Part shown: positions 1-64,000 of the stretch, in pieces
Layout: each line of letters opens with the position of its first letter
How positions within the stretch are numbered: the stretch's first letter is position 1
From: a virus
Taxonomy: Duplodnaviria; Caudoviricetes
IMG/VR virus record: IMGVR_UViG_3300027804_000001
Location: 269,613 to 333,612 of that record
Strand: one strand, 5' to 3'
DNA: 64,000 nt
The notes under the pieces: model-generated
Seen by the model: only the letters and a program-made list of their open reading frames with translations
The model's database searches: none
What the model was told of the DNA's origin: nothing
Translations under genes and position numbers: made by a program

Positions 1-1
1 T

Positions 2-466
2 TGGGGTTGGTGTTGGAGTCGTGTTAGTTTGTACCGCAGAACCACCACTAAAATTACAAATAGGTGTATGAGTTGGTGTAATCGTTGGTGTTGGTGTAAG
101 ATTTGAAATAGCAGAACCACCACTAAAATTACAAATAGGTGTGTAAGTTGGAGTAACTGTTGGAGTTGGGGTAAAACATTTGGTATAGAAATCTAATTCA
201 TGTATATAAATGTTTTCAATAATATAACTATTGGTTACCGTGTCCAATATTTTAAACCAATATTGTTTTCCGTATGGGTTTGGGTCTACTTCTACATCAA
301 AATCAATTGTGATTGAGGATGTTCCACCAGCAAAAACACTACCATATTGGGCACCCCAAGTTGGATTTTCTTGTTCAGATACCGAACCCGGTGTTCTACC
401 GTTTTGATAGAATAATTTAAAATTATTTGGTGAAACTATATTTTTTATCTCAATTACTAGACCCAT
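2..466 (-). CDS. Virion/fibre-associated protein with Thr-Pro repeats, 3' end runs off the window (not in ORF track)
   Basis: Manual translation from ATG at 466: MGLVIEIKNIVSPNNFKLFYQNG...[49 protein letters not shown]..., open to the window edge; TATTTAT motif 7 nt upstream. Confidence 0.8.
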   Translation of the reverse strand, partial: MGLVIEIKNIVSPNNFKLFYQNGRTPGSVSEQENPTWGAQYGSVFAGGTSSITIDFDVEVDPNPYGKQYWFKILDTVTNSYIIENIYIHELDFYTKCFTPTPTVTPTYTPICNFSGGSAISNLTPTPTITPTHTPICNFSGGSAVQTNTTPTPTP

Positions 467-499
467 ACCTATATAAATACCAATAATAAAAATTTAAAT

Positions 500-529
500 A
501 AAAAACCCCTTTAAATAAAGGGGTCTTTT
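500..529 (-). terminator. Rho-independent terminator
   Basis: ACCCCTTT-N4-AAAGGGGT stem with T-tract on the minus strand, downstream of 553..1092. Confidence 0.75.
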
Positions 530-552
530 AATAATTAAAAAATCTTTATTTG

Positions 553-1092
553 TTATGGAGCAAAACCACTATTAATTGTGATTGCTACAGTATCAGGTGA
601 AGTACTACCAATTGTTGTTGTATAAGTTGTTGCACTTCCAGATGAATTTGGACAAGTAGTTGTATTATCGGCGCCATTCATAACATAACTTTGTGCTGTT
701 GAGAAGGTTACTGTGTCCCCCTCCGTTAATCCTGTAATTGCACCTAAATCGGAACATATATTTTCATTAGTATTGTAGAAGTTGAAATTTCCACCACCAT
801 TTATATTGTATATAAGCATTATTGAACCACCGTTAACATCTTTAGCAAAAACACTCAAGGCTATTGTTGGTTTAGTCCAAGGTTGTGAGGTGGTACATGT
901 TCCTATACTTGCTACCGTCCCACCTGTTATGTTACTATTTGGAATTGTTACTTCATAACCCGCTTCTAATGTTGCTTTTGCAACACCAGATTCAATTAAT
1001 GTTGTAATACCTCCGCTAGTTGTTCCCGAGATGTCAAAAGGTCCGGTATCTGATCCGGCCCCTGAAACTGTGAAAATTACGTTATATGCCAT
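553..1092 (-). CDS. Small Gly/Thr-rich virion protein, paralogous to the terminal domains of 1157..3313
   Basis: ORF track; C-terminal ~100 aa aligns by eye with the C-terminus of the next ORF (Y.INGG...FYN...N..C...G.ITGL...D.VTF.T...Y.M.G). Confidence 0.7.
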   Translation of the reverse strand: MAYNVIFTVSGAGSDTGPFDISGTTSGGITTLIESGVAKATLEAGYEVTIPNSNITGGTVASIGTCTTSQPWTKPTIALSVFAKDVNGGSIMLIYNINGGGNFNFYNTNENICSDLGAITGLTEGDTVTFSTAQSYVMNGADNTTTCPNSSGSATTYTTTIGSTSPDTVAITINSGFAP

Positions 1093-1156
1093 TGTTTTTT
1101 ATTTTTATCTTTTTATATAAATATATCATTATTCAAAACAAATCTGTAGTTTATTT

Positions 1157-3313
1157 TTATGGTATGGCACCCGTGTCAATTCCTAAATAGACATAATCAT
1201 TACCAGAACTTATTCCTATGGTATGTACATAATTAACATTTCCACTAGGTGCGGTACAATTAGAACTAGAACCCGTCATTGAATACCCAATGTTGGTACC
1301 GAATGTAACTTGGTCGGACTGACTTAAACCTGTTATTTGTCCATAATAATCACAATTTCCATTTAATGGTCCATTATAAAAAGTATTATATGAACCACCA
1401 TTTATTTGATAGGTTATTTCAATTGAGTTGTATGAATTATCATAATCCTGTGCATTTACATAAAGTGTAACATAATTTGCAACACTTACTATTTCTGTTA
1501 CACCACTATTTGTAACACAACCATTCGCATCTGTTACCTCAACACAATATCCACCCGCACATAGAGTACCTACTGATTGTGTTGCTGTTGATTCAGTTAC
1601 TCCTGTTATTGTTGTCACCAACGTGCCTCCACATGTTGTATATGGTGCTGTTGAGTCGAGATATAATTTATAAGTTTTTGGCCATACACCACCAGTTGAA
1701 CTCATATCAAGAGTACCATTACAACCACCTGTATCATTTGCTGTAATCGTAATTGAAGCTGATTGTGCACTTGGTTGAGTTATTGTAACAGAAATTCCTT
1801 TTACTGCACCATTACTAGCTTTAACATTAAGGGTATAACCTGTTGCAATTAAACTACTAAATGTCTTAGGTAATGCAAAATAATTTACACCATCCAACGA
1901 TACCGTATAAGCTCCACCTGAACCACCTGATGCACTATTAACTGTTAATGAACCGTCTGAACCACCATTACATGATACATTTGTTTGTGTATAACTAGCA
2001 CTAATCTCAGTATAAGTTGGTGTCACCGTTGGTGTGAACGTCGGTGTTATTGTAAACGTCGGCGTTATTGTTGGTGTAATTGTATAAGTAGGTGTTATAG
2101 TTGGTGTAAACGTAGGCGTTATTGTTGGTGTAATAGTAAACGTAGGTGTAATAGTTGGTGTAATAGTTCTAGTTGGTGTAATGGTAAATGTTGGCGTTAT
2201 TGTAAACGTCGGTGTTATTGTAAACGTAGGTGTTATAGTTGGTGTAATTGTTTTAGTTGGAGTAATAGTTGGGGTAGGAGTTGGTGCAACATAAGTTGTA
2301 CTTACTGTGAAGTTACAAGCCGGTGTTGGTGTTGGTGTAATAGTAAATGTTGGTGTAATTGTTGGTGTAACAGTTCTAGTTGGTGTTAATGTAAACGTTG
2401 GTGTAATTGTATAAGTCGGAGTTATAGTTGGTGTAATAGTTGGTGTAAATGTAGGTGTGATAGTTGGTGTTATAGTTTGACTTACTGTTTGAGTAGGTGT
2501 AATAGTATAAGTTGGTGTAATAGTATAAGTTGGTGTAATAGTCTGACTTACAGTTTGTGTAGGTGTAATAGTATAAGTTGGTGTAATAGTTGGAGTAGGT
2601 GTAGGTGCCACATAAGCAGTGCTCACTGTGAAATCACAATCCGGAGTTAACGTTGGTGTAACTGTATAAGTTGGAGTAATAGTTGGTGTTATAGTATAAG
2701 TTGGTGTAATAGTAAATGTCGGTGTGATAGTAAACGTTGGGGTTACTGTTACTGTTGGAGTGATTGTAAGTGTAGGTGTAATAGTTGGTGATAACGTTTG
2801 TGTTGGTGTAATAGTATAAGTTGGTGTTATGGTATATGTAGGAGTAACTGTCGGTGTAGGTGTTGGTGCAACATAAGTTGCATTAACAACAAAGTCACAA
2901 GCCGGAGTTAACGTTGGTGTTATTGTATATGTTGGTGTTAAAGTTTGTGTGAACGTCGGTGTTATTGTAAACGTCGGCGTTATTGTATAAGTCGGTGTTA
3001 TTGTTGTTGTAGGTGTAATTGTGTATGTTGGTGTAACTGTTAACGTTGGTGTTAAAGTTGGTGTTGGGGTTGGTGCGTAGAATGTCTCATTAGTAAAACA
3101 TGATTCATTGTAAAGAATCACATTTACTGTACTATCAGGTACATAAACATCAACACCCGGATTTGTTGTTAAGTCGTTATAAGTAATTCCTGTTGCATTA
3201 TCATTTGTACTAACTCTTGTGGCATAATTAGATGGATTTACATCATCATAGTAAACCGAATATGGTCCTGGTGATGTTCCTCCTGTTATTAATATGTGAA
3301 AATATCTTGCCAT
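1157..3313 (-). CDS. Fibre/adhesin-like virion protein: N-domain, Thr-Pro stalk, two SprB-like repeats, C-terminal domain
   Basis: ~400 aa of TPT[YFL]T[IV] repeats; [28 protein letters not shown] resembles SprB repeat consensus. Confidence 0.65.
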
Positions 3314-6300
3314 TTATATTAATTATTATACCGTATTAAAACCTAATTCAACTTGATAGTAAGAATTCACATGATATAACGCATCATTTGTTGTAAACTC
3401 AATTCTCAATGTATGTACAGAGTTCGCCGCTAATAAGTATGGTGACGGTACTGTAAATGTTTTTATCACAGGTCCCATTGCACATCCCTGATTTAAATCT
3501 TGTGATGTTGCTCTGGCGATTTCTGTTCCATTTAATTTAAATTTAATGTTCTCAAAATTAGTATCTTGTAACTCCGCAAGACCACTAAAGTCTAAAGACA
3601 TATTCGTATTTTGTGGTCCAACTGTTATAGTTGCTTCCGCCCAACCAATTTGTGTTTGATTACAAGTTCCATTAGGACAATTTGACGAATTCGAAACATT
3701 AAATCTAACTGTTTGATTCAAGTTTGAAATTGCCCATCCAGCATTAATTCTATTTTGTGCTGAAACTGTTGGGTCAACATATAAACATTGTGAAAAACCT
3801 GTAACATTAGTATATGTCGTCCATGTTAATCCTGAAACAGGTAGTGGTGTTGGTGTTATTGTCATTGTTGGTGTAATAGTTGGTGTTGTTGTAACTGAAG
3901 GTACATACTCACTAAATGATGCCGCAAATGAACAATCAATTGTTGGAGTAATTGTTAATGTCGGTGTAATAGTTGGTGATACTGTTACTGTTGGTGTAAT
4001 AGTAAATGTTGGTGTTATTGTAAACGTTGGTGTAATTGTAGGAGTAGGAGTAGGTGCTACGTATGTCGTACTAACCGTGAAATCACAAGCCGGAGTTAAT
4101 GTTGGAGTAATTGTATAAGTTGGGGTAATAGTTGGTGAAACTGTTACTGTTGGCGTAATAGTATATGTTGGAGTAATTGTTAATGTCGGTGTGATTGTTA
4201 AAGTTGGTGTAATCGTCTGACTTACAGTTTGTGTAGGTGTAATAGTAAATGTTGGTGTAATTGTATAGGTTGGTGTAATAGTCGGTGTAATTGTATAAGT
4301 CGGAGTTATTGTATACGTTGGAGTTACGGTTGGTGTTGGGGTTGGTGCAACATAGGTTGTATCAACATTGAAATCACACGCTGGTGTCAATGTAGGTGTA
4401 ATTGTATAAGTTGGTGTAATAGTTGGTGTAACCGTTAATGTTGGTGTAATTGTTTGAGTTGGTGTAATAGTAAATGTTGGCGTTATTGTTAACGTCGGAG
4501 TAATAGTTGGTGATAATGTTTGTGTAGGTGTTATTGTATACGTTGGAGTAATTGTATAAGTCGGAGTTATAGTTGGTGTAATAGTAAACGTAGGTGTAAT
4601 AGTATAAGTTGGAGTAACTGTCGGTGTAGGTGTTGGTGCTACATATGTAGTAGTAACCGTAAATTCACAAGCCGGTGTTAGAGTTGGTGTAACTGTAAAT
4701 GTTGGGGTTATAGTTGGTGTAACAGTTAATGTAGGTGTAATTGTATAAGTTGGGGTAATAGTTGGTGTTGGTGTTATGGGTAAAATAACAACATTAACAC
4801 AATCACATTGTGGTGTAACTGAATTTACAGTAAATCCGCTAACACATTCACCAGGTAATAAACCCGCACCTATATTAAATCCGTGTGTATGGTCGTTGTA
4901 TGCAATTGTTTCTGTTCCATTAAATACGGTACCCAAGTCACCATACGCAGTACCCGAAACAATATAATCACAAATTGCATTTGCATTATCTGTTAAATCA
5001 GGATTATTGAATAATTGGATGTCAAAGTTTGAACATCCTAATAATCTAACTCTTAAGTATTGTGTTACAAATGGATCACATGTTTGTGTTGGTGTGATTG
5101 TATAAGTTGGGGTTACTGTAAACGTTGGTGTAACGGTTTGTGTTGGTGTAATTGTATATGTTGGAGTTACAGTTGGAGTAGGAGTTGGTGCAACATAGGT
5201 TGTGTCAACATTAAAATCACAAGCCGGTGTAAAAGTTGGTGTAATAGTCGGCGTAATTGTGAATGTTGGCGTTATAGTATAAGTTGGTGTTATAGTATAA
5301 GTTGGTGTTATAGTTGGTGTAATAGTATAAGTTGGTGTTATAGTATAAGTTGGAGTTACTGTTTCTGTTGGTGTAATAGTAAACGTTGGCGTTATTGTTA
5401 ACGTCGGAGTAATAGTGGGAGTTATACTTTGAGTTGGGGTAGGTGTAGGTGCAACATAAGTTGTACTAACTATAAATTGACAATCTGGTGTCAATGTTGG
5501 TGTGATAGTATAAGTTGGTGTTATAGTTGGTGTAAATGTTGGTGTTATTGTAAATGTAGGTGTAACAGTTTGTGTTGGTGTTATTGTTAACGTCGGAGTT
5601 AAAGTTGGGGTAATTGTATGAGTAGGTGTGACTGTTGGGGTAGGTGTTGGTGCAACATAAGTTGCATTAACAACAAAGTCACAAGCCGGAGTTAACGTTG
5701 GTGTTATTGTATATGTTGGTGTTAAAGTTTGTGTTATAGTAGGTGTTATTGTATAAGTTGGTGTAATAGTAAATGTTGGAGTAATGGTAAATGTAGGTGT
5801 TACTGTTGGTGTTGGTGTGGCCGCAACATAAGTTGTATCAACAATAAACTCACAATCAGGAGTTAACGTAGGTGTTATTGTATATGTTGGTGTTAAAGTT
5901 TGTGTGTAAGTTGGTGTAATTGTTGGTGTAACAGTGAATGTTGGTGTGATAGTTGGTGTAATAGTAAACGTAGGTGTTGGAGTTGGTGTCGGTGTCTCAG
6001 GACAATAAATTAATTTCCAACAATTTCCATCACATGGTGCGTATTCATATCCACTTGGGCAAGTATAACCAGATGAAAGATAATTACCATTTATATCTTT
6101 AATAACAGGAATTGTTTGACCAATAAAATCTGAAGATGAGAATATTACATTTAAATCATTTATTGATGTTGCACCAGTTAATTGAGGTAATGTGTTATCA
6201 TAAATTTCACAACCAAATGACGCAGGGTTTGTTTGATTACCTGTTAAATTATATCCATATAAACCAATAATGTGATCACCTGCCGTTAATGTTATTGGGT

Positions 6301-7080
6301 AAACGTGCCATGTTCTAAATTTCGATAATTCATTAAGACCTGAATTAGCAAACGTATCTAAAATAACATTACCATCAATCTCCAATCTAAATTCATTATC
6401 AGCACCAATACCGATATAGTAATCACCACCTGTTATACCTGTGATACAAACATTAAATCCTAACCAAGTTTGTAATGGATTATCCACGTTGTCATTTACA
6501 CCATCATTTGCCCACAAACCTGTTCTATTTAATGGTCCATTACCGGGGTTGAATATATTATAACCAGTTGTATTTTTCCATAAATCTGCGGTGTTTAGAT
6601 GTATCTCTTCTGTCCCTGTTCCGTTTATATTCCAACCTAATTGATAAACAGTTGTTCCACTCATACTATATTCAAAGTATGTTCTTCCACTTGCGGTGTA
6701 AGGTGTTGTTGGTGCGGTCGCGGAAACAATATCAATTGCCGTACAATAACCTCCATCTATTGGTGTCCATGTATATCCTGAAGGACAATCCACACAAGGA
6801 ATTGCTGTAGGTGTAATAGTATTTGTTGGTGTTATCGTTAACGTTGGTGTTACTGTTTCTGTTGGTGTAATTGTATAAGTCGGTGTAATAGTTTGAGTAT
6901 ACGTCGGAGTAATAGTTGGTGTTATCGTTAACGTTGGTGTTATAGTTTGTGTTAGTGTAAACGTCGGCGTTATTGTAAACGTCGGTGTAATAGTTGTTGT
7001 TGGTGTTATTGTATATGTTGGTGTAACAGTTAACGTAGGAGTTACTGTTGGAGTAATTGTAGGAGTTGGTGTTGGTGTTG
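2000..7080 (-). repeat. Coding Thr-Pro tandem repeats (TPT[YFLI]T[IV]) with CxFxV..TYVAPTP spacers, spanning two genes
   Basis: Directly visible (GTTGGTGT-rich on + strand) at ~2000-3075 and ~3840-7080; related tracts at 1-180 and 58670-59450. Confidence 0.95.
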
Positions 7081-10000
7081 GGTATGCAGAATTACAATCT
7101 CGATAAGGAGTTATTTCACAATCAACATAACCAGTTGTGTCTCTTTCACTTGATGTTTGTGTGATATCTTGACACAATCCACCATCATAATATTGAATAA
7201 TATATTCATCTAATGTTTTGAACTCGTCATAAACATGTTGTAATAATATTTGGTGATTTGAGTTACCATTAAATGCAATTAAATTTGTTGGTGTTGTTCC
7301 CGATAAATTTAAATTAAAATATAAATCAGATTCACAATACTCTAAATTAACTGAAATAACTTCAATAAGTCTACCACTTTCAGTGATTAAATAATCACCA
7401 TGTTCATAATAATCATTTGAATAATCACAACATGGTTCCTCTTGTATTGGTTTTATTTGTAAATGTTCAGGAAATCTTTCAGTAAAGAAAAATCTTTTTA
7501 AATCTATTACTTCATCTGTAGACTCGTCAACATACTTTCTCGTGTAAACTTTAACTTTTGTTGTTTGTAAAATTTCAAACACCTCAACATCTCCATCCTT
7601 AGTTGTACCTGTTATGTGATATTTTTTAATTGTTCCCAAACAATCTTTTGCGGTTACTTTTTTGGGTGTGTAATCAAAAACAAATGTGAAATCATCATTT
7701 GTTAAACCATCTACTAATGATTGATTTGATAATTCACTACAATCATTAAATGTTGCCGAAAGAATTGTATCACCTGAAACAATATCTTTTACATATGTTT
7801 TAGTATAACTTGTTAATGTTGTTTGACTACCACCTGTATATTTTAAAACATACGAATTACCACCCAATCCATAATTGAAAGAATTTCTATATTGGATTTT
7901 AGGTACTAATTTGTAAAGAACTTCATCATCAACCGGTGATGGTGTTAAACCACTATAACCAATCCATTGAATGTTTATACCTTCAAATTTTACTTTGGTG
8001 TCGCAGTTGGCTGCGTCGGTAAATAAGAAATCAATTTCATCTGTTTCTTTAACATTCGACACCACCCAAACACATTCGTATCCACCAGGAATATCCATAG
8101 TAGAACCATGAACCGTATAACCTGTTGTTTCATTTACACCATATTCACAATTTCTATATACAAATAACGGCCAATTCTTAACTCTATTTTTCTGAATTAT
8201 ATTGTTAGTATCTCCCGTGATTTTTATTTTTAAATCACCATTTAAAATACATTCAGGTCCATTAGGATAATTTATATCATCACCTGCAAATAGTCTATTT
8301 GGGTCTTCGTCGTCATCCGGGCAATCAAAAGAAAAATCAAGTTCTAATGTACAATCAGCAGGTGTTGTTGCACCGTTTGAAGCAACAAATCTGTAATCAA
8401 GATATTCTTCAACAGAACAATCATTTGGTCCGTACTTTATAGATGTGAATGTAACTTGTTCGATACCATTTTCATCTGTAAAAAATGAATAGGATATTTT
8501 TGGTTTTGGAACTTGGGTACATGTACTGCTACTTGTTGCTGCTGTATATGGTGCATATGTATCAATACAACCCGGAGTGTTCATTGTGTCTTCCGAATTG
8601 ATTGAATCGATTAAACCAATTAACGCATCAACCCATAAATCTTTAATTGCATTAACATCAGGTTCCAAATAATCTTTATAATCACATATTAATGGTAAAT
8701 GTGTTGATGAGGATGTCGTTCCTGTACAATTATCAATTGGAAATGAGTTAAATAATTTTGCGCTTACTCCTGGTATTGATGTGTTGCCACTCACAATAAC
8801 TTCAAATCCTGATTCAGGCCCACCATATTGAATACCATCAATTTCTATTAATGGATAATAAGTAACGCCAGTTGCATTAATTAAACCTCTAAAATAATTT
8901 TCATGATGACTACCTAATAATTTTTCAAAATCTTCTTCGATTGCCTCTTCAAAACTTGGATAAAGGCTTTCTGTAAAAGTCTTTGGTTGACAACCGTATC
9001 TATATTTGTATTTTGGTCTACCGAAAATATTATTTTCAATTAAATTACCACCAGTCCATAACGTTGTTGATGGTATAACTTGATCTAATACTTGAGTCCA
9101 ATATGGACTCATCTTATTGATAAATTCGTTTAAATCCGGTATAGTATATGGTACAAAATCAGTTGAACTTACATAATCTTGATAAATGTCTTCAAGTTTT
9201 ATGTAATTCTTTTTGTATTTGATAATGTGTGAGTTTTTAATTTGTGTACTCAACATTTTATCAACATATTCCGCAAATGTAACACCTGTTTGTGGTTCTA
9301 ATGTTGCACTACCAAATGATATCTCTAACTCTCTTGACTTTCTCCATATATCATAGTTGATAGCATTTGCAGAAGAAAGATACACTTCAATATTTTTTCT
9401 ATTGAATATAAATGAAGAATATTCGTCAGCTATTTGTCTTTGTCTGTTATCTAATTTACTAACAATTTCGTAACCAGTGTCTAAACCGGGTAAACTTCTA
9501 TAGATATCAAAATAATCTTCACCATAAGTAAAAGATTTATTTTTTGTTTTAATTGTTTTGGTTCTTCCCGTTAAATTAGACTTATCACCATCAATTATGT
9601 CTATTGATCTGTGATCTAATGTTATATCATACCAACCCGCACCTTTTTGGAAAAACGTGTTAGATGATTCGTCAAACGCCGTTTTTGGTATTTTAGTACC
9701 TTCAACAATTGGGTACGTTTCGGATGTGAAAGTTGTTGATGCCTTAGTTGAAGATATTGAATAGGTATAACCACTCGGAATAAATTCTGCAACATTGTAT
9801 GTTTTTGTTCCTGCAATAACATCATAGATATCACTATCTAAATCAAATGATTTTGGTAATGAGGTTATTTGATAAACAAATTCATTAATTTTAATCATTG
9901 GTTCAGGTGCACCTAAGAACTTTAAGAAAAATTCTATTGATGAACGTGTACCTTTTGATTTATATATGTGAGATAGATTAACTAATAATCTTCTATAAAA

Positions 10001-11311
10001 TTCGTTTTCTGCGTCAACAACGTTTTTACCAATTGTTAGACCGATATATTGTGTGTCTTGTCTTGTGTATAATAAATCTTCTAATTTATTTTCATCAAAT
10101 AAATTTACAGTAGATAAACCTAAGGTGTTTGATAAATTTTTTAATAATATATCGGGTAAGTTATTAATACCATCATAACTTACATTTCTCATGTAAGCAA
10201 TGTTTTCAATATATTTTTTTACTTTATCGAAACTATGTCCATATAATTGGAAAATCGCTTCAGCCTTCTTGTCATCAGTATCAAACTCAAATAACTGTGG
10301 AGAAGACATAAATCTAACAAATAAATTAGATTTATAATCATCTATTTCGTCAGCCAAATTTGATAATTGTTCGATATATAAATCATAATCAATACCAACA
10401 ATTTTAACGTTCCAATTATCTTTTGAAAGTGGCCATGTTACTTCAACATCACTAAGTACTGTGTTTGAACTATCTATACTATCTTTTGGTACACTAAATG
10501 TTGCGGTGTATTTTGGATTTGTATCTCTATCAATTAAACATTGTTCTAATTCATCTAAATTAGAAAAGAAGTCTTCAACCAAACCATTATTTGGTCTTAT
10601 TAATATGTTCTCACTATAATTTGTGTTAGTTCCAAATGGTTTACCCTTAACCTTTAATACGATTTTATAATCGGTACTAGGTTCGGTATAATTTATAATG
10701 TCATAAGTGATACCACTTATTTCTATAACATACTTTGTATATGAAGAATAAAAATTTCTTAATGTGTTTGTGGTGTTTGGGTCGACTTGACTATTTGGTG
10801 TTACAAATATTACATCGAGTGGATTGTATAATCTACCAAAGTCAACCTCGAATTGTGTGGTGTTTAAATTAATGTCATAAACAACATTATCTACAGTATA
10901 ATCTGATGACCTTACTGAACTGTTTTTATCAATTAAAACACCAGCCGGAAACTTTTCAATTATATTTCCTAATGTTGCACCAATTCTACTTTTTAATGAA
11001 CCAAATAATGATTTACCCGCATCATTTTTTGATGACCTAAATTTTACCTCTTTATTTTCATTTGAAGTACCATTTGGGTTATTTTGGTCATTTGACTTAT
11101 ATTTTTCTTCTTTTAAATCGTCTAAGGTTAGAAAATCAGAAAATTGTCCAGAACGAAATGTTTTCACATCTCTTTCAGGGATAGATCTGTCAATAGCGAA
11201 GTTAGTATTAGTCAATTGACTAGTACCATCGGTAATTTGTCTACCGACTAAACTATCACTAAACGTTTCAGACCCATTCGCCGCCTGACTTGGAACTTTT
11301 CTTCTTGCCAT
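3326..11311 (-). CDS. Giant baseplate wedge-like protein (gp7/P2 gpI-like N-region) fused to Thr-Pro stalks and PA14-like domain, 2661 aa
   Basis: YKSKGTRSSIEFFLKFLG matches the KGT motif of baseplate wedge proteins; lies in baseplate cluster; C-terminal half is repeats plus globular inserts. Confidence 0.6.
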   Translation of the reverse strand: MARRKVPSQAANGSETFSDSLVGRQITDGTSQLTNTNFAIDRSIPERDVKTFRSGQFSDFLTLDDLKEEKYKSNDQNNPNGTSNENKEVKFRSSKNDAGKSLFGSLKSRIGATLGNIIEKFPAGVLIDKNSSVRSSDYTVDNVVYDINLNTTQFEVDFGRLYNPLDVIFVTPNSQVDPNTTNTLRNFYSSYTKYVIEISGITYDIINYTEPSTDYKIVLKVKGKPFGTNTNYSENILIRPNNGLVEDFFSNLDELEQCLIDRDTNPKYTATFSVPKDSIDSSNTVLSDVEVTWPLSKDNWNVKIVGIDYDLYIEQLSNLADEIDDYKSNLFVRFMSSPQLFEFDTDDKKAEAIFQLYGHSFDKVKKYIENIAYMRNVSYDGINNLPDILLKNLSNTLGLSTVNLFDENKLEDLLYTRQDTQYIGLTIGKNVVDAENEFYRRLLVNLSHIYKSKGTRSSIEFFLKFLGAPEPMIKINEFVYQITSLPKSFDLDSDIYDVIAGTKTYNVAEFIPSGYTYSISSTKASTTFTSETYPIVEGTKIPKTAFDESSNTFFQKGAGWYDITLDHRSIDIIDGDKSNLTGRTKTIKTKNKSFTYGEDYFDIYRSLPGLDTGYEIVSKLDNRQRQIADEYSSFIFNRKNIEVYLSSANAINYDIWRKSRELEISFGSATLEPQTGVTFAEYVDKMLSTQIKNSHIIKYKKNYIKLEDIYQDYVSSTDFVPYTIPDLNEFINKMSPYWTQVLDQVIPSTTLWTGGNLIENNIFGRPKYKYRYGCQPKTFTESLYPSFEEAIEEDFEKLLGSHHENYFRGLINATGVTYYPLIEIDGIQYGGPESGFEVIVSGNTSIPGVSAKLFNSFPIDNCTGTTSSSTHLPLICDYKDYLEPDVNAIKDLWVDALIGLIDSINSEDTMNTPGCIDTYAPYTAATSSSTCTQVPKPKISYSFFTDENGIEQVTFTSIKYGPNDCSVEEYLDYRFVASNGATTPADCTLELDFSFDCPDDDEDPNRLFAGDDINYPNGPECILNGDLKIKITGDTNNIIQKNRVKNWPLFVYRNCEYGVNETTGYTVHGSTMDIPGGYECVWVVSNVKETDEIDFLFTDAANCDTKVKFEGINIQWIGYSGLTPSPVDDEVLYKLVPKIQYRNSFNYGLGGNSYVLKYTGGSQTTLTSYTKTYVKDIVSGDTILSATFNDCSELSNQSLVDGLTNDDFTFVFDYTPKKVTAKDCLGTIKKYHITGTTKDGDVEVFEILQTTKVKVYTRKYVDESTDEVIDLKRFFFTERFPEHLQIKPIQEEPCCDYSNDYYEHGDYLITESGRLIEVISVNLEYCESDLYFNLNLSGTTPTNLIAFNGNSNHQILLQHVYDEFKTLDEYIIQYYDGGLCQDITQTSSERDTTGYVDCEITPYRDCNSAYPTPTPTPTITPTVTPTLTVTPTYTITPTTTITPTFTITPTFTLTQTITPTLTITPTITPTYTQTITPTYTITPTETVTPTLTITPTNTITPTAIPCVDCPSGYTWTPIDGGYCTAIDIVSATAPTTPYTASGRTYFEYSMSGTTVYQLGWNINGTGTEEIHLNTADLWKNTTGYNIFNPGNGPLNRTGLWANDGVNDNVDNPLQTWLGFNVCITGITGGDYYIGIGADNEFRLEIDGNVILDTFANSGLNELSKFRTWHVYPITLTAGDHIIGLYGYNLTGNQTNPASFGCEIYDNTLPQLTGATSINDLNVIFSSSDFIGQTIPVIKDINGNYLSSGYTCPSGYEYAPCDGNCWKLIYCPETPTPTPTPTFTITPTITPTFTVTPTITPTYTQTLTPTYTITPTLTPDCEFIVDTTYVAATPTPTVTPTFTITPTFTITPTYTITPTITQTLTPTYTITPTLTPACDFVVNATYVAPTPTPTVTPTHTITPTLTPTLTITPTQTVTPTFTITPTFTPTITPTYTITPTLTPDCQFIVSTTYVAPTPTPTQSITPTITPTLTITPTFTITPTETVTPTYTITPTYTITPTITPTYTITPTYTITPTFTITPTITPTFTPACDFNVDTTYVAPTPTPTVTPTYTITPTQTVTPTFTVTPTYTITPTQTCDPFVTQYLRVRLLGCSNFDIQLFNNPDLTDNANAICDYIVSGTAYGDLGTVFNGTETIAYNDHTHGFNIGAGLLPGECVSGFTVNSVTPQCDCVNVVILPITPTPTITPTYTITPTLTVTPTITPTFTVTPTLTPACEFTVTTTYVAPTPTPTVTPTYTITPTFTITPTITPTYTITPTYTITPTQTLSPTITPTLTITPTFTITPTQTITPTLTVTPTITPTYTITPTLTPACDFNVDTTYVAPTPTPTVTPTYTITPTYTITPTITPTYTITPTFTITPTQTVSQTITPTLTITPTLTITPTYTITPTVTVSPTITPTYTITPTLTPACDFTVSTTYVAPTPTPTITPTFTITPTFTITPTVTVSPTITPTLTITPTIDCSFAASFSEYVPSVTTTPTITPTMTITPTPLPVSGLTWTTYTNVTGFSQCLYVDPTVSAQNRINAGWAISNLNQTVRFNVSNSSNCPNGTCNQTQIGWAEATITVGPQNTNMSLDFSGLAELQDTNFENIKFKLNGTEIARATSQDLNQGCAMGPVIKTFTVPSPYLLAANSVHTLRIEFTTNDALYHVNSYYQVELGFNTV

Positions 11312-12228
11312 TATTGGGTAATATCATCGAAATTTAGTGTCTCGTCAATATCAGTTTTTTCTTCCCTAACTTCATAAAGGGTTTCGTTAAACTCATCCTT
11401 AACTTCGTATAGGTTGTATTGTTTGTAGATACTGTTATTGTTGTTATTATCGTAAATGGTGTAGATACCAGAAGAAACTGCTTTAGTTTGGTTACCATAA
11501 AGTGCGTGTGCCAATGTAGACGCATCATGTTCAACCATTTCAATTTCTATGGTAGTAGGATTAAAAAATGTATTTGTTAATATAATATTTTGAGCGGGTT
11601 GACCTATAAAAGGTACAACATTTGGTCTACTACCCGGTGCAGAAGATGGTGTAACAGTCAAAAACATTAAGTTTGTTGCACTGTTACTATATTGATATCT
11701 TATTGCTTTTTGTGTTGTACTCGTTAAGTTTGAAACAACGGGAGTACAATAAAATGATGACGTAACAATTCTATAAAAATTTGTAAGTTTTGTTCCATCA
11801 TTATTCAAATATTCAATTCTATAACCTATTAAACCTTGTGGTGTAAATTTACCTCTATCATCATCAGAAACGTTTGATAAATCAATTACCAAACCTCTTA
11901 CAGAGGGTAAAGAAGCCAAAATACCACAATCCGTGATTGAGGTTCTTATTTGTTTTGGTCTGATGTGAAGTGTATACACTCCTAAATCAGAAAAATCAGT
12001 AGAACTTAGTTTTAAATTATAAAGACCACCCAAAATTTCTGTACCTGTTTGGGCGTTTGTATCTGTATCAGAATTATGATATATTGGTGTTAAAATTTCC
12101 TGAGATGATAACTTCGTTAAAGTTACCTCCGCGGTTGACAACCTATTTGGTGCATAATGAAGAAATATATCCACATCTGCTGGAGACACATCTGCTGGTC
12201 TTATTGTTCCGTAACTACCTACTGCCAT
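11311..12228 (-). CDS. Conserved-looking hypothetical virion protein
   Basis: 305 aa ORF, TAATG coupling to downstream gene, in structural cluster. Confidence 0.6.
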   Translation of the reverse strand: MAVGSYGTIRPADVSPADVDIFLHYAPNRLSTAEVTLTKLSSQEILTPIYHNSDTDTNAQTGTEILGGLYNLKLSSTDFSDLGVYTLHIRPKQIRTSITDCGILASLPSVRGLVIDLSNVSDDDRGKFTPQGLIGYRIEYLNNDGTKLTNFYRIVTSSFYCTPVVSNLTSTTQKAIRYQYSNSATNLMFLTVTPSSAPGSRPNVVPFIGQPAQNIILTNTFFNPTTIEIEMVEHDASTLAHALYGNQTKAVSSGIYTIYDNNNNNSIYKQYNLYEVKDEFNETLYEVREEKTDIDETLNFDDITQ

Positions 12229-12253
12229 ATCTTTTTATTAATAAATATAATTT

Positions 12254-13231
12254 TTATTGTTTCCTAACGTTAAAATATCCATTTCCATACACAGATAATT
12301 CTCCCATGTTATCGATTTCTCCTAATCTTAATGTTTTTTCCAAAACCCCTTGTTTTCCTCTCTCCACAAAAATGTCAGAATAAATTGTTGGGTCTTCAAC
12401 AAAACCCAAAAAATGTTCATTTCTGGTTATCATTTCATTTATGATTTCCTCTTTAGTAAATCCTGTGGTGTTTCCTGTAATAAGAGTTGTTCCATCCTCA
12501 TAATCTCTATAATAAACTGTGGTCGTTCCTGTTGTATTTCCCGTATATGTGAAACTATATCCCGTATAATTTCCAACATCATCTGTACCCGATGTTGTAC
12601 CTGAATAAGATGTTGATCCATATTTTCTTTTCTCTTCTATTCTACTACCACCAATACCCAAATAATTAAACGTTGTGTTTCCTGTTGGGGGATTAAATTC
12701 CTCATCAGATAAATAATTTTGTGTTCTACCACTTTCTAAATAATATTCTGTTGGTGTTATGTTATAATATGGTAAACTTGTACCTGTATATACGAATATA
12801 CCCAATGGGTCGGCTACCGAAATATCTTTTGGTATTGTTACTTGTTTACTTAATTTTTGTGTGGCCCAAGGAGCATCTAAAGTAATTGATATTGTATACC
12901 CACTTGATGTTGAGTATGTATGAGATATTGTTGGAAAGTTTGTTCCAACTACTCCACTATTAACAGTTAAACCTGATATGTTTCCATCCCCCCAATTAAT
13001 TGTAAATGTTTGTTCAACTATTTTTCTTAGTTTATCGGGATTAACAGTATTATATACTTGTATTGTACTTCCTGTTTGTGTATACGAAAAATTACATAGT
13101 TGTTCCACTTGTTCAATGTCACCATCAAACCCCACCATAACACCCATTTCATCAACCAAAGATTCTAAAAATATTGGTAGACTGTAAGTTGTACCTGTTT
13201 GTTTTAATATTTCGTATCTATTCTTATTCAT
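12254..13231 (-). CDS. Virion protein with PKD-like domain
   Basis: FTINWGDG...ISHTYSTSSGYTISITL is a PKD-type WGDG/H.Y signature. Confidence 0.55.
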   Translation of the reverse strand: MNKNRYEILKQTGTTYSLPIFLESLVDEMGVMVGFDGDIEQVEQLCNFSYTQTGSTIQVYNTVNPDKLRKIVEQTFTINWGDGNISGLTVNSGVVGTNFPTISHTYSTSSGYTISITLDAPWATQKLSKQVTIPKDISVADPLGIFVYTGTSLPYYNITPTEYYLESGRTQNYLSDEEFNPPTGNTTFNYLGIGGSRIEEKRKYGSTSYSGTTSGTDDVGNYTGYSFTYTGNTTGTTTVYYRDYEDGTTLITGNTTGFTKEEIINEMITRNEHFLGFVEDPTIYSDIFVERGKQGVLEKTLRLGEIDNMGELSVYGNGYFNVRKQ

Positions 13232-13238
13232 TTATAAA

Positions 13239-14081
13239 TTACTTTGTTGCCGTTCCGTCATTAAAATTGCAATCACTACAACCAATCTGATAAACATAAC
13301 CGTATTCTGTATCTTCTTTATTGATTTGAACACAGTAATACATATCATCACTCTCATTCACTTCATTTCCACCTGTTATACCTTTTTGAAAAAACAAAAT
13401 AGGATTCATAGATGTGCCGATTCTTTGAGATGGGTCTGTTCCTGATAGTGTTATCATGTTTTTATTTGTAAAATCCACAATAGACCCATCTTCCGCATTA
13501 AAAAATTTTGCGGTCATATAAAAAGTATTTCCTTTTAGTAACTCTTCACTAAAAACGGAATCATCTGCAAACCAAAACAAATACATGTTTTCTTTATTTC
13601 TGTAATTTGAACCCATAAAAACAGGTTTAAAAATGTAATCATTTAATGTTGTATAAAAATATTTTTCACCTAATGGTAATGCTAAGTTTTTAGTAAAAAC
13701 TAGTTTTCTATTAGATCTACTGGGTTCATCGTTGTTTGGTGTTTTGTAAAACTCAAGTCTAAAAAAACTTTCAGTAGTTTGTCTTAACATTTGTGCGTTT
13801 TCGTTAGCACTTAAACCAGTTGGTTCATAGTCTTGAACATATGTTGAACCGCTGATGAAATGAAATTTAAACCATATATCTGATTGTAATAAACCTAGAT
13901 TAGATGTGTAGGGTTTGTGAATATATCTTATTGTTTCATAATTTTGAGTGGGATTAATTATAGTTTTTAATGTTTCCTTTTCCATTTCCTCAGCATTATC
14001 CTGCCATCCAAGGTCAGTTTTGAAAACATCCTCAACATTTAAAATTATTTTTTGGTCAATATCTTTTCTTAATATTTTCAT
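13239..14081 (-). CDS. Hypothetical virion/baseplate-associated protein
   Basis: ORF track; start moved to ATG at 14081 (TAATG overlap with upstream stop). Confidence 0.6.
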   Translation of the reverse strand: MKILRKDIDQKIILNVEDVFKTDLGWQDNAEEMEKETLKTIINPTQNYETIRYIHKPYTSNLGLLQSDIWFKFHFISGSTYVQDYEPTGLSANENAQMLRQTTESFFRLEFYKTPNNDEPSRSNRKLVFTKNLALPLGEKYFYTTLNDYIFKPVFMGSNYRNKENMYLFWFADDSVFSEELLKGNTFYMTAKFFNAEDGSIVDFTNKNMITLSGTDPSQRIGTSMNPILFFQKGITGGNEVNESDDMYYCVQINKEDTEYGYVYQIGCSDCNFNDGTATK

Positions 14082-15838
14082 TAACAAATATTATTTTTGT
14101 CAAACTTTTTAATTCCGTTAGTTTTATTTACATAATCCTTATCACTTCTTAAATAGAAATTTATATCATTTTTTATATAATGAATGTTGTTTATAAATGG
14201 ATAATTTGTTCCGTACCCATCTTGGTCAACAAATCCTTGGTCATATAAGTCTCTCCATTTCCAAAGTCCCTCTTTTTCAAAATATTTTACATTCTCAGGT
14301 AAATCAAGAATTTCATCTGTGTCAGATGTTTCTACATAAGGAGATAGTTGTCTTACTTTAACTCTATAGAATGGTTGATAATACCAACCCACCAAATTGT
14401 TATTTGATGAACCAGAATAAACTGCACCACTGTTTTGTCCAAAATTGAACACTGACATTGGGCAACTGAATTTGTGAAATGCTTCACTTATTATTCTCTC
14501 CTTTAATTCACTTTCGTTATATTCAACAAAGGCACCTGTCAAACCTGTTGTTCCTATTGACAGGGGTTCTCCAACAGTAAAAGTTTCAGGACCACTATTA
14601 CTGGTTAATGTTGATGTTGGAATTCCTAATTGTTGTGATGTTGTTCCACTAAAGTGACTATCAGCCCAACTATCATGAAAATTAAATTTCCAACCAACTT
14701 TAGGTGGGTATGTAAAATATCCATTACCATTTCTTAATAATATTGTAACATATAAATCTGTTGGTGTGTAATCATGATTATTTGTAATACCTGTTAAGGT
14801 ATATGGATTAACAAAGTCATATACAACAGATTCCATTCTATTTCTTTCTACCACTACATCATTATCACCCACATTATTTTCAAAAAGAACTTTTTTTTCT
14901 TCTTCCCAAATTGGAGTTTCAAATCCAACTTTGTCCATAATATAATCTTTACTTGTTGTTAAGATTTTATGTTTATGAACATAATATTGTGATGTTGTTC
15001 CTGATATATTATTTTTATCTAAACATCTTTTACCTAATACAACTGTATTGTTTGATAACGTCAAACCTGTGGGTACATCATTATTTAAAATGTTAATTAC
15101 ATATTTTTCAGAATCATAAATTTCGTCACCAAGTTCGGTTATGAAAATTGCTTTATCGTTTATAACAATATATTCACCTTTAGACATTCCATGTTCTACT
15201 GGTGAAGTTAATGTTGTATATGTTGCACCTGTTAATACCCTAAATGGTATACCTTCACCAGAATTAAAACAATACGTTTTTCCGTCTCCACATCCACTTG
15301 TTGTACCTGATAATGTATATTTTATTGGATGATTACTATCGTGTCCATAAACATAACTTAAATAAATGTTCCAATTATGATAAGGAGCTTCGATTGGTGT
15401 GATACTTGTATGTCCTGTATAACCAGTCGTAATTATTGATGGTGAATATGATGATAATGATGAACCTGTAATAGATAAAGGGTTAATTATTTCTCTAACA
15501 ACATCGTTTCTTAAAAGTGCAAATTCATTATAAGGTAAAAATCCTGTTGGGTCTCCGTCGGAACCATCACCCACTAAATAAAGATATTTGTTTAGTGGGT
15601 CATATGATGAAACACCTGAATATGTGTTTTTAAAAATCATTCTTATTTTACCATGTATTTTATAATTTTTACTTTCGTTTCTTTCTTTGTAAAAGAGTTC
15701 ATTTATATCTAAAATAATGTTTCTCTCACCTTCACGTAAAAGATTTTTCTGTTCGTCTAAATTTAAACGAATATCAATATCTTCCGCATCCGCATTAGCA
15801 AATCTTTTTGTTGGTAATATGATTTTCTTTTTTTCCAT
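14081..15838 (-). CDS. Hypothetical virion/baseplate-associated protein
   Basis: 585 aa ORF in baseplate cluster, Gly/Thr rich. Confidence 0.6.
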   Translation of the reverse strand: MEKKKIILPTKRFANADAEDIDIRLNLDEQKNLLREGERNIILDINELFYKERNESKNYKIHGKIRMIFKNTYSGVSSYDPLNKYLYLVGDGSDGDPTGFLPYNEFALLRNDVVREIINPLSITGSSLSSYSPSIITTGYTGHTSITPIEAPYHNWNIYLSYVYGHDSNHPIKYTLSGTTSGCGDGKTYCFNSGEGIPFRVLTGATYTTLTSPVEHGMSKGEYIVINDKAIFITELGDEIYDSEKYVINILNNDVPTGLTLSNNTVVLGKRCLDKNNISGTTSQYYVHKHKILTTSKDYIMDKVGFETPIWEEEKKVLFENNVGDNDVVVERNRMESVVYDFVNPYTLTGITNNHDYTPTDLYVTILLRNGNGYFTYPPKVGWKFNFHDSWADSHFSGTTSQQLGIPTSTLTSNSGPETFTVGEPLSIGTTGLTGAFVEYNESELKERIISEAFHKFSCPMSVFNFGQNSGAVYSGSSNNNLVGWYYQPFYRVKVRQLSPYVETSDTDEILDLPENVKYFEKEGLWKWRDLYDQGFVDQDGYGTNYPFINNIHYIKNDINFYLRSDKDYVNKTNGIKKFDKNNIC

Positions 15839-18800
15839 TATTCTGCTGTTGTAAATGCTCCTTTATCTCCAAACATTTCAATAAATTTATCCATACCAGT
15901 TTTACCAGCTTTTAATCCAAAGTAAAACATAAATGGTGTTGACAAAATTTGATATCTACTCGTATAATAATCAATTGTTGGTCTTATTATGAAGTCATCG
16001 GTATTGTTCCAAGCTTGTGAATGCCATCCATTCGTTATTGTTATTCCTTGATACGTTGTATTTCCCGATACAGGTCCAACTCTTGTATGTAATGTTCCCG
16101 ATGTTGGTGTTATTGTGTCACTATTAGAACTAACTAACACAGTAAAACCAGGGTATTCCGTATCATGTATTGTATGTGATGTTCCATACGGTAAAATAGA
16201 ATCAAAAATTAAATCGTTTGTTGCATTACCCGTATCTATTGTTAAACCACTAAACGTATAAGTCATAGGTAATAATAGATATTGATCTGAAGTATCATTC
16301 GGTGCGGATGTATATGCATAACCATATGTCATTCCCTGAAGTGGTTGTATTTGTGGATTACTGTAATCCCACGATTGGTTATCCACGGTTATATCATTAT
16401 AGGGTCCAAATCCTGTACCTTTTTTATCCCACAAAAAGAATGGTACCTTTTGAGATGATTCTGTTAATCTTCCGGGCTCGTTTAAACAAGCTCTAACCCT
16501 TTCTCCATCTTCATCTAAATAAAGAGTAACTGGTAATGGTCCATATGTTGTTCCATTACTAAATACATTTTTTGTAGCTGGATCATCTGGATCTAAGAAC
16601 TGATACGAATAACCCAAATATTTTGCATTTTGCAAATCAAATTCTTCAATACCCACTTCATTGTTTATTGAAATTAATTGCATAATATCACCATCAAAAA
16701 TCTTTTGGTTTGGTAAATTGAATCCACCATTATCAAAAAATCCATTAATACTAAAATCGTTATTACTAACATCAAGTCTGTAATTTATTGCAAGACCTAA
16801 TAACTCACCAAAACTTTGGAATGATGTTGGTCCTATTGCTCTACTTACTGAACAGTTAGGGTCTAATGATGGGTCTACACAAATTTCTTTTATAAACTCA
16901 TCTCTTGGTCCTAAATCAACCATTGTGGTTGGTCTACCTAAGTATCTTGTTGGTTTAGAACTACCTTGCCATGATGTTAAACCCCAAGTGGAACCATTAA
17001 ATCGAGATGATCTATAGTAAAACACACCTTGACTATTTGAATATCTAATTACATCTTCACAATATTTTCCTTTCTTTTCTTTGAATAAGAAAAAATATAA
17101 CGAACCCGACAACCAGTTGTCTATATAAGAATAATTAACAATACCACCACAGAATAATTTAGATACTCTTTTTCTTCTTCTATATTCCTTTAATATTTTA
17201 AAAAGTTGTTGATTTGTTTGAGAACCAGGAACAATTACAAATACACCGTTTTTAAATTCAGATTGACCACTTGCTGTTTTTCTAATATGTATGTCCCCCT
17301 CAAATGATTCCGCTAATTGGTATATATCGTTTCCATTGGTTTTATCACCATAAAAATACAACGTTTCGGTTATATCACTACCTTCGTCATCTCTAGTTGG
17401 ATTAAAGTTTGATGCTGAACCGTCTGCGTTTGATATATTTGTTGAAATAACATCCATACCAAGTGTGTAACTTGCAGGTGCAACTTTAATTATAGTTGAA
17501 CCGGATTTAACATTGTAATATGTAATTAGTGATTCATCATAAGGTGTGTCAAATAATTCACAACCACCTTCTATTTCAACTGTTGTTCCTGATGATGCAA
17601 CATAATATTGTATATCAAAATTATATTGTCCATAATATTGACCGGTATAATCAACTAGTTCTAATTGTGTCGTATCACCAGTACTTACTTGAAAAAATAT
17701 AGATCCTGGTACTAAATTAACATATTCTAATGTGTCAGTACTTTGTAAAAAATAATCAAACTGATTTGCCACAAAGAACTCATTTTGTTCTTCAATTGTG
17801 GCACCATCTATTAAAACAGGTGGGGGTGTACATGTTGATGTTGATAAATAAGTCGGTGTACTTGGGTTTGAATTCGCTCCAATTATTGGAAATAATAATG
17901 AAATACTACCAACAGAACAATAAGATATATTTGCTTCTCCTGATGCAGGGACCTCACCAAATTCTAATTCATTACCATTCTCATCAGTGTTACAACTTTC
18001 ACATTCAGGATAACTTATGAGATATAATTCTCTTTGATTATCTTCTTGTATGTTATAAGCAATTCTTTTTATCTCTCTACCAACTTTTCTAACCGGCCAC
18101 ACATCTGTTCTTCTACCTAATGCAAACATAAATCTTGTTATTGTATTAATAATTAAAATTGATATTAGATTTGCAATATGTTCAAACAACAGTAAAACAT
18201 CTGCAGCCAATAATTGGAATGTAAAATTTTTCGTTCCATAATTTACAGGTGGAGTTAAATTTTCTGAACAATCTTCTTCCTCTGTTGGGACTAACTCTTT
18301 TAAACCGATATATCTATCATTTCTAAATGATTCACTATCATAGTACATACTTTGAAAAGACGACACAGTGTAAACTTTGTTATATGTTACTCTATAGAAA
18401 TAATCTCTTGGATAATATTGTCCCAATGTATTATATAAAATTCCTTTGTCAGAATCATCTGAAACTGCGGCGGTTGGATATTCTTTCCACGATGTTGAAA
18501 ATGCATATGATTGTTCTTCTTGTCCAACATATTCTCTAATATTTGGTACAAGATATGATGCAACCTTTCTATTTTTTTCGTTACCAGAATCGTCTAATGA
18601 AAATTTAAAACGATAACATGCTGCTGTTGGTACACCTTTATTCGGGTCATTTGTAATTTCATTTTCACCAAATTCATTTGTATAAACATATTCTGCATTC
18701 ATTGGTAGTTCTCTAACAAATGAACCATCATCTGTAATGTCGGCATCTATTTCATATTTTTCTAAAATTGGCCTTCCATTAGAATCTTTTTTGTTTGTAA

Positions 18801-19689
18801 ATCTAATTGCTTCTATTTTACCGGTTTTAGTAATTAAATCACATTTTCTACCCATTTTTCTTCTGGGTTGACAACTTTTATTAATTGCATTTTTTTTGGT
18901 ATCGGTGTATGTTCCACCAATTAAAAAGGCTTTAGGTTCTATTTTTACACCACTATCTGATAAATCAAAATCTGTCCTTGTTAAACCAATTTCACAAAGT
19001 TCTTCATTACCCCAAAAAGGATACACATCAATTGTTTTATCATAAGTTACAATTTGAGGTAGGGTTGAAAAATCTGATGATGCTTTAAATGTATATGAGT
19101 TTTTAAATTGGTCATCACCCAAACCTTGTTTTTTAAAGTCGTATGGTCTTAATGAAAAACAACCGATATCAGATAAGTCAACATCCACATGTAGTGTTTG
19201 TGAACCTACGGGAACACCCCATATCATAAAGTCACCTGAACTGTTTGTTTTAACTGTATACTTGTAATATTTTTCATATACCTCTAATATCTCTTCTCTG
19301 TTTAATACTTCAGATTGGTCAGGAAATGTACCTGTTGGTTCGTGACCACCATGTTGTTTTCTTGATGGTAATAGGTTGTATCTGTAACCATCGTCATTAA
19401 CGTCAGAAACACTAGATTTGTAAGGATATAGTTTTGAAATTACAGGGTCATTTTCATCCTCTTCACTTAGTGGTATGAAAATAGATACTTTAGCATTCGG
19501 AACACCAAGTCCATTATTTACTGAGATTCTACCACAAACAACACCATAATCAGAACAAAGTGATGTGTATATTTCTTGTTGTGTGAATCTTAAAGACAAG
19601 ATTTCAAGTAAATCATAGTCTTGTTTTAATTCGACTTTGACTATTTGATCTTTGCCAATATTTGTAGATATTCTATGTTTTTGTACCAT
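15838..19689 (-). CDS. Large baseplate-associated protein with N-terminal carboxypeptidase-regulatory-like beta-sandwich
   Basis: GVVCGRISVNNGLGVPNAKVSIFI...VKTNSSGDFMIWGVPVG pattern; start reassigned to MVQKHR (ATG 19689) behind TATTTAT. Confidence 0.5.
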   Translation of the reverse strand: MVQKHRISTNIGKDQIVKVELKQDYDLLEILSLRFTQQEIYTSLCSDYGVVCGRISVNNGLGVPNAKVSIFIPLSEEDENDPVISKLYPYKSSVSDVNDDGYRYNLLPSRKQHGGHEPTGTFPDQSEVLNREEILEVYEKYYKYTVKTNSSGDFMIWGVPVGSQTLHVDVDLSDIGCFSLRPYDFKKQGLGDDQFKNSYTFKASSDFSTLPQIVTYDKTIDVYPFWGNEELCEIGLTRTDFDLSDSGVKIEPKAFLIGGTYTDTKKNAINKSCQPRRKMGRKCDLITKTGKIEAIRFTNKKDSNGRPILEKYEIDADITDDGSFVRELPMNAEYVYTNEFGENEITNDPNKGVPTAACYRFKFSLDDSGNEKNRKVASYLVPNIREYVGQEEQSYAFSTSWKEYPTAAVSDDSDKGILYNTLGQYYPRDYFYRVTYNKVYTVSSFQSMYYDSESFRNDRYIGLKELVPTEEEDCSENLTPPVNYGTKNFTFQLLAADVLLLFEHIANLISILIINTITRFMFALGRRTDVWPVRKVGREIKRIAYNIQEDNQRELYLISYPECESCNTDENGNELEFGEVPASGEANISYCSVGSISLLFPIIGANSNPSTPTYLSTSTCTPPPVLIDGATIEEQNEFFVANQFDYFLQSTDTLEYVNLVPGSIFFQVSTGDTTQLELVDYTGQYYGQYNFDIQYYVASSGTTVEIEGGCELFDTPYDESLITYYNVKSGSTIIKVAPASYTLGMDVISTNISNADGSASNFNPTRDDEGSDITETLYFYGDKTNGNDIYQLAESFEGDIHIRKTASGQSEFKNGVFVIVPGSQTNQQLFKILKEYRRRKRVSKLFCGGIVNYSYIDNWLSGSLYFFLFKEKKGKYCEDVIRYSNSQGVFYYRSSRFNGSTWGLTSWQGSSKPTRYLGRPTTMVDLGPRDEFIKEICVDPSLDPNCSVSRAIGPTSFQSFGELLGLAINYRLDVSNNDFSINGFFDNGGFNLPNQKIFDGDIMQLISINNEVGIEEFDLQNAKYLGYSYQFLDPDDPATKNVFSNGTTYGPLPVTLYLDEDGERVRACLNEPGRLTESSQKVPFFLWDKKGTGFGPYNDITVDNQSWDYSNPQIQPLQGMTYGYAYTSAPNDTSDQYLLLPMTYTFSGLTIDTGNATNDLIFDSILPYGTSHTIHDTEYPGFTVLVSSNSDTITPTSGTLHTRVGPVSGNTTYQGITITNGWHSQAWNNTDDFIIRPTIDYYTSRYQILSTPFMFYFGLKAGKTGMDKFIEMFGDKGAFTTAE

Positions 19690-19745
19690 TCTTATAATAA
19701 ATAGAAACAATGAGATTTTCCATTTTAATATAAGAAAATTTTAAA

Positions 19746-21578
19746 TTAGAATGTAGTCGAAACCAAAGGTTTTACTCTTATTTTAATATCTTTATTAGGG
19801 AATCTAATTTGGAAAATTTGATTGGATTTCATGAAAATTGTCATATCACTTTGTACAATCTCCTTTGTTGCTTCGTCAACATAACCAACTGAAGCTTCAT
19901 TTGTTGAATATTCACCACCTACTTTACCGTAAACTCTGATATCCACAACACTTACAACACCCGCAACTGTACCAATTTCTTTAAATAAGTCACCCACAAA
20001 TAATGGGTCTCCCATTTTTCTTTTTTCTATTTTGAAATAATCAACAATTTTTTCAATTGTTGCTCTAACTATTTCTGTTTCACTTTCATTCTTATCTCCC
20101 AAAATATCTACCTGTACACCCATGTCGATAACCTCACCACTTTCAATTTCCAAATAGTCATTTATCATTCTATACTCAGAAAGATACTCTATTATATTGT
20201 TTTTTAATGTATTAGAAACTATGTTCGTTAAATTACCTTTTTCATCATATGAGGTTAATTTGATTTTAACCTTATTATCTTCTTCCATCACATTTACTTT
20301 AGCCGGTGCACCAAACGTAGATGGCATATTTTCAATTATTGATTTATAATCATTTAATGTAACCGCTCTATTTTGTGCTGCGAAATTATAAGCAACCATG
20401 TTTCTAATTTCCTCTATTGTTGGTTGATCCGCACCACCGATTGCAGGTGTAACGTTTGTTACTCTTAAAGATTGTATAACTTGAGTGTTTACTGAAGAAA
20501 CTGGTCCATTAACAACAAAATCAACATTATCAACACTTGTAATCACATTAACACCTAAGTTACTATCTTTACCTCCACCAATTCTATATTTTATAAAAAT
20601 CGTAGTGTTCGCCTTTGGAATTGCACCTAATGATAAATTGTTTAGATATGTTGCAAGATTTACTTTTAAATCACCTGTCATATAATTGTCTAAATTGTCA
20701 AGTGGATTAACTGTTCCTGAACCAAATGTTAAATGGAAATAACCTTCTGGTGTAAATTCTGTAATAAATTTATTATTTACTGCCAGATACGTACCAGGTT
20801 TAAAATTATCTTTATCAGATACTTTAGTTGGGTCGGGTATAAACACTTTATCCTGCATTAATGTTTTTACTTCATACCATTTATTTGTTGGAGATGAAAA
20901 CTCTGCAGAGGTTGGATTAGCACCGAATGTCGTACCATCTTTATGAATAACTGATGTTATACCTAAAATATTTTGTTCGGGTAAATAAACCTTTAAGAAT
21001 GGTTTTTGATCTAAATCATTTATAACTTTTCTAAAAACTCTAGTTACACCATTTACAACCGCCTCTCTTTTTGTAATGGTGTATGATATTAATTTGTTAT
21101 TACCATCAAAATTTGGAATTTTTAATCTGTTTGGTTCACCTTTACTATTAAATGGATTTGAGAAATCTATATCTTCAACTGTTTCAAAAATTTGACCTCC
21201 TCCAGATATTTGTGCTCCTGATCTTAATAAACCCAAATATTCAGTTTTTTCTTTATCTCCACTTACAGGTACATTAATTGAAAAATCACATAAAGCAACT
21301 GATGGTCTATTACCTGGTATTTTTAATCCATATGTTTTTGCAATATGAAAAAGAGATTGTCTTTGTTGTGCAAAATCTAATATCGTTTCTTGCCAAACTC
21401 TATCAATGTGGAAATGTAAATTATCCGCAACCGCAGCATTTAAATCTAATAATACTGAAAATATTGAGGCATCATTGGTATTTTTAACCAAATCAGGATA
21501 ATAATCTTTGGTCATGTTAACCAATTCTTCTCTTAGTCCCGCAAAATCTCTTGTTGCGTATGATATTTTCTTTGACAT
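19746..21578 (-). CDS. Baseplate wedge subunit, T4 gp6/baseplate J-like
   Basis: GGADQPTIEEIR...AQNRAVTLNDY motif typical of gp6-like proteins; adjacent to gp25-like gene. Confidence 0.85.
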   Translation of the reverse strand: MSKKISYATRDFAGLREELVNMTKDYYPDLVKNTNDASIFSVLLDLNAAVADNLHFHIDRVWQETILDFAQQRQSLFHIAKTYGLKIPGNRPSVALCDFSINVPVSGDKEKTEYLGLLRSGAQISGGGQIFETVEDIDFSNPFNSKGEPNRLKIPNFDGNNKLISYTITKREAVVNGVTRVFRKVINDLDQKPFLKVYLPEQNILGITSVIHKDGTTFGANPTSAEFSSPTNKWYEVKTLMQDKVFIPDPTKVSDKDNFKPGTYLAVNNKFITEFTPEGYFHLTFGSGTVNPLDNLDNYMTGDLKVNLATYLNNLSLGAIPKANTTIFIKYRIGGGKDSNLGVNVITSVDNVDFVVNGPVSSVNTQVIQSLRVTNVTPAIGGADQPTIEEIRNMVAYNFAAQNRAVTLNDYKSIIENMPSTFGAPAKVNVMEEDNKVKIKLTSYDEKGNLTNIVSNTLKNNIIEYLSEYRMINDYLEIESGEVIDMGVQVDILGDKNESETEIVRATIEKIVDYFKIEKRKMGDPLFVGDLFKEIGTVAGVVSVVDIRVYGKVGGEYSTNEASVGYVDEATKEIVQSDMTIFMKSNQIFQIRFPNKDIKIRVKPLVSTTF

Positions 21579-21579
21579 A

Positions 21580-22032
21580 TTATATATTGATAATTATAAA
21601 ATCCGAAGATGAAAATGCTCCGTTATTAACCGTATAGTCTATTTTTACTTTGGCGGTATATGGTTTAGTAGATTGGTCAGAAACCCTAAACAATCTTTCA
21701 TCTTCTTGTTGTGTGTAGTTTTTAGATTGGTCTGGGTCGTCTTCCGCCGACATTATTTTAATAGAGTTAATATCTAAATTTGGAATGAATTTTCTAACTC
21801 CGTCTCTGATTTCTTCTTCTATTAAATTAAATGTTATGACATCATTTTGATCAAAGATGTATTCATATATTCTTGTTCCAAAATCAGGTAAATAATATCT
21901 CGTACCCTTTCTTGTAAGAATAAGATGAATCAAATTTGCTCTAACTTCTCTTTCGGGTGTTTCCGTCATTTTAACATAATCACCTTTACTACTATCTCTA
22001 AATGGATAATCTATACCATAGGTTGTTGCCAT
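21580..22032 (-). CDS. Baseplate wedge/sheath initiator, T4 gp25-like
   Basis: NLIHLILTRKGTRYYLPDFGTRIYEYIFD is the gp25/GPW signature; start reassigned to MATTYG (ATG 22032). Confidence 0.85.
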   Translation of the reverse strand: MATTYGIDYPFRDSSKGDYVKMTETPEREVRANLIHLILTRKGTRYYLPDFGTRIYEYIFDQNDVITFNLIEEEIRDGVRKFIPNLDINSIKIMSAEDDPDQSKNYTQQEDERLFRVSDQSTKPYTAKVKIDYTVNNGAFSSSDFIIINI

Positions 22033-22065
22033 AATAATAAATATAAACAATACTAAAATGGTAAT

Positions 22066-22094
22066 AAATAAAAAACCCATCCGAAGATGGGTTT
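22066..22094 (-). terminator. Rho-independent terminator of the nrd/replication operon
   Basis: AAACCCATC-TTCG-GATGGGTTT perfect stem, UUCG loop, followed by TTTATTT. Confidence 0.9.
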
Positions 22095-22193
22095 AATGTT
22101 GTGTCTTGATATTCACCCCCTGTATTCTCAAAACCTGGAAGCTCAAGGTACGCCTTGACGACAGTAGTACTTTGAGGGAGTCTCCCATTATCT
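22095..22193 (-). ncRNA. Candidate structured RNA in nrdA 3' UTR (unidentified)
   Basis: ~100 nt GC-richer spacer foldable into a rod: CTCCCT/AGGGGG, CAAAG/TTTTG, CTG/CAG, TCAAGG-CGTA-CCTTGA; no family recognised. Confidence 0.35.
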
Positions 22194-23972
22194 TTAAGCC
22201 TCACAACTTACACAATCAGGATTCATTGCTTGTGCTGCTATATCACCCCTTAAAACAGATTCTGTTCTCATATAATACAAAGTTTTAACACCTTGTTTCC
22301 ACGCCTCTAAATGAATTTGGTTAATCCATTTAGGGTCTGCAGTTGCAGGAAACGCTAAATTCAAAGAAACTGCTTGGTCGATGTATTGTTGTCTAACACC
22401 CGCTTGTCTAACTAAATCTAATTGATTGATTTCTTTAAAAGTTTTAAAGACTTCTTTTACTGATGACATTTTGAAACCGTCTTCTTCTTTAACTTCATTA
22501 CATAAAACAATTTTACCATCAATAAAACACCACTCATCTAAAAAATCCAATCCTTGTACTGAACCACCATCCGCTAAAATTTGGTCCCACACTTCTTTTG
22601 TGTTTTTACCAATTTTACGAAGTACTCTTTCCAATTCAGGATTCTTTCTAATAAAGGTTCCTTTTGATGTTTGTTCTGTAAATACATTTGCCGCCCATGG
22701 TTCAATACCACTACTTACATTACCACTCAACTTAGAGTTTGATACCGTAGGTGCTACCGCTCTTAAATGAGTGTTTCTCATACCACTTTCTTTACACCAT
22801 AATGGTTCACCATATTCAGAAGCCAACCATCTACTTGCTCTTTCAGATTCAATCTTTAGTTGAGAGAAAATTTTACGAGTTTCAAATTGTGCAGTTAATC
22901 CTTCAAATGGAACACCTTTTTGTTGTAAATAAGTGTGCCATCCTAATACACCTAAACCTAACGCTCTACCTTTTTCCGCTGAACGTACTGCATTATCAAA
23001 ACCTCTTAAGTTTTTAGCTCTTTGAATAAATTCTTCCAATACACCATCTAAAAATATTGTTGATGTATAAACTAAATCGGTGTCTTTCCATTCGTCATAC
23101 TTTGCTAAGTTCAAAGAACTCAAACAACAAACAAATGAATGTTGTTCATCGGTATGTAAAACAATTTCAGAACATATATTAGTCATATGAACTTTCAATC
23201 CATTCTTCTTATACATGTCAGGATTTTGTTTGTTTACATTACCTTTATACATGATATAAGGTTCTCCTGTTGCTTTTCTTTTCTGAAGTAATTTACCCCA
23301 TTTTCTACGAGCCTCTTGGTCACCTTCTTCTAACTTCTTCATAAACTTATCACTAACAACCACACATTGATGTAAGTTTAGTGATTGACGATTAACGTCA
23401 CCTTTTGGTTCTCTGATTTCTAAAAAGTCTTCAAAATCTTTATGGTCAATTTTGATGTTAACAGACGCAGCTCCTCTACGAACCGAACCTTGATTTGTTG
23501 CAAGAATTGTAGAATCGTAAATTTTAATAAATGGAACAACACCATCAGATGTACCATTATTAGTGATTTTCGCACCGGCGGGTCTAATCATATTGATACC
23601 AATACCAACACCACCACCATGTTTTGCAAGTAACATTAATTCTAAATTTTTGTTACCAATTTCAAAAATACTATCACCCACATCAATACCAAAACAAGAG
23701 ATTGGTAAACCTCTATCTGTTCCTGTATTTGATAAAACAGGAGTTGCCAAACATAACCAACCCTTCCAAATATAATCGAAGAATTTTGTAGCTAAATGTG
23801 GTTTTCCTAATCTTTTTGCAATAGTAGTTGCAACTCTCCAATAGGCATCTTTTGGTTTTTCACCAACTAACAAATAACCTTTAGATATTGTCTTTACATA
23901 AATTTCTGTGTTTCCCCAACTTGGGAAATCGACATCGAGCTCCCAACCGAGTTCTTCTCCGTAATTCTTCAT
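22194..23972 (-). CDS. nrdA: Class I ribonucleotide reductase alpha subunit, no ATP cone
   Basis: TPVLSN, PISCF, NICSE (N-C-E catalytic triad), APTVSNS, KTLYYMR, C-terminal CVSC. Confidence 0.97.
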   Translation of the reverse strand: MKNYGEELGWELDVDFPSWGNTEIYVKTISKGYLLVGEKPKDAYWRVATTIAKRLGKPHLATKFFDYIWKGWLCLATPVLSNTGTDRGLPISCFGIDVGDSIFEIGNKNLELMLLAKHGGGVGIGINMIRPAGAKITNNGTSDGVVPFIKIYDSTILATNQGSVRRGAASVNIKIDHKDFEDFLEIREPKGDVNRQSLNLHQCVVVSDKFMKKLEEGDQEARRKWGKLLQKRKATGEPYIMYKGNVNKQNPDMYKKNGLKVHMTNICSEIVLHTDEQHSFVCCLSSLNLAKYDEWKDTDLVYTSTIFLDGVLEEFIQRAKNLRGFDNAVRSAEKGRALGLGVLGWHTYLQQKGVPFEGLTAQFETRKIFSQLKIESERASRWLASEYGEPLWCKESGMRNTHLRAVAPTVSNSKLSGNVSSGIEPWAANVFTEQTSKGTFIRKNPELERVLRKIGKNTKEVWDQILADGGSVQGLDFLDEWCFIDGKIVLCNEVKEEDGFKMSSVKEVFKTFKEINQLDLVRQAGVRQQYIDQAVSLNLAFPATADPKWINQIHLEAWKQGVKTLYYMRTESVLRGDIAAQAMNPDCVSCEA

Positions 23973-23994
23973 ATTTCGTTAAAATTTTTACTAA

Positions 23995-24990
23995 TTAAAA
24001 AATATCATCCCAATTTTCACCTTCTCCCGCTTTACTATAATCAGTTGGTCTGATTGCGAAGAAGTCAGTGTGTGTAACACCACCCGTGAGATGATAAAAC
24101 CAATCCAATTCAGACGCTTTCTTTTCGTTGAATTTAAATGCTCCTTCATAACCAAGTTCAACTAATTTTTCATTAATTCTTTTGGTTATAAATTCTTTAA
24201 GGTCTGATGCTTTGAGATTTTCCAAATCACCCATCTCAAAAATTTTATCGATAAATTTGTATTCAAGTTCTTGAATTAATTTAGCGGCGTTGTATATGTC
24301 TTCTCTTGCCTCTTCCAATAATTCGGGATATTCCATACACATATGTCTAAACAATTGACAACCCATTTTAGAATGTAAAGATTCATCTCTTACACTCCAC
24401 TTCATTTGTTGTCCGATTCCTTTCAATAGATTTCTCATTTGGAAAGAATATAATACAGCGAATGACGAGTATAATGCAACACCTTCAGCAAACGCTGAAA
24501 ATATTGCCAAACTTTTTCCAACTTCAACCCTGGCTTTGTGATTCTTTTTTAAATCTTGTGGTATCCAATCTGCTGTGGTGTTTGTTAATAATTCAAAACG
24601 TTCTTTCATTGTTTCATCATGTAAAAACCCTTCGAAATCTTCCAATCCCAATGTTTCATTTAAGTATGAATAAGCAATAGAGTGAATTGTTTCTTGTGAA
24701 CCAAATGCCATAGCCATTTGACGAATCTCATGTTTTGGAAACCATTTGGTAACCATTCCTGTCCAATAATCTGAAACTGCACATTCTGTTTGTGCAAACC
24801 CTAAAAGAATATTACCAACTAAGTGTTTTTCCGAAGGTGATAAATTTTCATTCCAATCCTTAACATCTCCCTGCATTGGAATTTCGGTATGTAACCAAAA
24901 TGCCTGCATTTGTTTTAACCAACCCTCATTATAATATTCAGGATATTCAAATGGTTTAAATGGTATTCTATCTGTAAATAATTTACTCAT
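23995..24990 (-). CDS. nrdB: Class I ribonucleotide reductase beta subunit (Id/NrdBi-like ligand set)
   Basis: FW...E, QTE(69), ETIH..AY, AEG..LYSSF, RDESLH; true start MSKLFTDR at 24990 (longer ORF-track start overlaps helicase gene). Confidence 0.95.
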   Translation of the reverse strand: MSKLFTDRIPFKPFEYPEYYNEGWLKQMQAFWLHTEIPMQGDVKDWNENLSPSEKHLVGNILLGFAQTECAVSDYWTGMVTKWFPKHEIRQMAMAFGSQETIHSIAYSYLNETLGLEDFEGFLHDETMKERFELLTNTTADWIPQDLKKNHKARVEVGKSLAIFSAFAEGVALYSSFAVLYSFQMRNLLKGIGQQMKWSVRDESLHSKMGCQLFRHMCMEYPELLEEAREDIYNAAKLIQELEYKFIDKIFEMGDLENLKASDLKEFITKRINEKLVELGYEGAFKFNEKKASELDWFYHLTGGVTHTDFFAIRPTDYSKAGEGENWDDIF

Positions 24991-25003
24991 ATCATTATTA
25001 ATT

Positions 25004-26386
25004 TTATACTTTTGTTTTTCTTTCTTGTGATTTTTTAAATACTTCCGCCGCTCTATTTGCTCTCTTTTCTTCTTGTTGATGTTCATGACCAAGAAGTGTA
25101 TTTTGAGATTCTGTATCGATAACTAAAAATTGATTATCAAATTTACAGTTTTGCCAAATAATACCATCCTTACCAACACGTGATTTTAATAATGTTAATG
25201 TAGCTAAATTGTTTTCCTTTTGTTCAAGTGTTTTGCCAATTGAAAGTATAATGTGTGCAATTTGTGCTTTTTTAATTGATCCTCCCATTTGGTCACCCGT
25301 TACAACTTCGGAGGAAATAGATTCACGATTACCTTGTGTTGCAGTCCAAAGAGCAATATCAAATTCAGATGTCATCGCCTCCAAACTTCTCATAATTGAT
25401 CCCTCTCCTTTCCATTCTTCCCCATTAACACTTCTTTCAGGTGAAATACAATCAACATAATCAATAACAACCAAATCAGGTTTAAAACCTTCTGAAATCA
25501 TTTTTCTAATCTTAGATTTAATTTCAGAAATGGTGATACTATCACTTGGAAGTTTGGACAATTTTAAAGAACCGTTTGATCTCTCTTGTTGTTCTCTCAC
25601 TAAAGCCAAAACTTCTTCCTTAAATTCGGGTTGTTCGTCTGGTGCAACTCCTGACCAAATAGTGTAATGTTTTCTTTTAATTTGTCCTTCATTGTCTTCG
25701 AAAAATATTTGAAGAACGTTAAAACCATCATTATAAGCGGTATTTGCAAATTTTGTAAGTAAAGTTGTTTTACCCGTTCCGGTTGGGGCTAATACGACAC
25801 CCAATTCTCCTCTACCAAGACCACCTTTTAAAACATTATCTAAACCAACAATACCGGTCCTAATTGGTAATCTGTAATCCTTTTCGAGTGCGTCATCCAT
25901 ATTATGAAAAACATCCGTAATCATGTCATTCATAATACCCACTTGTAATGCCTTTTGGATTATTTGTTCAATCTTATTATAAGATTCAAATTCCCCACTT
26001 TCGATAATTGATGAGATACTCTTAATCTCTTTTTTAAGGTTTTGTTGTTTACAAAAATTCAACGCTTTGTCTTTAACAAATTCATTGTTTTTTTCTAAAT
26101 TTTTAATTGCCTCGAGTGTGTCTATATGAGGTCTATTAATGTCTTTATTACCACCTTCAGAAATAATTTTTTGTGCTAATGTATCGTAATTTGGAATTTT
26201 ACTATATGATTTATGAAGTTCTTTGATATTCTCCATAATGAATTTAAAGGAGTTATTATCAAAATACTTACTTTCTAAAACATCTACAATTGTATCCCCA
26301 AATTTTTTATCTTCAATAATAGATTTAATAAGTTGCTGTTGAAATGTGTGACCTAGATAACCAAAATTTTTTTCTTCTGATGACAT
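25004..26386 (-). CDS. dnaB: Replicative DNA helicase, DnaB/T4 gp41-like
   Basis: Walker A APTGTGKT, VIDYVDCI, WTATQGNR, LLKSR motifs. Confidence 0.92.
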   Translation of the reverse strand: MSSEEKNFGYLGHTFQQQLIKSIIEDKKFGDTIVDVLESKYFDNNSFKFIMENIKELHKSYSKIPNYDTLAQKIISEGGNKDINRPHIDTLEAIKNLEKNNEFVKDKALNFCKQQNLKKEIKSISSIIESGEFESYNKIEQIIQKALQVGIMNDMITDVFHNMDDALEKDYRLPIRTGIVGLDNVLKGGLGRGELGVVLAPTGTGKTTLLTKFANTAYNDGFNVLQIFFEDNEGQIKRKHYTIWSGVAPDEQPEFKEEVLALVREQQERSNGSLKLSKLPSDSITISEIKSKIRKMISEGFKPDLVVIDYVDCISPERSVNGEEWKGEGSIMRSLEAMTSEFDIALWTATQGNRESISSEVVTGDQMGGSIKKAQIAHIILSIGKTLEQKENNLATLTLLKSRVGKDGIIWQNCKFDNQFLVIDTESQNTLLGHEHQQEEKRANRAAEVFKKSQERKTKV

Positions 26387-26400
26387 AAATTTATATAATT

Positions 26401-26847
26401 TTATAGTTGATAATTCAAGTATGTGGTTTCCAATTCTTTTGAAGACAAGATGTCAGTTAAATCTGACAAAATTCTCTTAAGATTTGGTCGTATATCTACC
26501 GTATATCTAACCTTTGGGTGGAAGTAATATGCGGGGAATATTCTTGAAATAAATACATCTTCATTAAGCTTAATTTCAATCAAAAACTCCTCTTTTATAT
26601 CCTCTTCACCATCTTCCACATTCTCCAAATTCAGAAAATAATTTTGATTTTCACATAGATAATCAGAAGTTTTATTTTTCAAATCCTCACTAATTTCTTC
26701 AGAAATATTTTTTACATAATAGTGTAAATCCATTGATCTTCTTGCTTGTGGATTGTGACCTTTTACATTAAAAAATCTCTGACAAACAATATTGCCATCC
26801 AGCGTTAACAAAAATTCAAATTTTGTGATTTCTTGTTGATTACTCAT
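26401..26847 (-). CDS. Hypothetical protein in replication cluster
   Basis: 148 aa ORF coupled to neighbours. Confidence 0.65.
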   Translation of the reverse strand: MSNQQEITKFEFLLTLDGNIVCQRFFNVKGHNPQARRSMDLHYYVKNISEEISEDLKNKTSDYLCENQNYFLNLENVEDGEEDIKEEFLIEIKLNEDVFISRIFPAYYFHPKVRYTVDIRPNLKRILSDLTDILSSKELETTYLNYQL

Positions 26848-27859
26848 AACTTTTAATTTTAATTGTTTTTTTATTTTTTTCTTTTATTGTTAATCTTAAA
26901 AATGGATTTAAAAATTTAGTCCATGCGTCGTCTGATTTAGGTAGTAGATTGAAGATTCCGTCCTCCATCATCATTTTCATAGTGTTTTTGTATGATCTAC
27001 CTTCGGGGTCAAGAGTATCGTTTATTAACGAATTAATTGTCTCTTTTGCCTCATCTGTAAGAAATGGTTCATCTAAACTTACAATCTTCTTGTTTATGTG
27101 GAAGAATTCCTCACCAAATACACCATGTTTTGTAACACCTGTAAGGATGTTCTTGTATAACCAGTTATTTTTATCCCCTTCAAGTAATAGATTTGTTCTC
27201 TCTATCACTTCTTCAAGTCTAACTGGTCTATCTTTAATTTCAGGGAATAAGGTAAGTAGTCTTTTTAAACCCATACTTTTAATTCCCGATATATTATCGG
27301 ATGGGTCACCACATAACATTTTAACTAATTTGACATTATCAATATGGATAGTTTCGTGATTATAAAAGATACTATCATTTACCTTATAAAGTTTACCGTG
27401 AGAAGGATTGTAAATCTGAGTTTTCTCAGATACAAGTTGTGTTAAATCTCCGTCAGATGAATATATGATTTTGTTTTCTGTTTGGGAATTTTGAACATAA
27501 TATGCAATACAATCATCAGTTTCACAGAATTCAAACTCACCTTGTCTCACATAAAGTTCTTCAAGATATTGTTTAATTCTACCTCTTTGGTAATTGTAGT
27601 TGTCAAGTTCCTCTTCGGTTCTAACTCTATTTCTCCTATTTTCTTTATATAGGTGATATATTTGTTTCCTTTGTGAAGAACCGTTTTCTCCGTCCCAAAA
27701 AACTACTATTTTGTCTAGATGGTATATCTCAAACGTTCTTCTAAGAGTATTGATAAAATGATATATTCCTCCAATATGTTTCCCCTTATAGAAATGATTT
27801 TTGAGACCAAAGAAACCAATCGTGAGTAAATTATCTCCATCTACTAATAAAACAGACAT
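26840..27859 (-). CDS. 5'-3' exonuclease / flap endonuclease (T4 RNase H-like)
   Basis: LLVDGDNL, ETDDCIA, SSDGDLTQL, GDPSDNISGI motifs. Confidence 0.92.
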   Translation of the reverse strand: MSVLLVDGDNLLTIGFFGLKNHFYKGKHIGGIYHFINTLRRTFEIYHLDKIVVFWDGENGSSQRKQIYHLYKENRRNRVRTEEELDNYNYQRGRIKQYLEELYVRQGEFEFCETDDCIAYYVQNSQTENKIIYSSDGDLTQLVSEKTQIYNPSHGKLYKVNDSIFYNHETIHIDNVKLVKMLCGDPSDNISGIKSMGLKRLLTLFPEIKDRPVRLEEVIERTNLLLEGDKNNWLYKNILTGVTKHGVFGEEFFHINKKIVSLDEPFLTDEAKETINSLINDTLDPEGRSYKNTMKMMMEDGIFNLLPKSDDAWTKFLNPFLRLTIKEKNKKTIKIKSYE

Positions 27860-27879
27860 TAAAATTTATTATCATTATA

Positions 27880-28854
27880 CTATTCATCCTCAGTTACAAC
27901 TTCAATATCCATTGCGTCTGTAACGTTAACGCCTAACATTTTACTAATATAGTCTCCATGTTCTGATTTGTAAAGTTCAATGCTTTTCTTTTCTTCAACA
28001 TCGTCTCTACCCTTCATAAAATCATGTGCAGTAACTAAAATTCTACCATCTTCATAACCTAAACCATTTACGTGGTTTTTCATAATAGATATTTTTGTTC
28101 TTGTTGCAATTTTAACTTTTCTCTTATCTTTAGTGATTGAGATTTTAGTAGTTCCTGCACCCTTTTGGTTACCAAATAAGAAAACCAAAGTTGAGTTTAA
28201 CCAAATGGCTTCACCACCTTTTGCTTTGATTTTTGGTTGTCCAAATGGATTATCAGGTAACTCTACCCAAGGTTGGTTAACTATAATTAACGAGTTGGTA
28301 TATTGTTTATCAACCCTTCTAGAACCTGAAATTCTCTGATTTAAACCCATACCGATTTTATCTGCCAATACTGATGCGTTGTGTTGTTTACCACCCTTAC
28401 CATCGTATGTCATTTTACAAGGAACTGAACCTACGGAATCCCATAAGAAAAGAATATCATGTGGAATTTCACCTTTTTCTTGTGCGTCTAATACTTCATT
28501 AAGAAAATCCGTAATTTGTTCGATATATTCAAAATCACTATTGAACAAATAGAAATCATCTTCTTTATTGAAACCCATTAGTTCAGCGTGGTCCCAACTC
28601 CATTTTTGTTCTGTAATAATAAAAACCGGTAGAATACCTTTCTTTTGTGCGTCTACAGCCGCCTTTACAAGTGCAGTTGTTTTTCCTGTATCACTATGAC
28701 CCAGAAACATATTTAAATGACCCATTGCTGGTCCGGGTATTCCTGTAGCATCTAAAAATGCATCACCCAAATCAAAGAAACGGTCAGCCTTATATTCCGC
28801 TTCTTTTGAGAACTTTTTCTTTATTGAACTAAAATCGTTTTTTTTGATTGCCAT
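27880..28854 (-). CDS. recA: RecA/UvsX-like recombinase
   Basis: Walker A GHSDTGKTT, WDSVGSV, IIVNQ, KAKGGEAI; start reassigned to MAIKK. Confidence 0.88.
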   Translation of the reverse strand: MAIKKNDFSSIKKKFSKEAEYKADRFFDLGDAFLDATGIPGPAMGHLNMFLGHSDTGKTTALVKAAVDAQKKGILPVFIITEQKWSWDHAELMGFNKEDDFYLFNSDFEYIEQITDFLNEVLDAQEKGEIPHDILFLWDSVGSVPCKMTYDGKGGKQHNASVLADKIGMGLNQRISGSRRVDKQYTNSLIIVNQPWVELPDNPFGQPKIKAKGGEAIWLNSTLVFLFGNQKGAGTTKISITKDKRKVKIATRTKISIMKNHVNGLGYEDGRILVTAHDFMKGRDDVEEKKSIELYKSEHGDYISKMLGVNVTDAMDIEVVTEDE

Positions 28855-28865
28855 AATATAAAATT

Positions 28866-28901
28866 TAAAAATGGGGACCATTGACGTTATCTACGGCCCC
28901 C
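28866..28901 (-). terminator. Hairpin/terminator between SSB and recombinase genes
   Basis: GGGGGCCGT..GAT-AAC-GTC..ATGGTCCCC followed by ATTTTT on minus strand (with wobble pairs). Confidence 0.55.
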
Positions 28902-28916
28902 TTTGTTTTTTACCAA

Positions 28917-29774
28917 TTAGAATGGTAAATCTTCATCTACATCATCTTCTTCTTGTGGGTCTGCCACAGGTGTGGATTTTTTAGGTGAAGTAATAGTTTC
29001 TTCTACTTGTGAAACTAATTGTGAAGAGGAAATCCATTTGTTACTATCAGTGCTCCATTTTGGAACTTCTCCATTTGCAACAATTTCAAGATAATCTTCA
29101 CCTTTTTTAGAATAAACATCAGACCAAACCAACTCATCATTAACCCATTCATTCGCCTTTGCTTCATCTTCATGTAGTGGAGTCGGATCTTCAGGAATAA
29201 CAGAGTTAATTGTTGTGTATTCTTTTCCTGTTCCTGCTTTAGTTAAACCCAAAGAAAGAATCAAATCACGACCTTTAGTGGTCTCAGTAATATCTCCTTT
29301 GTTTTTGAAGATTGGGAAAATTTTGTCTAATACACCATCCCCCTTTGCATTGTGTTTAAATCTCCAAAATTTAACACCATCTTCTTCATGATCTCTATCA
29401 ATCACCTTAACAATGTAAAATTTACGAGAACGGTATTGTCTTGCCAATTCTCTGTCTGATTCTACACCTGTTTCCATTAAACTTTGGTAAACCTCATTTA
29501 GTGGAGAACGTTTACTTTCTTGTTTTGGGTCATAAAGTTTTAACCATTTTCCATCAACTTGAACTTCATGGAAATAAACCTCAACAAAGGGTGAACCTCC
29601 GTCTTTAGTTGGAAGAATTCTAATTCTTCTTTCTTCACCACGAGAACCTTTTGGAAGGACTGTTGTGAAGTACTTTTTCATTCTGTCTTCTTGTGAGACT
29701 TTGTTTGTGTTGCCACTTGTGGCTTGTTTGCTTTTTTCGTACTGCTTGAGTACTGCATCAAATGTTGTTGACAT
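28917..29774 (-). CDS. Single-stranded DNA-binding protein, T4 gp32-like
   Basis: RRIRILP, FVEVYFH, GDITE..KGRDL, acidic C-tail ending DDVDEDLPF; adjacent to recombinase. Confidence 0.85.
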   Translation of the reverse strand: MSTTFDAVLKQYEKSKQATSGNTNKVSQEDRMKKYFTTVLPKGSRGEERRIRILPTKDGGSPFVEVYFHEVQVDGKWLKLYDPKQESKRSPLNEVYQSLMETGVESDRELARQYRSRKFYIVKVIDRDHEEDGVKFWRFKHNAKGDGVLDKIFPIFKNKGDITETTKGRDLILSLGLTKAGTGKEYTTINSVIPEDPTPLHEDEAKANEWVNDELVWSDVYSKKGEDYLEIVANGEVPKWSTDSNKWISSSQLVSQVEETITSPKKSTPVADPQEEDDVDEDLPF

Positions 29775-29819
29775 AATAAATAATTTAAGTTAATAATATC
29801 ATTGTCTTAATAATATAAA

Positions 29820-29850
29820 TAAAAAAACCCGAATTATAAAATCCGGGTTA
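29820..29850 (-). terminator. Rho-independent terminator
   Basis: AACCCGG-ATTTTATAAT-TCGGGTT then T-tract on minus strand. Confidence 0.75.
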
Positions 29851-29878
29851 ATCTTTTTTTAAAAAATCTTTTTTCTTG

Positions 29879-30250
29879 TTATTCCATAGTAAAAAGATAT
29901 GAATATTTGTTTACTAAACCAAGAATTTCGTCTCTTAAGTTTAATAAGTTCGTATCTTTAGGGTCAATATCCTCTGACATTTGTACCAACGCTTGTCTAA
30001 CTGTGTTAACAAGTCCTTTGATGTCTATTTCAGATAAATTACTTAATTGTATGTTTTTTGTTTCCTCGTCTAAAACGAATCTACCGTACTGTCCCATTGC
30101 TTGTTCAACAAAATCATCAATAAGTGGGTCTAAATCACTGTAAAAGTTTCCAAATGCTTCATGTCTAGCAATACCTTTTGTTTGCCAGTGACAAATTTTT
30201 AATTGAACTTGTAGACCCAATAAAAAATTTACATTAGAACTTAAATTCAT
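29879..30250 (-). CDS. Dps/ferritin-like four-helix protein
   Basis: HW......H E.F...Y..L...ID.FVE pattern matches Dps ferroxidase ligands (H, H, D at +15, E at +19). Confidence 0.7.
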   Translation of the reverse strand: MNLSSNVNFLLGLQVQLKICHWQTKGIARHEAFGNFYSDLDPLIDDFVEQAMGQYGRFVLDEETKNIQLSNLSEIDIKGLVNTVRQALVQMSEDIDPKDTNLLNLRDEILGLVNKYSYLFTME

Positions 30251-30854
30251 CTTGTTGTTCTTCTGGATTAAATGATTGCTTTATGGTGTCTGTTGGATAT
30301 TCTTCAACTTCTTGTTTAGTTAAAACATATTCGTTTTTACCACTTTGTCTCATTTCATCTTGTTTAACCGCGAAAAATTGTTGTGGATTTTGGTTAAACG
30401 GATACGAATCAAGAGATCTCATTTCCAATCTCTCTTGTGCGTTTGGTTCTTTCATTGTTTCAACCTTAGATGATAATTGGTCGATTTTAGATATAACCTG
30501 ATCCATATTGGAAAGTTTACTCTCCAAATCGTCTAATTTTGTAAAAACAGCATCCATTTGAGTCATTACATTACCGTGGTCTTGTTTATTATCGTCAATG
30601 TCCTTTTTGATACTTTTGGTCATATTAACCAAATCGGTAATATCTATTTCTTCTGTTGAATCCATTTCAGGTGCAACTGGTGCATTTGGAAGTGGTGCTG
30701 CGGCATCAGGTGCCGGTGCAGTATCATCAGCAGGGGGCATGTCCGTTGGGGGAGCCAAATCAGCCGGTGCTTCCTGTTCCATAACCATTTTCTTTCCGTA
30801 CTTATTGATGGCATTAAATCTCATCAATTCTTCGTGTAATTTTTTTTCTAACAT
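30234..30854 (-). CDS. Hypothetical acidic protein with Pro/Ala linker and coiled coil
   Basis: ORF track; start reassigned to MLEKK (ATG 30854). Confidence 0.65.
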   Translation of the reverse strand: MLEKKLHEELMRFNAINKYGKKMVMEQEAPADLAPPTDMPPADDTAPAPDAAAPLPNAPVAPEMDSTEEIDITDLVNMTKSIKKDIDDNKQDHGNVMTQMDAVFTKLDDLESKLSNMDQVISKIDQLSSKVETMKEPNAQERLEMRSLDSYPFNQNPQQFFAVKQDEMRQSGKNEYVLTKQEVEEYPTDTIKQSFNPEEQQDEFKF

Positions 30855-30858
30855 GATA

Positions 30859-31062
30859 TTAATCTTGTAAAAGTTGTCTACCGTCATTTGTGACGTATTT
30901 TTTATTTATTCTTTCTACTAAACCGTCTTTTTCTCTAATCACATAACATTCACCTGTTACCAAATCACATTCTTCTCTTTCCATACCGTCATTTGACACA
31001 TTCTTAACTTGTTTTGGATTTAAGAATTGGTCTACCGTATTTTTTAATTTATTACTATCCAT
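30859..31062 (-). CDS. Small hypothetical protein
   Basis: 67 aa ORF with tandem TATTTAT motifs upstream. Confidence 0.65.
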   Translation of the reverse strand: MDSNKLKNTVDQFLNPKQVKNVSNDGMEREECDLVTGECYVIREKDGLVERINKKYVTNDGRQLLQD

Positions 31063-31108
31063 AATATTTTCGTTATAAATATAAATATCCTGTATATTAT
31101 TAATATTC

Positions 31109-34100
31109 TTAGTTTATGTTAAAATATAATACATCTCCTTCTTGAATACCGAGAGTTTTCATTAATTTATTAGATAACGCAATACCATAACCATCTATAA
31201 ATGGTCCAATATTAACGGGACCTGAAACGTTTAACGATTCCACCCTTCTATCTAAATCATAATTTGGAGTTAAACTATATGTTTTATCGTTATTTGGGTT
31301 TAAAAATGTAGTCGTACCTGTTATAACCTTATCTGCGGTTATTGACCTAGAAAATTGAAACCTACAAGAATAAAATTCTTTTGAGTTAGCCAAATCTTTT
31401 AATTCAGACCATTTCAATCCTGTTTCACCAGATGAATTAACATTAGTTGTATTTTTTAATTTACTCAATAAAGACATATAAGTGGCATCCGTAATTTCAT
31501 AAATTTTGGATTCCATACCCATTCTTGCCACTTTTGCTCTAAACCAAACTTGAGTCTGACCTTTAGAATTTTTATACATAACTTTCTGAATATATTTCTC
31601 ATTACCATATCCATTATATGGTACACCAAATTCAGAAATACCTACCGTTTGAATTAACTCTTCTCCCTTTATTTGGGTTGTACCCATATCAGTAACAAAA
31701 TTACCCATATCGGTTTTTATTGTTTTTTCTGTGGACGAAGATGTGGTTACTTCATTTGCTTTTTTAACAACCGCTCTCGCAGCATTTGTAACTTTATCTA
31801 ATAAAGATTTATAACTTGAAATAAATGAATCTTCTGGGTCAGGTAAAGCCGCAGCTGGCATCTTTGTACCCTTAAAACTTGTTTCAATGTTGTTATTTCT
31901 AATACTATGACTTACTTCTGTAATCCAATACGTACCTCTAAACATTGGGATATTTTTCAAATAGAAGTACATTGTCGGTTGTATCATTACATCACCCATC
32001 ATGGTCACTTCACATTGATATGACCTATTTTTATATATGTCAAACAATGCAATATCAACATTATATGCCCCTGAACCTGATTCTGATCTTGCAACGTTTT
32101 CAAGAACAGTCATTGATTCTGTTGTTTCTTTAAATTGTGCTTGGTCTAATGATACACCCTTGAAAACGTTTTGATATTGGTCACCAAAACTAACTTCAAA
32201 CGCAACAACTTTATTTGATTTATTTAACTGGTCAACATCATATAGTTCAGGTAGTGTAATAATTAATGGATTTTTATTTCTATTTGAAATATCAAAACTA
32301 TCATCGTTAAACTTATATGTTGATTTATTCATATCAGCCGGATGTTTTGCAGTCTGACCAACATATTGTAGAATTATTTTAGGTGACGATTCTTGATAAT
32401 CCACATCTAAAAAAGTACCAAATAAATTTTTAGCAACGCTCTTAGATGGTGTTATTTTTGACCTATTAGATATATTTGTACCATAAAAATTAACATAAGC
32501 CGGTAATGCTCTCATATCAATGTTTGCACCTGCAATCAATGTAGATATAGCACTATATAGACTTATTTTGTCATTTTTATTATCAATCAACCCAATAAAC
32601 TTACTAATATTCAAATACGTTTTACTTCCGATATCTCTATTTGCTCTATCTAAAAATAAAAACTCTTCGAATAATAATCTCTGACCTAAAGAGTTACCCG
32701 CAACCCATTTGTCATTAAATGATTTAAATGAATTATAAAGTTCTATTTTAAGTTGTCTATTGTTATATCCATCGATAAAATTTACCGATACGTCGTTTTT
32801 TACTAATTCTAATTTTGAAAATCTTGGAATAAGTTGTGTTAAAAAATAATTCAACCTGTTATTTGAACCACCCACTTCGGTGTTAGTGGTTGCTTTGTCT
32901 AAAATGTTATTTTTTAGATATGTTACAAATGCGGTTTTAGTATTTGTTCCATTTGTTCCGTTTGTTCCACCGTTTTTAAGATAACCACCATATATTAAAA
33001 TTAAAGGTCTAAATAATAATACATTTTCTTCTGTTAATGCAATATTTGAAATTTGGAAAAAGTTTAAATATGTGATTCCCGTATCAGGATTTTCACCAAC
33101 ATATAATGTAAGATATTTTGTATCACCACTTTGTGAACTATAGTTAAACGGTTCCCATGTTTCTGTTCCATTTACATAACCACTTAAAACATATGAATCA
33201 ATTTCTTTTGGATTACCTAATGTGAATTTCACTAAATTATGTTCTTTACATAATTCTTCGGACACATCAACCAATTTTTGTTTTTGTTTATCTTTAATTT
33301 TTCTTAAAATCTCTTCAACATTTGTACCGTCTGAGTCTTCTTTCTTTACGGATGTAATTTCTTTTAAAAGTTGTTGAAAGTTATCATACTTTACATTTGG
33401 GAATTTTTTATATGGGTCATCGAAACCTATATAATCAGAACTAAATTGTAAAAACATGTCTTCAAATTCATCTAAAATTTGAGGATTGAATGTGGCAATT
33501 AAGTCGTAAACTTTTTCTTGATTATTTTTTATTTCAAAAATATCTTTACCTACTTCTTTACTATATTCATATGGAGTATTAAATGTTTTACCACTAAAAC
33601 TTTCTTCAAGATATTCGTCTTTCCATATAACTCTAAAATTCATTTGTTCAGACATATTAAAATCAAAATCAGAAGGTCGTAACCCGTTTGGTAAATTTTT
33701 AAAATTAATATATTCATTATTACCATCACATGGTAATAACGTGTATCTTAAATCTGTAGAATCAAATTTTGAATTATCAACATATTGTGTCCAATAATTT
33801 AAACCGTTTTCTTTTGATCTTACATTACCACCTATTTTTCCGTTAGTTGTGTTACCTGAAAAAGATGTATTACCATCAGATACTACATAATGATTATATC
33901 CATTTACTACTTGGTGATAAACGGCGTCGTAATATGGATGTAAACCCACATCTTTACTTTGTGAATATGTTACACCCGTTGTATTAAAACTAAACATGGT
34001 ATATTGTGAACCAGTTTCGTTATCATTAAAAAATTTGTTACCGTCTATATTAGTGGTTATTGTACTCGTATTTGACGTTGTAAAACCTGTTAATATGTCT

Positions 34101-36955
34101 ACACCTTCCAATACTTTTTTCTTATATCTGTGATATATTGAACCCCATTTAAGAATAAGATGATACGGTATAAAATGTGTTCCACCAATTTCTCTAAAAA
34201 TAGATGACATTCTAATTGGTGAAAGTAAATTTACTGTGGTATTATCTATTGTTGTTCCTTCTGTCCTAATAAATCCAATTTCATCTTTTAAATCAAGATA
34301 TGGTAATGAATCTAATAACAAATATGCAGAACCCACATACTTACCGAAGGATGTTGTTTTGGTAAAATCACTATATAATTGTTTATGAAAATATGGTGTG
34401 TTTAAAATATTCGTTGCGTTATTTCCATTAAACAGTGATCGGGTAAACATGTTAAATATCCCGTCAATTTTTTTATACGGTTCTCTTAACCAGTTATAAA
34501 GATTTATTGGTGTTGATATAAATTCATCGTTTTCACCAAATTTAAAAACACCTTTAAATTTAAATTCATCATCAGTAAACTTTTCTTTATTAATGTAAGA
34601 AAGGTATGTTTTTGAATTAAATGGGAATATGTTTTTTCTATATGATTCGGGTGTGTAATTTAAAATTTGTTCATCTAAATTTTTGTAAAGAGATTTATCA
34701 AATCTTTTACCTTCTAAATTTTCTACAAATTGTTCAAGTTTAAATGATTTATTTATTACATCACTTATATATTTTGTAGTTGGTAGTGAATCTTCGTAAT
34801 ATGGAAATCTTTCCATTGGTGAAAGTTTCTCCATATAATTTAATAAATCATTTTTAGACTTTATATTGTTTTTTAATATGTCTAAAATATCCAGCTCTTC
34901 ACCTACAACATTTTGTATTGATTCAAATTCTATACCAGCAATTTCATTTAATACTTTATCATTAAATGAATCAATTAATGTAAATAACTTAGCTCTTTCA
35001 TAAATTTCATATAAAAAAGAAACCGGAGTTCTATCTGAATATGGTAATACAGATTGTGTTTGAAATATTGTACTTACATCTTTTATATCCGATTCTTCTC
35101 TATTATTATCAAAAATATATTCCAAGTCATTTACACCACCTTCTTTTTCGGTTAATGGATCATTTAAATTTGTTGATACACCCATAAATTCTTCGACAAA
35201 CGCAACCTCGGGCCACATTAGACCATCATATGATTTTAATTTATCTTGTAATTCAGGTTCACCGGGATACGCAATAACTCTTTGTTTATCACCTGGTGTT
35301 GTTTTTTTAATTTCAGGCCAAGGATATATTGCATCCCCAACACTCTCATCAGAAAAGTTTTTAATTAATTCTTTTCTTTCGTTCGCTAAGTTAAACGCGT
35401 CGTTATGTACTTCTTTCATTAATCTAACATAAACCTCAGCGTTTGCCATTAATACACCAAAAAGGTTTCTTATTGTTGGTTCAAATCCAAAACCTTTATC
35501 TGGATCCTTAATGATTTCATTCATTTTCTTTTCTATGTCTTTTTCAATTTTTGAATTTTGTTCAAAAAAAACTTTTTTAAGAACATGAACATCCGATAAT
35601 AATTTATCGATTAATATGTAATATTTGGTGGGATTACTTTTTATTTTACTATAGTAGTTATCAATTGGTGGTAAGGTGTTTGATAAAATTTTTGTATTAA
35701 CATTCAATCCACCTTTTTTAACATTACTATTAAAAGTTTCTTGGTATTTTTTTAATTCGTCAGATGATGATTTAATAATATATTCTAATGTTTTATTATT
35801 AGTGTTTCCTGTAACCAAATCTAAATCAAGTTTATTTTTGGATTTTAATGCAAATCCTCTGGTTACATCTGTATTAATTCTAAAATCATCACTATAATCA
35901 GTTAAATCTAAATTTTTATTTTTCCAACCATTAATTTTAATTTCAAAATCATCTAATACTTTTCTGTATGACCTTAAACCATCTAAAACTTTTGGGTCAA
36001 TAACCTCATCAAAAATTTGTTGTTCTAATCTTTTATCAAGAGTTGATGCCAATGCACAAATTTCTCTTAATGTTTTTACAGGAAAATTTTCAGGTATTAA
36101 TTTTTTCTGTTTCATTTCAGAATAAACAGATTTTAATATCTGATATCCTTTTGATGATTTTAATGCTTTCTTTTCATATAGACCAGTTTTTTCATTAAAT
36201 GTTTTTGAACCTTCTACTGTTCTAACAAACATGTATGGACTATTTAAAACCGCCTTTAATGGGATATCGGTCATGAATGGATATGTTGAACCTAAAAATT
36301 TTGTGGTTACATCAAAATTTCCTGTACTTGGATTAAATCTTGAATTAAAAGATGTTAGATGTAATCTATATCTAATAGCTTTACCATAATATCCTTTAAT
36401 TGTTAAATAAAATATTGGCCACGGCATATGAAAAAACGCCTTGTATGGTGAATTTTCCGCAGCCTCAAATAGTGTTTTACCTCTTACATCAACAAAGTCA
36501 ATAATGATTTGTGGTATAAAATTGGCACCCTTTATTTGTACCGAAATACTTTGAATACCGAAAGATTGTCCCGACCCGTCATTTTGATAGAATTCATCTT
36601 TAATTGGATTTCCGTCTTTGTCTTTTTTTTGTTTTGTTTCTAAAAAGGCATCAGTCCATCCTGATGTAAAATTTCTATTATTTGGGTCAGATTGATCACC
36701 ACTTTGTGATGATAAGAAATTTAAGGTTCCTTTTGCAATTGATGTTAGTGATGATAACTTTTCACCCGAAACCAAAATTGTTCTTGGGACGATATCCGCC
36801 TCCAAGTTAACATACATAACCAATTTTTCATGTGAAACATTTCTTGGCTGAACTTCATTATTAACCAACACACTATTAGGATCAACGTAAATTAAATTAT
36901 TTTCGTCGGTCTTAATTAAAATATTCTCACTATTTGATAAATCATTGTTCGCCAT
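31109..36955 (-). CDS. Baseplate hub protein (gp27/gpD-like), 1948 aa
   Basis: EVTMMGDVMIQPTMYFYL..IPMFRGTYWITEVSHSI..NNIETSFKG signature (~31870-32015); follows gp53-like gene. Confidence 0.7.
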   Translation of the reverse strand: MANNDLSNSENILIKTDENNLIYVDPNSVLVNNEVQPRNVSHEKLVMYVNLEADIVPRTILVSGEKLSSLTSIAKGTLNFLSSQSGDQSDPNNRNFTSGWTDAFLETKQKKDKDGNPIKDEFYQNDGSGQSFGIQSISVQIKGANFIPQIIIDFVDVRGKTLFEAAENSPYKAFFHMPWPIFYLTIKGYYGKAIRYRLHLTSFNSRFNPSTGNFDVTTKFLGSTYPFMTDIPLKAVLNSPYMFVRTVEGSKTFNEKTGLYEKKALKSSKGYQILKSVYSEMKQKKLIPENFPVKTLREICALASTLDKRLEQQIFDEVIDPKVLDGLRSYRKVLDDFEIKINGWKNKNLDLTDYSDDFRINTDVTRGFALKSKNKLDLDLVTGNTNNKTLEYIIKSSSDELKKYQETFNSNVKKGGLNVNTKILSNTLPPIDNYYSKIKSNPTKYYILIDKLLSDVHVLKKVFFEQNSKIEKDIEKKMNEIIKDPDKGFGFEPTIRNLFGVLMANAEVYVRLMKEVHNDAFNLANERKELIKNFSDESVGDAIYPWPEIKKTTPGDKQRVIAYPGEPELQDKLKSYDGLMWPEVAFVEEFMGVSTNLNDPLTEKEGGVNDLEYIFDNNREESDIKDVSTIFQTQSVLPYSDRTPVSFLYEIYERAKLFTLIDSFNDKVLNEIAGIEFESIQNVVGEELDILDILKNNIKSKNDLLNYMEKLSPMERFPYYEDSLPTTKYISDVINKSFKLEQFVENLEGKRFDKSLYKNLDEQILNYTPESYRKNIFPFNSKTYLSYINKEKFTDDEFKFKGVFKFGENDEFISTPINLYNWLREPYKKIDGIFNMFTRSLFNGNNATNILNTPYFHKQLYSDFTKTTSFGKYVGSAYLLLDSLPYLDLKDEIGFIRTEGTTIDNTTVNLLSPIRMSSIFREIGGTHFIPYHLILKWGSIYHRYKKKVLEGVDILTGFTTSNTSTITTNIDGNKFFNDNETGSQYTMFSFNTTGVTYSQSKDVGLHPYYDAVYHQVVNGYNHYVVSDGNTSFSGNTTNGKIGGNVRSKENGLNYWTQYVDNSKFDSTDLRYTLLPCDGNNEYINFKNLPNGLRPSDFDFNMSEQMNFRVIWKDEYLEESFSGKTFNTPYEYSKEVGKDIFEIKNNQEKVYDLIATFNPQILDEFEDMFLQFSSDYIGFDDPYKKFPNVKYDNFQQLLKEITSVKKEDSDGTNVEEILRKIKDKQKQKLVDVSEELCKEHNLVKFTLGNPKEIDSYVLSGYVNGTETWEPFNYSSQSGDTKYLTLYVGENPDTGITYLNFFQISNIALTEENVLLFRPLILIYGGYLKNGGTNGTNGTNTKTAFVTYLKNNILDKATTNTEVGGSNNRLNYFLTQLIPRFSKLELVKNDVSVNFIDGYNNRQLKIELYNSFKSFNDKWVAGNSLGQRLLFEEFLFLDRANRDIGSKTYLNISKFIGLIDNKNDKISLYSAISTLIAGANIDMRALPAYVNFYGTNISNRSKITPSKSVAKNLFGTFLDVDYQESSPKIILQYVGQTAKHPADMNKSTYKFNDDSFDISNRNKNPLIITLPELYDVDQLNKSNKVVAFEVSFGDQYQNVFKGVSLDQAQFKETTESMTVLENVARSESGSGAYNVDIALFDIYKNRSYQCEVTMMGDVMIQPTMYFYLKNIPMFRGTYWITEVSHSIRNNNIETSFKGTKMPAAALPDPEDSFISSYKSLLDKVTNAARAVVKKANEVTTSSSTEKTIKTDMGNFVTDMGTTQIKGEELIQTVGISEFGVPYNGYGNEKYIQKVMYKNSKGQTQVWFRAKVARMGMESKIYEITDATYMSLLSKLKNTTNVNSSGETGLKWSELKDLANSKEFYSCRFQFSRSITADKVITGTTTFLNPNNDKTYSLTPNYDLDRRVESLNVSGPVNIGPFIDGYGIALSNKLMKTLGIQEGDVLYFNIN

Positions 36956-37268
36956 AATATAAATTATACAATTCTACACCTTTCTTATAATCTTGTAAAG
37001 AGCTTGTTAAAGGGAAAGGTATTCTTAAAATAAAGTTATCAGGAATTTCAAATTCATTCGTTCCTGCACCAGGATTAGCCATCATTATTAACCATCCAAA
37101 TGTTGGTGTGTTGTAGAATTCTTGTGATAATTTATCTAATCTGTCTTTTGTTCTTCTATATTGGTGGTACTTATCGGTTCCTTTTATTGGAAGTTCTATA
37201 CCCGGAACAATTCTAAATTTACCATCGTCTATGAAAAACTCATATCTATCAAAATAATTCCTACTCAT
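36942..37268 (-). CDS. Baseplate wedge LysM-like protein (T4 gp53/P2 gpX-like)
   Basis: DRLDKLSQEFYNTPTFGWLIMMANP...LRIP signature. Confidence 0.8.
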   Translation of the reverse strand: MSRNYFDRYEFFIDDGKFRIVPGIELPIKGTDKYHQYRRTKDRLDKLSQEFYNTPTFGWLIMMANPGAGTNEFEIPDNFILRIPFPLTSSLQDYKKGVELYNLYYGEQ

Positions 37269-40200
37269 GGTTTATAATAGTTTAATTTGTTTCCAGAAAC
37301 AGGAACCCCGTTTTTAGATTTTAATTTTTTTAATTCAGTTATAACATTTGAATCTGTTATTACATCTTCAGTAAATGTATAAGACAATTCTTTTTCACTC
37401 TTTCTCTTTTTAAGTTTTTTAAACTTAAATTTTTTGTCTTTTATTGGGTTACTAATAAATGAATTAAACTTTCTTTCAATTTTTTGTACCGTATTTTCAT
37501 CAAAAATTGTGGTATCCACCTTAAATACATCTTTAAAACTAGTCTTATCCGTTTCTTTTAATAATACAGATAAAAACTCAGAAAGTGTATTGGTTGTTAC
37601 TGTTGGTGAATTAAAATTGATGGATGTGTCTAAATCATCGTATAATTTACTATCATTTTTAGTGATATGGTCTATACAATTCTCATATTCTTCATATAAT
37701 AAATCTCTAGTAAAACCGGATAATACCGCTTTGGTTGCGGTTGTTCCACTAATTTTTGCGTCATATTCATGTTTAACCACAAAATTTAGGTTATCCAAAT
37801 TTTTAATCAATTCATTTCTAACGGTTATTAGACTATCAATTTTTTTATCATCAACAATTGATTTCATTTTAGCTTCTATAAATGATTTAAAATATGGTTG
37901 TAAAAGTTCATTTGCTTTGTTTTGTTTTGGTACAGATAATACATCATCTAATGATAACATCTGAGATAAATTAGAAGTTGATAATGTTTTTAACATTTTA
38001 TCTTTTAATAAATTAACATAAAATGGAAGTGTTCTGTTTTTTTGATATTCACCAAATAATAATATTGTTCCTGTAGTGTTGTTACCATCATAATATTCAT
38101 ATGTTTTAATATCTCTATAGTTTGGATGTAAAATCATTGATGATATTGATGGTCCATATTCTTTTACTGTTATGTTGTAATAAGAAACATAACTATCGAA
38201 ATAATTTTCTGTATTTTTATAAATGTCTTCAATAAGTGGTTTATCATAAACCAATGATTTATCTTTTAAGGTACCACAGTATTCACCCTCGTTAAGTTCA
38301 TTTCCTTTATTATTATTTGTGGAATCTTCTGGCTTAACGTCTTTTACATTTAAACTCTCTAAGAATTGTTTTGTAAAGTCTTTTGCATCCATTCCACCAA
38401 TTTTCAAACCATCAGATTGTATTGACCTTTCGTCATACATTTCTGTATTAGCGTAGAAATTAGAAGAAAGTGCGTTTTGTAATCTTTCAACAGGTTTTGA
38501 TAATCCTTGACCACCGATAAAATTAACTTGTAACGAAACATTTGCAATCATTGGTTGTACACCTATTCCTTCAGGATTTAAATCCCATACATTTTCTTCA
38601 AATGTTATATTAACATCACGAATAATAATTTTTGAGTGGTAAAAATCACCAACTCTTAAAACACAAATAGGTGGTGGACCAAATGAAGTATTTCTTGCAT
38701 TTAAATCCGCCAAATCACTAATACCTTTTACAGGTATAGTGTCACCTGGTCTAATACATTGTTGTAAAAAAGTTAATCTTGAGTTTAGACCTTCGGGTGT
38801 TGTTGAGTGAAACGCCGGATGGAAATATTTTAATTTATCTTTTAAAGTTTTAAACACAACTGGATCGTTTTCCTCCAATTTTTGGAAATAATAACATTCA
38901 CTAAGAGTTTTCATTATAATTCTCTTCATGATGTCTACTGGTGGTTTATTTGGTTTAAATACATTATCTTCAACAGGGACCAACTTAGATGTAATATTTG
39001 GATCCTCTGTTGGTTTTTGTGGATCTTGTTTTTGTTTTTTAGTGTATGATAATTTAAATGTTGATTGTCTACATCCAAATGCAACGGGTGCGGAAACTCT
39101 TAATGAATTTGCACCTGAAACATATTTGAAGTTTTGTTCCGAACAATTTTTATTCTTTTCATTTACAAATTCTTCTCCCGCACTAATTGTTGTTAATTTT
39201 AATTTACCTTCAAATTCAGTATATCCAAGTTCCTTTAATGTTATTTCTAATTTAATATCTGTTTTACTATCTTTAGAACCAGTAAATGAACTTGGCCATT
39301 TACTATCTAATAAACTTTTTACATTAGTTCCGTCTTTTTTAATTCTATCTAAAACATCCAATAAAATACTATAAGTTCTTCTTATTGATAATTTCCAGTT
39401 GTATTCATTATCTGCTAATGCGGAACATGATGAGATTATACCAACAATAATGTCGGTTACAACACCACCTTCTATATCTGTCTTTAATGTTGTTAATTGT
39501 GTACCATATGTTGAATAATCTGTCCTTCCTTCTGTTACTTCTTTTACTAAATCATTTTGAGTTAAAGTAATATAGTTTGTAGTTTCTCCTGTGGGTATAT
39601 CTTTTCCGTATAAAACTTTTTTATCGTTTATTGCATTTGATGTTTTGTATGTTGTTGTACCCGAAAGAATTTCATTTAATATTGAAGTTAAATTACTGTT
39701 TGTCTCACCAGTCCACGTATCTGAACCAATATGTCTAGTATATAAATCAGAATATTTTGTTCCTTTATATTCACCTTCAGTTTTCTTTGGCCAGTCGTTT
39801 GCAAAATTTAAACTTATCGAAGGAAGTTTTTCTTCTTTAGTTAAATCTTTATTAACAGGTGGTTCTTTTTTAACAACATCTGTTGTTGTTACACTTTTAA
39901 ATTTCTTTATAGTTGTTACGTCGATTTTTTTATTTAAAAAGTCAGTAATTAATTTTGCATCATCTGGTGTTATTGTTGCATATCTTCTAATTAAATCATA
40001 AAAATCTATTTCTTCACAACCAGCAAAAAACGAATTAATATAATTTTCAGATTCTTCATCTGACATACCTTTAAAGTGTTCTCTCACCAATAAATTTAAT
40101 ATACTTGGGTGGTCAACAACAACTTTAAATGAAATCTGTCCACTTCTTTCAGTATTCTGATATGTGTATATTGGTTCAGGTCTTCCTAAAAAATTATTTG

Positions 40201-41986
40201 ATTCCCATTTTGCACTATTTTGTTCACTTACTTTTAAATCATATGGTGGGAACCACATAACACGACCACCGTTATTACCTCTTTCACAATATGGTAAATC
40301 ATTAACAGTAAATCCTTGTAGGTTGGAAGATTTCCAAGCTAAGTTCTCAATTGAAAACATGTATTTCTTAGCATAAAATCCATCACCCTTTGGTAGTATG
40401 TTTGTTGAACCATTGAAATCTCTACCTCCGTTTGATATTGGTGCAATATTTAAATTCCACGGTTTATCTAATATACTATCATCATATTTTCTAACGTTTT
40501 GTTGTCTTTTCATTGTATCTGAATAATTCAGATATGATCTATCCTTTGTCCAAACCCTACAATATTCAACACCACTTTCCGCACCGTACTTATCAACATA
40601 TTGTACCGCAGAACCTCTACTTATCATTACTCCACCCTCTCTAAAAATTCTACTTGTTTGGTCAATTACATTTGCAACATGTGAACGAGCATCACCACCA
40701 TTAGTCGGCATTGAATCAAGAATATCTTGAGTATAACCTAAAATAGATGTATCTCTAAATTCATATGATGTGGATGTTGAATCATCAAAATCAGATTTTT
40801 GATATTCCCATTCTTGGTTATTTACACCAAGTTTATTTCTTGAGTTTCTGCTAATCCAAGTTAATTTACCTGTTATACTTCCACCTTCTGAATAATTTCT
40901 TTTTCTTGTAAATAATTCTGTTTGAACAGGGTCAAACATTAAACTTAAATAATAGTTACTTCTTACAGGTCTATCATTAAAATCATTCATTGCATATTTT
41001 ACATCATTACCTCTATCGTCACCGATATATGCAACTCCTCTTGGTGCTTCGGTACCTAAAATATTTTTTACACCTTGTGCTATATTATCTACAAAATTGA
41101 AAATCTTAGATGAGTTTTGTGATCTTGCTGTTGTGGTATAATTTGGAGCATAGGTTGAATACGATAGTAAATCATACAATTGATTCTTTTGACCATCTCC
41201 CATGTATTCTATTAATAAATCAGATGGTTTTCTTGATAATTTTGGTCTTCTCTTTATACCCAATAATGATCCAAGTACTCCTGTTATATCTTGGAATACT
41301 TTACCAAATTCTGTATTAGGAACAGGTCTTGTACTTGTTGGATTTAATGGGTTGGTTAAATAATCACCAGGTATTTCCGAGAACGGAAACTCAACACCTG
41401 AAGCCACCTGTAAAAAATCAATTGCTTTACCCGGTAATGATTTTGCAACTGTGATATGGTAGTTTGGTGCCACAAGTGGTTCTCTACCTGTTATAATATT
41501 TGAAGCTGTTGCGGTATTTCCGTTTAATGCGTCTAATATTCTAACTCTACCATTTACTTCTCTTTCTATATTTTGTGAAATTCTCGAGTAAATAGGACCA
41601 TTTGTGGTCATCAAGTACTTACCTGCAAACTTCATTAACTCAGATTCCGTATCTAAGTTTTTCTGATTAAAAACACTAATTAAATTATGATTTTGTAGTT
41701 GGAAATATGGATATAGACTTAAATTGGCCTTTCTCGGTATTGTGTCTATATTTTCAGTTACACTAAATTCCGTTGGTTTATATACGTTATTACTTTGTGG
41801 AAATGTCAACATTTGTGTTCTATTGTCCACAAGTGTACCTGTGTCCAAATTAGCACTATCACTTAAACTTTGAATAGGATAGTTACCATTGGTAAATGTT
41901 TGAGGACCATTAGGTTGGTTCAAAGTCTTACCAATGATATAATCTCTAAATCTTTTGGTTGAATCAAAATCTAAGTATGTTGGCAT
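37265..41986 (-). CDS. Baseplate/tube-initiator-like protein with inserted OmpA-like domain, 1573 aa
   Basis: Tube-fold-like segments (YQNTERSGQISFKVVVD; PPPICVLRVGDFYHSKIIIRDVNITF) flanking IIVG...YNWKLSIRRTYS. Confidence 0.6.
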   Translation of the reverse strand: MPTYLDFDSTKRFRDYIIGKTLNQPNGPQTFTNGNYPIQSLSDSANLDTGTLVDNRTQMLTFPQSNNVYKPTEFSVTENIDTIPRKANLSLYPYFQLQNHNLISVFNQKNLDTESELMKFAGKYLMTTNGPIYSRISQNIEREVNGRVRILDALNGNTATASNIITGREPLVAPNYHITVAKSLPGKAIDFLQVASGVEFPFSEIPGDYLTNPLNPTSTRPVPNTEFGKVFQDITGVLGSLLGIKRRPKLSRKPSDLLIEYMGDGQKNQLYDLLSYSTYAPNYTTTARSQNSSKIFNFVDNIAQGVKNILGTEAPRGVAYIGDDRGNDVKYAMNDFNDRPVRSNYYLSLMFDPVQTELFTRKRNYSEGGSITGKLTWISRNSRNKLGVNNQEWEYQKSDFDDSTSTSYEFRDTSILGYTQDILDSMPTNGGDARSHVANVIDQTSRIFREGGVMISRGSAVQYVDKYGAESGVEYCRVWTKDRSYLNYSDTMKRQQNVRKYDDSILDKPWNLNIAPISNGGRDFNGSTNILPKGDGFYAKKYMFSIENLAWKSSNLQGFTVNDLPYCERGNNGGRVMWFPPYDLKVSEQNSAKWESNNFLGRPEPIYTYQNTERSGQISFKVVVDHPSILNLLVREHFKGMSDEESENYINSFFAGCEEIDFYDLIRRYATITPDDAKLITDFLNKKIDVTTIKKFKSVTTTDVVKKEPPVNKDLTKEEKLPSISLNFANDWPKKTEGEYKGTKYSDLYTRHIGSDTWTGETNSNLTSILNEILSGTTTYKTSNAINDKKVLYGKDIPTGETTNYITLTQNDLVKEVTEGRTDYSTYGTQLTTLKTDIEGGVVTDIIVGIISSCSALADNEYNWKLSIRRTYSILLDVLDRIKKDGTNVKSLLDSKWPSSFTGSKDSKTDIKLEITLKELGYTEFEGKLKLTTISAGEEFVNEKNKNCSEQNFKYVSGANSLRVSAPVAFGCRQSTFKLSYTKKQKQDPQKPTEDPNITSKLVPVEDNVFKPNKPPVDIMKRIIMKTLSECYYFQKLEENDPVVFKTLKDKLKYFHPAFHSTTPEGLNSRLTFLQQCIRPGDTIPVKGISDLADLNARNTSFGPPPICVLRVGDFYHSKIIIRDVNITFEENVWDLNPEGIGVQPMIANVSLQVNFIGGQGLSKPVERLQNALSSNFYANTEMYDERSIQSDGLKIGGMDAKDFTKQFLESLNVKDVKPEDSTNNNKGNELNEGEYCGTLKDKSLVYDKPLIEDIYKNTENYFDSYVSYYNITVKEYGPSISSMILHPNYRDIKTYEYYDGNNTTGTILLFGEYQKNRTLPFYVNLLKDKMLKTLSTSNLSQMLSLDDVLSVPKQNKANELLQPYFKSFIEAKMKSIVDDKKIDSLITVRNELIKNLDNLNFVVKHEYDAKISGTTATKAVLSGFTRDLLYEEYENCIDHITKNDSKLYDDLDTSINFNSPTVTTNTLSEFLSVLLKETDKTSFKDVFKVDTTIFDENTVQKIERKFNSFISNPIKDKKFKFKKLKKRKSEKELSYTFTEDVITDSNVITELKKLKSKNGVPVSGNKLNYYKP

Positions 41987-42031
41987 TATGTTCTTTTATC
42001 TATAAATAGATAATTTGTAAAAATATATCAA

Positions 42032-43912
42032 TTAAACAGTAGCGTAATCTCTTGGGTTTGTTGGGTCAATATTATTCTGAACAACAGTGGTACCTTGATT
42101 ACCATTTTTAATAATAACCGCAACATCTTTCATTATTCTTTCCATATCACTCGCTGAAACGGGGTTATTTTCTGTTGTTGATTTTTTTTCTTCCTCTTTT
42201 GGTTTATTATCAACATTTTTTGGTTTTTCAGGTGCTGCTTGAGCGGCACTTTTTACCTTTTCTTGTTCACTAAATTTGTTTCTTTCCGCATCCATTTGAC
42301 CCTTAATACTAAGGGTATCCGATTTACCTGAAATATAATCATCCAATGCTTTATTGGTTAATTTAATATACTCATCTGCCTTAGCACCAAAACCTCTATA
42401 TGTATTAGCAAATTCCACCTTTAACATGGCGGTAATTTCAGATAACAATAATGTTGATTTTTGAGTTTCTGTAAATTGATTTAATGCAATATCTTTCGTA
42501 TTTTGTTTTTCAAATAATGTCTGATTTTCTAATATTGCGTTTGCTGTTGCTTGGTCTAAATCTTCTAATGCTTGTGTTCTTTCTATACCAAGTTTTTCAG
42601 CAATAGATGGAGGTACTTCAATAACCATTTTACCACCCGCACCCATTCTCGCTAAGTTTGTAATAAATTCTTGTTGTTTTTCGTCTACAGTAATACCTGC
42701 GGTCATTAAATCTGCCGCTGCGGATGTTCTTTCGGCAGCAGCAATTGCACCTTTAGATAATTCTTGGTAACTTATACCTAATTCATTGGCCATTTGTTTT
42801 GCCCTTCTTAGGTTTACACCCGTAATTTCAAATCTTCCTTGTTCTGTATTATATGTTGCTAAAGATTTGGAGGCATCAATTAATGCATCTTGTAAACCTT
42901 CTACGTTATTTGTAGCCATATACATCATTTGGAATGGGTCACCCAATGCACCAACTGCACCACCTAAAACTTGTAAATTTGCAGCCAAATCAATTGCTTT
43001 TTCAGGGCTCATAACATCTTCCGCAATTTTAAATACGGAATCCATACTCATTCTAAATTCAGTTGCTTTACGAACCATTTCAGCTAAACCTTGAACACCA
43101 TTTTTAAAACCATATTCATTAATTTTTCCGAGATTCGCGGTCAACATTTCAGTTGTTTTTCTTGTATTAAGACCAAGTGTGAGTGCTGTTTTTCCTGCTT
43201 CATTAATATTCGTTAATGCCTTTTCCGCACCAACACCAATTAATTCAAAATTTCTAATAACTTCACCCATATTTTTTAAATCACCAACAAACGCTCTTGA
43301 CGTTTGGGACATGTCCTCTAGAAATTTTTCATTGTATGTAGTAAATCTTCCTGTTTGTTCTGTAAGTTCTATTGCCGTATCTGCCAGTTCATTGAATGAA
43401 TATCCCATTCCTTGAACTTTATCGTATGCATTAACGATGTTATCCCTATATCCTCTAGATAATTCACCCGCAATACCAATTTGACCATTTAATTTGTTTC
43501 TTAAGGATACCTCCTTCTCAACCATTTTAAAGGCTGCGTCCGCTAGTCCCGTTAATGAACTTGAAAAAATTTTACCGAATGCACCAGCAGCGTCTTTACT
43601 TTCATTAAAGGCTCTACCGACATTAGATAATGCATCTGTAATATCATTTGTACTAATTAGTTCTTGTGCAGCTTCACTACTGATTAAACCGGCTCCAGTT
43701 GTGTATCCTTGTACACTACCTATTTTACTTAATGTACCTTTAGAACCCGTTTCATTTGGTACAGTTTCCTTTATTGGCCATTTTTTATCAAGAAGTTTAT
43801 AAAACTTATCTGAATCAAGTTGATTACCACCTGTAACATTTGCATTAAAACTTGCAACAGCTGTTGATCTATTACTTGAACTGTTAATTATTGATTCTAT
43901 GGTATCTGCCAT
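42032..43912 (-). CDS. Tape measure protein
   Basis: Ala/Leu-rich helical 626 aa protein directly downstream of chaperone pair and upstream of baseplate hub genes. Confidence 0.7.
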   Translation of the reverse strand: MADTIESIINSSSNRSTAVASFNANVTGGNQLDSDKFYKLLDKKWPIKETVPNETGSKGTLSKIGSVQGYTTGAGLISSEAAQELISTNDITDALSNVGRAFNESKDAAGAFGKIFSSSLTGLADAAFKMVEKEVSLRNKLNGQIGIAGELSRGYRDNIVNAYDKVQGMGYSFNELADTAIELTEQTGRFTTYNEKFLEDMSQTSRAFVGDLKNMGEVIRNFELIGVGAEKALTNINEAGKTALTLGLNTRKTTEMLTANLGKINEYGFKNGVQGLAEMVRKATEFRMSMDSVFKIAEDVMSPEKAIDLAANLQVLGGAVGALGDPFQMMYMATNNVEGLQDALIDASKSLATYNTEQGRFEITGVNLRRAKQMANELGISYQELSKGAIAAAERTSAAADLMTAGITVDEKQQEFITNLARMGAGGKMVIEVPPSIAEKLGIERTQALEDLDQATANAILENQTLFEKQNTKDIALNQFTETQKSTLLLSEITAMLKVEFANTYRGFGAKADEYIKLTNKALDDYISGKSDTLSIKGQMDAERNKFSEQEKVKSAAQAAPEKPKNVDNKPKEEEKKSTTENNPVSASDMERIMKDVAVIIKNGNQGTTVVQNNIDPTNPRDYATV

Positions 43913-43923
43913 AACTATAAATA

Positions 43924-44076
43924 CTATTTAGAAGAGTTTTCCAACTCAACCATGTAATTGATGTAATATCTTCTTATATAGACAGGCATATTGAGAATAT
44001 CTCTATATGAGAATCCTCTTTTAACTAAGAATAAAATTTCGTCTAATTGACCTTTACTATAGTCCGTAGAAAGGGC
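43924..44076 (-). CDS. Tail/hub assembly chaperone C-terminal domain (gp51/GT-like), probably expressed by frameshift
   Basis: FSYRDILNMPVYIRRYYI resembles gp51/gpE'-type tails; no useful ATG start; overlaps end of upstream ORF in +1 frame. Confidence 0.65.
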   Translation of the reverse strand, partial: ALSTDYSKGQLDEILFLVKRGFSYRDILNMPVYIRRYYINYMVELENSSK

Positions 44077-44806
44077 GAAAAAACTCAACCCCGAATCCAA
44101 TTTCAACGTGGATTGTGTCTCCTGACGGGGTAGTTACTTTTTTCTTTAAATCTAATGAAGGTTTATTTTCTCTTACAAATTTTCTAAAATCTTGTGAATC
44201 TTTGATTGGTAAATTTTGTATAAAATTGTGAATGTTCATCATTTCTCTATTACCTGAAACCGATTTAATCATCATCTCAAGTTCTTTTGTTATAATTGGT
44301 GCTACACCATTCCCATTCCAACTTTTTTCTATTTCCTCTAATTCTTTTTGTTGTTTTCTTGTTAAGAATTTAAATGTAATATCTAATTTAGATTTTTCCA
44401 TAAAATATTTAAATTCACCATTTTCATTTGGAATTAGTTTAAATTCTTTAACACTAACTTCACTCAAATCTACTTTAGTACTAAAAGTTTGATTTGTTTT
44501 TGGGTCATTAACAAAAACATTAAATTCAGGACCAAACGCGGTATTTCTTAAAAATATTAATATTGCTTGTCTATCTTCTTCAATTAATTCGTCAATATTA
44601 ATGTCTTTATCTAAAACTTTTCTTTTTAACAATTCATCAACAACAGTATTTGATTGAATTAAGTTTTGTGCAGATAAAATATTTTCATCTGATGCAGTTA
44701 GGTATGCAACTCTAACTGATTTTTTTTGTGTTGTATAATAAATTCCTTTACTTGGTAATTCTACAACATCGTATGCAATTGTTGGGTCTATTGAAAATTG
44801 TTCCAT
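44057..44806 (-). CDS. Tail/baseplate hub assembly chaperone (T4 gp26-like)
   Basis: VELPSKG..Y, VAYLTASDENIL, IEEDRQAILIFLR, GFGVEFFRP; between tube and tape measure. Confidence 0.8.
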   Translation of the reverse strand: MEQFSIDPTIAYDVVELPSKGIYYTTQKKSVRVAYLTASDENILSAQNLIQSNTVVDELLKRKVLDKDINIDELIEEDRQAILIFLRNTAFGPEFNVFVNDPKTNQTFSTKVDLSEVSVKEFKLIPNENGEFKYFMEKSKLDITFKFLTRKQQKELEEIEKSWNGNGVAPIITKELEMMIKSVSGNREMMNIHNFIQNLPIKDSQDFRKFVRENKPSLDLKKKVTTPSGDTIHVEIGFGVEFFRPFYGL

Positions 44807-44852
44807 AATTAAAATATATTAAATAACTATATCAATGTAAAGTTTTTAAAAT

Positions 44853-44881
44853 AAAAAAAGGTATCCCTTTCGAGATACCTT
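44853..44881 (-). terminator. Rho-independent terminator after tail tube gene
   Basis: AAGGTATCTC-GAAA-GGGATACCTT plus T-tract. Confidence 0.88.
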
Positions 44882-44903
44882 CCTTGACAGATTTTTTATT
44901 ATG

Positions 44904-45392
44904 TTAATATACTTGAATACATCTATCCATTCTTAAAGAACAATCGATAGTTGCAATTGCATCGTTATTATAATCTAATTCATTGAAGTTCAAGTTTGTA
45001 ATAAAACAACCTTGTAATATCCATTTTTCAACCACAACTCCTGTTGGGTCTAACATTTCCAGTTCTACATCTTTCTTATAACCAGCAGCATATCCCATTC
45101 TACCTGTTACTGATTCGGCATGTAAACGGAACCACTCCATTAATGCTTGAGACGCTGAAGGTCCAATTGGGTCTTTAAATTTAACTCTCATCTCTTCCCA
45201 TGTAAATCTACCAGCTACATATGTTGATGTATTTAAAAACGGAATCTCAACTGAGTTAATTTTTGCACTAGGTCTCGCACCTGATGTTACATACCATTCA
45301 TTGATACCCAAAGATGATGGGAATCTAAAGATGAATCGGTTAACACGTTTCGGTTCATATGGAACCGGCATTTTCATTAATAAATCTGCCAT
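44904..45392 (-). CDS. Tail tube protein (T4 gp19-like)
   Basis: 162 aa; EPKRVNRF, YVAGRFTWEEM, YKKDVELEMLD...EKWILQGCF; downstream of sheath. Confidence 0.9.
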   Translation of the reverse strand: MADLLMKMPVPYEPKRVNRFIFRFPSSLGINEWYVTSGARPSAKINSVEIPFLNTSTYVAGRFTWEEMRVKFKDPIGPSASQALMEWFRLHAESVTGRMGYAAGYKKDVELEMLDPTGVVVEKWILQGCFITNLNFNELDYNNDAIATIDCSLRMDRCIQVY

Positions 45393-45610
45393 TTTGTATT
45401 TGTTAAGTTTTAGTTTATCTTTCTTATAAATATATTCAAATCGAGAAATATTTTATTTTACCAAATACTTGATTTTATCAAAAAAATATGTTAGTTTTTT
45501 ACTAGTCCCAGTATCCAGTTCTAGAATATTTCTTTATTATTTAATAAATACTAGCATATCTAGTTCCAGAATACTGGGTTGAGTATAAAAGTATAAAGAT
45601 TATAAAAAAT

Positions 45611-45635
45611 GGTTCCCCGTGGAACATGTGGAACA
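45611..45635. promoter_or_regulatory. parS-like 16-mer plus adjacent half-site
   Basis: GGTTCCCCGTGGAACA (14/16 to TGTTCCACGTGGAACA) followed by TGTGGAACA, intergenic. Confidence 0.4.
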
Positions 45636-45636
45636 A

Positions 45637-45666
45637 TAAAAAAGGGAATCCAATGGACTCCCTTTT
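45637..45666 (-). terminator. Terminator after sheath gene, potentially bidirectional
   Basis: AAAAGGGAGTCC-ATT-GGATTCCCTTTT with T-tracts on both strands. Confidence 0.85.
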
Positions 45667-45685
45667 ATTTTTACTTTTATTATTA

Positions 45686-48538
45686 TTAAATGTTATCAAA
45701 AGATGCTCCTGTTGGAGTGATAATGAACTCAACATCAATAAATTCAAGAGAACGAGTAGGTTTAATATAGATTTTACCTCTAAGTGTATTTGCATCTATA
45801 TCCTCTGGATCATTTGATACTGTTACACGGAAATCATATAAACCTCTTTCTTTCTTAATTGACTCAAGAATTGGGTTTACCAATCTCAAGAACTCATTTC
45901 TTACTTGCTCGTCGTTTTGTTCAAATAACAATCTTACAGAAACCGCAGATATTAACTTTCTTGCTCTTAACAACAATCTTCTTACGTTAATTCTGTCAAG
46001 TGCTGACTCTCTAACCTGTAGGGTTTTATTACCCCATATAATCGTACCAGTGTCAGAGAACGTTGCAATAGGGTTAATTCTGTTCTTATATAGGTCATCT
46101 CTTTCGTCAAGGGTAAGTTTCTTAAACGCTTTAATTGCGTTTACTAGACCTCTTGAGTAACCCGCCACCGCGAACCATGGATATGATACGTTATCGGTTA
46201 AAGCGATGTTTTTAACCACTTCACCTGTTGGTGGGATGTATAATTGGGTTGCATTGTCTCCGTCTCTTACCTGAATCCAAGGCCAGTATGTTGCGGAATA
46301 GTTAGTATCTAAAGCTACCATATCTAAGTCATCAATCACCTCCTCTGCTGTTGACACGTTTGGAGAGTTAATAACATATAATGAATCCGCTCTATCATTC
46401 TCAACCATATCTATCGCTTGAGTTACAAGTGAACTGTGGTTATAGAAATCTATACCAGGTGTTGCGAATACGTTTATATCAATTGCTTCAGGGTTTGCAA
46501 ATGTTTGAATACCTTGTAGATATGAATAATAATCAGAATTACCTACTGTAGAACTGAATACACCACCGTTTGTTGTGTGACCACTAACATATGTTGTTTT
46601 TCCGAAAATGTAACCATCTCCGTTAGTTCTTACATTTCTATAGATATCCCAACCATCAAATCCACCGAATACTGCAAATGTAAATTTACGATTATTAATA
46701 CTACTTAAACTACCCTTTTCTGTACCTTCTAAATCATATGGTGTCGTTTGATATGTAACACCTGTGATAGAAGATGCGTTTGTTGATAAGTGGAAACCAA
46801 AAGTTTCTGAAGTTGCACCAATACCTTTATACTTAAACAAATCTCTATCATAACCAACTTGAGATGATAAACCTAAAGAAACTTTTCTAACTTTATCACC
46901 GTTTGACAAAATAGGTGTACCGTTTGATTCATAAGAAACTACGTCACCGGCGGTATAATATTTTGTTTTGTAAAGGATACTACCTAAATCACTTGATCCT
47001 GAACCAAATGCCCCATTACTCTTGAATCCTTTGAAACCAGATGGGAAAGCGTCTGTTGGGTGATTGTCAGCCATAGATAACATAATGAACTTAGAACGTA
47101 ATTCGTATTCACCATCAGATGTACCCACTTTCTTTGCAACATAACCTGGTAAATCAGGATTCATGTTACATCTTGAAAACTTCTCAAGTACAACTATATT
47201 GTCATCAGTATCGTTGAAATCTCTCACGATTAAATCGAAATCACCACTATCTAAGTCGATGTTTTGAATTGTAATTTTAACTTGGAAGTTAGCAGCCTCA
47301 CCATCTGAAATTGTAATTACTTCAAATAAATCTGCAACTTCACCACCACGAACTTCAGATACAACCATTGGTGAAATTGTTGTATCCCATTGACCTACGA
47401 AATTATTACCGTCTGTCTCAACAACAACTGAAGTACTTAAACCTCTTATTAATCCATTATCATATGCTGCCTTTAAAAGGTTAGGATATGATTCATGAAC
47501 ATAAACAGGAAAATCTGACTTATCTTTATCAAATACGTCAGTACCCAAAACTTTAGTTATAAATTTAGTTGATCTTGAATCTAATGAACAAGTAAATGAT
47601 TTAGCACCACCTGTTTCACCTGTTACATTAAGAGTAAACTCATTTAATGGATTTAATTCAATATCTACACCAACAATCTCATCAATATCTACAGATGTAC
47701 TACCACTAACTTCTAATTGTAATGTCTGACCACTATATGAACCTCTTGATCTTAACGCTGCCACAACTATGTTGTCATAATCAGTGTTTAAAGATGCATC
47801 ATATGAATATCTTGTCACATCGAATACACTTGTACCACTATTCCACACAAACAGATATGAATAAACATCTGTTATTGAAAGTCCACTATTAAAGAACACG
47901 TTGTACCATTCTTTTTGGTGATTAGAAGTTTCATTATCAACACCTGTTAAAGGTGAAATAACCTCATCTGATGCGGTTAATGCTGAGATATCATCTGAAT
48001 CACACTTACCGATAACAAACCATTTTCCATCGTCTGAATTAGTAAAACCACTAAAATTTTCATTAATGTAATCTGTTATTGATGAACCGTCATGTGCTGT
48101 TTTACCTGAAAGTTCACCAAATATAGGGGAACCACTTGGGGTATCAGGATTCATTGTTACACCGCTTGTTGTAACTGATGTTAAATCTACAGTCACACCA
48201 CCTATTGTTTTTATACCATAAGTTTTTCCTGGTTTGTATCCAGTTAAACCCAATACTCTTGTTACGAATAATTGATTTGATTCTTCTAAATATGATTTAG
48301 CTACGTATGGTAATTCATACTTTGGATTACCGTTACCATCTTTCACTGGAGACGTTGGGCCAAAATATGTTCTAAACTCATCGAAGTTGCTAATTAAAAT
48401 TGGTTCAAATGCGGGTCCTTTTAGTGTTTCACCAACGAGACCTAATGTTGTTACACCTACACTTTGAGCCACAAATGTTAAATCTTTCTCTGATGTATAC
48501 ACACCCGGAGAAACGAAAACTCTGTTTGAACTTGCCAT
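45686..48538 (-). CDS. Tail sheath protein (T4 gp18-like)
   Basis: VSPGVYTSEKD N-terminus; YWPW, PWFAVAGYSRG, INPI, WGNKTLQ, DRINVRRLL, LFEQND C-terminal motifs. Confidence 0.97.
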   Translation of the reverse strand: MASSNRVFVSPGVYTSEKDLTFVAQSVGVTTLGLVGETLKGPAFEPILISNFDEFRTYFGPTSPVKDGNGNPKYELPYVAKSYLEESNQLFVTRVLGLTGYKPGKTYGIKTIGGVTVDLTSVTTSGVTMNPDTPSGSPIFGELSGKTAHDGSSITDYINENFSGFTNSDDGKWFVIGKCDSDDISALTASDEVISPLTGVDNETSNHQKEWYNVFFNSGLSITDVYSYLFVWNSGTSVFDVTRYSYDASLNTDYDNIVVAALRSRGSYSGQTLQLEVSGSTSVDIDEIVGVDIELNPLNEFTLNVTGETGGAKSFTCSLDSRSTKFITKVLGTDVFDKDKSDFPVYVHESYPNLLKAAYDNGLIRGLSTSVVVETDGNNFVGQWDTTISPMVVSEVRGGEVADLFEVITISDGEAANFQVKITIQNIDLDSGDFDLIVRDFNDTDDNIVVLEKFSRCNMNPDLPGYVAKKVGTSDGEYELRSKFIMLSMADNHPTDAFPSGFKGFKSNGAFGSGSSDLGSILYKTKYYTAGDVVSYESNGTPILSNGDKVRKVSLGLSSQVGYDRDLFKYKGIGATSETFGFHLSTNASSITGVTYQTTPYDLEGTEKGSLSSINNRKFTFAVFGGFDGWDIYRNVRTNGDGYIFGKTTYVSGHTTNGGVFSSTVGNSDYYSYLQGIQTFANPEAIDINVFATPGIDFYNHSSLVTQAIDMVENDRADSLYVINSPNVSTAEEVIDDLDMVALDTNYSATYWPWIQVRDGDNATQLYIPPTGEVVKNIALTDNVSYPWFAVAGYSRGLVNAIKAFKKLTLDERDDLYKNRINPIATFSDTGTIIWGNKTLQVRESALDRINVRRLLLRARKLISAVSVRLLFEQNDEQVRNEFLRLVNPILESIKKERGLYDFRVTVSNDPEDIDANTLRGKIYIKPTRSLEFIDVEFIITPTGASFDNI

Positions 48539-48633
48539 TGATTAATGTTTGGTTAAATAATTTATTACTTTACATTATAAATATCTTTGTTTTTATGAAA
48601 GATTTCCCTAATTTTTTTAAAATAGATATTTAT

Positions 48634-48662
48634 TTATCTTAAATTATCTTAAATTATCTTTA
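48634..48662 (+). repeat. Three 10-bp direct repeats TTATCTTAAA (candidate operator)
   Basis: TTATCTTAAA TTATCTTAAA TTATCTTTA abutting the ATG at 48665. Confidence 0.7.
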
Positions 48663-48664
48663 CT

Positions 48665-48820
48665 ATGGAAAACAAGACCAAAAACGTTAAAATAAGTGAA
48701 AAACACCACGAAATACTTAAAAAGTATTGTGATGATAAGGGTATAAAAATTTACAAAGTTTTGGAGAAATTAATAGAAGAAAATTGTAAACCCAAGAAAA
48801 GAGATATCTATGGTGAGTAA
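48665..48820 (+). CDS. Ribbon-helix-helix DNA-binding protein, 51 aa (not in ORF track)
   Basis: MENKTKNVKISEKHHEILKKYCDDKGIKIYKVLEKLIEENCKPKKRDIYGE: beta-strand, helix, Gly turn, helix; fills the gap exactly. Confidence 0.75.
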   Translation: MENKTKNVKISEKHHEILKKYCDDKGIKIYKVLEKLIEENCKPKKRDIYGE

Positions 48821-50074
48821 TTAGTATAAATAAGTTATACCAATTCTTGAGTTGTTTACAGGTGCACCTTGAAGTGTAATTTCTTTTTGACCGGTGATTT
48901 CAAAACCAACACCTTCTTCTTCAACAAGACCATTTATATCTAAAGTAACAACACTATCTATAAAATTATTAACCACAAAAGATAAGGTTGAACCATCGTA
49001 TGTAAAATATTCTGTTACAACCTGAATTGGTTTACCATAAGTGTCAATAATAACACTATTTCTACCTTTATAATAAGTTATTGTAATAACACTTCCTTCT
49101 AATGGTGGAGTTGAAAACGTTATTTTAGATGTTCCTACAACATGAAAATAGTCTACGTCTCTTTCTTGAATTAGACCATTTATCGCAACATTAAATAAAA
49201 TACCAATTGTTTCACCAACACTAAATGCGGTTTGTAAACCATCTGCGGTAAAACTAACGACGGTAATATCAATTGATTTACTAATATATTTCTTTTGGTA
49301 ATTGCTACTTTGTATAAACTCATTCATAAGGAACATTCTACTTAAAGCTGGTTTTACTTCAAATTCTTCACTATCTATCAAAATACCCAACATGGTAAAT
49401 TTATAGTTTTGAATATAAAACCTACGATTATCTATTGATTCCATAGGTGTACTATCATCTATACCATCTAATACAATTGGAATATAGTGACCTTTTACTG
49501 TTGTGTAAGCCTGTCTTGATGAAAACTTTTGTAAAACAATTTTATTAAATTTATTTAAATCTCTAAATTTTGTACAAACAATTGTTACCTCATAGGAAAT
49601 ATCTATAGCAACGGGTTGTGGCATTTTATAAATGTCCGCACCCATTTGACTCCCATTCCATGTTGGTACGGACGCATAATAGAAAGTACTCCTATCAGGA
49701 ATAGTTCTTTGAATTGATGGATTTGTTCCAGGTTGTGCGTCAGGTTTTCTGATCAAAGCAATAAACGGAAGTTTAATGTTACCATCATCATCTGTAAATT
49801 GCCAATTGTTTGTAAACTCACCCCACCTTTGAATTGTCATTATTTTTGGGATAACAGGAATAATATCACCATCTGTTACAATTTTGAAGTTCTTTTTTAC
49901 AAAGTCCAACATACCTCCATCCAAATCATCATGTAAAATTGAATCGGGTAAATAAGAATCGGCCTTGGTGATTCTATCTAATAATTCTTGTCTTCTCTCA
50001 AGAATCTTTTCACCTTGGTAATACTCTTTGTTTCCGTAAACCTCTATATTGTTTTTTCTTTTTGGGATACCCAT
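48821..50074 (-). CDS. Tail terminator/sheath stabiliser (T4 gp15-like) with two C-terminal beta repeats
   Basis: PQPVAIDISYEVTI motif; position between neck and sheath; F..DG....F repeats; start reassigned to MGIPKR. Confidence 0.65.
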   Translation of the reverse strand: MGIPKRKNNIEVYGNKEYYQGEKILERRQELLDRITKADSYLPDSILHDDLDGGMLDFVKKNFKIVTDGDIIPVIPKIMTIQRWGEFTNNWQFTDDDGNIKLPFIALIRKPDAQPGTNPSIQRTIPDRSTFYYASVPTWNGSQMGADIYKMPQPVAIDISYEVTIVCTKFRDLNKFNKIVLQKFSSRQAYTTVKGHYIPIVLDGIDDSTPMESIDNRRFYIQNYKFTMLGILIDSEEFEVKPALSRMFLMNEFIQSSNYQKKYISKSIDITVVSFTADGLQTAFSVGETIGILFNVAINGLIQERDVDYFHVVGTSKITFSTPPLEGSVITITYYKGRNSVIIDTYGKPIQVVTEYFTYDGSTLSFVVNNFIDSVVTLDINGLVEEEGVGFEITGQKEITLQGAPVNNSRIGITYLY

Positions 50075-50075
50075 A

Positions 50076-50588
50076 TTATACTCCTCTAAATTCTGATTCT
50101 TGGACAGGTGCACACTCTATTGTTACATAGTGTGGTTTATATCCAAACATTTTATGTTTATTATCGGCTTGAATTCTACCGTCGTTAACTACTTGATAAA
50201 AACGTAGTTTTTCTTCACTTTCAGCATAACCAACAAAATCACCATATCTAATACTCACACCTAATTCATCTAAGTGTGAAAGATAAATTCTAATTGTAAG
50301 GTTACCAGGTTCGAGGTATCTCATAACACCATTTTTATAAGACGAGTTCTTTGCTTCACCAATTTGAACTAAACCATTGACCTCTACGGGTGGGAAAAAC
50401 TTAATCTCATCTTTACCAACTTCAGCATAGATTGAGTCTGTGTCGGTTTTAGTCCTTTCGACTCTATATAAAACAAACTTCATATTCAAATCTCCATGAA
50501 GATACTCTTGACCCATTTGAATATTTATATCAAAATCCTCTTGTGAGAAGAATTTCGATAATCTCGTAATCGGTAGTTTATTTTTCAT
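50076..50588 (-). CDS. Neck/head-closure protein (T4 gp14-like)
   Basis: LYRVERTKTDTDSIYAE...IRYGDFV...FYQV; gene context. Confidence 0.6.
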   Translation of the reverse strand: MKNKLPITRLSKFFSQEDFDINIQMGQEYLHGDLNMKFVLYRVERTKTDTDSIYAEVGKDEIKFFPPVEVNGLVQIGEAKNSSYKNGVMRYLEPGNLTIRIYLSHLDELGVSIRYGDFVGYAESEEKLRFYQVVNDGRIQADNKHKMFGYKPHYVTIECAPVQESEFRGV

Positions 50589-50646
50589 ATTCTATAAATA
50601 GTTTAATATCTCGTTCTAATTATTTATATTTTAAATAATACATACT

Positions 50647-52392
50647 ATGGGTATTCCTGAAATAGAAGCTAGAGAAATATTATCAGTATATGAAGGTTCT
50701 AATAATCAATTATTAGAATGGAAGAGAAAATTTGTGGAGGTTAAAAATTTCAATTTAACTCGCCCACAGGCGGACTATGTTTTAAAGTATAAAGACACCA
50801 CCCCAAAAATAGCAAGAAAATACATAAAAATTGTTTCGACTTTTGGTGAGAAGTTAATGGATGACAAATTATTAACAACCCCACCAACTGAGATATGGTG
50901 TGAAAAATTACTGTGTGAATCTGATAAAGCGTTTCACATTTGGGGTAAAATTGTTGACTCAGACAAACTATCGTCATTTTGGTTACCCAAAGCAGCGGTT
51001 ATACAACCCGAAAAGAAATTAAACCGTGAAATTGATTATTCCAAATATTCATCAAGACCACCTATGGATCACCAAAAAGTGGCGATTGAAAAACTATTAG
51101 CAAATGACAAATACATCCTTGCAGATGACATGGGTTTAGGTAAAACAACGTCTGCGGTCATTGCGTCGTTAGAAAGTGGTGCAAGAAAAATTCTTATAGT
51201 TTGTCCCGCTTCATTAAAAATCAACTGGGAGAGAGAAATAAAAAATTATAGTGATAGAAAAATATTAATAGTTGAAGGACGTAAATGGGGTCACACTTTT
51301 GATTTCTACATTATAAATTATGACATTATTAAAAACTATCATACAACAGATAAAAGTGAAGATAGTGATGATTATAAATTATTAGTTAATACCAATTTTG
51401 ATTTAGCGATTGTTGATGAGGCACATTATATTTCAAATACAACAGCAAATAGAACAAGATTATTAAATGATGTTTTAGATACCATACCAAAAGTTTGGTT
51501 GTTAACGGGAACACCAATGACATCAAGACCAATTAATTATTTCAACTTACTTAAAATTGTTGATTCACCACTTACATTAAATTGGCAAACTTATGTTAAA
51601 AGATATTGTAAAGGATTTCAATTTAGAGTTGGTAATAGAAAAGTTTGGAACACAAGTGGCGCAAGTAACTTAGATGAATTAAGAGAAAGAACAAAGAATG
51701 TTGTATTAAGAAGAATGAAAACAGATATTCTTGATTTACCCGAAAAAATTGTTACACCTGTTTTTGTTGAATTGAATAGTAAAATGTATGATGAAGAATT
51801 GGAAGAGTTTGTTAGAATTAGTAAAGAGAAAAAAGAAGAAGATACAATTAGTATTACGTTAAATCGTCTAATGAAAGTTAGACAACTTATTTCTTATGAA
51901 AAAATTCCATACACCTGTGAATTGATTGATAAATGTATTGAACAAGGAAAAAAAGTTATTGTGTTAACAAACTTTACAATGACTCTTGACATGTTACATG
52001 AGAAATATAAAAAGACATCTGTTGTGTTAGATGGACGTATGTCAAAAGACAGAAGACAAGATTCAGTCGATAGGTTTCAAAATGAAGACAAAATAAAAGT
52101 ATTCATTGGTAACATAAAGGCGGCTGGAGTTGGTATTACATTAACAGCAGCAGAAGTTGTTATTATGAATGACTTATCTTTTGTACCGGCAGACCATTCA
52201 CAAGGTGAAGACAGAGCATATAGATACGGACAAAAAAATAGTGTTCTTGTTTACTATCCGGTATTTGAAAACACCATTGAAAAAGTTATTTACAATATTT
52301 TACAAAAGAAGAAAAACGTCATAGACCAAGTTATGGGTGACGGAGAATTTTCAGAATCTTTCGGTCAAGATTTAATTAAGAACCTCCTTTAA
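50647..52392 (+). CDS. SNF2-family (SF2) helicase
   Basis: LADDMGLGKT, VDEAH, LTGTP, GVGITLT, QGEDRAYRYGQ. Confidence 0.93.
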   Translation: MGIPEIEAREILSVYEGSNNQLLEWKRKFVEVKNFNLTRPQADYVLKYKDTTPKIARKYIKIVSTFGEKLMDDKLLTTPPTEIWCEKLLCESDKAFHIWGKIVDSDKLSSFWLPKAAVIQPEKKLNREIDYSKYSSRPPMDHQKVAIEKLLANDKYILADDMGLGKTTSAVIASLESGARKILIVCPASLKINWEREIKNYSDRKILIVEGRKWGHTFDFYIINYDIIKNYHTTDKSEDSDDYKLLVNTNFDLAIVDEAHYISNTTANRTRLLNDVLDTIPKVWLLTGTPMTSRPINYFNLLKIVDSPLTLNWQTYVKRYCKGFQFRVGNRKVWNTSGASNLDELRERTKNVVLRRMKTDILDLPEKIVTPVFVELNSKMYDEELEEFVRISKEKKEEDTISITLNRLMKVRQLISYEKIPYTCELIDKCIEQGKKVIVLTNFTMTLDMLHEKYKKTSVVLDGRMSKDRRQDSVDRFQNEDKIKVFIGNIKAAGVGITLTAAEVVIMNDLSFVPADHSQGEDRAYRYGQKNSVLVYYPVFENTIEKVIYNILQKKKNVIDQVMGDGEFSESFGQDLIKNLL

Positions 52393-52579
52393 TCGTCACA
52401 ATTAAATCTCGTATACTTTTTTCTAATTTTTTATCGTCGATGTTACCAATAGAGACATAAATTTTTTTATTCTCTAAATCTAAAGAAATAATATTTTCTT
52501 CACCTTCTTTTATTTTATAGGTAAATTCAAAATTATTTTTCCCACCGACTTCAAATAATTCTAATAAACTATCATTCAT
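52376..52579 (-). CDS. Small hypothetical protein
   Basis: 67 aa ORF coupled to upstream gene. Confidence 0.5.
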   Translation of the reverse strand: MNDSLLELFEVGGKNNFEFTYKIKEGEENIISLDLENKKIYVSIGNIDDKKLEKSIRDLIVTIKGGS

Positions 52580-53450
52580 ATATTACATCACATTTTTTAA
52601 CATATAAATCATTATGAAAACATACATACCTGATTCCATTTTTTTGAATTGTTTTCATTTTTGAAATATCATTTTTAAACACATATAGACAATTTTCACT
52701 TGGTACATAAAATACAAATAATTTTACATCTGGATATCTGTTTACACCCATACCGTTACGTACTTCCCAATAATCTTCATTATTTAATACAACAGATTTC
52801 ACACCTTTTATTTGTGTACCTGCATTAACAATATTTTTTCCTTGAAATTTTGTAATACAATCGAACCCATCAAACATATCTAAAGCTTCACCAGGAAGGT
52901 CATCGTAAGACTCAATACCAATTACATTTTTATCGTTTAAATAATTTTCATAATGTTTGACCCAATTCTTTGTATGTTCCAAACCTTTAATCCAACTATT
53001 AATACAATATTGACGAAGAATCCAATAAGTTTCTTTTTCTTCACTGAAAAAATAATCTTTATGTTTTTCAAGTAATCTTAAAAATTTATTAAGTTCACTT
53101 ACGTTATATAATTCTCCTTTACTTAAATCAAAATTAATACCATTATTTGGTTCAATAATATCTAAAAGATGTTTTGCGTGTGTGATTGCAGTGTAATTTG
53201 TGTTAAATCTATTAAGGTGACCCCAAAATAATTTCCCACCAATTATTTCAACAATTCCAGAAAAACGTTTCCCTTCTTTATTATATCTTATTGACCATCG
53301 ATTTGGTTGGTGTCCGTAAATTGAAAACATGATATCCTCAATTTTGTCACATATTTTCCATTTATATGGACCATTGTTAACAAAGTAGTTAAAAATATCT
53401 ACTTCGTTTCCATAATAAGATTGTAATGTGTGGTCGTATTCTAATGTCAT
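52572..53450 (-). CDS. Hypothetical protein with possible C-terminal PD-(D/E)xK nuclease fold
   Basis: DMFDGFDCI...TQIK pattern; ATG start at 53450 just behind a Bacteroidota-type promoter. Confidence 0.45.
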   Translation of the reverse strand: MTLEYDHTLQSYYGNEVDIFNYFVNNGPYKWKICDKIEDIMFSIYGHQPNRWSIRYNKEGKRFSGIVEIIGGKLFWGHLNRFNTNYTAITHAKHLLDIIEPNNGINFDLSKGELYNVSELNKFLRLLEKHKDYFFSEEKETYWILRQYCINSWIKGLEHTKNWVKHYENYLNDKNVIGIESYDDLPGEALDMFDGFDCITKFQGKNIVNAGTQIKGVKSVVLNNEDYWEVRNGMGVNRYPDVKLFVFYVPSENCLYVFKNDISKMKTIQKNGIRYVCFHNDLYVKKCDVIYE

Positions 53451-53455
53451 ATTCA

Positions 53456-53487
53456 CAAATATAAACTATTTATTGGAATATACCAAA
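53456..53487 (-). promoter_or_regulatory. Bacteroidota sigmaA-type promoter
   Basis: TTTG (53487-53484), 20-nt spacer, TATATTTG (53463-53456) = TTTG-N19-21-TAnnTTTG consensus. Confidence 0.7.
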
Positions 53488-53492
53488 ATATT

Positions 53493-54608
53493 ATGTCAGT
53501 AACAGTAATATCACAACCTGAAAAAGAGAAATTATATACACAAGTATTCCATTTATTGGGTATGCCCGTTCGTGGTATCGAATTAACCGAGGAACAAATG
53601 GACACTTTTTTGGAACTAGCCGTTTCGGAATATGAACAATATGTGAATGATTGGTTAATTGAATCTCAATGGTCTTCTCTTATCGGTTTGGATGTTGATA
53701 CCCAATCATTATCAAGAGCATTTACTACGAGAGGTTTAGACTACGAAACACAATATTCTTATTCGTATTCTAAAATTGTGGGTTTACAGGCGGGTGGTCC
53801 TTGGGAATTGAAAAAAGATTATTTTAAATTATCGGGAGGAACCCAAACATATGAAATTCCGGCCGGTAGAGAAATAAACGAACTTTTATGGTTCCAAAGA
53901 GCAGAATTAACTGACTCAATTGTTGACCCATTCTTGGGTGGTTTTGGTGGTCTTGGTGGTGTTGGTTTTGGTGGTGTGGGTGGTTTTGCTCAAATGGGTA
54001 CATCAGGTTCATATTTTCTACTTCCTGCTTTTGATTTATTAATGAGAATGCAAGATAGAAATATTAAAAACCGTTTAATTGGTGGCGACGTTACATACAG
54101 AATTACTGCCGGACCAAACGGAACAAAATTGGTTCATTTATATAATGTTCCGGGTGGTAAATTTGATTTTTCTAATTTAAGAAATAACTACAATGTTTGG
54201 TATTGGTATTACGATACAACAGATAGAGATACATGTTTGGACCAAAATGCCGACGTTATAAAGTTACCATCAGATATCGATGTTACACCTCTAACTTGGG
54301 ATGTATTAAACAAACCCGCACAAAACTGGGTTAGAAAATATCTTATCTCCTATGCAAAAGAAGGTCTTGCAAGAATATGGGGTAAATTTTCAGGAGATTT
54401 ACAAGTACCGGATTCACAAGTAAAATTGGACTATACCTCATTACTTACTGAAGCAAAAGACGAAAAATTAAAATTAATCGAAGAATTAATGCAAAGACTT
54501 GAAAGACTTCGTCCTGAAAAAATTCTTGAGAGAAAGGGAAACGAAGCAGAAAATCTTAATAAGGCATTGAAATATAGACCAATGATTTCACCATTTAATG
54601 TGATTTAA
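53493..54608 (+). CDS. Neck/head-tail adaptor protein (T4 gp13-like)
   Basis: LGMPVRGIELTEEQMDTFLELAVSEY; WVRKYLISYAKE.L.RIWGKF motifs. Confidence 0.75.
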   Translation: MSVTVISQPEKEKLYTQVFHLLGMPVRGIELTEEQMDTFLELAVSEYEQYVNDWLIESQWSSLIGLDVDTQSLSRAFTTRGLDYETQYSYSYSKIVGLQAGGPWELKKDYFKLSGGTQTYEIPAGREINELLWFQRAELTDSIVDPFLGGFGGLGGVGFGGVGGFAQMGTSGSYFLLPAFDLLMRMQDRNIKNRLIGGDVTYRITAGPNGTKLVHLYNVPGGKFDFSNLRNNYNVWYWYYDTTDRDTCLDQNADVIKLPSDIDVTPLTWDVLNKPAQNWVRKYLISYAKEGLARIWGKFSGDLQVPDSQVKLDYTSLLTEAKDEKLKLIEELMQRLERLRPEKILERKGNEAENLNKALKYRPMISPFNVI

Positions 54609-57502
54609 GATTCCACGGCGTGATAGGCATAATCATGTGCATTATTTTCTATAATTTCATCTTCGTTACTTTTAATACTATTTGCTTGTAACTTAACAAC
54701 CTTTCTATTGTAATCAACCCAATGTTGATCAACAAGTGACAAACTATCTTCTACATACATAAAGAACGGATCTTTATTTACTCTATTCCAAAATAATACC
54801 TCACTATCAGACAATGTCATAACCTCGTCAAATTTATCTTGACCATCTTCTTTTAAAGGATACCCACTAACTAATTCACATTGAAGTTTTGTAAAATATT
54901 GTCTGTCTTTAGGGTCTTCAATTAATATGTCTTCTCTAATTTCAGGTTTAAAAACACAAAGTAACGGTTCAATTCTTTTATTAAACGTTGACAAATATCT
55001 TGGTACATTATAATCACCAGTCATGTTTGGATTGTTTTGAATTTCCTTTTCGGGAATCATGTAACAATTAACCTCAATATAATCCGACGGCATTGGATAT
55101 CCATGTTTTTGTTGAAATTCTTCTTGTTGTTTTTTTGTTGGTTTAGAAATTTTTTGTACGTCTCCTGATGATTTTTTTAAACCATTATTAATATAATAAA
55201 TTGTTTCACCCAATCCGGCGGGATAATCATTCAACATTACAAGTTCCATATGTGCCTGTCTTGACATTAATGAACCTGCCTTAGTTACTTTTTTAATGTG
55301 TTTTTTATAATCATCTAAAGATTGTTTAACACGAGATTTATTTGCAATTTTAGATAATGGTATTTCTTTATTATAAATTTTATTTACATAGTCATAGTAT
55401 AAATCAATAAAACCAACACCATCACCATTCAATAACATTTTTAATCCTTCATCTAAAAACTCAACAACATATTGTTGTAATTTTTTAGATTTGATTGTGT
55501 TGCCCGTTAATTTAATTTTTTCCTTACCTTTTTTCATCATTTTAATAATGTAATTTTTACGGGAAACATTAATACAAGCTGGTGCAACATAATCTATATC
55601 CAACCCCATTTCATTTCTCATAAAAATATCGTTAAACTCCGCCGTGTCTGCTTCAATACCACGATATTCTTTACCTTCAGTTACTAATTCATTTAAACCT
55701 TTACCGATATAAACTGTGTCATTTATATTTTCAGGAGTTTCAAAGTTAACACCATCTGTATCCATCACCAATGGTTTATAACCTTTATTTTGGAAAAACA
55801 TAATCATCATTCGTAAACATTGACGACCAACACAAGTAATAGTTTCACCCATATTCATATCACCCCATGGAAATACTTGTGGTGCGGATAACGAACCAAA
55901 ATAAGCATTGATGAAAATTTTAATTGGTAATTGTTTACGGTCATACATCTCAGCTAATACAGGATCTTTATCTTTTAATTCCCCCGCCAAATGTTTGTAT
56001 TTGATACGAATATTTCTAAAATATTTTAACATTGATTTTTGAACACCCATAACATCACACTCAGGAAACACATCATATACAAGTTGTATTGATGGGTAAA
56101 GTGACGAATAGTCAAATTTAACGATATTCTTTGAGAACCCAACATTTAATAAACGTGATAATCCACCAGTAATTGCACGTTTTTCATCTTTAGTTGGGAT
56201 TGCTAAATTATTTTCATATGACCATGCTAACATAATAATTTTCCATAATGTTGCGGTACCCATTGTTGCTATTCTTTCATATGTTGTCGGTACTAATTTA
56301 GAAAGTAAAAAAGTTGATTGTGAAAATGAATCATCTACAATCATTGTTTCATACAAGTCATCATCAAGATACTGTTCAACAATTTTTCTACCGGGCCAAA
56401 TTTCATATTTGCCGGGGTATTTTTGTAATAGATTTTCAGTACCCGGGTCACCTATTTTTTTATATTTTCCTGTTTTTGGGTTAATATAATAACTTTCATT
56501 ATCTAAATAAATTTTAGAGATATAAGCACCGTCAACATAAACACGATTAGGTTTTTCTTTTTCAAGATACTGTGTTATATATTTCAACCCCCATGATTTA
56601 ATTTCACTATTAATTGCTTGAGCCCTACGAACCGCATGGGCAATGTCAATAATATTAAAACCCCAAATCACATGTTGGGTATATGGTTCTACTTCATTTG
56701 CAAGTTTTAAAATACTTTCTTTCTCTGTAATTCCTTTTGAAGTGAATATACCCGTAAGACCAGAAACATCTACACCTAAAATTTGTGCTCTTTTTAGAAT
56801 AAATGGCCAGTCGAAAAACGCAGAGTTATAACCACCTATAATTGTAGGTTTAATTTCACTAATGGTCTTAAAAAAATCTTCAATACATTTCTTTTCACCA
56901 TCCTCACCAAATGCTGCAAATGTTTTTTGTAAACCACGATTATCTTTAACACCAATTAGAATAATTTTATTCTTATCGGATTCAAGACCTGTGGTTTCTA
57001 TATCAAATACAAATCTATGAACACCATTATAATCGTCTATCCCTTTGAATAATCTTTTCTTTTTATCAATAAGATATTGTTCAACCGGTGATAACACTTG
57101 AAAATATTGTCTATAATTTTCATTCCAAGGATCAATTCCACCTTCTCTGAAAAAGCTAGTTAAGTTTGTATAACTTTTAATACTTTTTACAAGATATTTT
57201 AATCCACCCTCAAGTCGTTCATTACCATATGTTTCTAATTTTTCAATTATAATACCATGAACACCCATTGCCTTTTTTTGTTGGGCCTTGGAATTGTTAT
57301 AGAAATTTAAACCTGAAAGATCACCAACCCACAGAAATGGTGTAAAAGTATCTTTTTTGATTATTTTACCCTCCTCAGGGTCCTGAATAATTTTGTAAAT
57401 TGAATTTGTTGGGTAATCGTATTCAACACCTACGATATATTTTTCATCGTCCCATCCATTAAGAAAATTTTCGATAATTTCCTGAGAAATAACTTCTTTC
57501 AT
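54605..57502 (-). CDS. polB: Family B DNA polymerase with 3'-5' exonuclease
   Basis: FDIETT (ExoI), YNSAFFDW (ExoII), DYSSLYPS (A), KIFINAYFG (B), MDTDG (C), KNY. Confidence 0.96.
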   Translation of the reverse strand: MKEVISQEIIENFLNGWDDEKYIVGVEYDYPTNSIYKIIQDPEEGKIIKKDTFTPFLWVGDLSGLNFYNNSKAQQKKAMGVHGIIIEKLETYGNERLEGGLKYLVKSIKSYTNLTSFFREGGIDPWNENYRQYFQVLSPVEQYLIDKKKRLFKGIDDYNGVHRFVFDIETTGLESDKNKIILIGVKDNRGLQKTFAAFGEDGEKKCIEDFFKTISEIKPTIIGGYNSAFFDWPFILKRAQILGVDVSGLTGIFTSKGITEKESILKLANEVEPYTQHVIWGFNIIDIAHAVRRAQAINSEIKSWGLKYITQYLEKEKPNRVYVDGAYISKIYLDNESYYINPKTGKYKKIGDPGTENLLQKYPGKYEIWPGRKIVEQYLDDDLYETMIVDDSFSQSTFLLSKLVPTTYERIATMGTATLWKIIMLAWSYENNLAIPTKDEKRAITGGLSRLLNVGFSKNIVKFDYSSLYPSIQLVYDVFPECDVMGVQKSMLKYFRNIRIKYKHLAGELKDKDPVLAEMYDRKQLPIKIFINAYFGSLSAPQVFPWGDMNMGETITCVGRQCLRMMIMFFQNKGYKPLVMDTDGVNFETPENINDTVYIGKGLNELVTEGKEYRGIEADTAEFNDIFMRNEMGLDIDYVAPACINVSRKNYIIKMMKKGKEKIKLTGNTIKSKKLQQYVVEFLDEGLKMLLNGDGVGFIDLYYDYVNKIYNKEIPLSKIANKSRVKQSLDDYKKHIKKVTKAGSLMSRQAHMELVMLNDYPAGLGETIYYINNGLKKSSGDVQKISKPTKKQQEEFQQKHGYPMPSDYIEVNCYMIPEKEIQNNPNMTGDYNVPRYLSTFNKRIEPLLCVFKPEIREDILIEDPKDRQYFTKLQCELVSGYPLKEDGQDKFDEVMTLSDSEVLFWNRVNKDPFFMYVEDSLSLVDQHWVDYNRKVVKLQANSIKSNEDEIIENNAHDYAYHAVES

Positions 57503-57595
57503 TTATATATTTTTTAAAGTGACACATTGGCTTGTGATATAAAACCACAATTTGTCTTGTTCTGTAATATAAATAAAAAAACTGAAATAAAAAAA

Positions 57596-57964
57596 TTAAA
57601 TGACGTTAATGAAGAGTTTTTCTCTAATTGGAACAATTAACTTGTTTGTTGGGTTTGAATCCGTATCTAAAAATTGTATGGTTATTAAACCTTCAAATTT
57701 ACCCTTAACCGATGTGTTTTCTTCTGTTAATCTATATGTTATGTAATACTCGTCGGTTGTTTGATCATATTTTTTTGTTCTTTTGGTTAAAGAACACAGA
57801 CCATTCAAAACTTGATATATACCTGATTCAACATCAAACATTTCAAAAGTAATATTAGAATTTTCCAATAAATCATTAAATGATGACTTATCATTTTTAC
57901 CGTCATCAATCAATCTCATCTTTAATATTGGGTCAGTTGCCCCTTGTCTGATAAAAAATTCCAT
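57596..57964 (-). CDS. BppU-like baseplate/fibre attachment protein
   Basis: MEFFIRQGATDPILKMRLID...G.F.G..TI.F pattern. Confidence 0.5.
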   Translation of the reverse strand: MEFFIRQGATDPILKMRLIDDGKNDKSSFNDLLENSNITFEMFDVESGIYQVLNGLCSLTKRTKKYDQTTDEYYITYRLTEENTSVKGKFEGLITIQFLDTDSNPTNKLIVPIREKLFINVI

Positions 57965-57986
57965 ATGTTATAAATATATATTTTTG

Positions 57987-59498
57987 TTATAAACCGTATT
58001 TAGATTTGTCTGCGTTATAGTTATTTAAAACTTCAGTTGATGTTAATGCACTACTATATAAACGAGTTATACCAATCTTACCATCAAACCATTGTGCGTA
58101 TTCACCATTATTATATGAACCTATGTATAAGTTTGTAGTAGTGTTTAATATACTTGCTAAACTGTGATTTACAGTACCAATACTAACACCATTAACAAAT
58201 GTTTGAAATGTATTGGCTGCAACATTAGTAAATACATAAACTATTTGATACCATGTATTAAGTGTTGCGGTGTGGTTTGTACTATTAACAAATAGTGTTG
58301 ATCCTGAACCCGCACCCGAACCATATTGTCCATAAAATGTTGAAGCAGTTGTTCTAATACTATAACCCACATTTGTTGTTAATCCACCTGCGTTAAATTT
58401 ACCAAGTACTACATCATTACCTGCTACTGATTGATTCACCCAAACTTCTACTGTCCAATCACCACTTCCCGGTTCTAATGCCGCATTATCTGCAACTGAA
58501 ATTTGTGATGAAGAACCATTGTATGTGAAGTATGGTGATGTATATGTTATATTACTCATTGTTCCATTCAAATCATTACCTGATAAATCATTAATTGTTG
58601 TTCCACTACCAGGATACGAAGAAAGGTTTGATGGGTCGTAATGTAATACTAAATTGCTTGTAGTTACCACACTTGCAGTAATACTTGGTGTAGGTGTAAC
58701 TGAATTGGTAGGTGTGACCGTATTAGTTGGTGTATTCGTTGGGGTAGGTGTTGGAGTTGGAGTTAATGTTTCGGTTACTGTTGGTGTAACAGTAAAAGTA
58801 GGTGTCGGAGTTGGAGTTAATGTTTCGGTTACTGTTGGTGTTGGTGTTGGGGTACTAGTTGGTGTTTCCGTTGGTGTTGGTGTTGGTGTAGGTAACGCCG
58901 CCTCACATAATTGACAAGTTGCATAGAAGGTAAGTGGTGAACCCGTATCTGTTGGTGTGTCAACTATTTTATTAATAATTTTATAACATCCACTCGGAGT
59001 CGCTCCCGTAAATGTTATGTTGAATACGTCTCCCGCAAAAAATGATCCCGGTCCTAAATCGGCAACTAATACGTTCAAGTTAGTACATCCTGAAATTGTA
59101 TAAGTTGTTGTTGTCCCATCAATACAATCCGCACAATTAGAATAAGATGATATAGGATTACCTCCGTCATCTGGTGTCGTATCAATTTTATTAACAATGG
59201 TATAGCACTCGCTTGCGGTTGAACCTGTAAAATCTAAGAAGAACGTATCACCAGGGAAAAAATTTCCTGGCCCTAAATCAGCAACAATAACATTTGAACT
59301 ACTACATCCCGAAATTGTATAAGTTGTTACTGCACTTAAATCAATTGTAGGTGTTGGTGTTGGAGTTAATGTTTCGGTTACTGTTGGTGTAACAGTAAAA
59401 GTCGGAGTTGGGGTTAATGTTTCCGTTATCGTGGGTGTGGGTGTGTTTAAAATAATTTGAGATTGATCTACTACACCAAAATTAAATAATTGTATCAT
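57987..59498 (-). CDS. Fibre/adhesin: Thr-Pro linkers, duplicated Cys-rich domain, C-terminal LamG-like domain
   Basis: Two ~68 aa TTYTISGC...ADLGPG...C..C copies; [15 protein letters not shown]...WTVEVWV...FDGKIG..RLYSSAL LamG signature. Confidence 0.75.
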
Positions 59499-59499
59499 T

Positions 59500-61398
59500 T
59501 TAACTTGCAGATAAATCACCAACTAACCACCAAACGTCGCTACCTTTATAAATTAAAGATGCTCCCGAATATTGATATTGTAGGAATGTGTTATTATTTG
59601 AAGAATAGATTGTTACCCCCGAGTCGGCAAGAATTTGTACGGTTCCAGTACCTGATCTAATTATCATGATTTGTGATCCATTTAAATATGGAACTGATGA
59701 ATTTAATGGTACGGTAACTGTCAAATTTGTAGACCCATTCATTTCAACTACAGTATCTCTATCACTAATTGACAATGTGTAATTATTTGTTTGTGTGTTT
59801 GTACTAACTAATGTGTCTCCACTTGTACCAGAAGTTCCTGAAGTACCATCGGAACCTGAAGTTCCTGATGTTCCATTCGCACCAGAATTAGTATAAAAAA
59901 CACTATAAATCTCATCGGATTGTATTCCTTGTAAACTATTTCCTGCTAAATCCTCAACGTAAACTGTAATTTGTGAACCTGAAACAATATTTGTTACCCT
60001 ATAAATTCCAAAATTTTCTGGATTACCAATTTTTGTAAAATGAAATATTGTTCCTATTTCTATTCCATTTAGAAAATTAATTGCATTATCTGTGCTGGCA
60101 ACTGAGTTCGTGTTGTTATTCCAAGATGTATTATTAAATAAGAAATAATCCACAGACAAATACTGATTACTTGGTCCTATATTGAAATAACCTTCATTTG
60201 AAGGGTTTCCTTTTTTCCATGTTAATCCAAGTATTGATGATTGTCCTGATGTTCCAGAAGTACCTGATGAACCACTAGAACCTGATGTACCAGAAGTTCC
60301 ACTTGTACCTGATGAACCACTAGAACCTGATGTACCAGAAGTTCCACTTGTACCTGATGTACCGTCAAGTCCTGATGGTAAATTTGTTAATTGACTACCG
60401 TCACCAATAAAGTAAGAACCCGAAACCCAACCGTCTACTTTTAAATTGTTATCCATTTTCACACTACCACTAAACTCAGTTTTAAAACCATAAGAAGCAG
60501 ATGGAATTGAATAAAATTGTTCTGATGGTTTTTCAATAAAAAATCCTAAAGTGTTATTGTTATAAATGGATATGGCTGGATTTTCCCAAGCCCCTGCACC
60601 AAACAAATGTAAATGTGCGGAACCACTAACACCATGAATACCCATTGCACCAACATACATTTGTCCATCTTGACTATAAAGATATCCATCTCCTTGACGA
60701 CCAACATAATCGCCAGTATAATTTGATGAATTTATACCCAAATCTACATATGAAGAACTTTCGGTACCAACATTATTCCACAATACTAAATCGGCAGATG
60801 CATCTGACCCACTATTAAAATTTTTAATGTTTACTTGTGCATAACCATCAACCGTTGCGGTTTGAAAAGTTGCAATGTTAAAATTACCTGACCCAACCAT
60901 AAGTCTCTCTGCAGGATCACTAAACGCGTCCGTACCTAAACCTAAAGTTTGATTATTTGAATCAACATGAAAAACATCTGAAGATGTTATTGATTGTGGT
61001 CCTGTAAAGAAAGCCAAATGACTACCACTACCTGATATGTCTAATTGAACCTCATTTAATGATAAAGAACCCTTAATTTTTACACTACCTGTGAAATTAT
61101 GTTTATCATCATTACTATTACCAAAATTAGAAGAACCACTAATAGTTTCAGTTGTGACATTTGTAATTGAAGAACTTAAAATATATTCTTGAGCTGTTAA
61201 TGAACCACTAATAACTAAATTTCCATTTATTGTTTGACTTCCTGTAAAATAATGTGAACCACTATCAACAAGTATTTGTCTAAGATGATTTAAGTTATGT
61301 TGAAAGGTTGTACCTGAATATACAACTGTGGTTACACCACTTAAAGGTAAACTTGATAATGAACCACTATTTAATTGTGAAATTTTTTTCCCTGCCAT
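59500..61398 (-). CDS. Tail fibre-like protein with Gly-Thr-Ser triplet repeats
   Basis: [10 protein letters not shown]-terminus; (G[TS]S)n tracts; C-terminal [10 protein letters not shown]....V.M...LTVTVP domain. Confidence 0.7.
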
Positions 61399-61411
61399 TT
61401 ATATAAATATT

Positions 61412-62311
61412 TTAATAAATTATTTGTACATTATCTTCTGTTAACAAATCTTCGTTTATTTCTGTTAAAACACCATTTGTAATTAAACCAATCACATCAT
61501 CTTCACAATCTGCACCACATATATAAAAGTCAAAATCATTTAATTTTGTTAAGAAGTTATTTCTAATCTGAATGAAATCTAATGGTTGTTCAGTATAAGT
61601 TACTTCTAATATGTTGAACTGTGTTTCTCCTGTGTGAATGTTCAAATAACCCGTAGTTCCTCCTCCCCATGTTTGAATTAGATTTTTTTCTGAACCTCTT
61701 TTAGTGGGTATTACCTCTTCCCAATCTTCTAATTTATAAATTGGTCTTCCGTTTAGGTATATTTTTAAAACACCTAATCTTCTATATCTTTCATTTGACC
61801 ACTTTTTATTTAAAAATTCATCTTCACTTTCATAGGTCATTAATTGTGTAGATGTTACCGCACTAACTTCAGTATCTTGATATTCGTTAATCTGCCAACC
61901 TAACATGTCGTTTTTACCACCACTATTCTTTAAATCACAACCACTATATTTTTTATATCTGTCGAATACTATTGTTACATTAAAATCTTTATTTGCATCT
62001 GTTGTACATAATTGGGGTGTTTGTCCTGAAGAAATGTAATATAATTCCGTATAACCTGTTGCGGTCTCACAAACACCCGAATATCTATATGCTTCCCATT
62101 TTATTCTACCGTCATCGGTAAATGAAAATGATAAGTTATTATCGGCAAATTTCCTTTGTTCGGTTTCACCACTGATTCCCCAATAATAAAAGGTACTACC
62201 ATCTGACCATGAATTACCATCTCTATTAAAAACAAAATCCAGTGTCCATCCTTTTTCAGTTCTTGTTCTGATATAAGGGGTACCCGATTCTAAAATATAT
62301 GTTGTTGCCAT
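61412..62311 (-). CDS. Hypothetical virion protein, possibly LamG/ConA-like fold
   Basis: WTLDFVF...VTIVFDR...LKIYLNG pattern; fibre cluster. Confidence 0.5.
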   Translation of the reverse strand: MATTYILESGTPYIRTRTEKGWTLDFVFNRDGNSWSDGSTFYYWGISGETEQRKFADNNLSFSFTDDGRIKWEAYRYSGVCETATGYTELYYISSGQTPQLCTTDANKDFNVTIVFDRYKKYSGCDLKNSGGKNDMLGWQINEYQDTEVSAVTSTQLMTYESEDEFLNKKWSNERYRRLGVLKIYLNGRPIYKLEDWEEVIPTKRGSEKNLIQTWGGGTTGYLNIHTGETQFNILEVTYTEQPLDFIQIRNNFLTKLNDFDFYICGADCEDDVIGLITNGVLTEINEDLLTEDNVQIIY

Positions 62312-62336
62312 TATCTATAAATAGTTATTTTTTTTA

Positions 62337-63998
62337 TTATGATAATTTTATATAACCATAACTAATTGTTTGTGATGTTCCACTATTGTTTGTTATACCA
62401 AACCTAAATACATTTGAAGTATTTGGTGCGTATGATGTTGGTGTATTTGAAATACTACCATTTGTTCCCGTAATTTGGTCAGGCATTGCAGTTAAAACTA
62501 ATGCATTACCTGCTGTGTAATACCAACCATATTGAGAACCAACTACCGGAACATTGTTATTTGATGTTGTTACAGTTGCGTTCCAAGTTATAATACCATT
62601 TGGAATATTACCATTTACCCACATTGTATATGAAGCACCGGCTTCTACTGTAAAACTTTGTGTAGACGCACCGGTCGGTACTGTCCATGTTCCTGTCGTT
62701 TTTGTTAGAACATTACCACCTGTACCTGTAACATTCAAGTTGCCACCAACTGTAACATTGCCAGTTGTGGTCATTGTGTCAAGAGCGTTGAGGGCAAAGA
62801 TTGCGTTCATTGCTTTGACATAGGCACTACTACCTACACCCAAAGTTGTTGTAATACCACCTGCTTGAACGCCCAATACTCTGATTTTTACCGTTTGATT
62901 GGTTGAGGGAGTATAAACTAACTTGCTGATTATGTTGAAGTTTTGCTGTGCATAATTATAGTTGTAACTGTATGCTGTGGCAAATGATCCACTATCACCG
63001 TCCAATGCGGTGTTGGTAGTGGCATCAACCCAGTCATACTGCACATATGGATCATTATTACTTCCACTAAAACTCCAATTTGGAGTAAATGACAACTCGT
63101 AAGTTGTGCCAGCAGTCAGTGTATAAACACCAGTGCTGGTATTGTATGACACTGAACTACCCACAGATTTGTCTGTGGTGTTTAATATAATGTCAGTATT
63201 GGTAGTGACACTTTGACCGCTACCTGTTCTTGTGGTTGCTATGTAGTTTGTAGCAACCGTGCCAGTAGCAGTAGATTGAATTGCTATGGTGGGATTGACC
63301 TGTGTAATTTCAATACTTGCATATGCACTACTAACAGTAATTGTATTTACAGTAGTTTGTCTTAATTCGTATGTAGTATTAACCGATGGAGTTACATAAT
63401 GAGTTGCTATACCGGTTGATGCCACACCGGCACCACTTGTTGTTAGTTCACCAAATGCTTCAATACCAACATAGGTACTATTTGTAACATCATACCACCT
63501 AAATGTTCCCCAACTACTAGTTGATGTAAATCTTCTAATAATAGCTTCCAATTTATAGGTATTACCTGCGGTTAGTGTTACTTGTGTATTTGAACCTTTT
63601 GTAATTAAAGAACCATTTGATGCACTTGTTGTTTGAAAACTTATTGCAGTTCCATTTCCAACACCAGTTTGTTCAGCGTTATTTTGTGCTAGTAAATAAC
63701 TACCATTAGCCACACCATAAGTTGTTGGCTGACCGTTTACAATTACATTATCAAATGAACCTGTTGGAGCCGTTAAAGTTGTTCCACTATATGTTAAACC
63801 TGATTGAACGGTTGCGTTTGTTCCTGAACCATTATATGTTATTAAACCACCGGCTGTTGAACCTGTTAGTGTTACTAAACCTGATGTTCCGCTAGTACCA
63901 CTTGTTCCCGCCGTTCCCGATGAACCACTAGTTCCGCTTGATCCGCTAGAACCTGATGTTCCTGATGTTCCGCTAGTACCACTTGTTCCCGCCGTTCC
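62337..63998 (-). CDS. Tail fibre-like protein with GTS collagen-like repeats and C1q/TNF-like domains; 5' end beyond window
   Basis: Frame is open from 63998 through the ORF-track GTG at 63713 (GTAGTSGTSG...); YNTSTGVYTLTAGTTYELSF resembles C1q-like motif. Confidence 0.75.
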   Translation of the reverse strand, partial: GTAGTSGTSGTSGTSGSSGSSGTSGSSGTAGTSGTSGTSGLVTLTGSTAGGLITYNGSGTNATVQSGLTYSGTTLTAPTGSFDNVIVNGQPTTYGVANGSYLLAQNNAEQTGVGNGTAISFQTTSASNGSLITKGSNTQVTLTAGNTYKLEAIIRRFTSTSSWGTFRWYDVTNSTYVGIEAFGELTTSGAGVASTGIATHYVTPSVNTTYELRQTTVNTITVSSAYASIEITQVNPTIAIQSTATGTVATNYIATTRTGSGQSVTTNTDIILNTTDKSVGSSVSYNTSTGVYTLTAGTTYELSFTPNWSFSGSNNDPYVQYDWVDATTNTALDGDSGSFATAYSYNYNYAQQNFNIISKLVYTPSTNQTVKIRVLGVQAGGITTTLGVGSSAYVKAMNAIFALNALDTMTTTGNVTVGGNLNVTGTGGNVLTKTTGTWTVPTGASTQSFTVEAGASYTMWVNGNIPNGIITWNATVTTSNNNVPVVGSQYGWYYTAGNALVLTAMPDQITGTNGSISNTPTSYAPNTSNVFRFGITNNSGTSQTISYGYIKLS

Positions 63999-64000
63999 CG

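What the first reader, a model, noticed from the sequence alone, without database searches (positions are those of the whole stretch)
553..63998. [S/T]-G-x-T motif saturates virion proteins but not replication enzymes: candidate virion glycosylation sequon
Seen: manual counts of [ST]GxT give 11 in the 325-aa PKD protein (12254..13231), 9 in 14081..15838 (585 aa), about 21 in the non-repeat part of the 2661-aa protein and 8 in the sheath. Replication enzymes give 0 in DnaB, 0 in NrdA, 0 in SNF2, 1 in RecA (its Walker A) and 2 in PolB (965 aa). The motif occurs in unrelated folds (sheath, wedge, hub, neck, fibres), so it is not one repeated domain. Established: some mycobacteriophages glycosylate capsid/tail proteins with phage-encoded glycosyltransferases, and Bacteroidota have general O-glycosylation (D-[ST] sequon, which differs from this one). 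Inference: [ST]GxT is the recognition site of a post-translational modification, probably O-glycosylation, coating the whole particle together with the mucin-like Thr-Pro stalks.
Basis: partly seen in the sequence, partly recalled or inferred. Interest (0 to 1): 0.82.

Follow-up and report, generated by a model that had tools for sequence, protein, structure and literature searches.

The report
Thr-Gly motif on outer phage proteins
A four-residue motif, [Ser/Thr]-Gly-x-Thr, is really and specifically over-represented in the exposed, fast-evolving parts of about a dozen outer virion proteins of a large group of uncultured aquatic jumbo phages; it looks like a tag read by a modifying enzyme, possibly a sugar-adding one, but no modification has been shown.

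Summary
OBSERVATION CONFIRMED.
- Eight window proteins hold 73 [ST]GxT. Composition predicts about 12, and shuffling within 10-residue blocks gives 14.1±3.7.
- A blind scan of all 8,000 a-b-x-c patterns ranks SGxT first outside the Thr-Pro repeats. In the complete 310-kb relative G001, SGxT and TGxT rank first and second in the whole proteome.

WHAT THE MOTIF IS.
- It is sharply defined: hydrophobic-[ST]-G-(not Pro)-T. Near-equivalents ([ND]GxT, [ST]GxS, [ST]Gx[VI], the reverse) sit at 0.7-1.5x, against 7.5x for the motif.
- In relatives, 11-13 proteins carry it at roughly 7-9x. The other ~260-310 ORFs sit at 1.1-1.3x.
- It lies in variable regions. Conserved sheath ends, tube, gp6-like wedge and mucin-like repeats lack it.
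- Sites turn over (37-56 alignment columns per family) while density stays near 10 per protein.
- T4, two cyanophages, a Flavobacterium phage and a 484-kb phage show none (0.8-1.8x).
- 117 diverse sheaths show 3.6x in the middle region and 0.67x in the conserved ends.

INTERPRETATION. Relatives encode soluble GT2-type glycosyltransferases and sugar-nucleotide enzymes. A modification sequon, probably for glycosylation, is the best reading (about 0.4) but unproven. A lineage-specific structural strand-edge motif remains a serious rival. "Coats the whole particle" is overstated.

First-stage readers flagged the same motif in several other genomes of this scan.

The parts
12254..13231 (-). 325-aa outer baseplate protein containing a PKD-like beta-sandwich. 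It has 11 [ST]GxT sites, at aa 12, 53, 86, 110, 167, 183, 210, 230, 234, 252 and 256.
   Evidence: 11 sites against 1.1 expected; homologues have a median of 10, and sites 183 and 252 are kept in 36 of 37; residues ~46-135 match PKD domains at fold level (TM-score by target 0.62-0.69). Pfam gives no PKD hit.
14081..15838 (-). 585-aa outer baseplate protein in the gp8 position. The family is restricted to this phage group. It has 9 sites, at aa 138, 141, 177, 203, 257, 279, 349, 397 and 431.
   Evidence: 9 sites against 0.6 expected; homologues carry 3-17 sites, spread over 49 alignment columns; no match in GenBank phages.
3326..11311 (-). 2661-aa giant fibre or adhesin with about 780 aa of Thr-Pro repeat. 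It has 21 sites, essentially all outside the repeat.
   Evidence: Orthologues carry 19 (G002), 13 (G001) and 20-21 (L140, L142, L150) sites.
15838..19710 (-). 1290-aa baseplate protein in the gp7 position, with 5 sites.
   Evidence: 5 sites against 1.3 expected. Orthologues carry 11 in G001 and G002 but only 0-1 in L140 and L142, so the count varies strongly by lineage.
13239..14087 (-). 282-aa baseplate protein with 1 site in the window and 1-14 in homologues.
   Evidence: Across loci its count correlates with that of the neighbouring 585-aa protein (rho 0.74).
31109..36955 (-). 1948-aa tail or baseplate protein of unknown family, with 10 sites.
   Evidence: 10 sites against 1.2 expected. G002 has 14 against 1.9 and G001 has 3 against 1.1.
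37265..41986 (-). 1573-aa tail protein with 5 poorly conserved sites. The enrichment is borderline.
   Evidence: 5 sites against 1.3 expected; sites are kept in 0-11 of 19 homologues.
45686..48538 (-). Tail sheath, 950 aa. It has 8 sites (aa 125, 144, 163, 269, 278, 306, 592, 652), all in the variable middle region.
   Evidence: only aa ~1-70 and 741-949 align to T4 gp18; conserved ends 0 against 0.19 expected, middle 8 against 1.16; across the clade, 7.4 sites per sequence in aa 101-350 and none in the conserved blocks.
61412..62311 (-). 299-aa virion-module protein of unknown family, with 4 sites.
   Evidence: 4 sites against 0.4 expected. Orthologues carry 5 in both G001 and G002.
19746..21578 (-). 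Contrast: gp6-like baseplate wedge, 610 aa, 0 sites.
   Evidence: phrog_219 and phrog_6; 0 against 0.4 expected; 38 homologues have a median of 0.
44904..45392 (-). Contrast: tail tube, an inner protein, 0 sites.
62337..63713 (-). Contrast: Ser/Thr/Gly-rich collagen-like fibre with 0 sites against 2.5 expected.
22194..30887 (-). Contrast: replication and nucleotide-metabolism block (NrdA, NrdB, DnaB, exonuclease, UvsX/RecA-like, SSB and others). It has 4 sites in all, two of them in Walker A loops.

Best explanation
Phi-[Ser/Thr]-Gly-(not Pro)-Thr is a short linear motif kept under selection on the exposed, fast-evolving domains of about a dozen outer virion proteins. These are the sheath outer domains, the gp7-to-gp12-position baseplate block, the giant fibres and, in relatives, the capsid insertion. 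The phages form a broad group of uncultured, low-GC, T4-like jumbo phages. The most likely mechanism is that the motif is the recognition site (sequon) of a phage-encoded, soluble, cytoplasmic protein-modifying enzyme that decorates assembled or folding virion proteins. This is most plausibly an O-glycosyltransferase fed by the phage's own sugar-nucleotide genes.

SHOWN: the motif's enrichment, specificity, restriction to certain proteins and regions, evolutionary turnover and phylogenetic breadth, and the glycosyltransferase-rich genomes of relatives.

INFERRED: that the regions are surface-exposed, that an enzyme reads the motif, and that the modification is a glycan.
For: 1. SPECIFICITY. 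[ST]GxT is at 7.5x, and 14x with I/L/V/F before it. By contrast [ND]GxT is at 1.45x, [ST]GxS 1.5x, [ST]Gx[VI] 0.72x, [ST][ND]xT 0.88x and the reverse motif 1.05x. Over 262 site columns there is never a Pro at x, and position -1 is hydrophobic in 56% against 34% background. The flanks are otherwise at background.
2. BIMODAL DISTRIBUTION. In G001, 11 ORFs hold 94 sites against 10.7 expected, and the other 308 hold 37 against 29.4. In G002, 13 ORFs hold 120 sites, and the rest hold 61 against 55.9.
3. LINEAGE-SPECIFIC. T4 1.07 and 1.47, Mel-JY01 0.83, Flavobacterium phage immuto 1.78, LR756508 1.46 and P-RSM6 1.37. Their sheaths carry 0-2 sites.
4. LOCATION. All sheath sites lie in the variable middle. 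Across 117 diverse sheaths the middle is at 3.57x and the conserved ends at 0.67x. The four sites of the G002 capsid protein all lie in the segment that does not align to the T4 gp23 core.
5. EVOLUTION. S and T interchange at position 1 while G and T stay fixed. There are 37-56 site columns per family, only 1-3 of them near-universal, yet about 10 sites per sequence. Control motifs occupy 6-23 columns. Back-to-back sites at spacing 3-4 are about 3x over random placement.
6. ENZYMES. All five long relatives have 3-9 GT2 matches. A G002 cluster holds an epimerase/dehydratase, UDP-GlcNAc 2-epimerase, two FkbM methyltransferases and at least four GT2-type genes. Three GT-like genes are shared by G001 and G002, one of them in the head-gene region. 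None has a transmembrane-like segment.
7. The rich proteins share no sequence homology, and the codons at the sites vary.
Against: - No chemical evidence of any modification exists, and there is no cultured relative.
- No known glycosyltransferase is reported to use this sequon (one search found nothing).
- GT41 and GT61 were not found in five relatives. The O-FucT search was uninformative because its control also rang nowhere.
- Glycosyltransferase clusters in jumbo phages can serve DNA modification or other glycans instead.
- The shared head-region GT2-like gene is a weak Pfam hit without a DxD motif.
- The mucin-like Thr-Pro regions and several S/T-rich fibres lack the motif, so the glycan genes may target those instead.
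- In a distant relative the motif is part of a periodic fibre repeat, SGGT-x-SG-x-T-NF.
- Some sites coincide with structural glycines of a PKD-like fold.
- When sites are lost, replacements are turn- or strand-compatible residues: N/D at positions 1-2 and V/I at position 4.
- Exposure is inferred from variability and domain homology, not measured. The AlphaFold models were poor (pLDDT 44 and 52).
Confidence: 0.42

Rival explanations
1. This is a lineage-specific structural motif. On this reading [ST]-G-x-T is a preferred way to end or start beta-strands (a tight hairpin, beta-bulge or ST-turn with a Thr at the strand start) in the beta-sandwich and fibre domains that decorate these phages. 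It would be propagated by descent and convergent selection for foldability, with no enzyme involved.
For: - In the AlphaFold models, sites in the better-predicted regions sit at strand ends or in short hairpin loops. Examples are 53 (a two-residue hairpin, T|GS|T), 203, 230/234, 110 and 210.
- Position -1 is hydrophobic, as at the end of a buried strand.
- Replacements at lost sites are N/D at positions 1-2 and V/I at position 4.
- A distant relative's fibre (P0151) carries 19 sites in a periodic repeat.
- Site 110 sits in the segment (HTY...SGYT) that resembles the conserved PKD sequence signature, inside the PKD-like domain seen at fold level. The match to the PKD core glycine is from memory.
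Against: - The structural near-equivalents [ND]GxT, [ST]Gx[VI] and [ST][ND]xT are not enriched.
- Homologous and analogous beta-rich virion proteins of T4, cyanophages and a Flavobacterium phage lack the enrichment.
- Beta-rich inner virion proteins of the same phage also lack it.
- Sites appear at 37-56 different columns per family with high turnover.
- Back-to-back motifs are favoured, which does not fit two consecutive tight turns.
- Local structural contexts in the models are heterogeneous: hairpin, mid-strand, loop and short helix.
Confidence: 0.3
2. The motif is a recognition site for something other than a glycosyltransferase. Candidates are another post-translational modification (phosphorylation, sulfation, hydroxylation-linked chemistry), an assembly chaperone, or a surface element that weakly binds host or environmental polysaccharide.
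For: All the evidence for a selected, exposed linear motif is agnostic about what reads it. Unchecked notes on the same genome mention clusters with sulfotransferase-like, 2OG-oxygenase and radical-SAM genes.
Against: No kinase or other specific enzyme was identified here. The only enzyme class verified in relatives is glycan-related. A four-residue ligand-binding element has no precedent that I know of.
Confidence: 0.15
3. The signal is an artefact of chance, composition, hidden paralogy, or a DNA-level signal read in frame.
For: The rich proteins are Ser/Thr/Gly-richer than the enzymes, and the enzymes' low counts are largely compositional.
Against: - Global and 10-residue-block shuffles both exclude it: 73 sites against 14.1±3.7.
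- The blind scan of 8,000 patterns ranks it top.
- It is replicated in two whole genomes and in 150 sheath cluster representatives.
- Codons are diverse.
- BLAST finds no similarity among the rich proteins.
- The most S/T-rich proteins are depleted: 1 site against 11.9 expected in a 5472-aa ORF of G002.
Confidence: 0.02

Closest known systems
Mycobacteriophage virion O-glycosylation (Che8, Corndog, Myrna; Freeman et al. 2023, as cited in PMC12619734)
   Same: Phage-encoded glycosyltransferases are thought to decorate virion proteins made in the cytoplasm. The glycan genes lie in or near the structural region.
   Different: In mycobacteriophages the glycans sit on C-terminal tails of the capsid and tail-tube subunits (PMC12619734), and I know of no defined sequon there. 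Here the tube has no site. The motif is a discrete tetrapeptide dispersed through folded outer domains of many proteins, and no glycan has been demonstrated.
N-x-S/T sequons and glycan-shield turnover on eukaryotic virus glycoproteins; cytoplasmic N-glycosyltransferases of the HMW1C type (my own knowledge)
   Same: Both are short sequons with a 'no proline' middle position and a hydroxyl residue two places on. Sites are gained and lost at many positions while density is maintained on exposed variable regions.
   Different: N-x-[ST] itself is not enriched here (119 vs 113). No GT41 homologue was found in relatives. The acceptor here would be Ser/Thr, not Asn.
Bacteroidota general O-glycosylation, sequon D-[ST]-[AILVMT]
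   Same: It is a three-residue O-glycosylation sequon on folded proteins. It occurs in a phylum that may include the hosts of related aquatic jumbo phages (PMC12619734).
   Different: That sequon is not enriched here (27 vs 36.1). The system acts in the periplasm, whereas tailed-phage virions assemble in the cytoplasm.
O-glycosylation of folded EGF and TSR repeats by POFUT, POGLUT and EOGT (my own knowledge)
   Same: A short consensus containing Gly and Ser/Thr is read on a folded beta-rich domain by soluble glycosyltransferases.
   Different: Those sequons are framed by cysteines. GT61 was not found in relatives and the O-FucT search was uninformative. They belong to the eukaryotic secretory pathway.
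Generic beta-hairpin and ST-turn sequence preferences; periodic phage tail-fibre repeats
   Same: Gly follows a small polar residue at a strand end and Thr starts the next strand. A distant relative has the motif in a periodic fibre repeat.
   Different: The usual alternatives (N/D before Gly, V/I after) are not enriched. The motif is absent from comparable proteins of other phages. There is no periodicity or repeat homology in the window's proteins.

Membership tests
Phage virion O-glycosylation (mycobacteriophage type) | Phage-encoded glycosyltransferases in the genome | tested here: met
   Met only in relatives. GT2 matches occur in 5 of 5 long contigs, and G002 has a glycan cluster. There is none in the window itself. 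The window's own genome is not held. An unchecked note reports a 35-kb glycan cluster upstream.
Phage virion O-glycosylation (mycobacteriophage type) | Acceptor sites on C-terminal tails of the capsid and tail-tube subunits | tested here: not met
   The tail tube has 0 sites. Sites are internal and dispersed. The sites of the G002 capsid protein lie in an internal insertion.
Phage virion O-glycosylation (mycobacteriophage type) | Glycan on virion proteins shown chemically (mass spectrometry or glycostain) | not testable with these tools
   There is no cultured relative.
Bacteroidota general O-glycosylation | Use or enrichment of D-[ST]-[AILVMT] | tested here: not met
   27 observed against 36.1 expected in the motif-rich proteins.
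N-glycosylation (PglB or cytoplasmic NGT) | Enrichment of N-x-[ST], and a GT41 NGT homologue | tested here: not met
   119 observed against 113 expected. PF13844 is absent from five relatives.
Protein O-glycosyltransferases acting on folded domains (GT41 OGT, GT61 EOGT, O-FucT) | A homologue encoded by the phage | tested here: inconclusive
   There are no matches in five relatives. However, the O-FucT search rang in no control genome, and divergent enzymes could be missed.
Generic beta-turn or ST-turn motif | Structurally equivalent residues ([ND] at position 1, [ND] at position 2, [VI] at position 4) used interchangeably and also enriched | tested here: not met
   The ratios are 1.45, 0.88 and 0.72 against 7.5 for the exact motif.
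Generic beta-turn or ST-turn motif | Present in comparable beta-rich virion proteins of other phages | tested here: not met
   Controls run at 0.8-1.8x. The five-residue form runs at 0.5-2.0x, against 4.7-6.4x here.
Generic beta-turn or ST-turn motif | One common local backbone geometry at the sites | tested here: inconclusive
   The models have pLDDT 44 and 52. In the better regions, sites sit at strand ends, in hairpin loops, mid-strand, in a loop or in a short helix.
Periodic phage fibre repeat or shared paralogous domain | Regular spacing, or detectable homology between motif-bearing segments | tested here: not met
   There are no BLAST hits among the rich proteins apart from the Thr-Pro repeats, and spacing is irregular. 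The feature is met only in the distant relative's fibre P0151.
   There is no Pfam hit even at E<=5. Even so, the ~90-residue confident part of the model matches PKD domains with TM-score by target 0.62-0.69.

The most novel reading that the evidence does not exclude
A broad group of uncultured aquatic jumbo phages uses a true O-glycosylation sequon, Phi-[ST]-G-x-T, read by phage-encoded soluble glycosyltransferases on folded outer virion domains. This gives the particle a glycan coat whose sites turn over like the glycan shields of animal viruses. It would be the first sequon-directed protein glycosylation system described for a bacteriophage.
Probability: 0.33. Interest if true: 0.88.

Novelty: new variant of a known kind. 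Interest (0 to 1): 0.68.

Why it matters
If the motif is a modification sequon, it would show that phages can target glycans, or another group, to defined sites on many structurally unrelated virion proteins.
- It would supply a simple sequence rule for predicting which proteins and domains are exposed on uncultured phage particles.
- It would point to a new enzyme-sequon pair of possible use in glycoengineering.
- It would suggest that an arms race over particle surfaces (receptor masking, protection from proteases or grazers, adhesion) shapes phage structural proteins.

Even if the motif is structural, being the most over-represented gapped tripeptide of a 310-kb proteome while confined to outer domains makes it a useful marker of exposed virion regions. 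It would also be an unexplained folding preference.

Tried and rejected
- COMPOSITION OR CHANCE. Rejected by global and block shuffles and by blind pattern scans.
- DNA-LEVEL MOTIF. Rejected, because six Ser codons, three Thr codons and two main Gly codons are used.
- SHARED DOMAIN OR PARALOGY. Rejected by all-against-all BLAST and by the absence of Pfam or PHROG families in the rich proteins.
- GENERAL PROPERTY OF VIRION PROTEINS. Rejected by five control phages.
- KNOWN SEQUONS. N-x-S/T and D-[ST]-Phi are not enriched.
- A SUBLINEAGE THAT LOST THE MOTIF OR SWITCHED TO A VARIANT. The lowest-count loci (L140, L142, L150) are still enriched (3-6 against ~0.4, and 20-21 against 3.5-5.0 in the giant fibre). 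No alternative motif emerged.
It then gave low-confidence models (pLDDT 44 and 52), so solvent exposure could not be measured.
- OTHER STRUCTURE OR FOLD LOOK-UPS. The PDB profile search of the 585-aa family found nothing. The ESM Atlas holds no model of it.
- LITERATURE. Searches for SGXT/TGXT sequons or glycosylated sheath proteins found nothing relevant. The Freeman 2023 paper is not held.
- ENZYME FAMILIES. GT41, GT61 and O-FucT were not found in relatives.
- WINDOW'S OWN GENOME. No whole genome is held for the window, so its own glycosyltransferases could not be checked.
- I ran no enzyme-substrate complex prediction, because no specific pair is claimed.

Full report
WHAT THE WINDOW IS

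The window is almost entirely minus-strand genes of an uncultured, low-GC (about 31%) T4-like phage. PHROG and PDB matches identify these parts:
- a tail sheath (45686-48538), tube, hub, gp6-like and gp25-like wedge proteins and a gp13-like neck protein;
- a block with NrdA, NrdB, DnaB, an exonuclease, a UvsX-like protein and SSB;
- an SNF2-type helicase and PolB.

The large proteins downstream of the gp6-like gene (15838-19710, 14081-15838, 13239-14087, 12254-13231, 11311-12228, 3326-11311) occupy the positions of T4 gp7 to gp12. They have no Pfam or PHROG family. No whole genome is held for the window. IMG/VR holds hundreds of relatives, with contigs up to 310 kb. I assembled two of them from 20-kb pieces for genome-wide tests: G002 (288 kb, CheckV 92% complete) and G001 (310 kb, with direct terminal repeats).

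- Composition-preserving shuffles give z-scores of 10-11 for the 325-aa and 585-aa proteins. They give 6-8 for the giant fibre, the 1948-aa protein and the sheath.
- Shuffling only within 10-residue blocks keeps every Ser, Gly and Thr in its own neighbourhood. Even so, the eight rich proteins hold 73 sites against 14.1±3.7, with a maximum of 25 in 500 shuffles.
- The motif was picked by eye, so I scanned all 8,000 patterns of the form a-b-x-c. In the window's virion set, SGxT (51 vs 10.4) is the strongest pattern not produced by the Thr-Pro repeats.
- In the whole proteome of the complete relative G001, SGxT and TGxT are the first and second most over-represented patterns of all.
- The sites use many different codons, so the signal is at the protein level.

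THE MOTIF IS SHARPLY DEFINED

In the rich proteins, with Thr-Pro repeats masked, [ST]GxT is 7.5-fold over expectation. With I, L, V or F in front it is 14-fold over. The chemically or structurally nearest variants are not enriched:
- [ND]GxT 1.45
- [ST]GxS 1.51
- [ST]Gx[VI] 0.72
- [ST][ND]xT 0.88
- [ST]AxT 0.97
- the reversed motif 1.05

I also made a profile over 262 distinct site columns from five protein families.
- Position -1 is hydrophobic or aromatic in 56% of cases, against a 34% background.
- There is never a proline at x.
- There is a slight hydrophobic preference at +4 and a polar one at +5.
- All other flanking positions are at background.

So the unit is compact: Phi-[ST]-G-{P}-T.

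WHICH PROTEINS CARRY IT

The claim that the motif saturates virion proteins is too broad.
- The gp6-like wedge, the gp25-like proteins, tube, hub, neck protein, 11311-12228, 42032-43912 and 48821-50113 have 0-1 site.
- Several Ser/Thr-rich fibres are at or below expectation (1157-3313, 57987-59522, 59500-61398; 62337-63713 has 0 against 2.5).
- The contrast with enzymes inside the window is partly compositional: 6 sites against 1.6 expected.

The genome-wide picture in relatives is clean and bimodal.
- In G001, 11 ORFs hold 94 sites against 10.7 expected, and the other 308 ORFs hold 37 against 29.4.
- In G002, 13 ORFs hold 120 sites, and the remaining 262 hold 61 against 55.9.
- The rich sets are the orthologues of the window's rich proteins plus further fibre genes. 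In G002 they also include the major capsid protein.
- A 5472-aa mucin-like ORF of G002 has 1 site against 11.9 expected.

NOT A GENERAL FEATURE OF PHAGE PARTICLES

Structural regions of unrelated myoviruses give these observed/expected ratios:
- T4: 1.07 and 1.47
- Microcystis phage Mel-JY01: 0.83
- Flavobacterium phage immuto: 1.78
- the 484-kb uncultured phage LR756508: 1.46
- cyanophage P-RSM6: 1.37

Their sheaths carry 0-2 sites. For the five-residue form the controls give 0.5-2.0. The window gives 6.4, G001 6.1 and G002 4.7, counted over all proteins.

WHERE IN THE PROTEINS

- Only residues ~1-70 and 741-949 of the sheath align to T4 gp18 and other solved sheaths. All eight sites lie between them: middle 8 against 1.16 expected, ends 0 against 0.19.
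- Across 61 clade homologues, residues 101-350 are the least conserved part and carry 7.4 sites per sequence. The conserved blocks carry none.
- I searched 1.84 billion cluster representatives with the sheath and took 117 full-length sheaths. They are 33-73% identical to the query and are representatives of 50%-identity clusters. The first 70 plus last 210 residues hold 17 sites against 25.3 expected. The middle holds 385 against 107.8.
- From established knowledge of gp18, the conserved N- and C-terminal parts form the inner sheath and the inserted domains face outward. I therefore infer that the sites are exposed. I did not measure this.
- The four sites of the G002 capsid protein all fall in residues 105-340, the segment that does not align to the T4 gp23 core.
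- In the other families the flanks of the sites are less conserved than the protein average, for example 0.33 against 0.56. In the three best-sampled families (325-aa, 585-aa and sheath), the motif Thr is more conserved than Thr elsewhere in the protein; motif Gly is not.

HOW IT EVOLVES

- At well-kept sites Ser and Thr interchange freely at position 1 (for example T23/S21 and T24/S22), while Gly and the final Thr are held.
- Each family shows the motif at 37-56 different alignment columns. Only 1-3 of these are near-universal, yet each sequence keeps about 10 sites.
- Control motifs of the same composition occupy 6-23 columns at 0.3-2.3 per sequence.
- Counts per homologue range from 3 to 17. 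Across loci they correlate between the two neighbouring proteins 13239-14087 and 14081-15838 (rho 0.74).
- Back-to-back sites at spacings of 3 and 4 residues occur 9 and 11 times, against about 3.5 expected.
- No sublineage has lost the motif or replaced it with a variant.

BREADTH

The enrichment in sheaths persists down to about 35-40% identity. Ratios are 2.5-4.6 for ranks 2-125 and 1.6 for ranks 126-150. The reverse motif and [ND]GxT stay near 1.

I looked at two distant carriers.
- In L206 the sheath has 14 sites against 2.1 expected. A neighbouring partial fibre has 19 against 1.7, there as a periodic repeat of the type SGGT-x-SG-x-T-NF.
- In L207, from a 275-kb contig, only the 1832-aa sheath is enriched. 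The capsid, portal and terminase genes have none.

STRUCTURE

Two AlphaFold models were of low confidence, with mean pLDDT 44 and 52. In the better regions the sites sit as follows:
- the last residue of a strand followed by a 2-5-residue hairpin loop (sites 53, 203, 230/234);
- a loop-to-strand junction (110, 210);
- inside a strand (86);
- a strand end (252);
- a loop (256, 257);
- a short helix (279).

The sites therefore lie mostly at strand edges, but without one common geometry.

The confident ~90 residues of the 325-aa protein match PKD domains at fold level.

ENZYMES

- The window encodes no recognisable glycosyltransferase.
- All five long relatives have 3-9 GT2-family matches.
- G002 has a cluster at 153-166 kb, about 20 kb beyond the fibre genes. 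It holds an NAD-dependent epimerase/dehydratase, UDP-GlcNAc 2-epimerase, two FkbM methyltransferases and at least four GT2-type genes.
- Three GT-like genes are shared by the divergent G001 and G002. One is a 259-aa weak GT2 match about 10 kb from the capsid gene. That gene has no relative in GenBank phages.
- None of the GT-like ORFs has a transmembrane-like segment, as a cytoplasmic enzyme would require.
- GT41 and GT61 were not found. The O-FucT search was uninformative, because its control also rang nowhere.
- An unchecked first-stage note on this same genome reports a 35-kb glycan gene cluster 26.8 kb before the window. This matches the gene order seen in G002.

INTERPRETATION

The reading I favour, at about 0.42, is a trans-acting reader, that is a modification sequon. 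Four properties point to it:
- exact residue specificity;
- restriction to a discrete set of outer proteins and to their variable parts;
- absence from comparable proteins of other phages;
- continual creation of new sites while density is maintained.

Glycosylation is the most plausible modification, given the gene content of relatives. The nearest precedent is mycobacteriophage virion glycosylation (cited in PMC12619734). That system differs in using C-terminal tails and, to my knowledge, no sequon.

The main rival, at about 0.30, is a lineage-specific structural strand-edge motif. It is supported by:
- the hydrophobic residue at -1;
- the positions of sites at strand ends in the models;
- turn-compatible substitutions at lost sites;
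- the periodic fibre repeat in L206.

It explains the lineage restriction, the lack of enrichment of equivalent residues and the turnover less well.

Another kind of reader or modification is possible (about 0.15). Artefact is excluded (about 0.02). About 0.1 remains unassigned.

First-stage readers flagged the same motif in several other genomes of this scan. No follow-up is recorded in the notes returned. I treat those notes as leads only.

Noticed in passing
G002 (L180-L181), genome coordinates 107949-124367 (+): A single 5472-aa ORF made largely of Thr-Pro-Asn-type repeats sits next to the fibre genes. It is strongly depleted in [ST]GxT (1 site against 11.9 expected), so the mucin-like stalks and the tetrapeptide motif are mutually exclusive.
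   Followed up: partly
G001 genome coordinates 44783-48754 and 50785-53637, versus window 54605-57502 and 50647-52392: The PolB and SNF2-helicase orthologues of the complete relative are much longer than in the window (1323 against 965 aa, and 950 against 581 aa). BLAST alignments cover only part of them. This suggests inteins or other insertions in the relative.
   Followed up: no
window 59500-61398 and 62337-63998: Two fibre genes have collagen triple-helix repeats (Pfam PF01391). The neighbouring gene 57987-59522 has a LamG/concanavalin-like lectin domain (PF13385). None of the three is enriched in the motif.
   Followed up: partly
window 1-8000: GC skew is strongly positive here (+0.17 to +0.28) and negative over the rest of the window. 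This coincides with the Thr-Pro repeat genes on the minus strand, so it is probably a codon-composition effect and not a replication signal.
   Followed up: no
window 19746-30887: Ribonucleotide reductase, DnaB, an exonuclease, a UvsX-like protein and SSB genes lie directly between the baseplate wedge genes and further tail genes, all on one strand. Structural and replication modules are interleaved, unlike in T4.
   Followed up: no
L206:12226-13278 (+), protein P0151: A partial fibre of a distant relative consists of ~45-residue repeats built around SGGT-[IV]-SG-[ND]-T-NF. It has 19 motif sites in 351 aa and no Pfam family. It could be a good model for solving the local structure of the motif.
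   Followed up: partly
G002 genome coordinates 41219-41998 (-) and G001 31847-32638 (-): A ~260-aa weak GT2-like gene lies about 10 kb from the capsid gene. It lacks a DxD motif and is conserved at 62% identity between two divergent relatives. It has no match in GenBank phages.
   Followed up: partly

Follow-up and report, generated by a model that had tools for sequence, protein, structure and literature searches.

The window, meaning the whole stretch of 64,000 nucleotides that was analyzed, comes from a large uncultured phage and carries on its minus strand a run of tail genes in the order sheath, tube, a 249-aa ORF, a short ORF overlapping it, a 626-aa ORF and a 1573-aa ORF. Comparison of the region with GenBank phages by megablast returned no match, and the 64-kb window holds no tRNA genes. 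The features of the locus are as follows.

45686..48538, minus strand: tail sheath gene, 950 aa (phrog_23 'tail sheath', E 2e-62; PF04984 and PF17482)
44904..45392, minus strand: tail tube gene, 162 aa, P0003 (phrog_4542 'tail tube protein', E 2e-24; PF06841 Phage_T4_gp19)
44057..44806, minus strand: putative short-form chaperone gene in the 0 frame, 249 aa, P0001 (stop TAG at 44059-44057; PF12322, phrog_150)
44088..44131, minus strand: candidate 5' hairpin (pairing across an alignment of 54 sequences)
44075..44083, minus strand: probable shift site UUU UUU CGC (P-site UUU 44080-44078; UUC re-pairing 44079-44077; A-site CGC 44077-44075)
43924..44082, minus strand: +1-frame region predicted to encode the C-terminal domain, FFALSTDY...ELENSSK, about 50 aa after the shift (stop TAG at 43926-43924; by translation)
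42032..43912, minus strand: presumed tape measure gene, 626 aa, P0002 (by position only)

The tail tube gene, recognized by its PHROG and Pfam matches, is located directly upstream of the 249-aa ORF, and the stop of the +1 ORF is followed after 12 nt by the start of the 626-aa gene. The latter is presumed to be the tape measure gene and is assigned by position alone; its product has no Pfam or PHROG match and no similarity by BLASTP to the tape measure protein of Flavobacterium phage immuto, in which the gene at the equivalent position is annotated as a tail tape measure protein. The putative chaperone gene sits between the tube gene and the presumed tape measure gene. An earlier, sequence-only reading of this DNA had put the gene in the G/GT position before the tape measure gene, and this placement holds, with the tape measure gene being identified by its position. 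The same reading had observed that the downstream ORF lacks a TATTTAT box, and indeed this motif precedes the sheath, tube, tape-measure-like and 1573-aa genes and is absent between 43924 and 44900.

The 249-aa ORF ends GTT GAG TTT TTT CGC CCT TTC TAC GGA CTA TAG, giving the protein tail ...GVEFFRPFYGL, and the 0-frame stop comes seven codons after GAG UUU UUU CGC. Its product, a protein of about 250 aa with a zinc-ribbon-like middle part, matches PF12322 T4_baseplate, the family of T4 gp26 and gp51, with 40.1 bits (cut-off 24.5) and phrog_150 'baseplate hub' with an E of 3e-12 over profile positions 16-233 of 282. The second ORF (43924..44106) has a TTG start and 60 aa, overlaps the first in the +1 frame, and has its sole ATG 21 codons before its end. 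The +1 frame is open from upstream of the T6 run through 43924, and the -1 frame reaches a stop within 14 nt past the 0-frame stop. On these points the sequence-only reading was accurate: the end of the upstream ORF and the T6 run at 44083-44078 are as it described them, on the minus strand, and translation confirms both the +1 frame of the downstream ORF and the late position of its first ATG. When TTTC is read as one step, a protein of 293 aa (243+50) results with the junction ...GVEFF/ALSTDYSK..., for which the predicted +1 junction peptide is ..GVEFFALSTDYSK, and the match of this fusion to phrog_150 extends over positions 16-266 with an E of 1e-13. Past the 0-frame stop, the variability of the three codon positions in the +1 phase is 0.27/0.18/0.39. 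This codon-position pattern, together with the 890 clusters that match the profile of the encoded domain, indicates that the +1 ORF is coding, and the aligned relatives place it under purifying selection.

The arrangement is not peculiar to this phage. A protein search returned 2091 relatives of the short form, and the best 120 of these (69-100% identity) are 249-251 aa in length, 117 of the 120 being exactly 249 aa, and all terminate at the short-form end. The +1 ORF is present in 28 of 28 close viral contigs; in 15 of the 28 a +1-frame stop (gTA Gaa) lies immediately 5' of the site, and the open frame in these therefore begins N-F-F-A-L. A wider scan took in 80 loci at 30-72% identity, of which three that end before the short form's stop were left out, and the C-terminal-domain profile was searched in all three frames of the other 77. 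The domain was found in the +1 frame in 76 of the 77, in the -1 frame in one (L101, which has a T9 run) and in frame in none. Flavobacterium phage immuto, Microcystis phage Mel-JY01 and the uncultured phage LR756508, at about 30% identity, have the two-piece +1 arrangement in all three cases, and in their GenBank records the pieces are annotated as separate genes or not at all; the labels that the two pieces bear in public records are 'baseplate hub subunit' and 'hypothetical protein'. The +1 arrangement is conserved far beyond chance. The tail of the 0 frame, FF[R/W]P..stop, is conserved as well, even in phages where nothing overlaps it.

The locus is very probably the site of a programmed +1 ribosomal frameshift in a tail assembly chaperone gene. 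According to this reading, most ribosomes would read GAG UUU UUU CGC in frame and stop seven codons on, producing the 249-aa short form, while a minority would pause with peptidyl-tRNA-Phe on the second UUU and the very rare CGC in the A site. The tRNA-Phe could then re-pair one base forward on UUC, so that GCC would be read next and a further 50 codons would follow. The product of the shift would be a 293-aa long form with an added three-helix domain. By analogy with gpG and gpGT of lambda, the shared N-terminal part may coat the tape measure protein, the extra domain may recruit another tail or hub component, and the shift may set the ratio of short to long form. The direction of the shift, the step from UUU to UUC before CGC and the 293-aa fusion had all been proposed from the single sequence and hold against about 105 related loci.

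The shift signal is seen most clearly in what remains constant between relatives. Every +1 locus has, within the shift window, an in-frame TTT followed by C or T, which means that the same tRNA-Phe can pair one base forward; UUU_Ynn is described as a +1-prone site in bacteria (PMC5009743). Among close relatives the site is NNN TTT TTT CGN CCT, with CGC, CGT, CGA or CGG, and once CTC, as the third codon. The P-site TTT is invariant in the 62 unique class A (close) sequences, and the Phe codon located five codons upstream of it shows TTT/TTC variation in 47% of these same sequences. The site TTC TTT CGC occurs in two close relatives (L030 and L038), and those of distant relatives are TTT TTT TGG, TTT TTT TAC, TTT CTT (immuto, L078 and L079-L084) and TTT CTA (LR756508). 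As these relatives do without it, the T6 run is not required, and by this comparison the conserved core is UUU plus a pyrimidine in a fixed frame rather than any run length. The sequence-only reading had named conservation of TTTTTTC and of the frame offset as a check; the offset is kept (28/28, 76/77 and 3/3), and the T6 run is dispensable. With 2 of the 20,137 codons in the window's long ORFs, compared to 507 for AGA, CGC belongs to the rarest codons of the window, which contains just two in-frame occurrences of TTT_CGN. In the close clade the 0 frame has CGN in the A site, and elsewhere UGG, UAC or CUU; with UGG or UAC in the A site of distant relatives, the 'hungry codon' part of the mechanism may hold only for this clade.

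The conserved core of UUU and a pyrimidine argues against two other means of reaching the same frame, transcriptional slippage and a -2 shift, as the general mechanism. In the former, RNA polymerase would slip on the T run and produce mRNAs with one U fewer or two more, which would then be translated normally. The T6 run of the window and the T7 runs of many distant relatives invite this explanation, as does relative L101, whose T9 run is of the type on which polymerases slip and whose offset is different. T runs of 6-7 are short for efficient transcriptional slippage. The same +1 arrangement is moreover found at sites with three Ts (L030, L038, immuto, L078, L079-L084 and LR756508), where the constant feature is the core in its fixed frame and not the length of a run, and polymerase slippage is accordingly considered very unlikely. 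At the T6 or T7 sites of individual phages, slippage or a -2 shift may nonetheless occur.

The second of these, a -2 shift on U6, would have the tRNA-Phe move back two bases from UUU to UUU and add one extra Phe (..EFFFALS..). Such a shift leads to the same frame as +1, the U6 and U7 runs permit perfect re-pairing two bases back, and a -2 frameshift has been reported for phage Mu. At TTC TTT CGC, TTT CTT and TTT CTA, however, the tRNA-Phe would land on CUU, GCU or ACU. The natural long forms are also informative on this point. The profile of the 50-aa domain was searched against 1.84 billion representatives and matched 890 clusters, counted at 50% identity, at E<=1e-3; of the top 150 of these 890, about 145 are small, separately called ORFs and four are single-ORF proteins of 296-308 aa with the domain at the C-terminus. 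All four are colinear with the predicted +1 product across the junction with no extra residue, which fits a +1 and not a -2 product, and a -2 shift is regarded as very unlikely.

The genes that surround these single-ORF long forms are also of note. Each of them (4/4) is immediately preceded by the gene for another PF12322 paralogue, 272-293 aa in length, and in the two that were examined (L113 and L114) this paralogue is without the domain and ends FFWP..stop like the short form. The gene after the short/long pair is cut by the contig end in three of the four and is whole in L115, where at 1009 aa it looks like a tape measure gene in size. The presence of single-ORF long forms beside short paralogues therefore implies two natural solutions, namely a single gene read with a +1 shift or a pair of paralogues. 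In the phage studied here, a second PF12322 gene may be located elsewhere, outside the window.

The +1 ORF could also be a small gene in its own right, translated either from an internal start such as the TTG at 44106 or by ribosomes that re-initiate once they have reached the 0-frame stop. The TTG has AGGAG 12 nt upstream, hundreds of such small ORFs have been called as proteins, and GenBank annotates them separately. Against this, the TTG is not conserved, and in at least 35 loci there is either a +1 stop directly 5' of the site or no ATG, GTG or TTG between the preceding +1 stop and the site, so that independent initiation is excluded as the general mechanism; the sequence-only reading had named initiation at the TTG as an outcome that would overturn it, and the relatives speak against that outcome. 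Conservation of the domain begins (FF-x-L) exactly where the short form ends, its only conserved Met lies 32 residues into the 52-residue domain, and natural fused long forms exist, making an independent gene very improbable. The remaining objection is that a single 293-aa gene has been split at the T6 run, a typical spot for indels, either by an error of sequencing or assembly in the homopolymer, which the sequence-only reading had also raised, or because it recently became a pseudogene. This is effectively refuted by the same offset in over 100 assemblies, which are independent, come from different samples, span 30-100% identity and have varied sites, and by the conserved 0-frame tail, and judged from these assemblies the split is not a sequencing error.

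T4 appears to carry the two forms as separate genes. Both gp26 and gp51 match PF12322, with gp26 (208 aa) covering phrog_150 positions 14-235 and gp51 (249 aa) covering positions 13-280. T4 gp26 ends ..KEFFELL stop, at the FF homologous to the shift-site position, and no +1 extension follows gene 26. When alignment A4 of the present family was compared to the gp51 family (34 homologues) with hhalign, a probability of 95.6% and an E of 1e-8 were obtained, and the alignment, of columns 29-298 with 10-249, extends across both the junction and the C-terminal domain; the C-terminal domain alone gave a modest result against the gp51 family (E 4e-4, probability 35%). Identity between the T4 and window proteins is too low for BLAST detection, with BLASTP of the fusion against T4 gp51 giving nothing significant; the single-domain HMM was likewise not significant against gp51, and hhalign gave a weak result (E 0.013) when gp51 was entered as one sequence. 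On the basis of these profile comparisons, T4 gp26 and gp51 would correspond to the short and long forms, respectively. The proposal that a gp26-like and a gp51-like chaperone are joined here is correct as to family and not as to a separate gp51-like chaperone, since what is joined is only the C-terminal domain of about 50 aa by which gp51, the long form, differs from gp26, the short form. In the account of Leiman 2010, gp26 and gp51 are listed as hub assembly chaperones, and gp51 is given as essential, of unknown function and absent from the virion (PMC3004832). T4 differs from the window in having two separate genes, 26 and 51, which are divergently transcribed and not in tandem, and some uncultured phages carry the pair in tandem. 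The signal, the offset, the selection on the +1 ORF, the missing starts and the colinearity with both the single-ORF long forms and T4 gp51 are well established as comparative sequence evidence; that the long product is made, and in what abundance, we infer.

Possible stimulators of the shift were sought on both sides of the site. A candidate 5' hairpin has an outer stem pairing 44131-44126 with 44093-44088 and an inner stem pairing 44114-44109 with 44099-44094, and its 3' end lies 7 nt ahead of the P-site codon. Across the 54 sequences of alignment A3, the share of paired cells is 86% compared to 20-65% with slid partners, seven pairs change on both sides, and the observed covariation score was reached by 0 of 500 shuffles; as the aligned sequences are relatives of one another and the pairing was worked out on the present sequence, these values are suggestive only. 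One of the covarying pairs consists of two synonymous third positions, CCR (Pro) with TTY (Phe). This candidate hairpin may help to push the ribosome forward. In many distant relatives the T7 run is immediately preceded by a hairpin of another kind, a local CCC/GGG one. On the 3' side of the site, the search for conserved RNA structure was negative, as alifold gave an empty structure and window z-scores ranged from -1.6 to +0.2.

The well-known +1 site of prfB (RF2), CUU UGA C, resembles the present one in that slow decoding in the A site gives the P-site tRNA time to re-pair at a position one base further on, which here is a proposed step. It differs in its A-site stop, the A-site codon here being a sense codon, and in its Shine-Dalgarno-like element 3 nt upstream of the P site. 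A stimulator of this kind was considered for the conserved GGGG and rejected on spacing, as the GGGG ends 7 nt before the P-site codon and not 3.

In the PDB, Foldseek with a model of the long form returned no match at E<=0.001, and a sequence profile search returned chance-level matches only. The model itself, made from a natural long form, has a pLDDT of 90.7 and a pTM of 0.86, and the extension is predicted to consist of three helices. Foldseek against BFVD retrieved 70 viral models labelled baseplate hub or hub assembly, with many jumbo phages represented among them, and E values down to 3e-14. Exhaustive structural alignment of the long-form model to 48,161 PDB representatives placed 3fgx, 3klu (YqbN) and 2ob9 as the top three, all through residues 1-96. 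A separate model was made of the window's own N-domain (residues 1-102, pLDDT 86), and among the same 48,161 representatives its top match was 3fgx (Z 6.9, rmsd 5.0, 88 aligned), followed by 2ob9, the HK97 tail assembly chaperone (Z 4.9, rmsd 3.8, 76 aligned), and 3klu (Z 4.7, rmsd 3.8, 80 aligned), with the next match at Z 3.3. These three entries are described as the three solved tail assembly chaperones in PMC9603447. The N-domain models accordingly resemble the tail assembly chaperone fold, with Z scores of 4.7-6.9 that are modest and below the level of a certain shared fold. That two separate models should give the same top three PDB matches is a striking agreement.

Tail assembly chaperones made through programmed frameshifting are known as gpG/gpGT in lambda and gpE/E+E' in P2 (Levin 1993; Xu 2004, 2013, 2014; PMC5009743). 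As in lambda G/GT, the gene at the present locus is located between the tube gene and the tape measure gene, the latter here presumed, and its predicted products share an N-terminus; the shift would occur when the short ORF has only a few codons left to its stop, the extension is without its own start, and the arrangement is conserved despite sequence divergence. The modelled N-domain also matches the solved HK97 chaperone fold. The differences are that the shift here would be +1 at UUU_Y rather than -1 at an X_XXY_YYZ heptamer, and that the protein, at about 250 aa, has an added zinc-ribbon-like middle part and belongs to PF12322 ('baseplate hub'). The likeness to T4 gp26/gp51 lies in PF12322 and phrog_150, in the end of gp26 at the position of the shift site and in the colinearity of the gp51 extension with the +1 domain.

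The shift site itself resembles that of influenza PA-X, which is given as UCC_UUU_CGU (PMC5009743). The two would have in common the step of tRNA-Phe from UUU to UUC in the P site, a rare CGN in the A site and no evident 3' structure; unlike PA-X, the present site has UUU or UUC rather than UCC in the E site, a bacterial host and a candidate 5' hairpin, and its distant relatives have UGG or UAC. In bacteria, +1 frameshifting at UUU_Y is described for Yersinia YopN-TyeA (PMC5009743). Recoding in a non-canonical direction in tail or structural genes, as proposed here, is shared with phages PSA, HSTV-2 and Mu (-2), which are likened by description and involve other protein families and shift sites. 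Of these, the haloarchaeal myovirus HSTV-2 probably has a +1 structural-gene frameshift, as cited in PMC5009743, and the +1 frameshift of Listeria phage PSA is cited in the reference list of PMC9024508. In a search of literature lying mostly outside the subscription journals, the PRFect paper included, no published report of a frameshift in gp26-like genes was found.

A broader account of the family is possible, and is put forward tentatively. The gp26/gp51 family may be the chaperone of large contractile-tailed phages, with an ancestral UUU_Y +1 shift assisted by a hairpin that refolds behind the ribosome, and T4 and some other phages may later have swapped in a duplicated short/long pair. 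If true, bacterial +1 shifting would have in this hairpin a naturally occurring stimulator on the 5' side, and the account would explain why T4 seemed to be without a G/GT frameshift that is nearly universal elsewhere. Chaperone pairs linked by a frameshift rank with the best-conserved traits of long-tailed phages, and T4-like phages and many jumbo myoviruses seemed to be exceptions. For gp26 and gp51, 'baseplate hub' proteins of unclear role since the 1970s, the finding would provide a place in the G/GT scheme, into which they fit because of the predicted chaperone fold, the same gene position and the occurrence of both a short and a long form. A single gene read with a +1 shift and a pair of paralogues would then be interchangeable genetic solutions.

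The family may also serve as a very large natural set of bacterial UUU_Y +1 sites, given the number of clusters that match the extension domain, and would be useful in finding what determines the efficiency of +1 shifting. For routine annotation, the reading implies a correction, in that a 'baseplate hub subunit' and the 'hypothetical protein' that accompanies it would be the pieces of one frameshifted gene.

Among the window's long ORFs, the in-frame motif TTT_CGN occurs at only one place besides the proposed +1 shift site (GAG UUU UUU CGC, P-site codon UUU at 44080-44078, minus strand), namely at 11150-11160 on the minus strand, where the sequence reads ACA TTT CGT TCT and the TTT codon starts at 11158.

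Upstream of the shift site, an AGGAG (44119-44123, minus strand) lies 38 nt 5' of the P-site codon, in the internal loop of the candidate 5' hairpin (44131-44088). It forms part of the nearly invariant TCAGGAGA, and in this segment the third positions of the Ser and Gly codons are almost fixed. Runs resembling GGAGG are also seen 25-35 nt 5' of the site in the distantly related GenBank phages immuto, Mel-JY01 and LR756508, where the encoded amino acids differ from those of the window at that place. A separate, local hairpin occupies the 25 nt preceding the T7 run in many distant relatives (loci L083-L111), for example GATATCCC-GTTT-GGGGTATC; it is built from the Pro and Gly codons of an I-P-x-G-V motif, and its 3' end stops 1-2 nt short of TTTTTTT.

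The frame relationship takes a different form in one relative, L101 (region 1890-2090), in which the C-domain is in the -1 frame, not the +1 frame, and a T9 run is present (GAT TTT TTT TTC CCA). This offset could reflect a switch to -1 shifting, polymerase slippage or a homopolymer assembly error. In P0129 (158 aa), one of the clusters from the C-domain profile search, a single reading frame runs from the last part of the chaperone gene into the C-domain, with the frame change about 10 codons 5' of the usual site; this is probably the result of an indel or an assembly error.

At the level of domains, PF28602 stands beside PF12322 in the precomputed domain lists of T4-type gp51 (gp51 homologues P0276-P0367). 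A local Pfam scan listing matches up to E = 1 did not find PF28602 in T4 gp51 itself, and it is absent from the domain listing of the long forms in the window's phage group.

The motif TATTTAT precedes four genes of the region:

42002-42008, minus strand, TATTTAT 5' of the start of the 1573-aa gene
43917-43923, minus strand, TATTTAT 5' of the start of the tape-measure-like gene
45426-45432, minus strand, TATTTAT 5' of the start of the tube gene
48577-48583, minus strand, TATTTAT 5' of the start of the sheath gene

Across these genes the distance from motif to start is 5-45 nt. Window-wide, TATTTAT is rarer than expectation, with 31 sites against 52 expected. The motif probably serves this phage as a promoter or translation-start signal.
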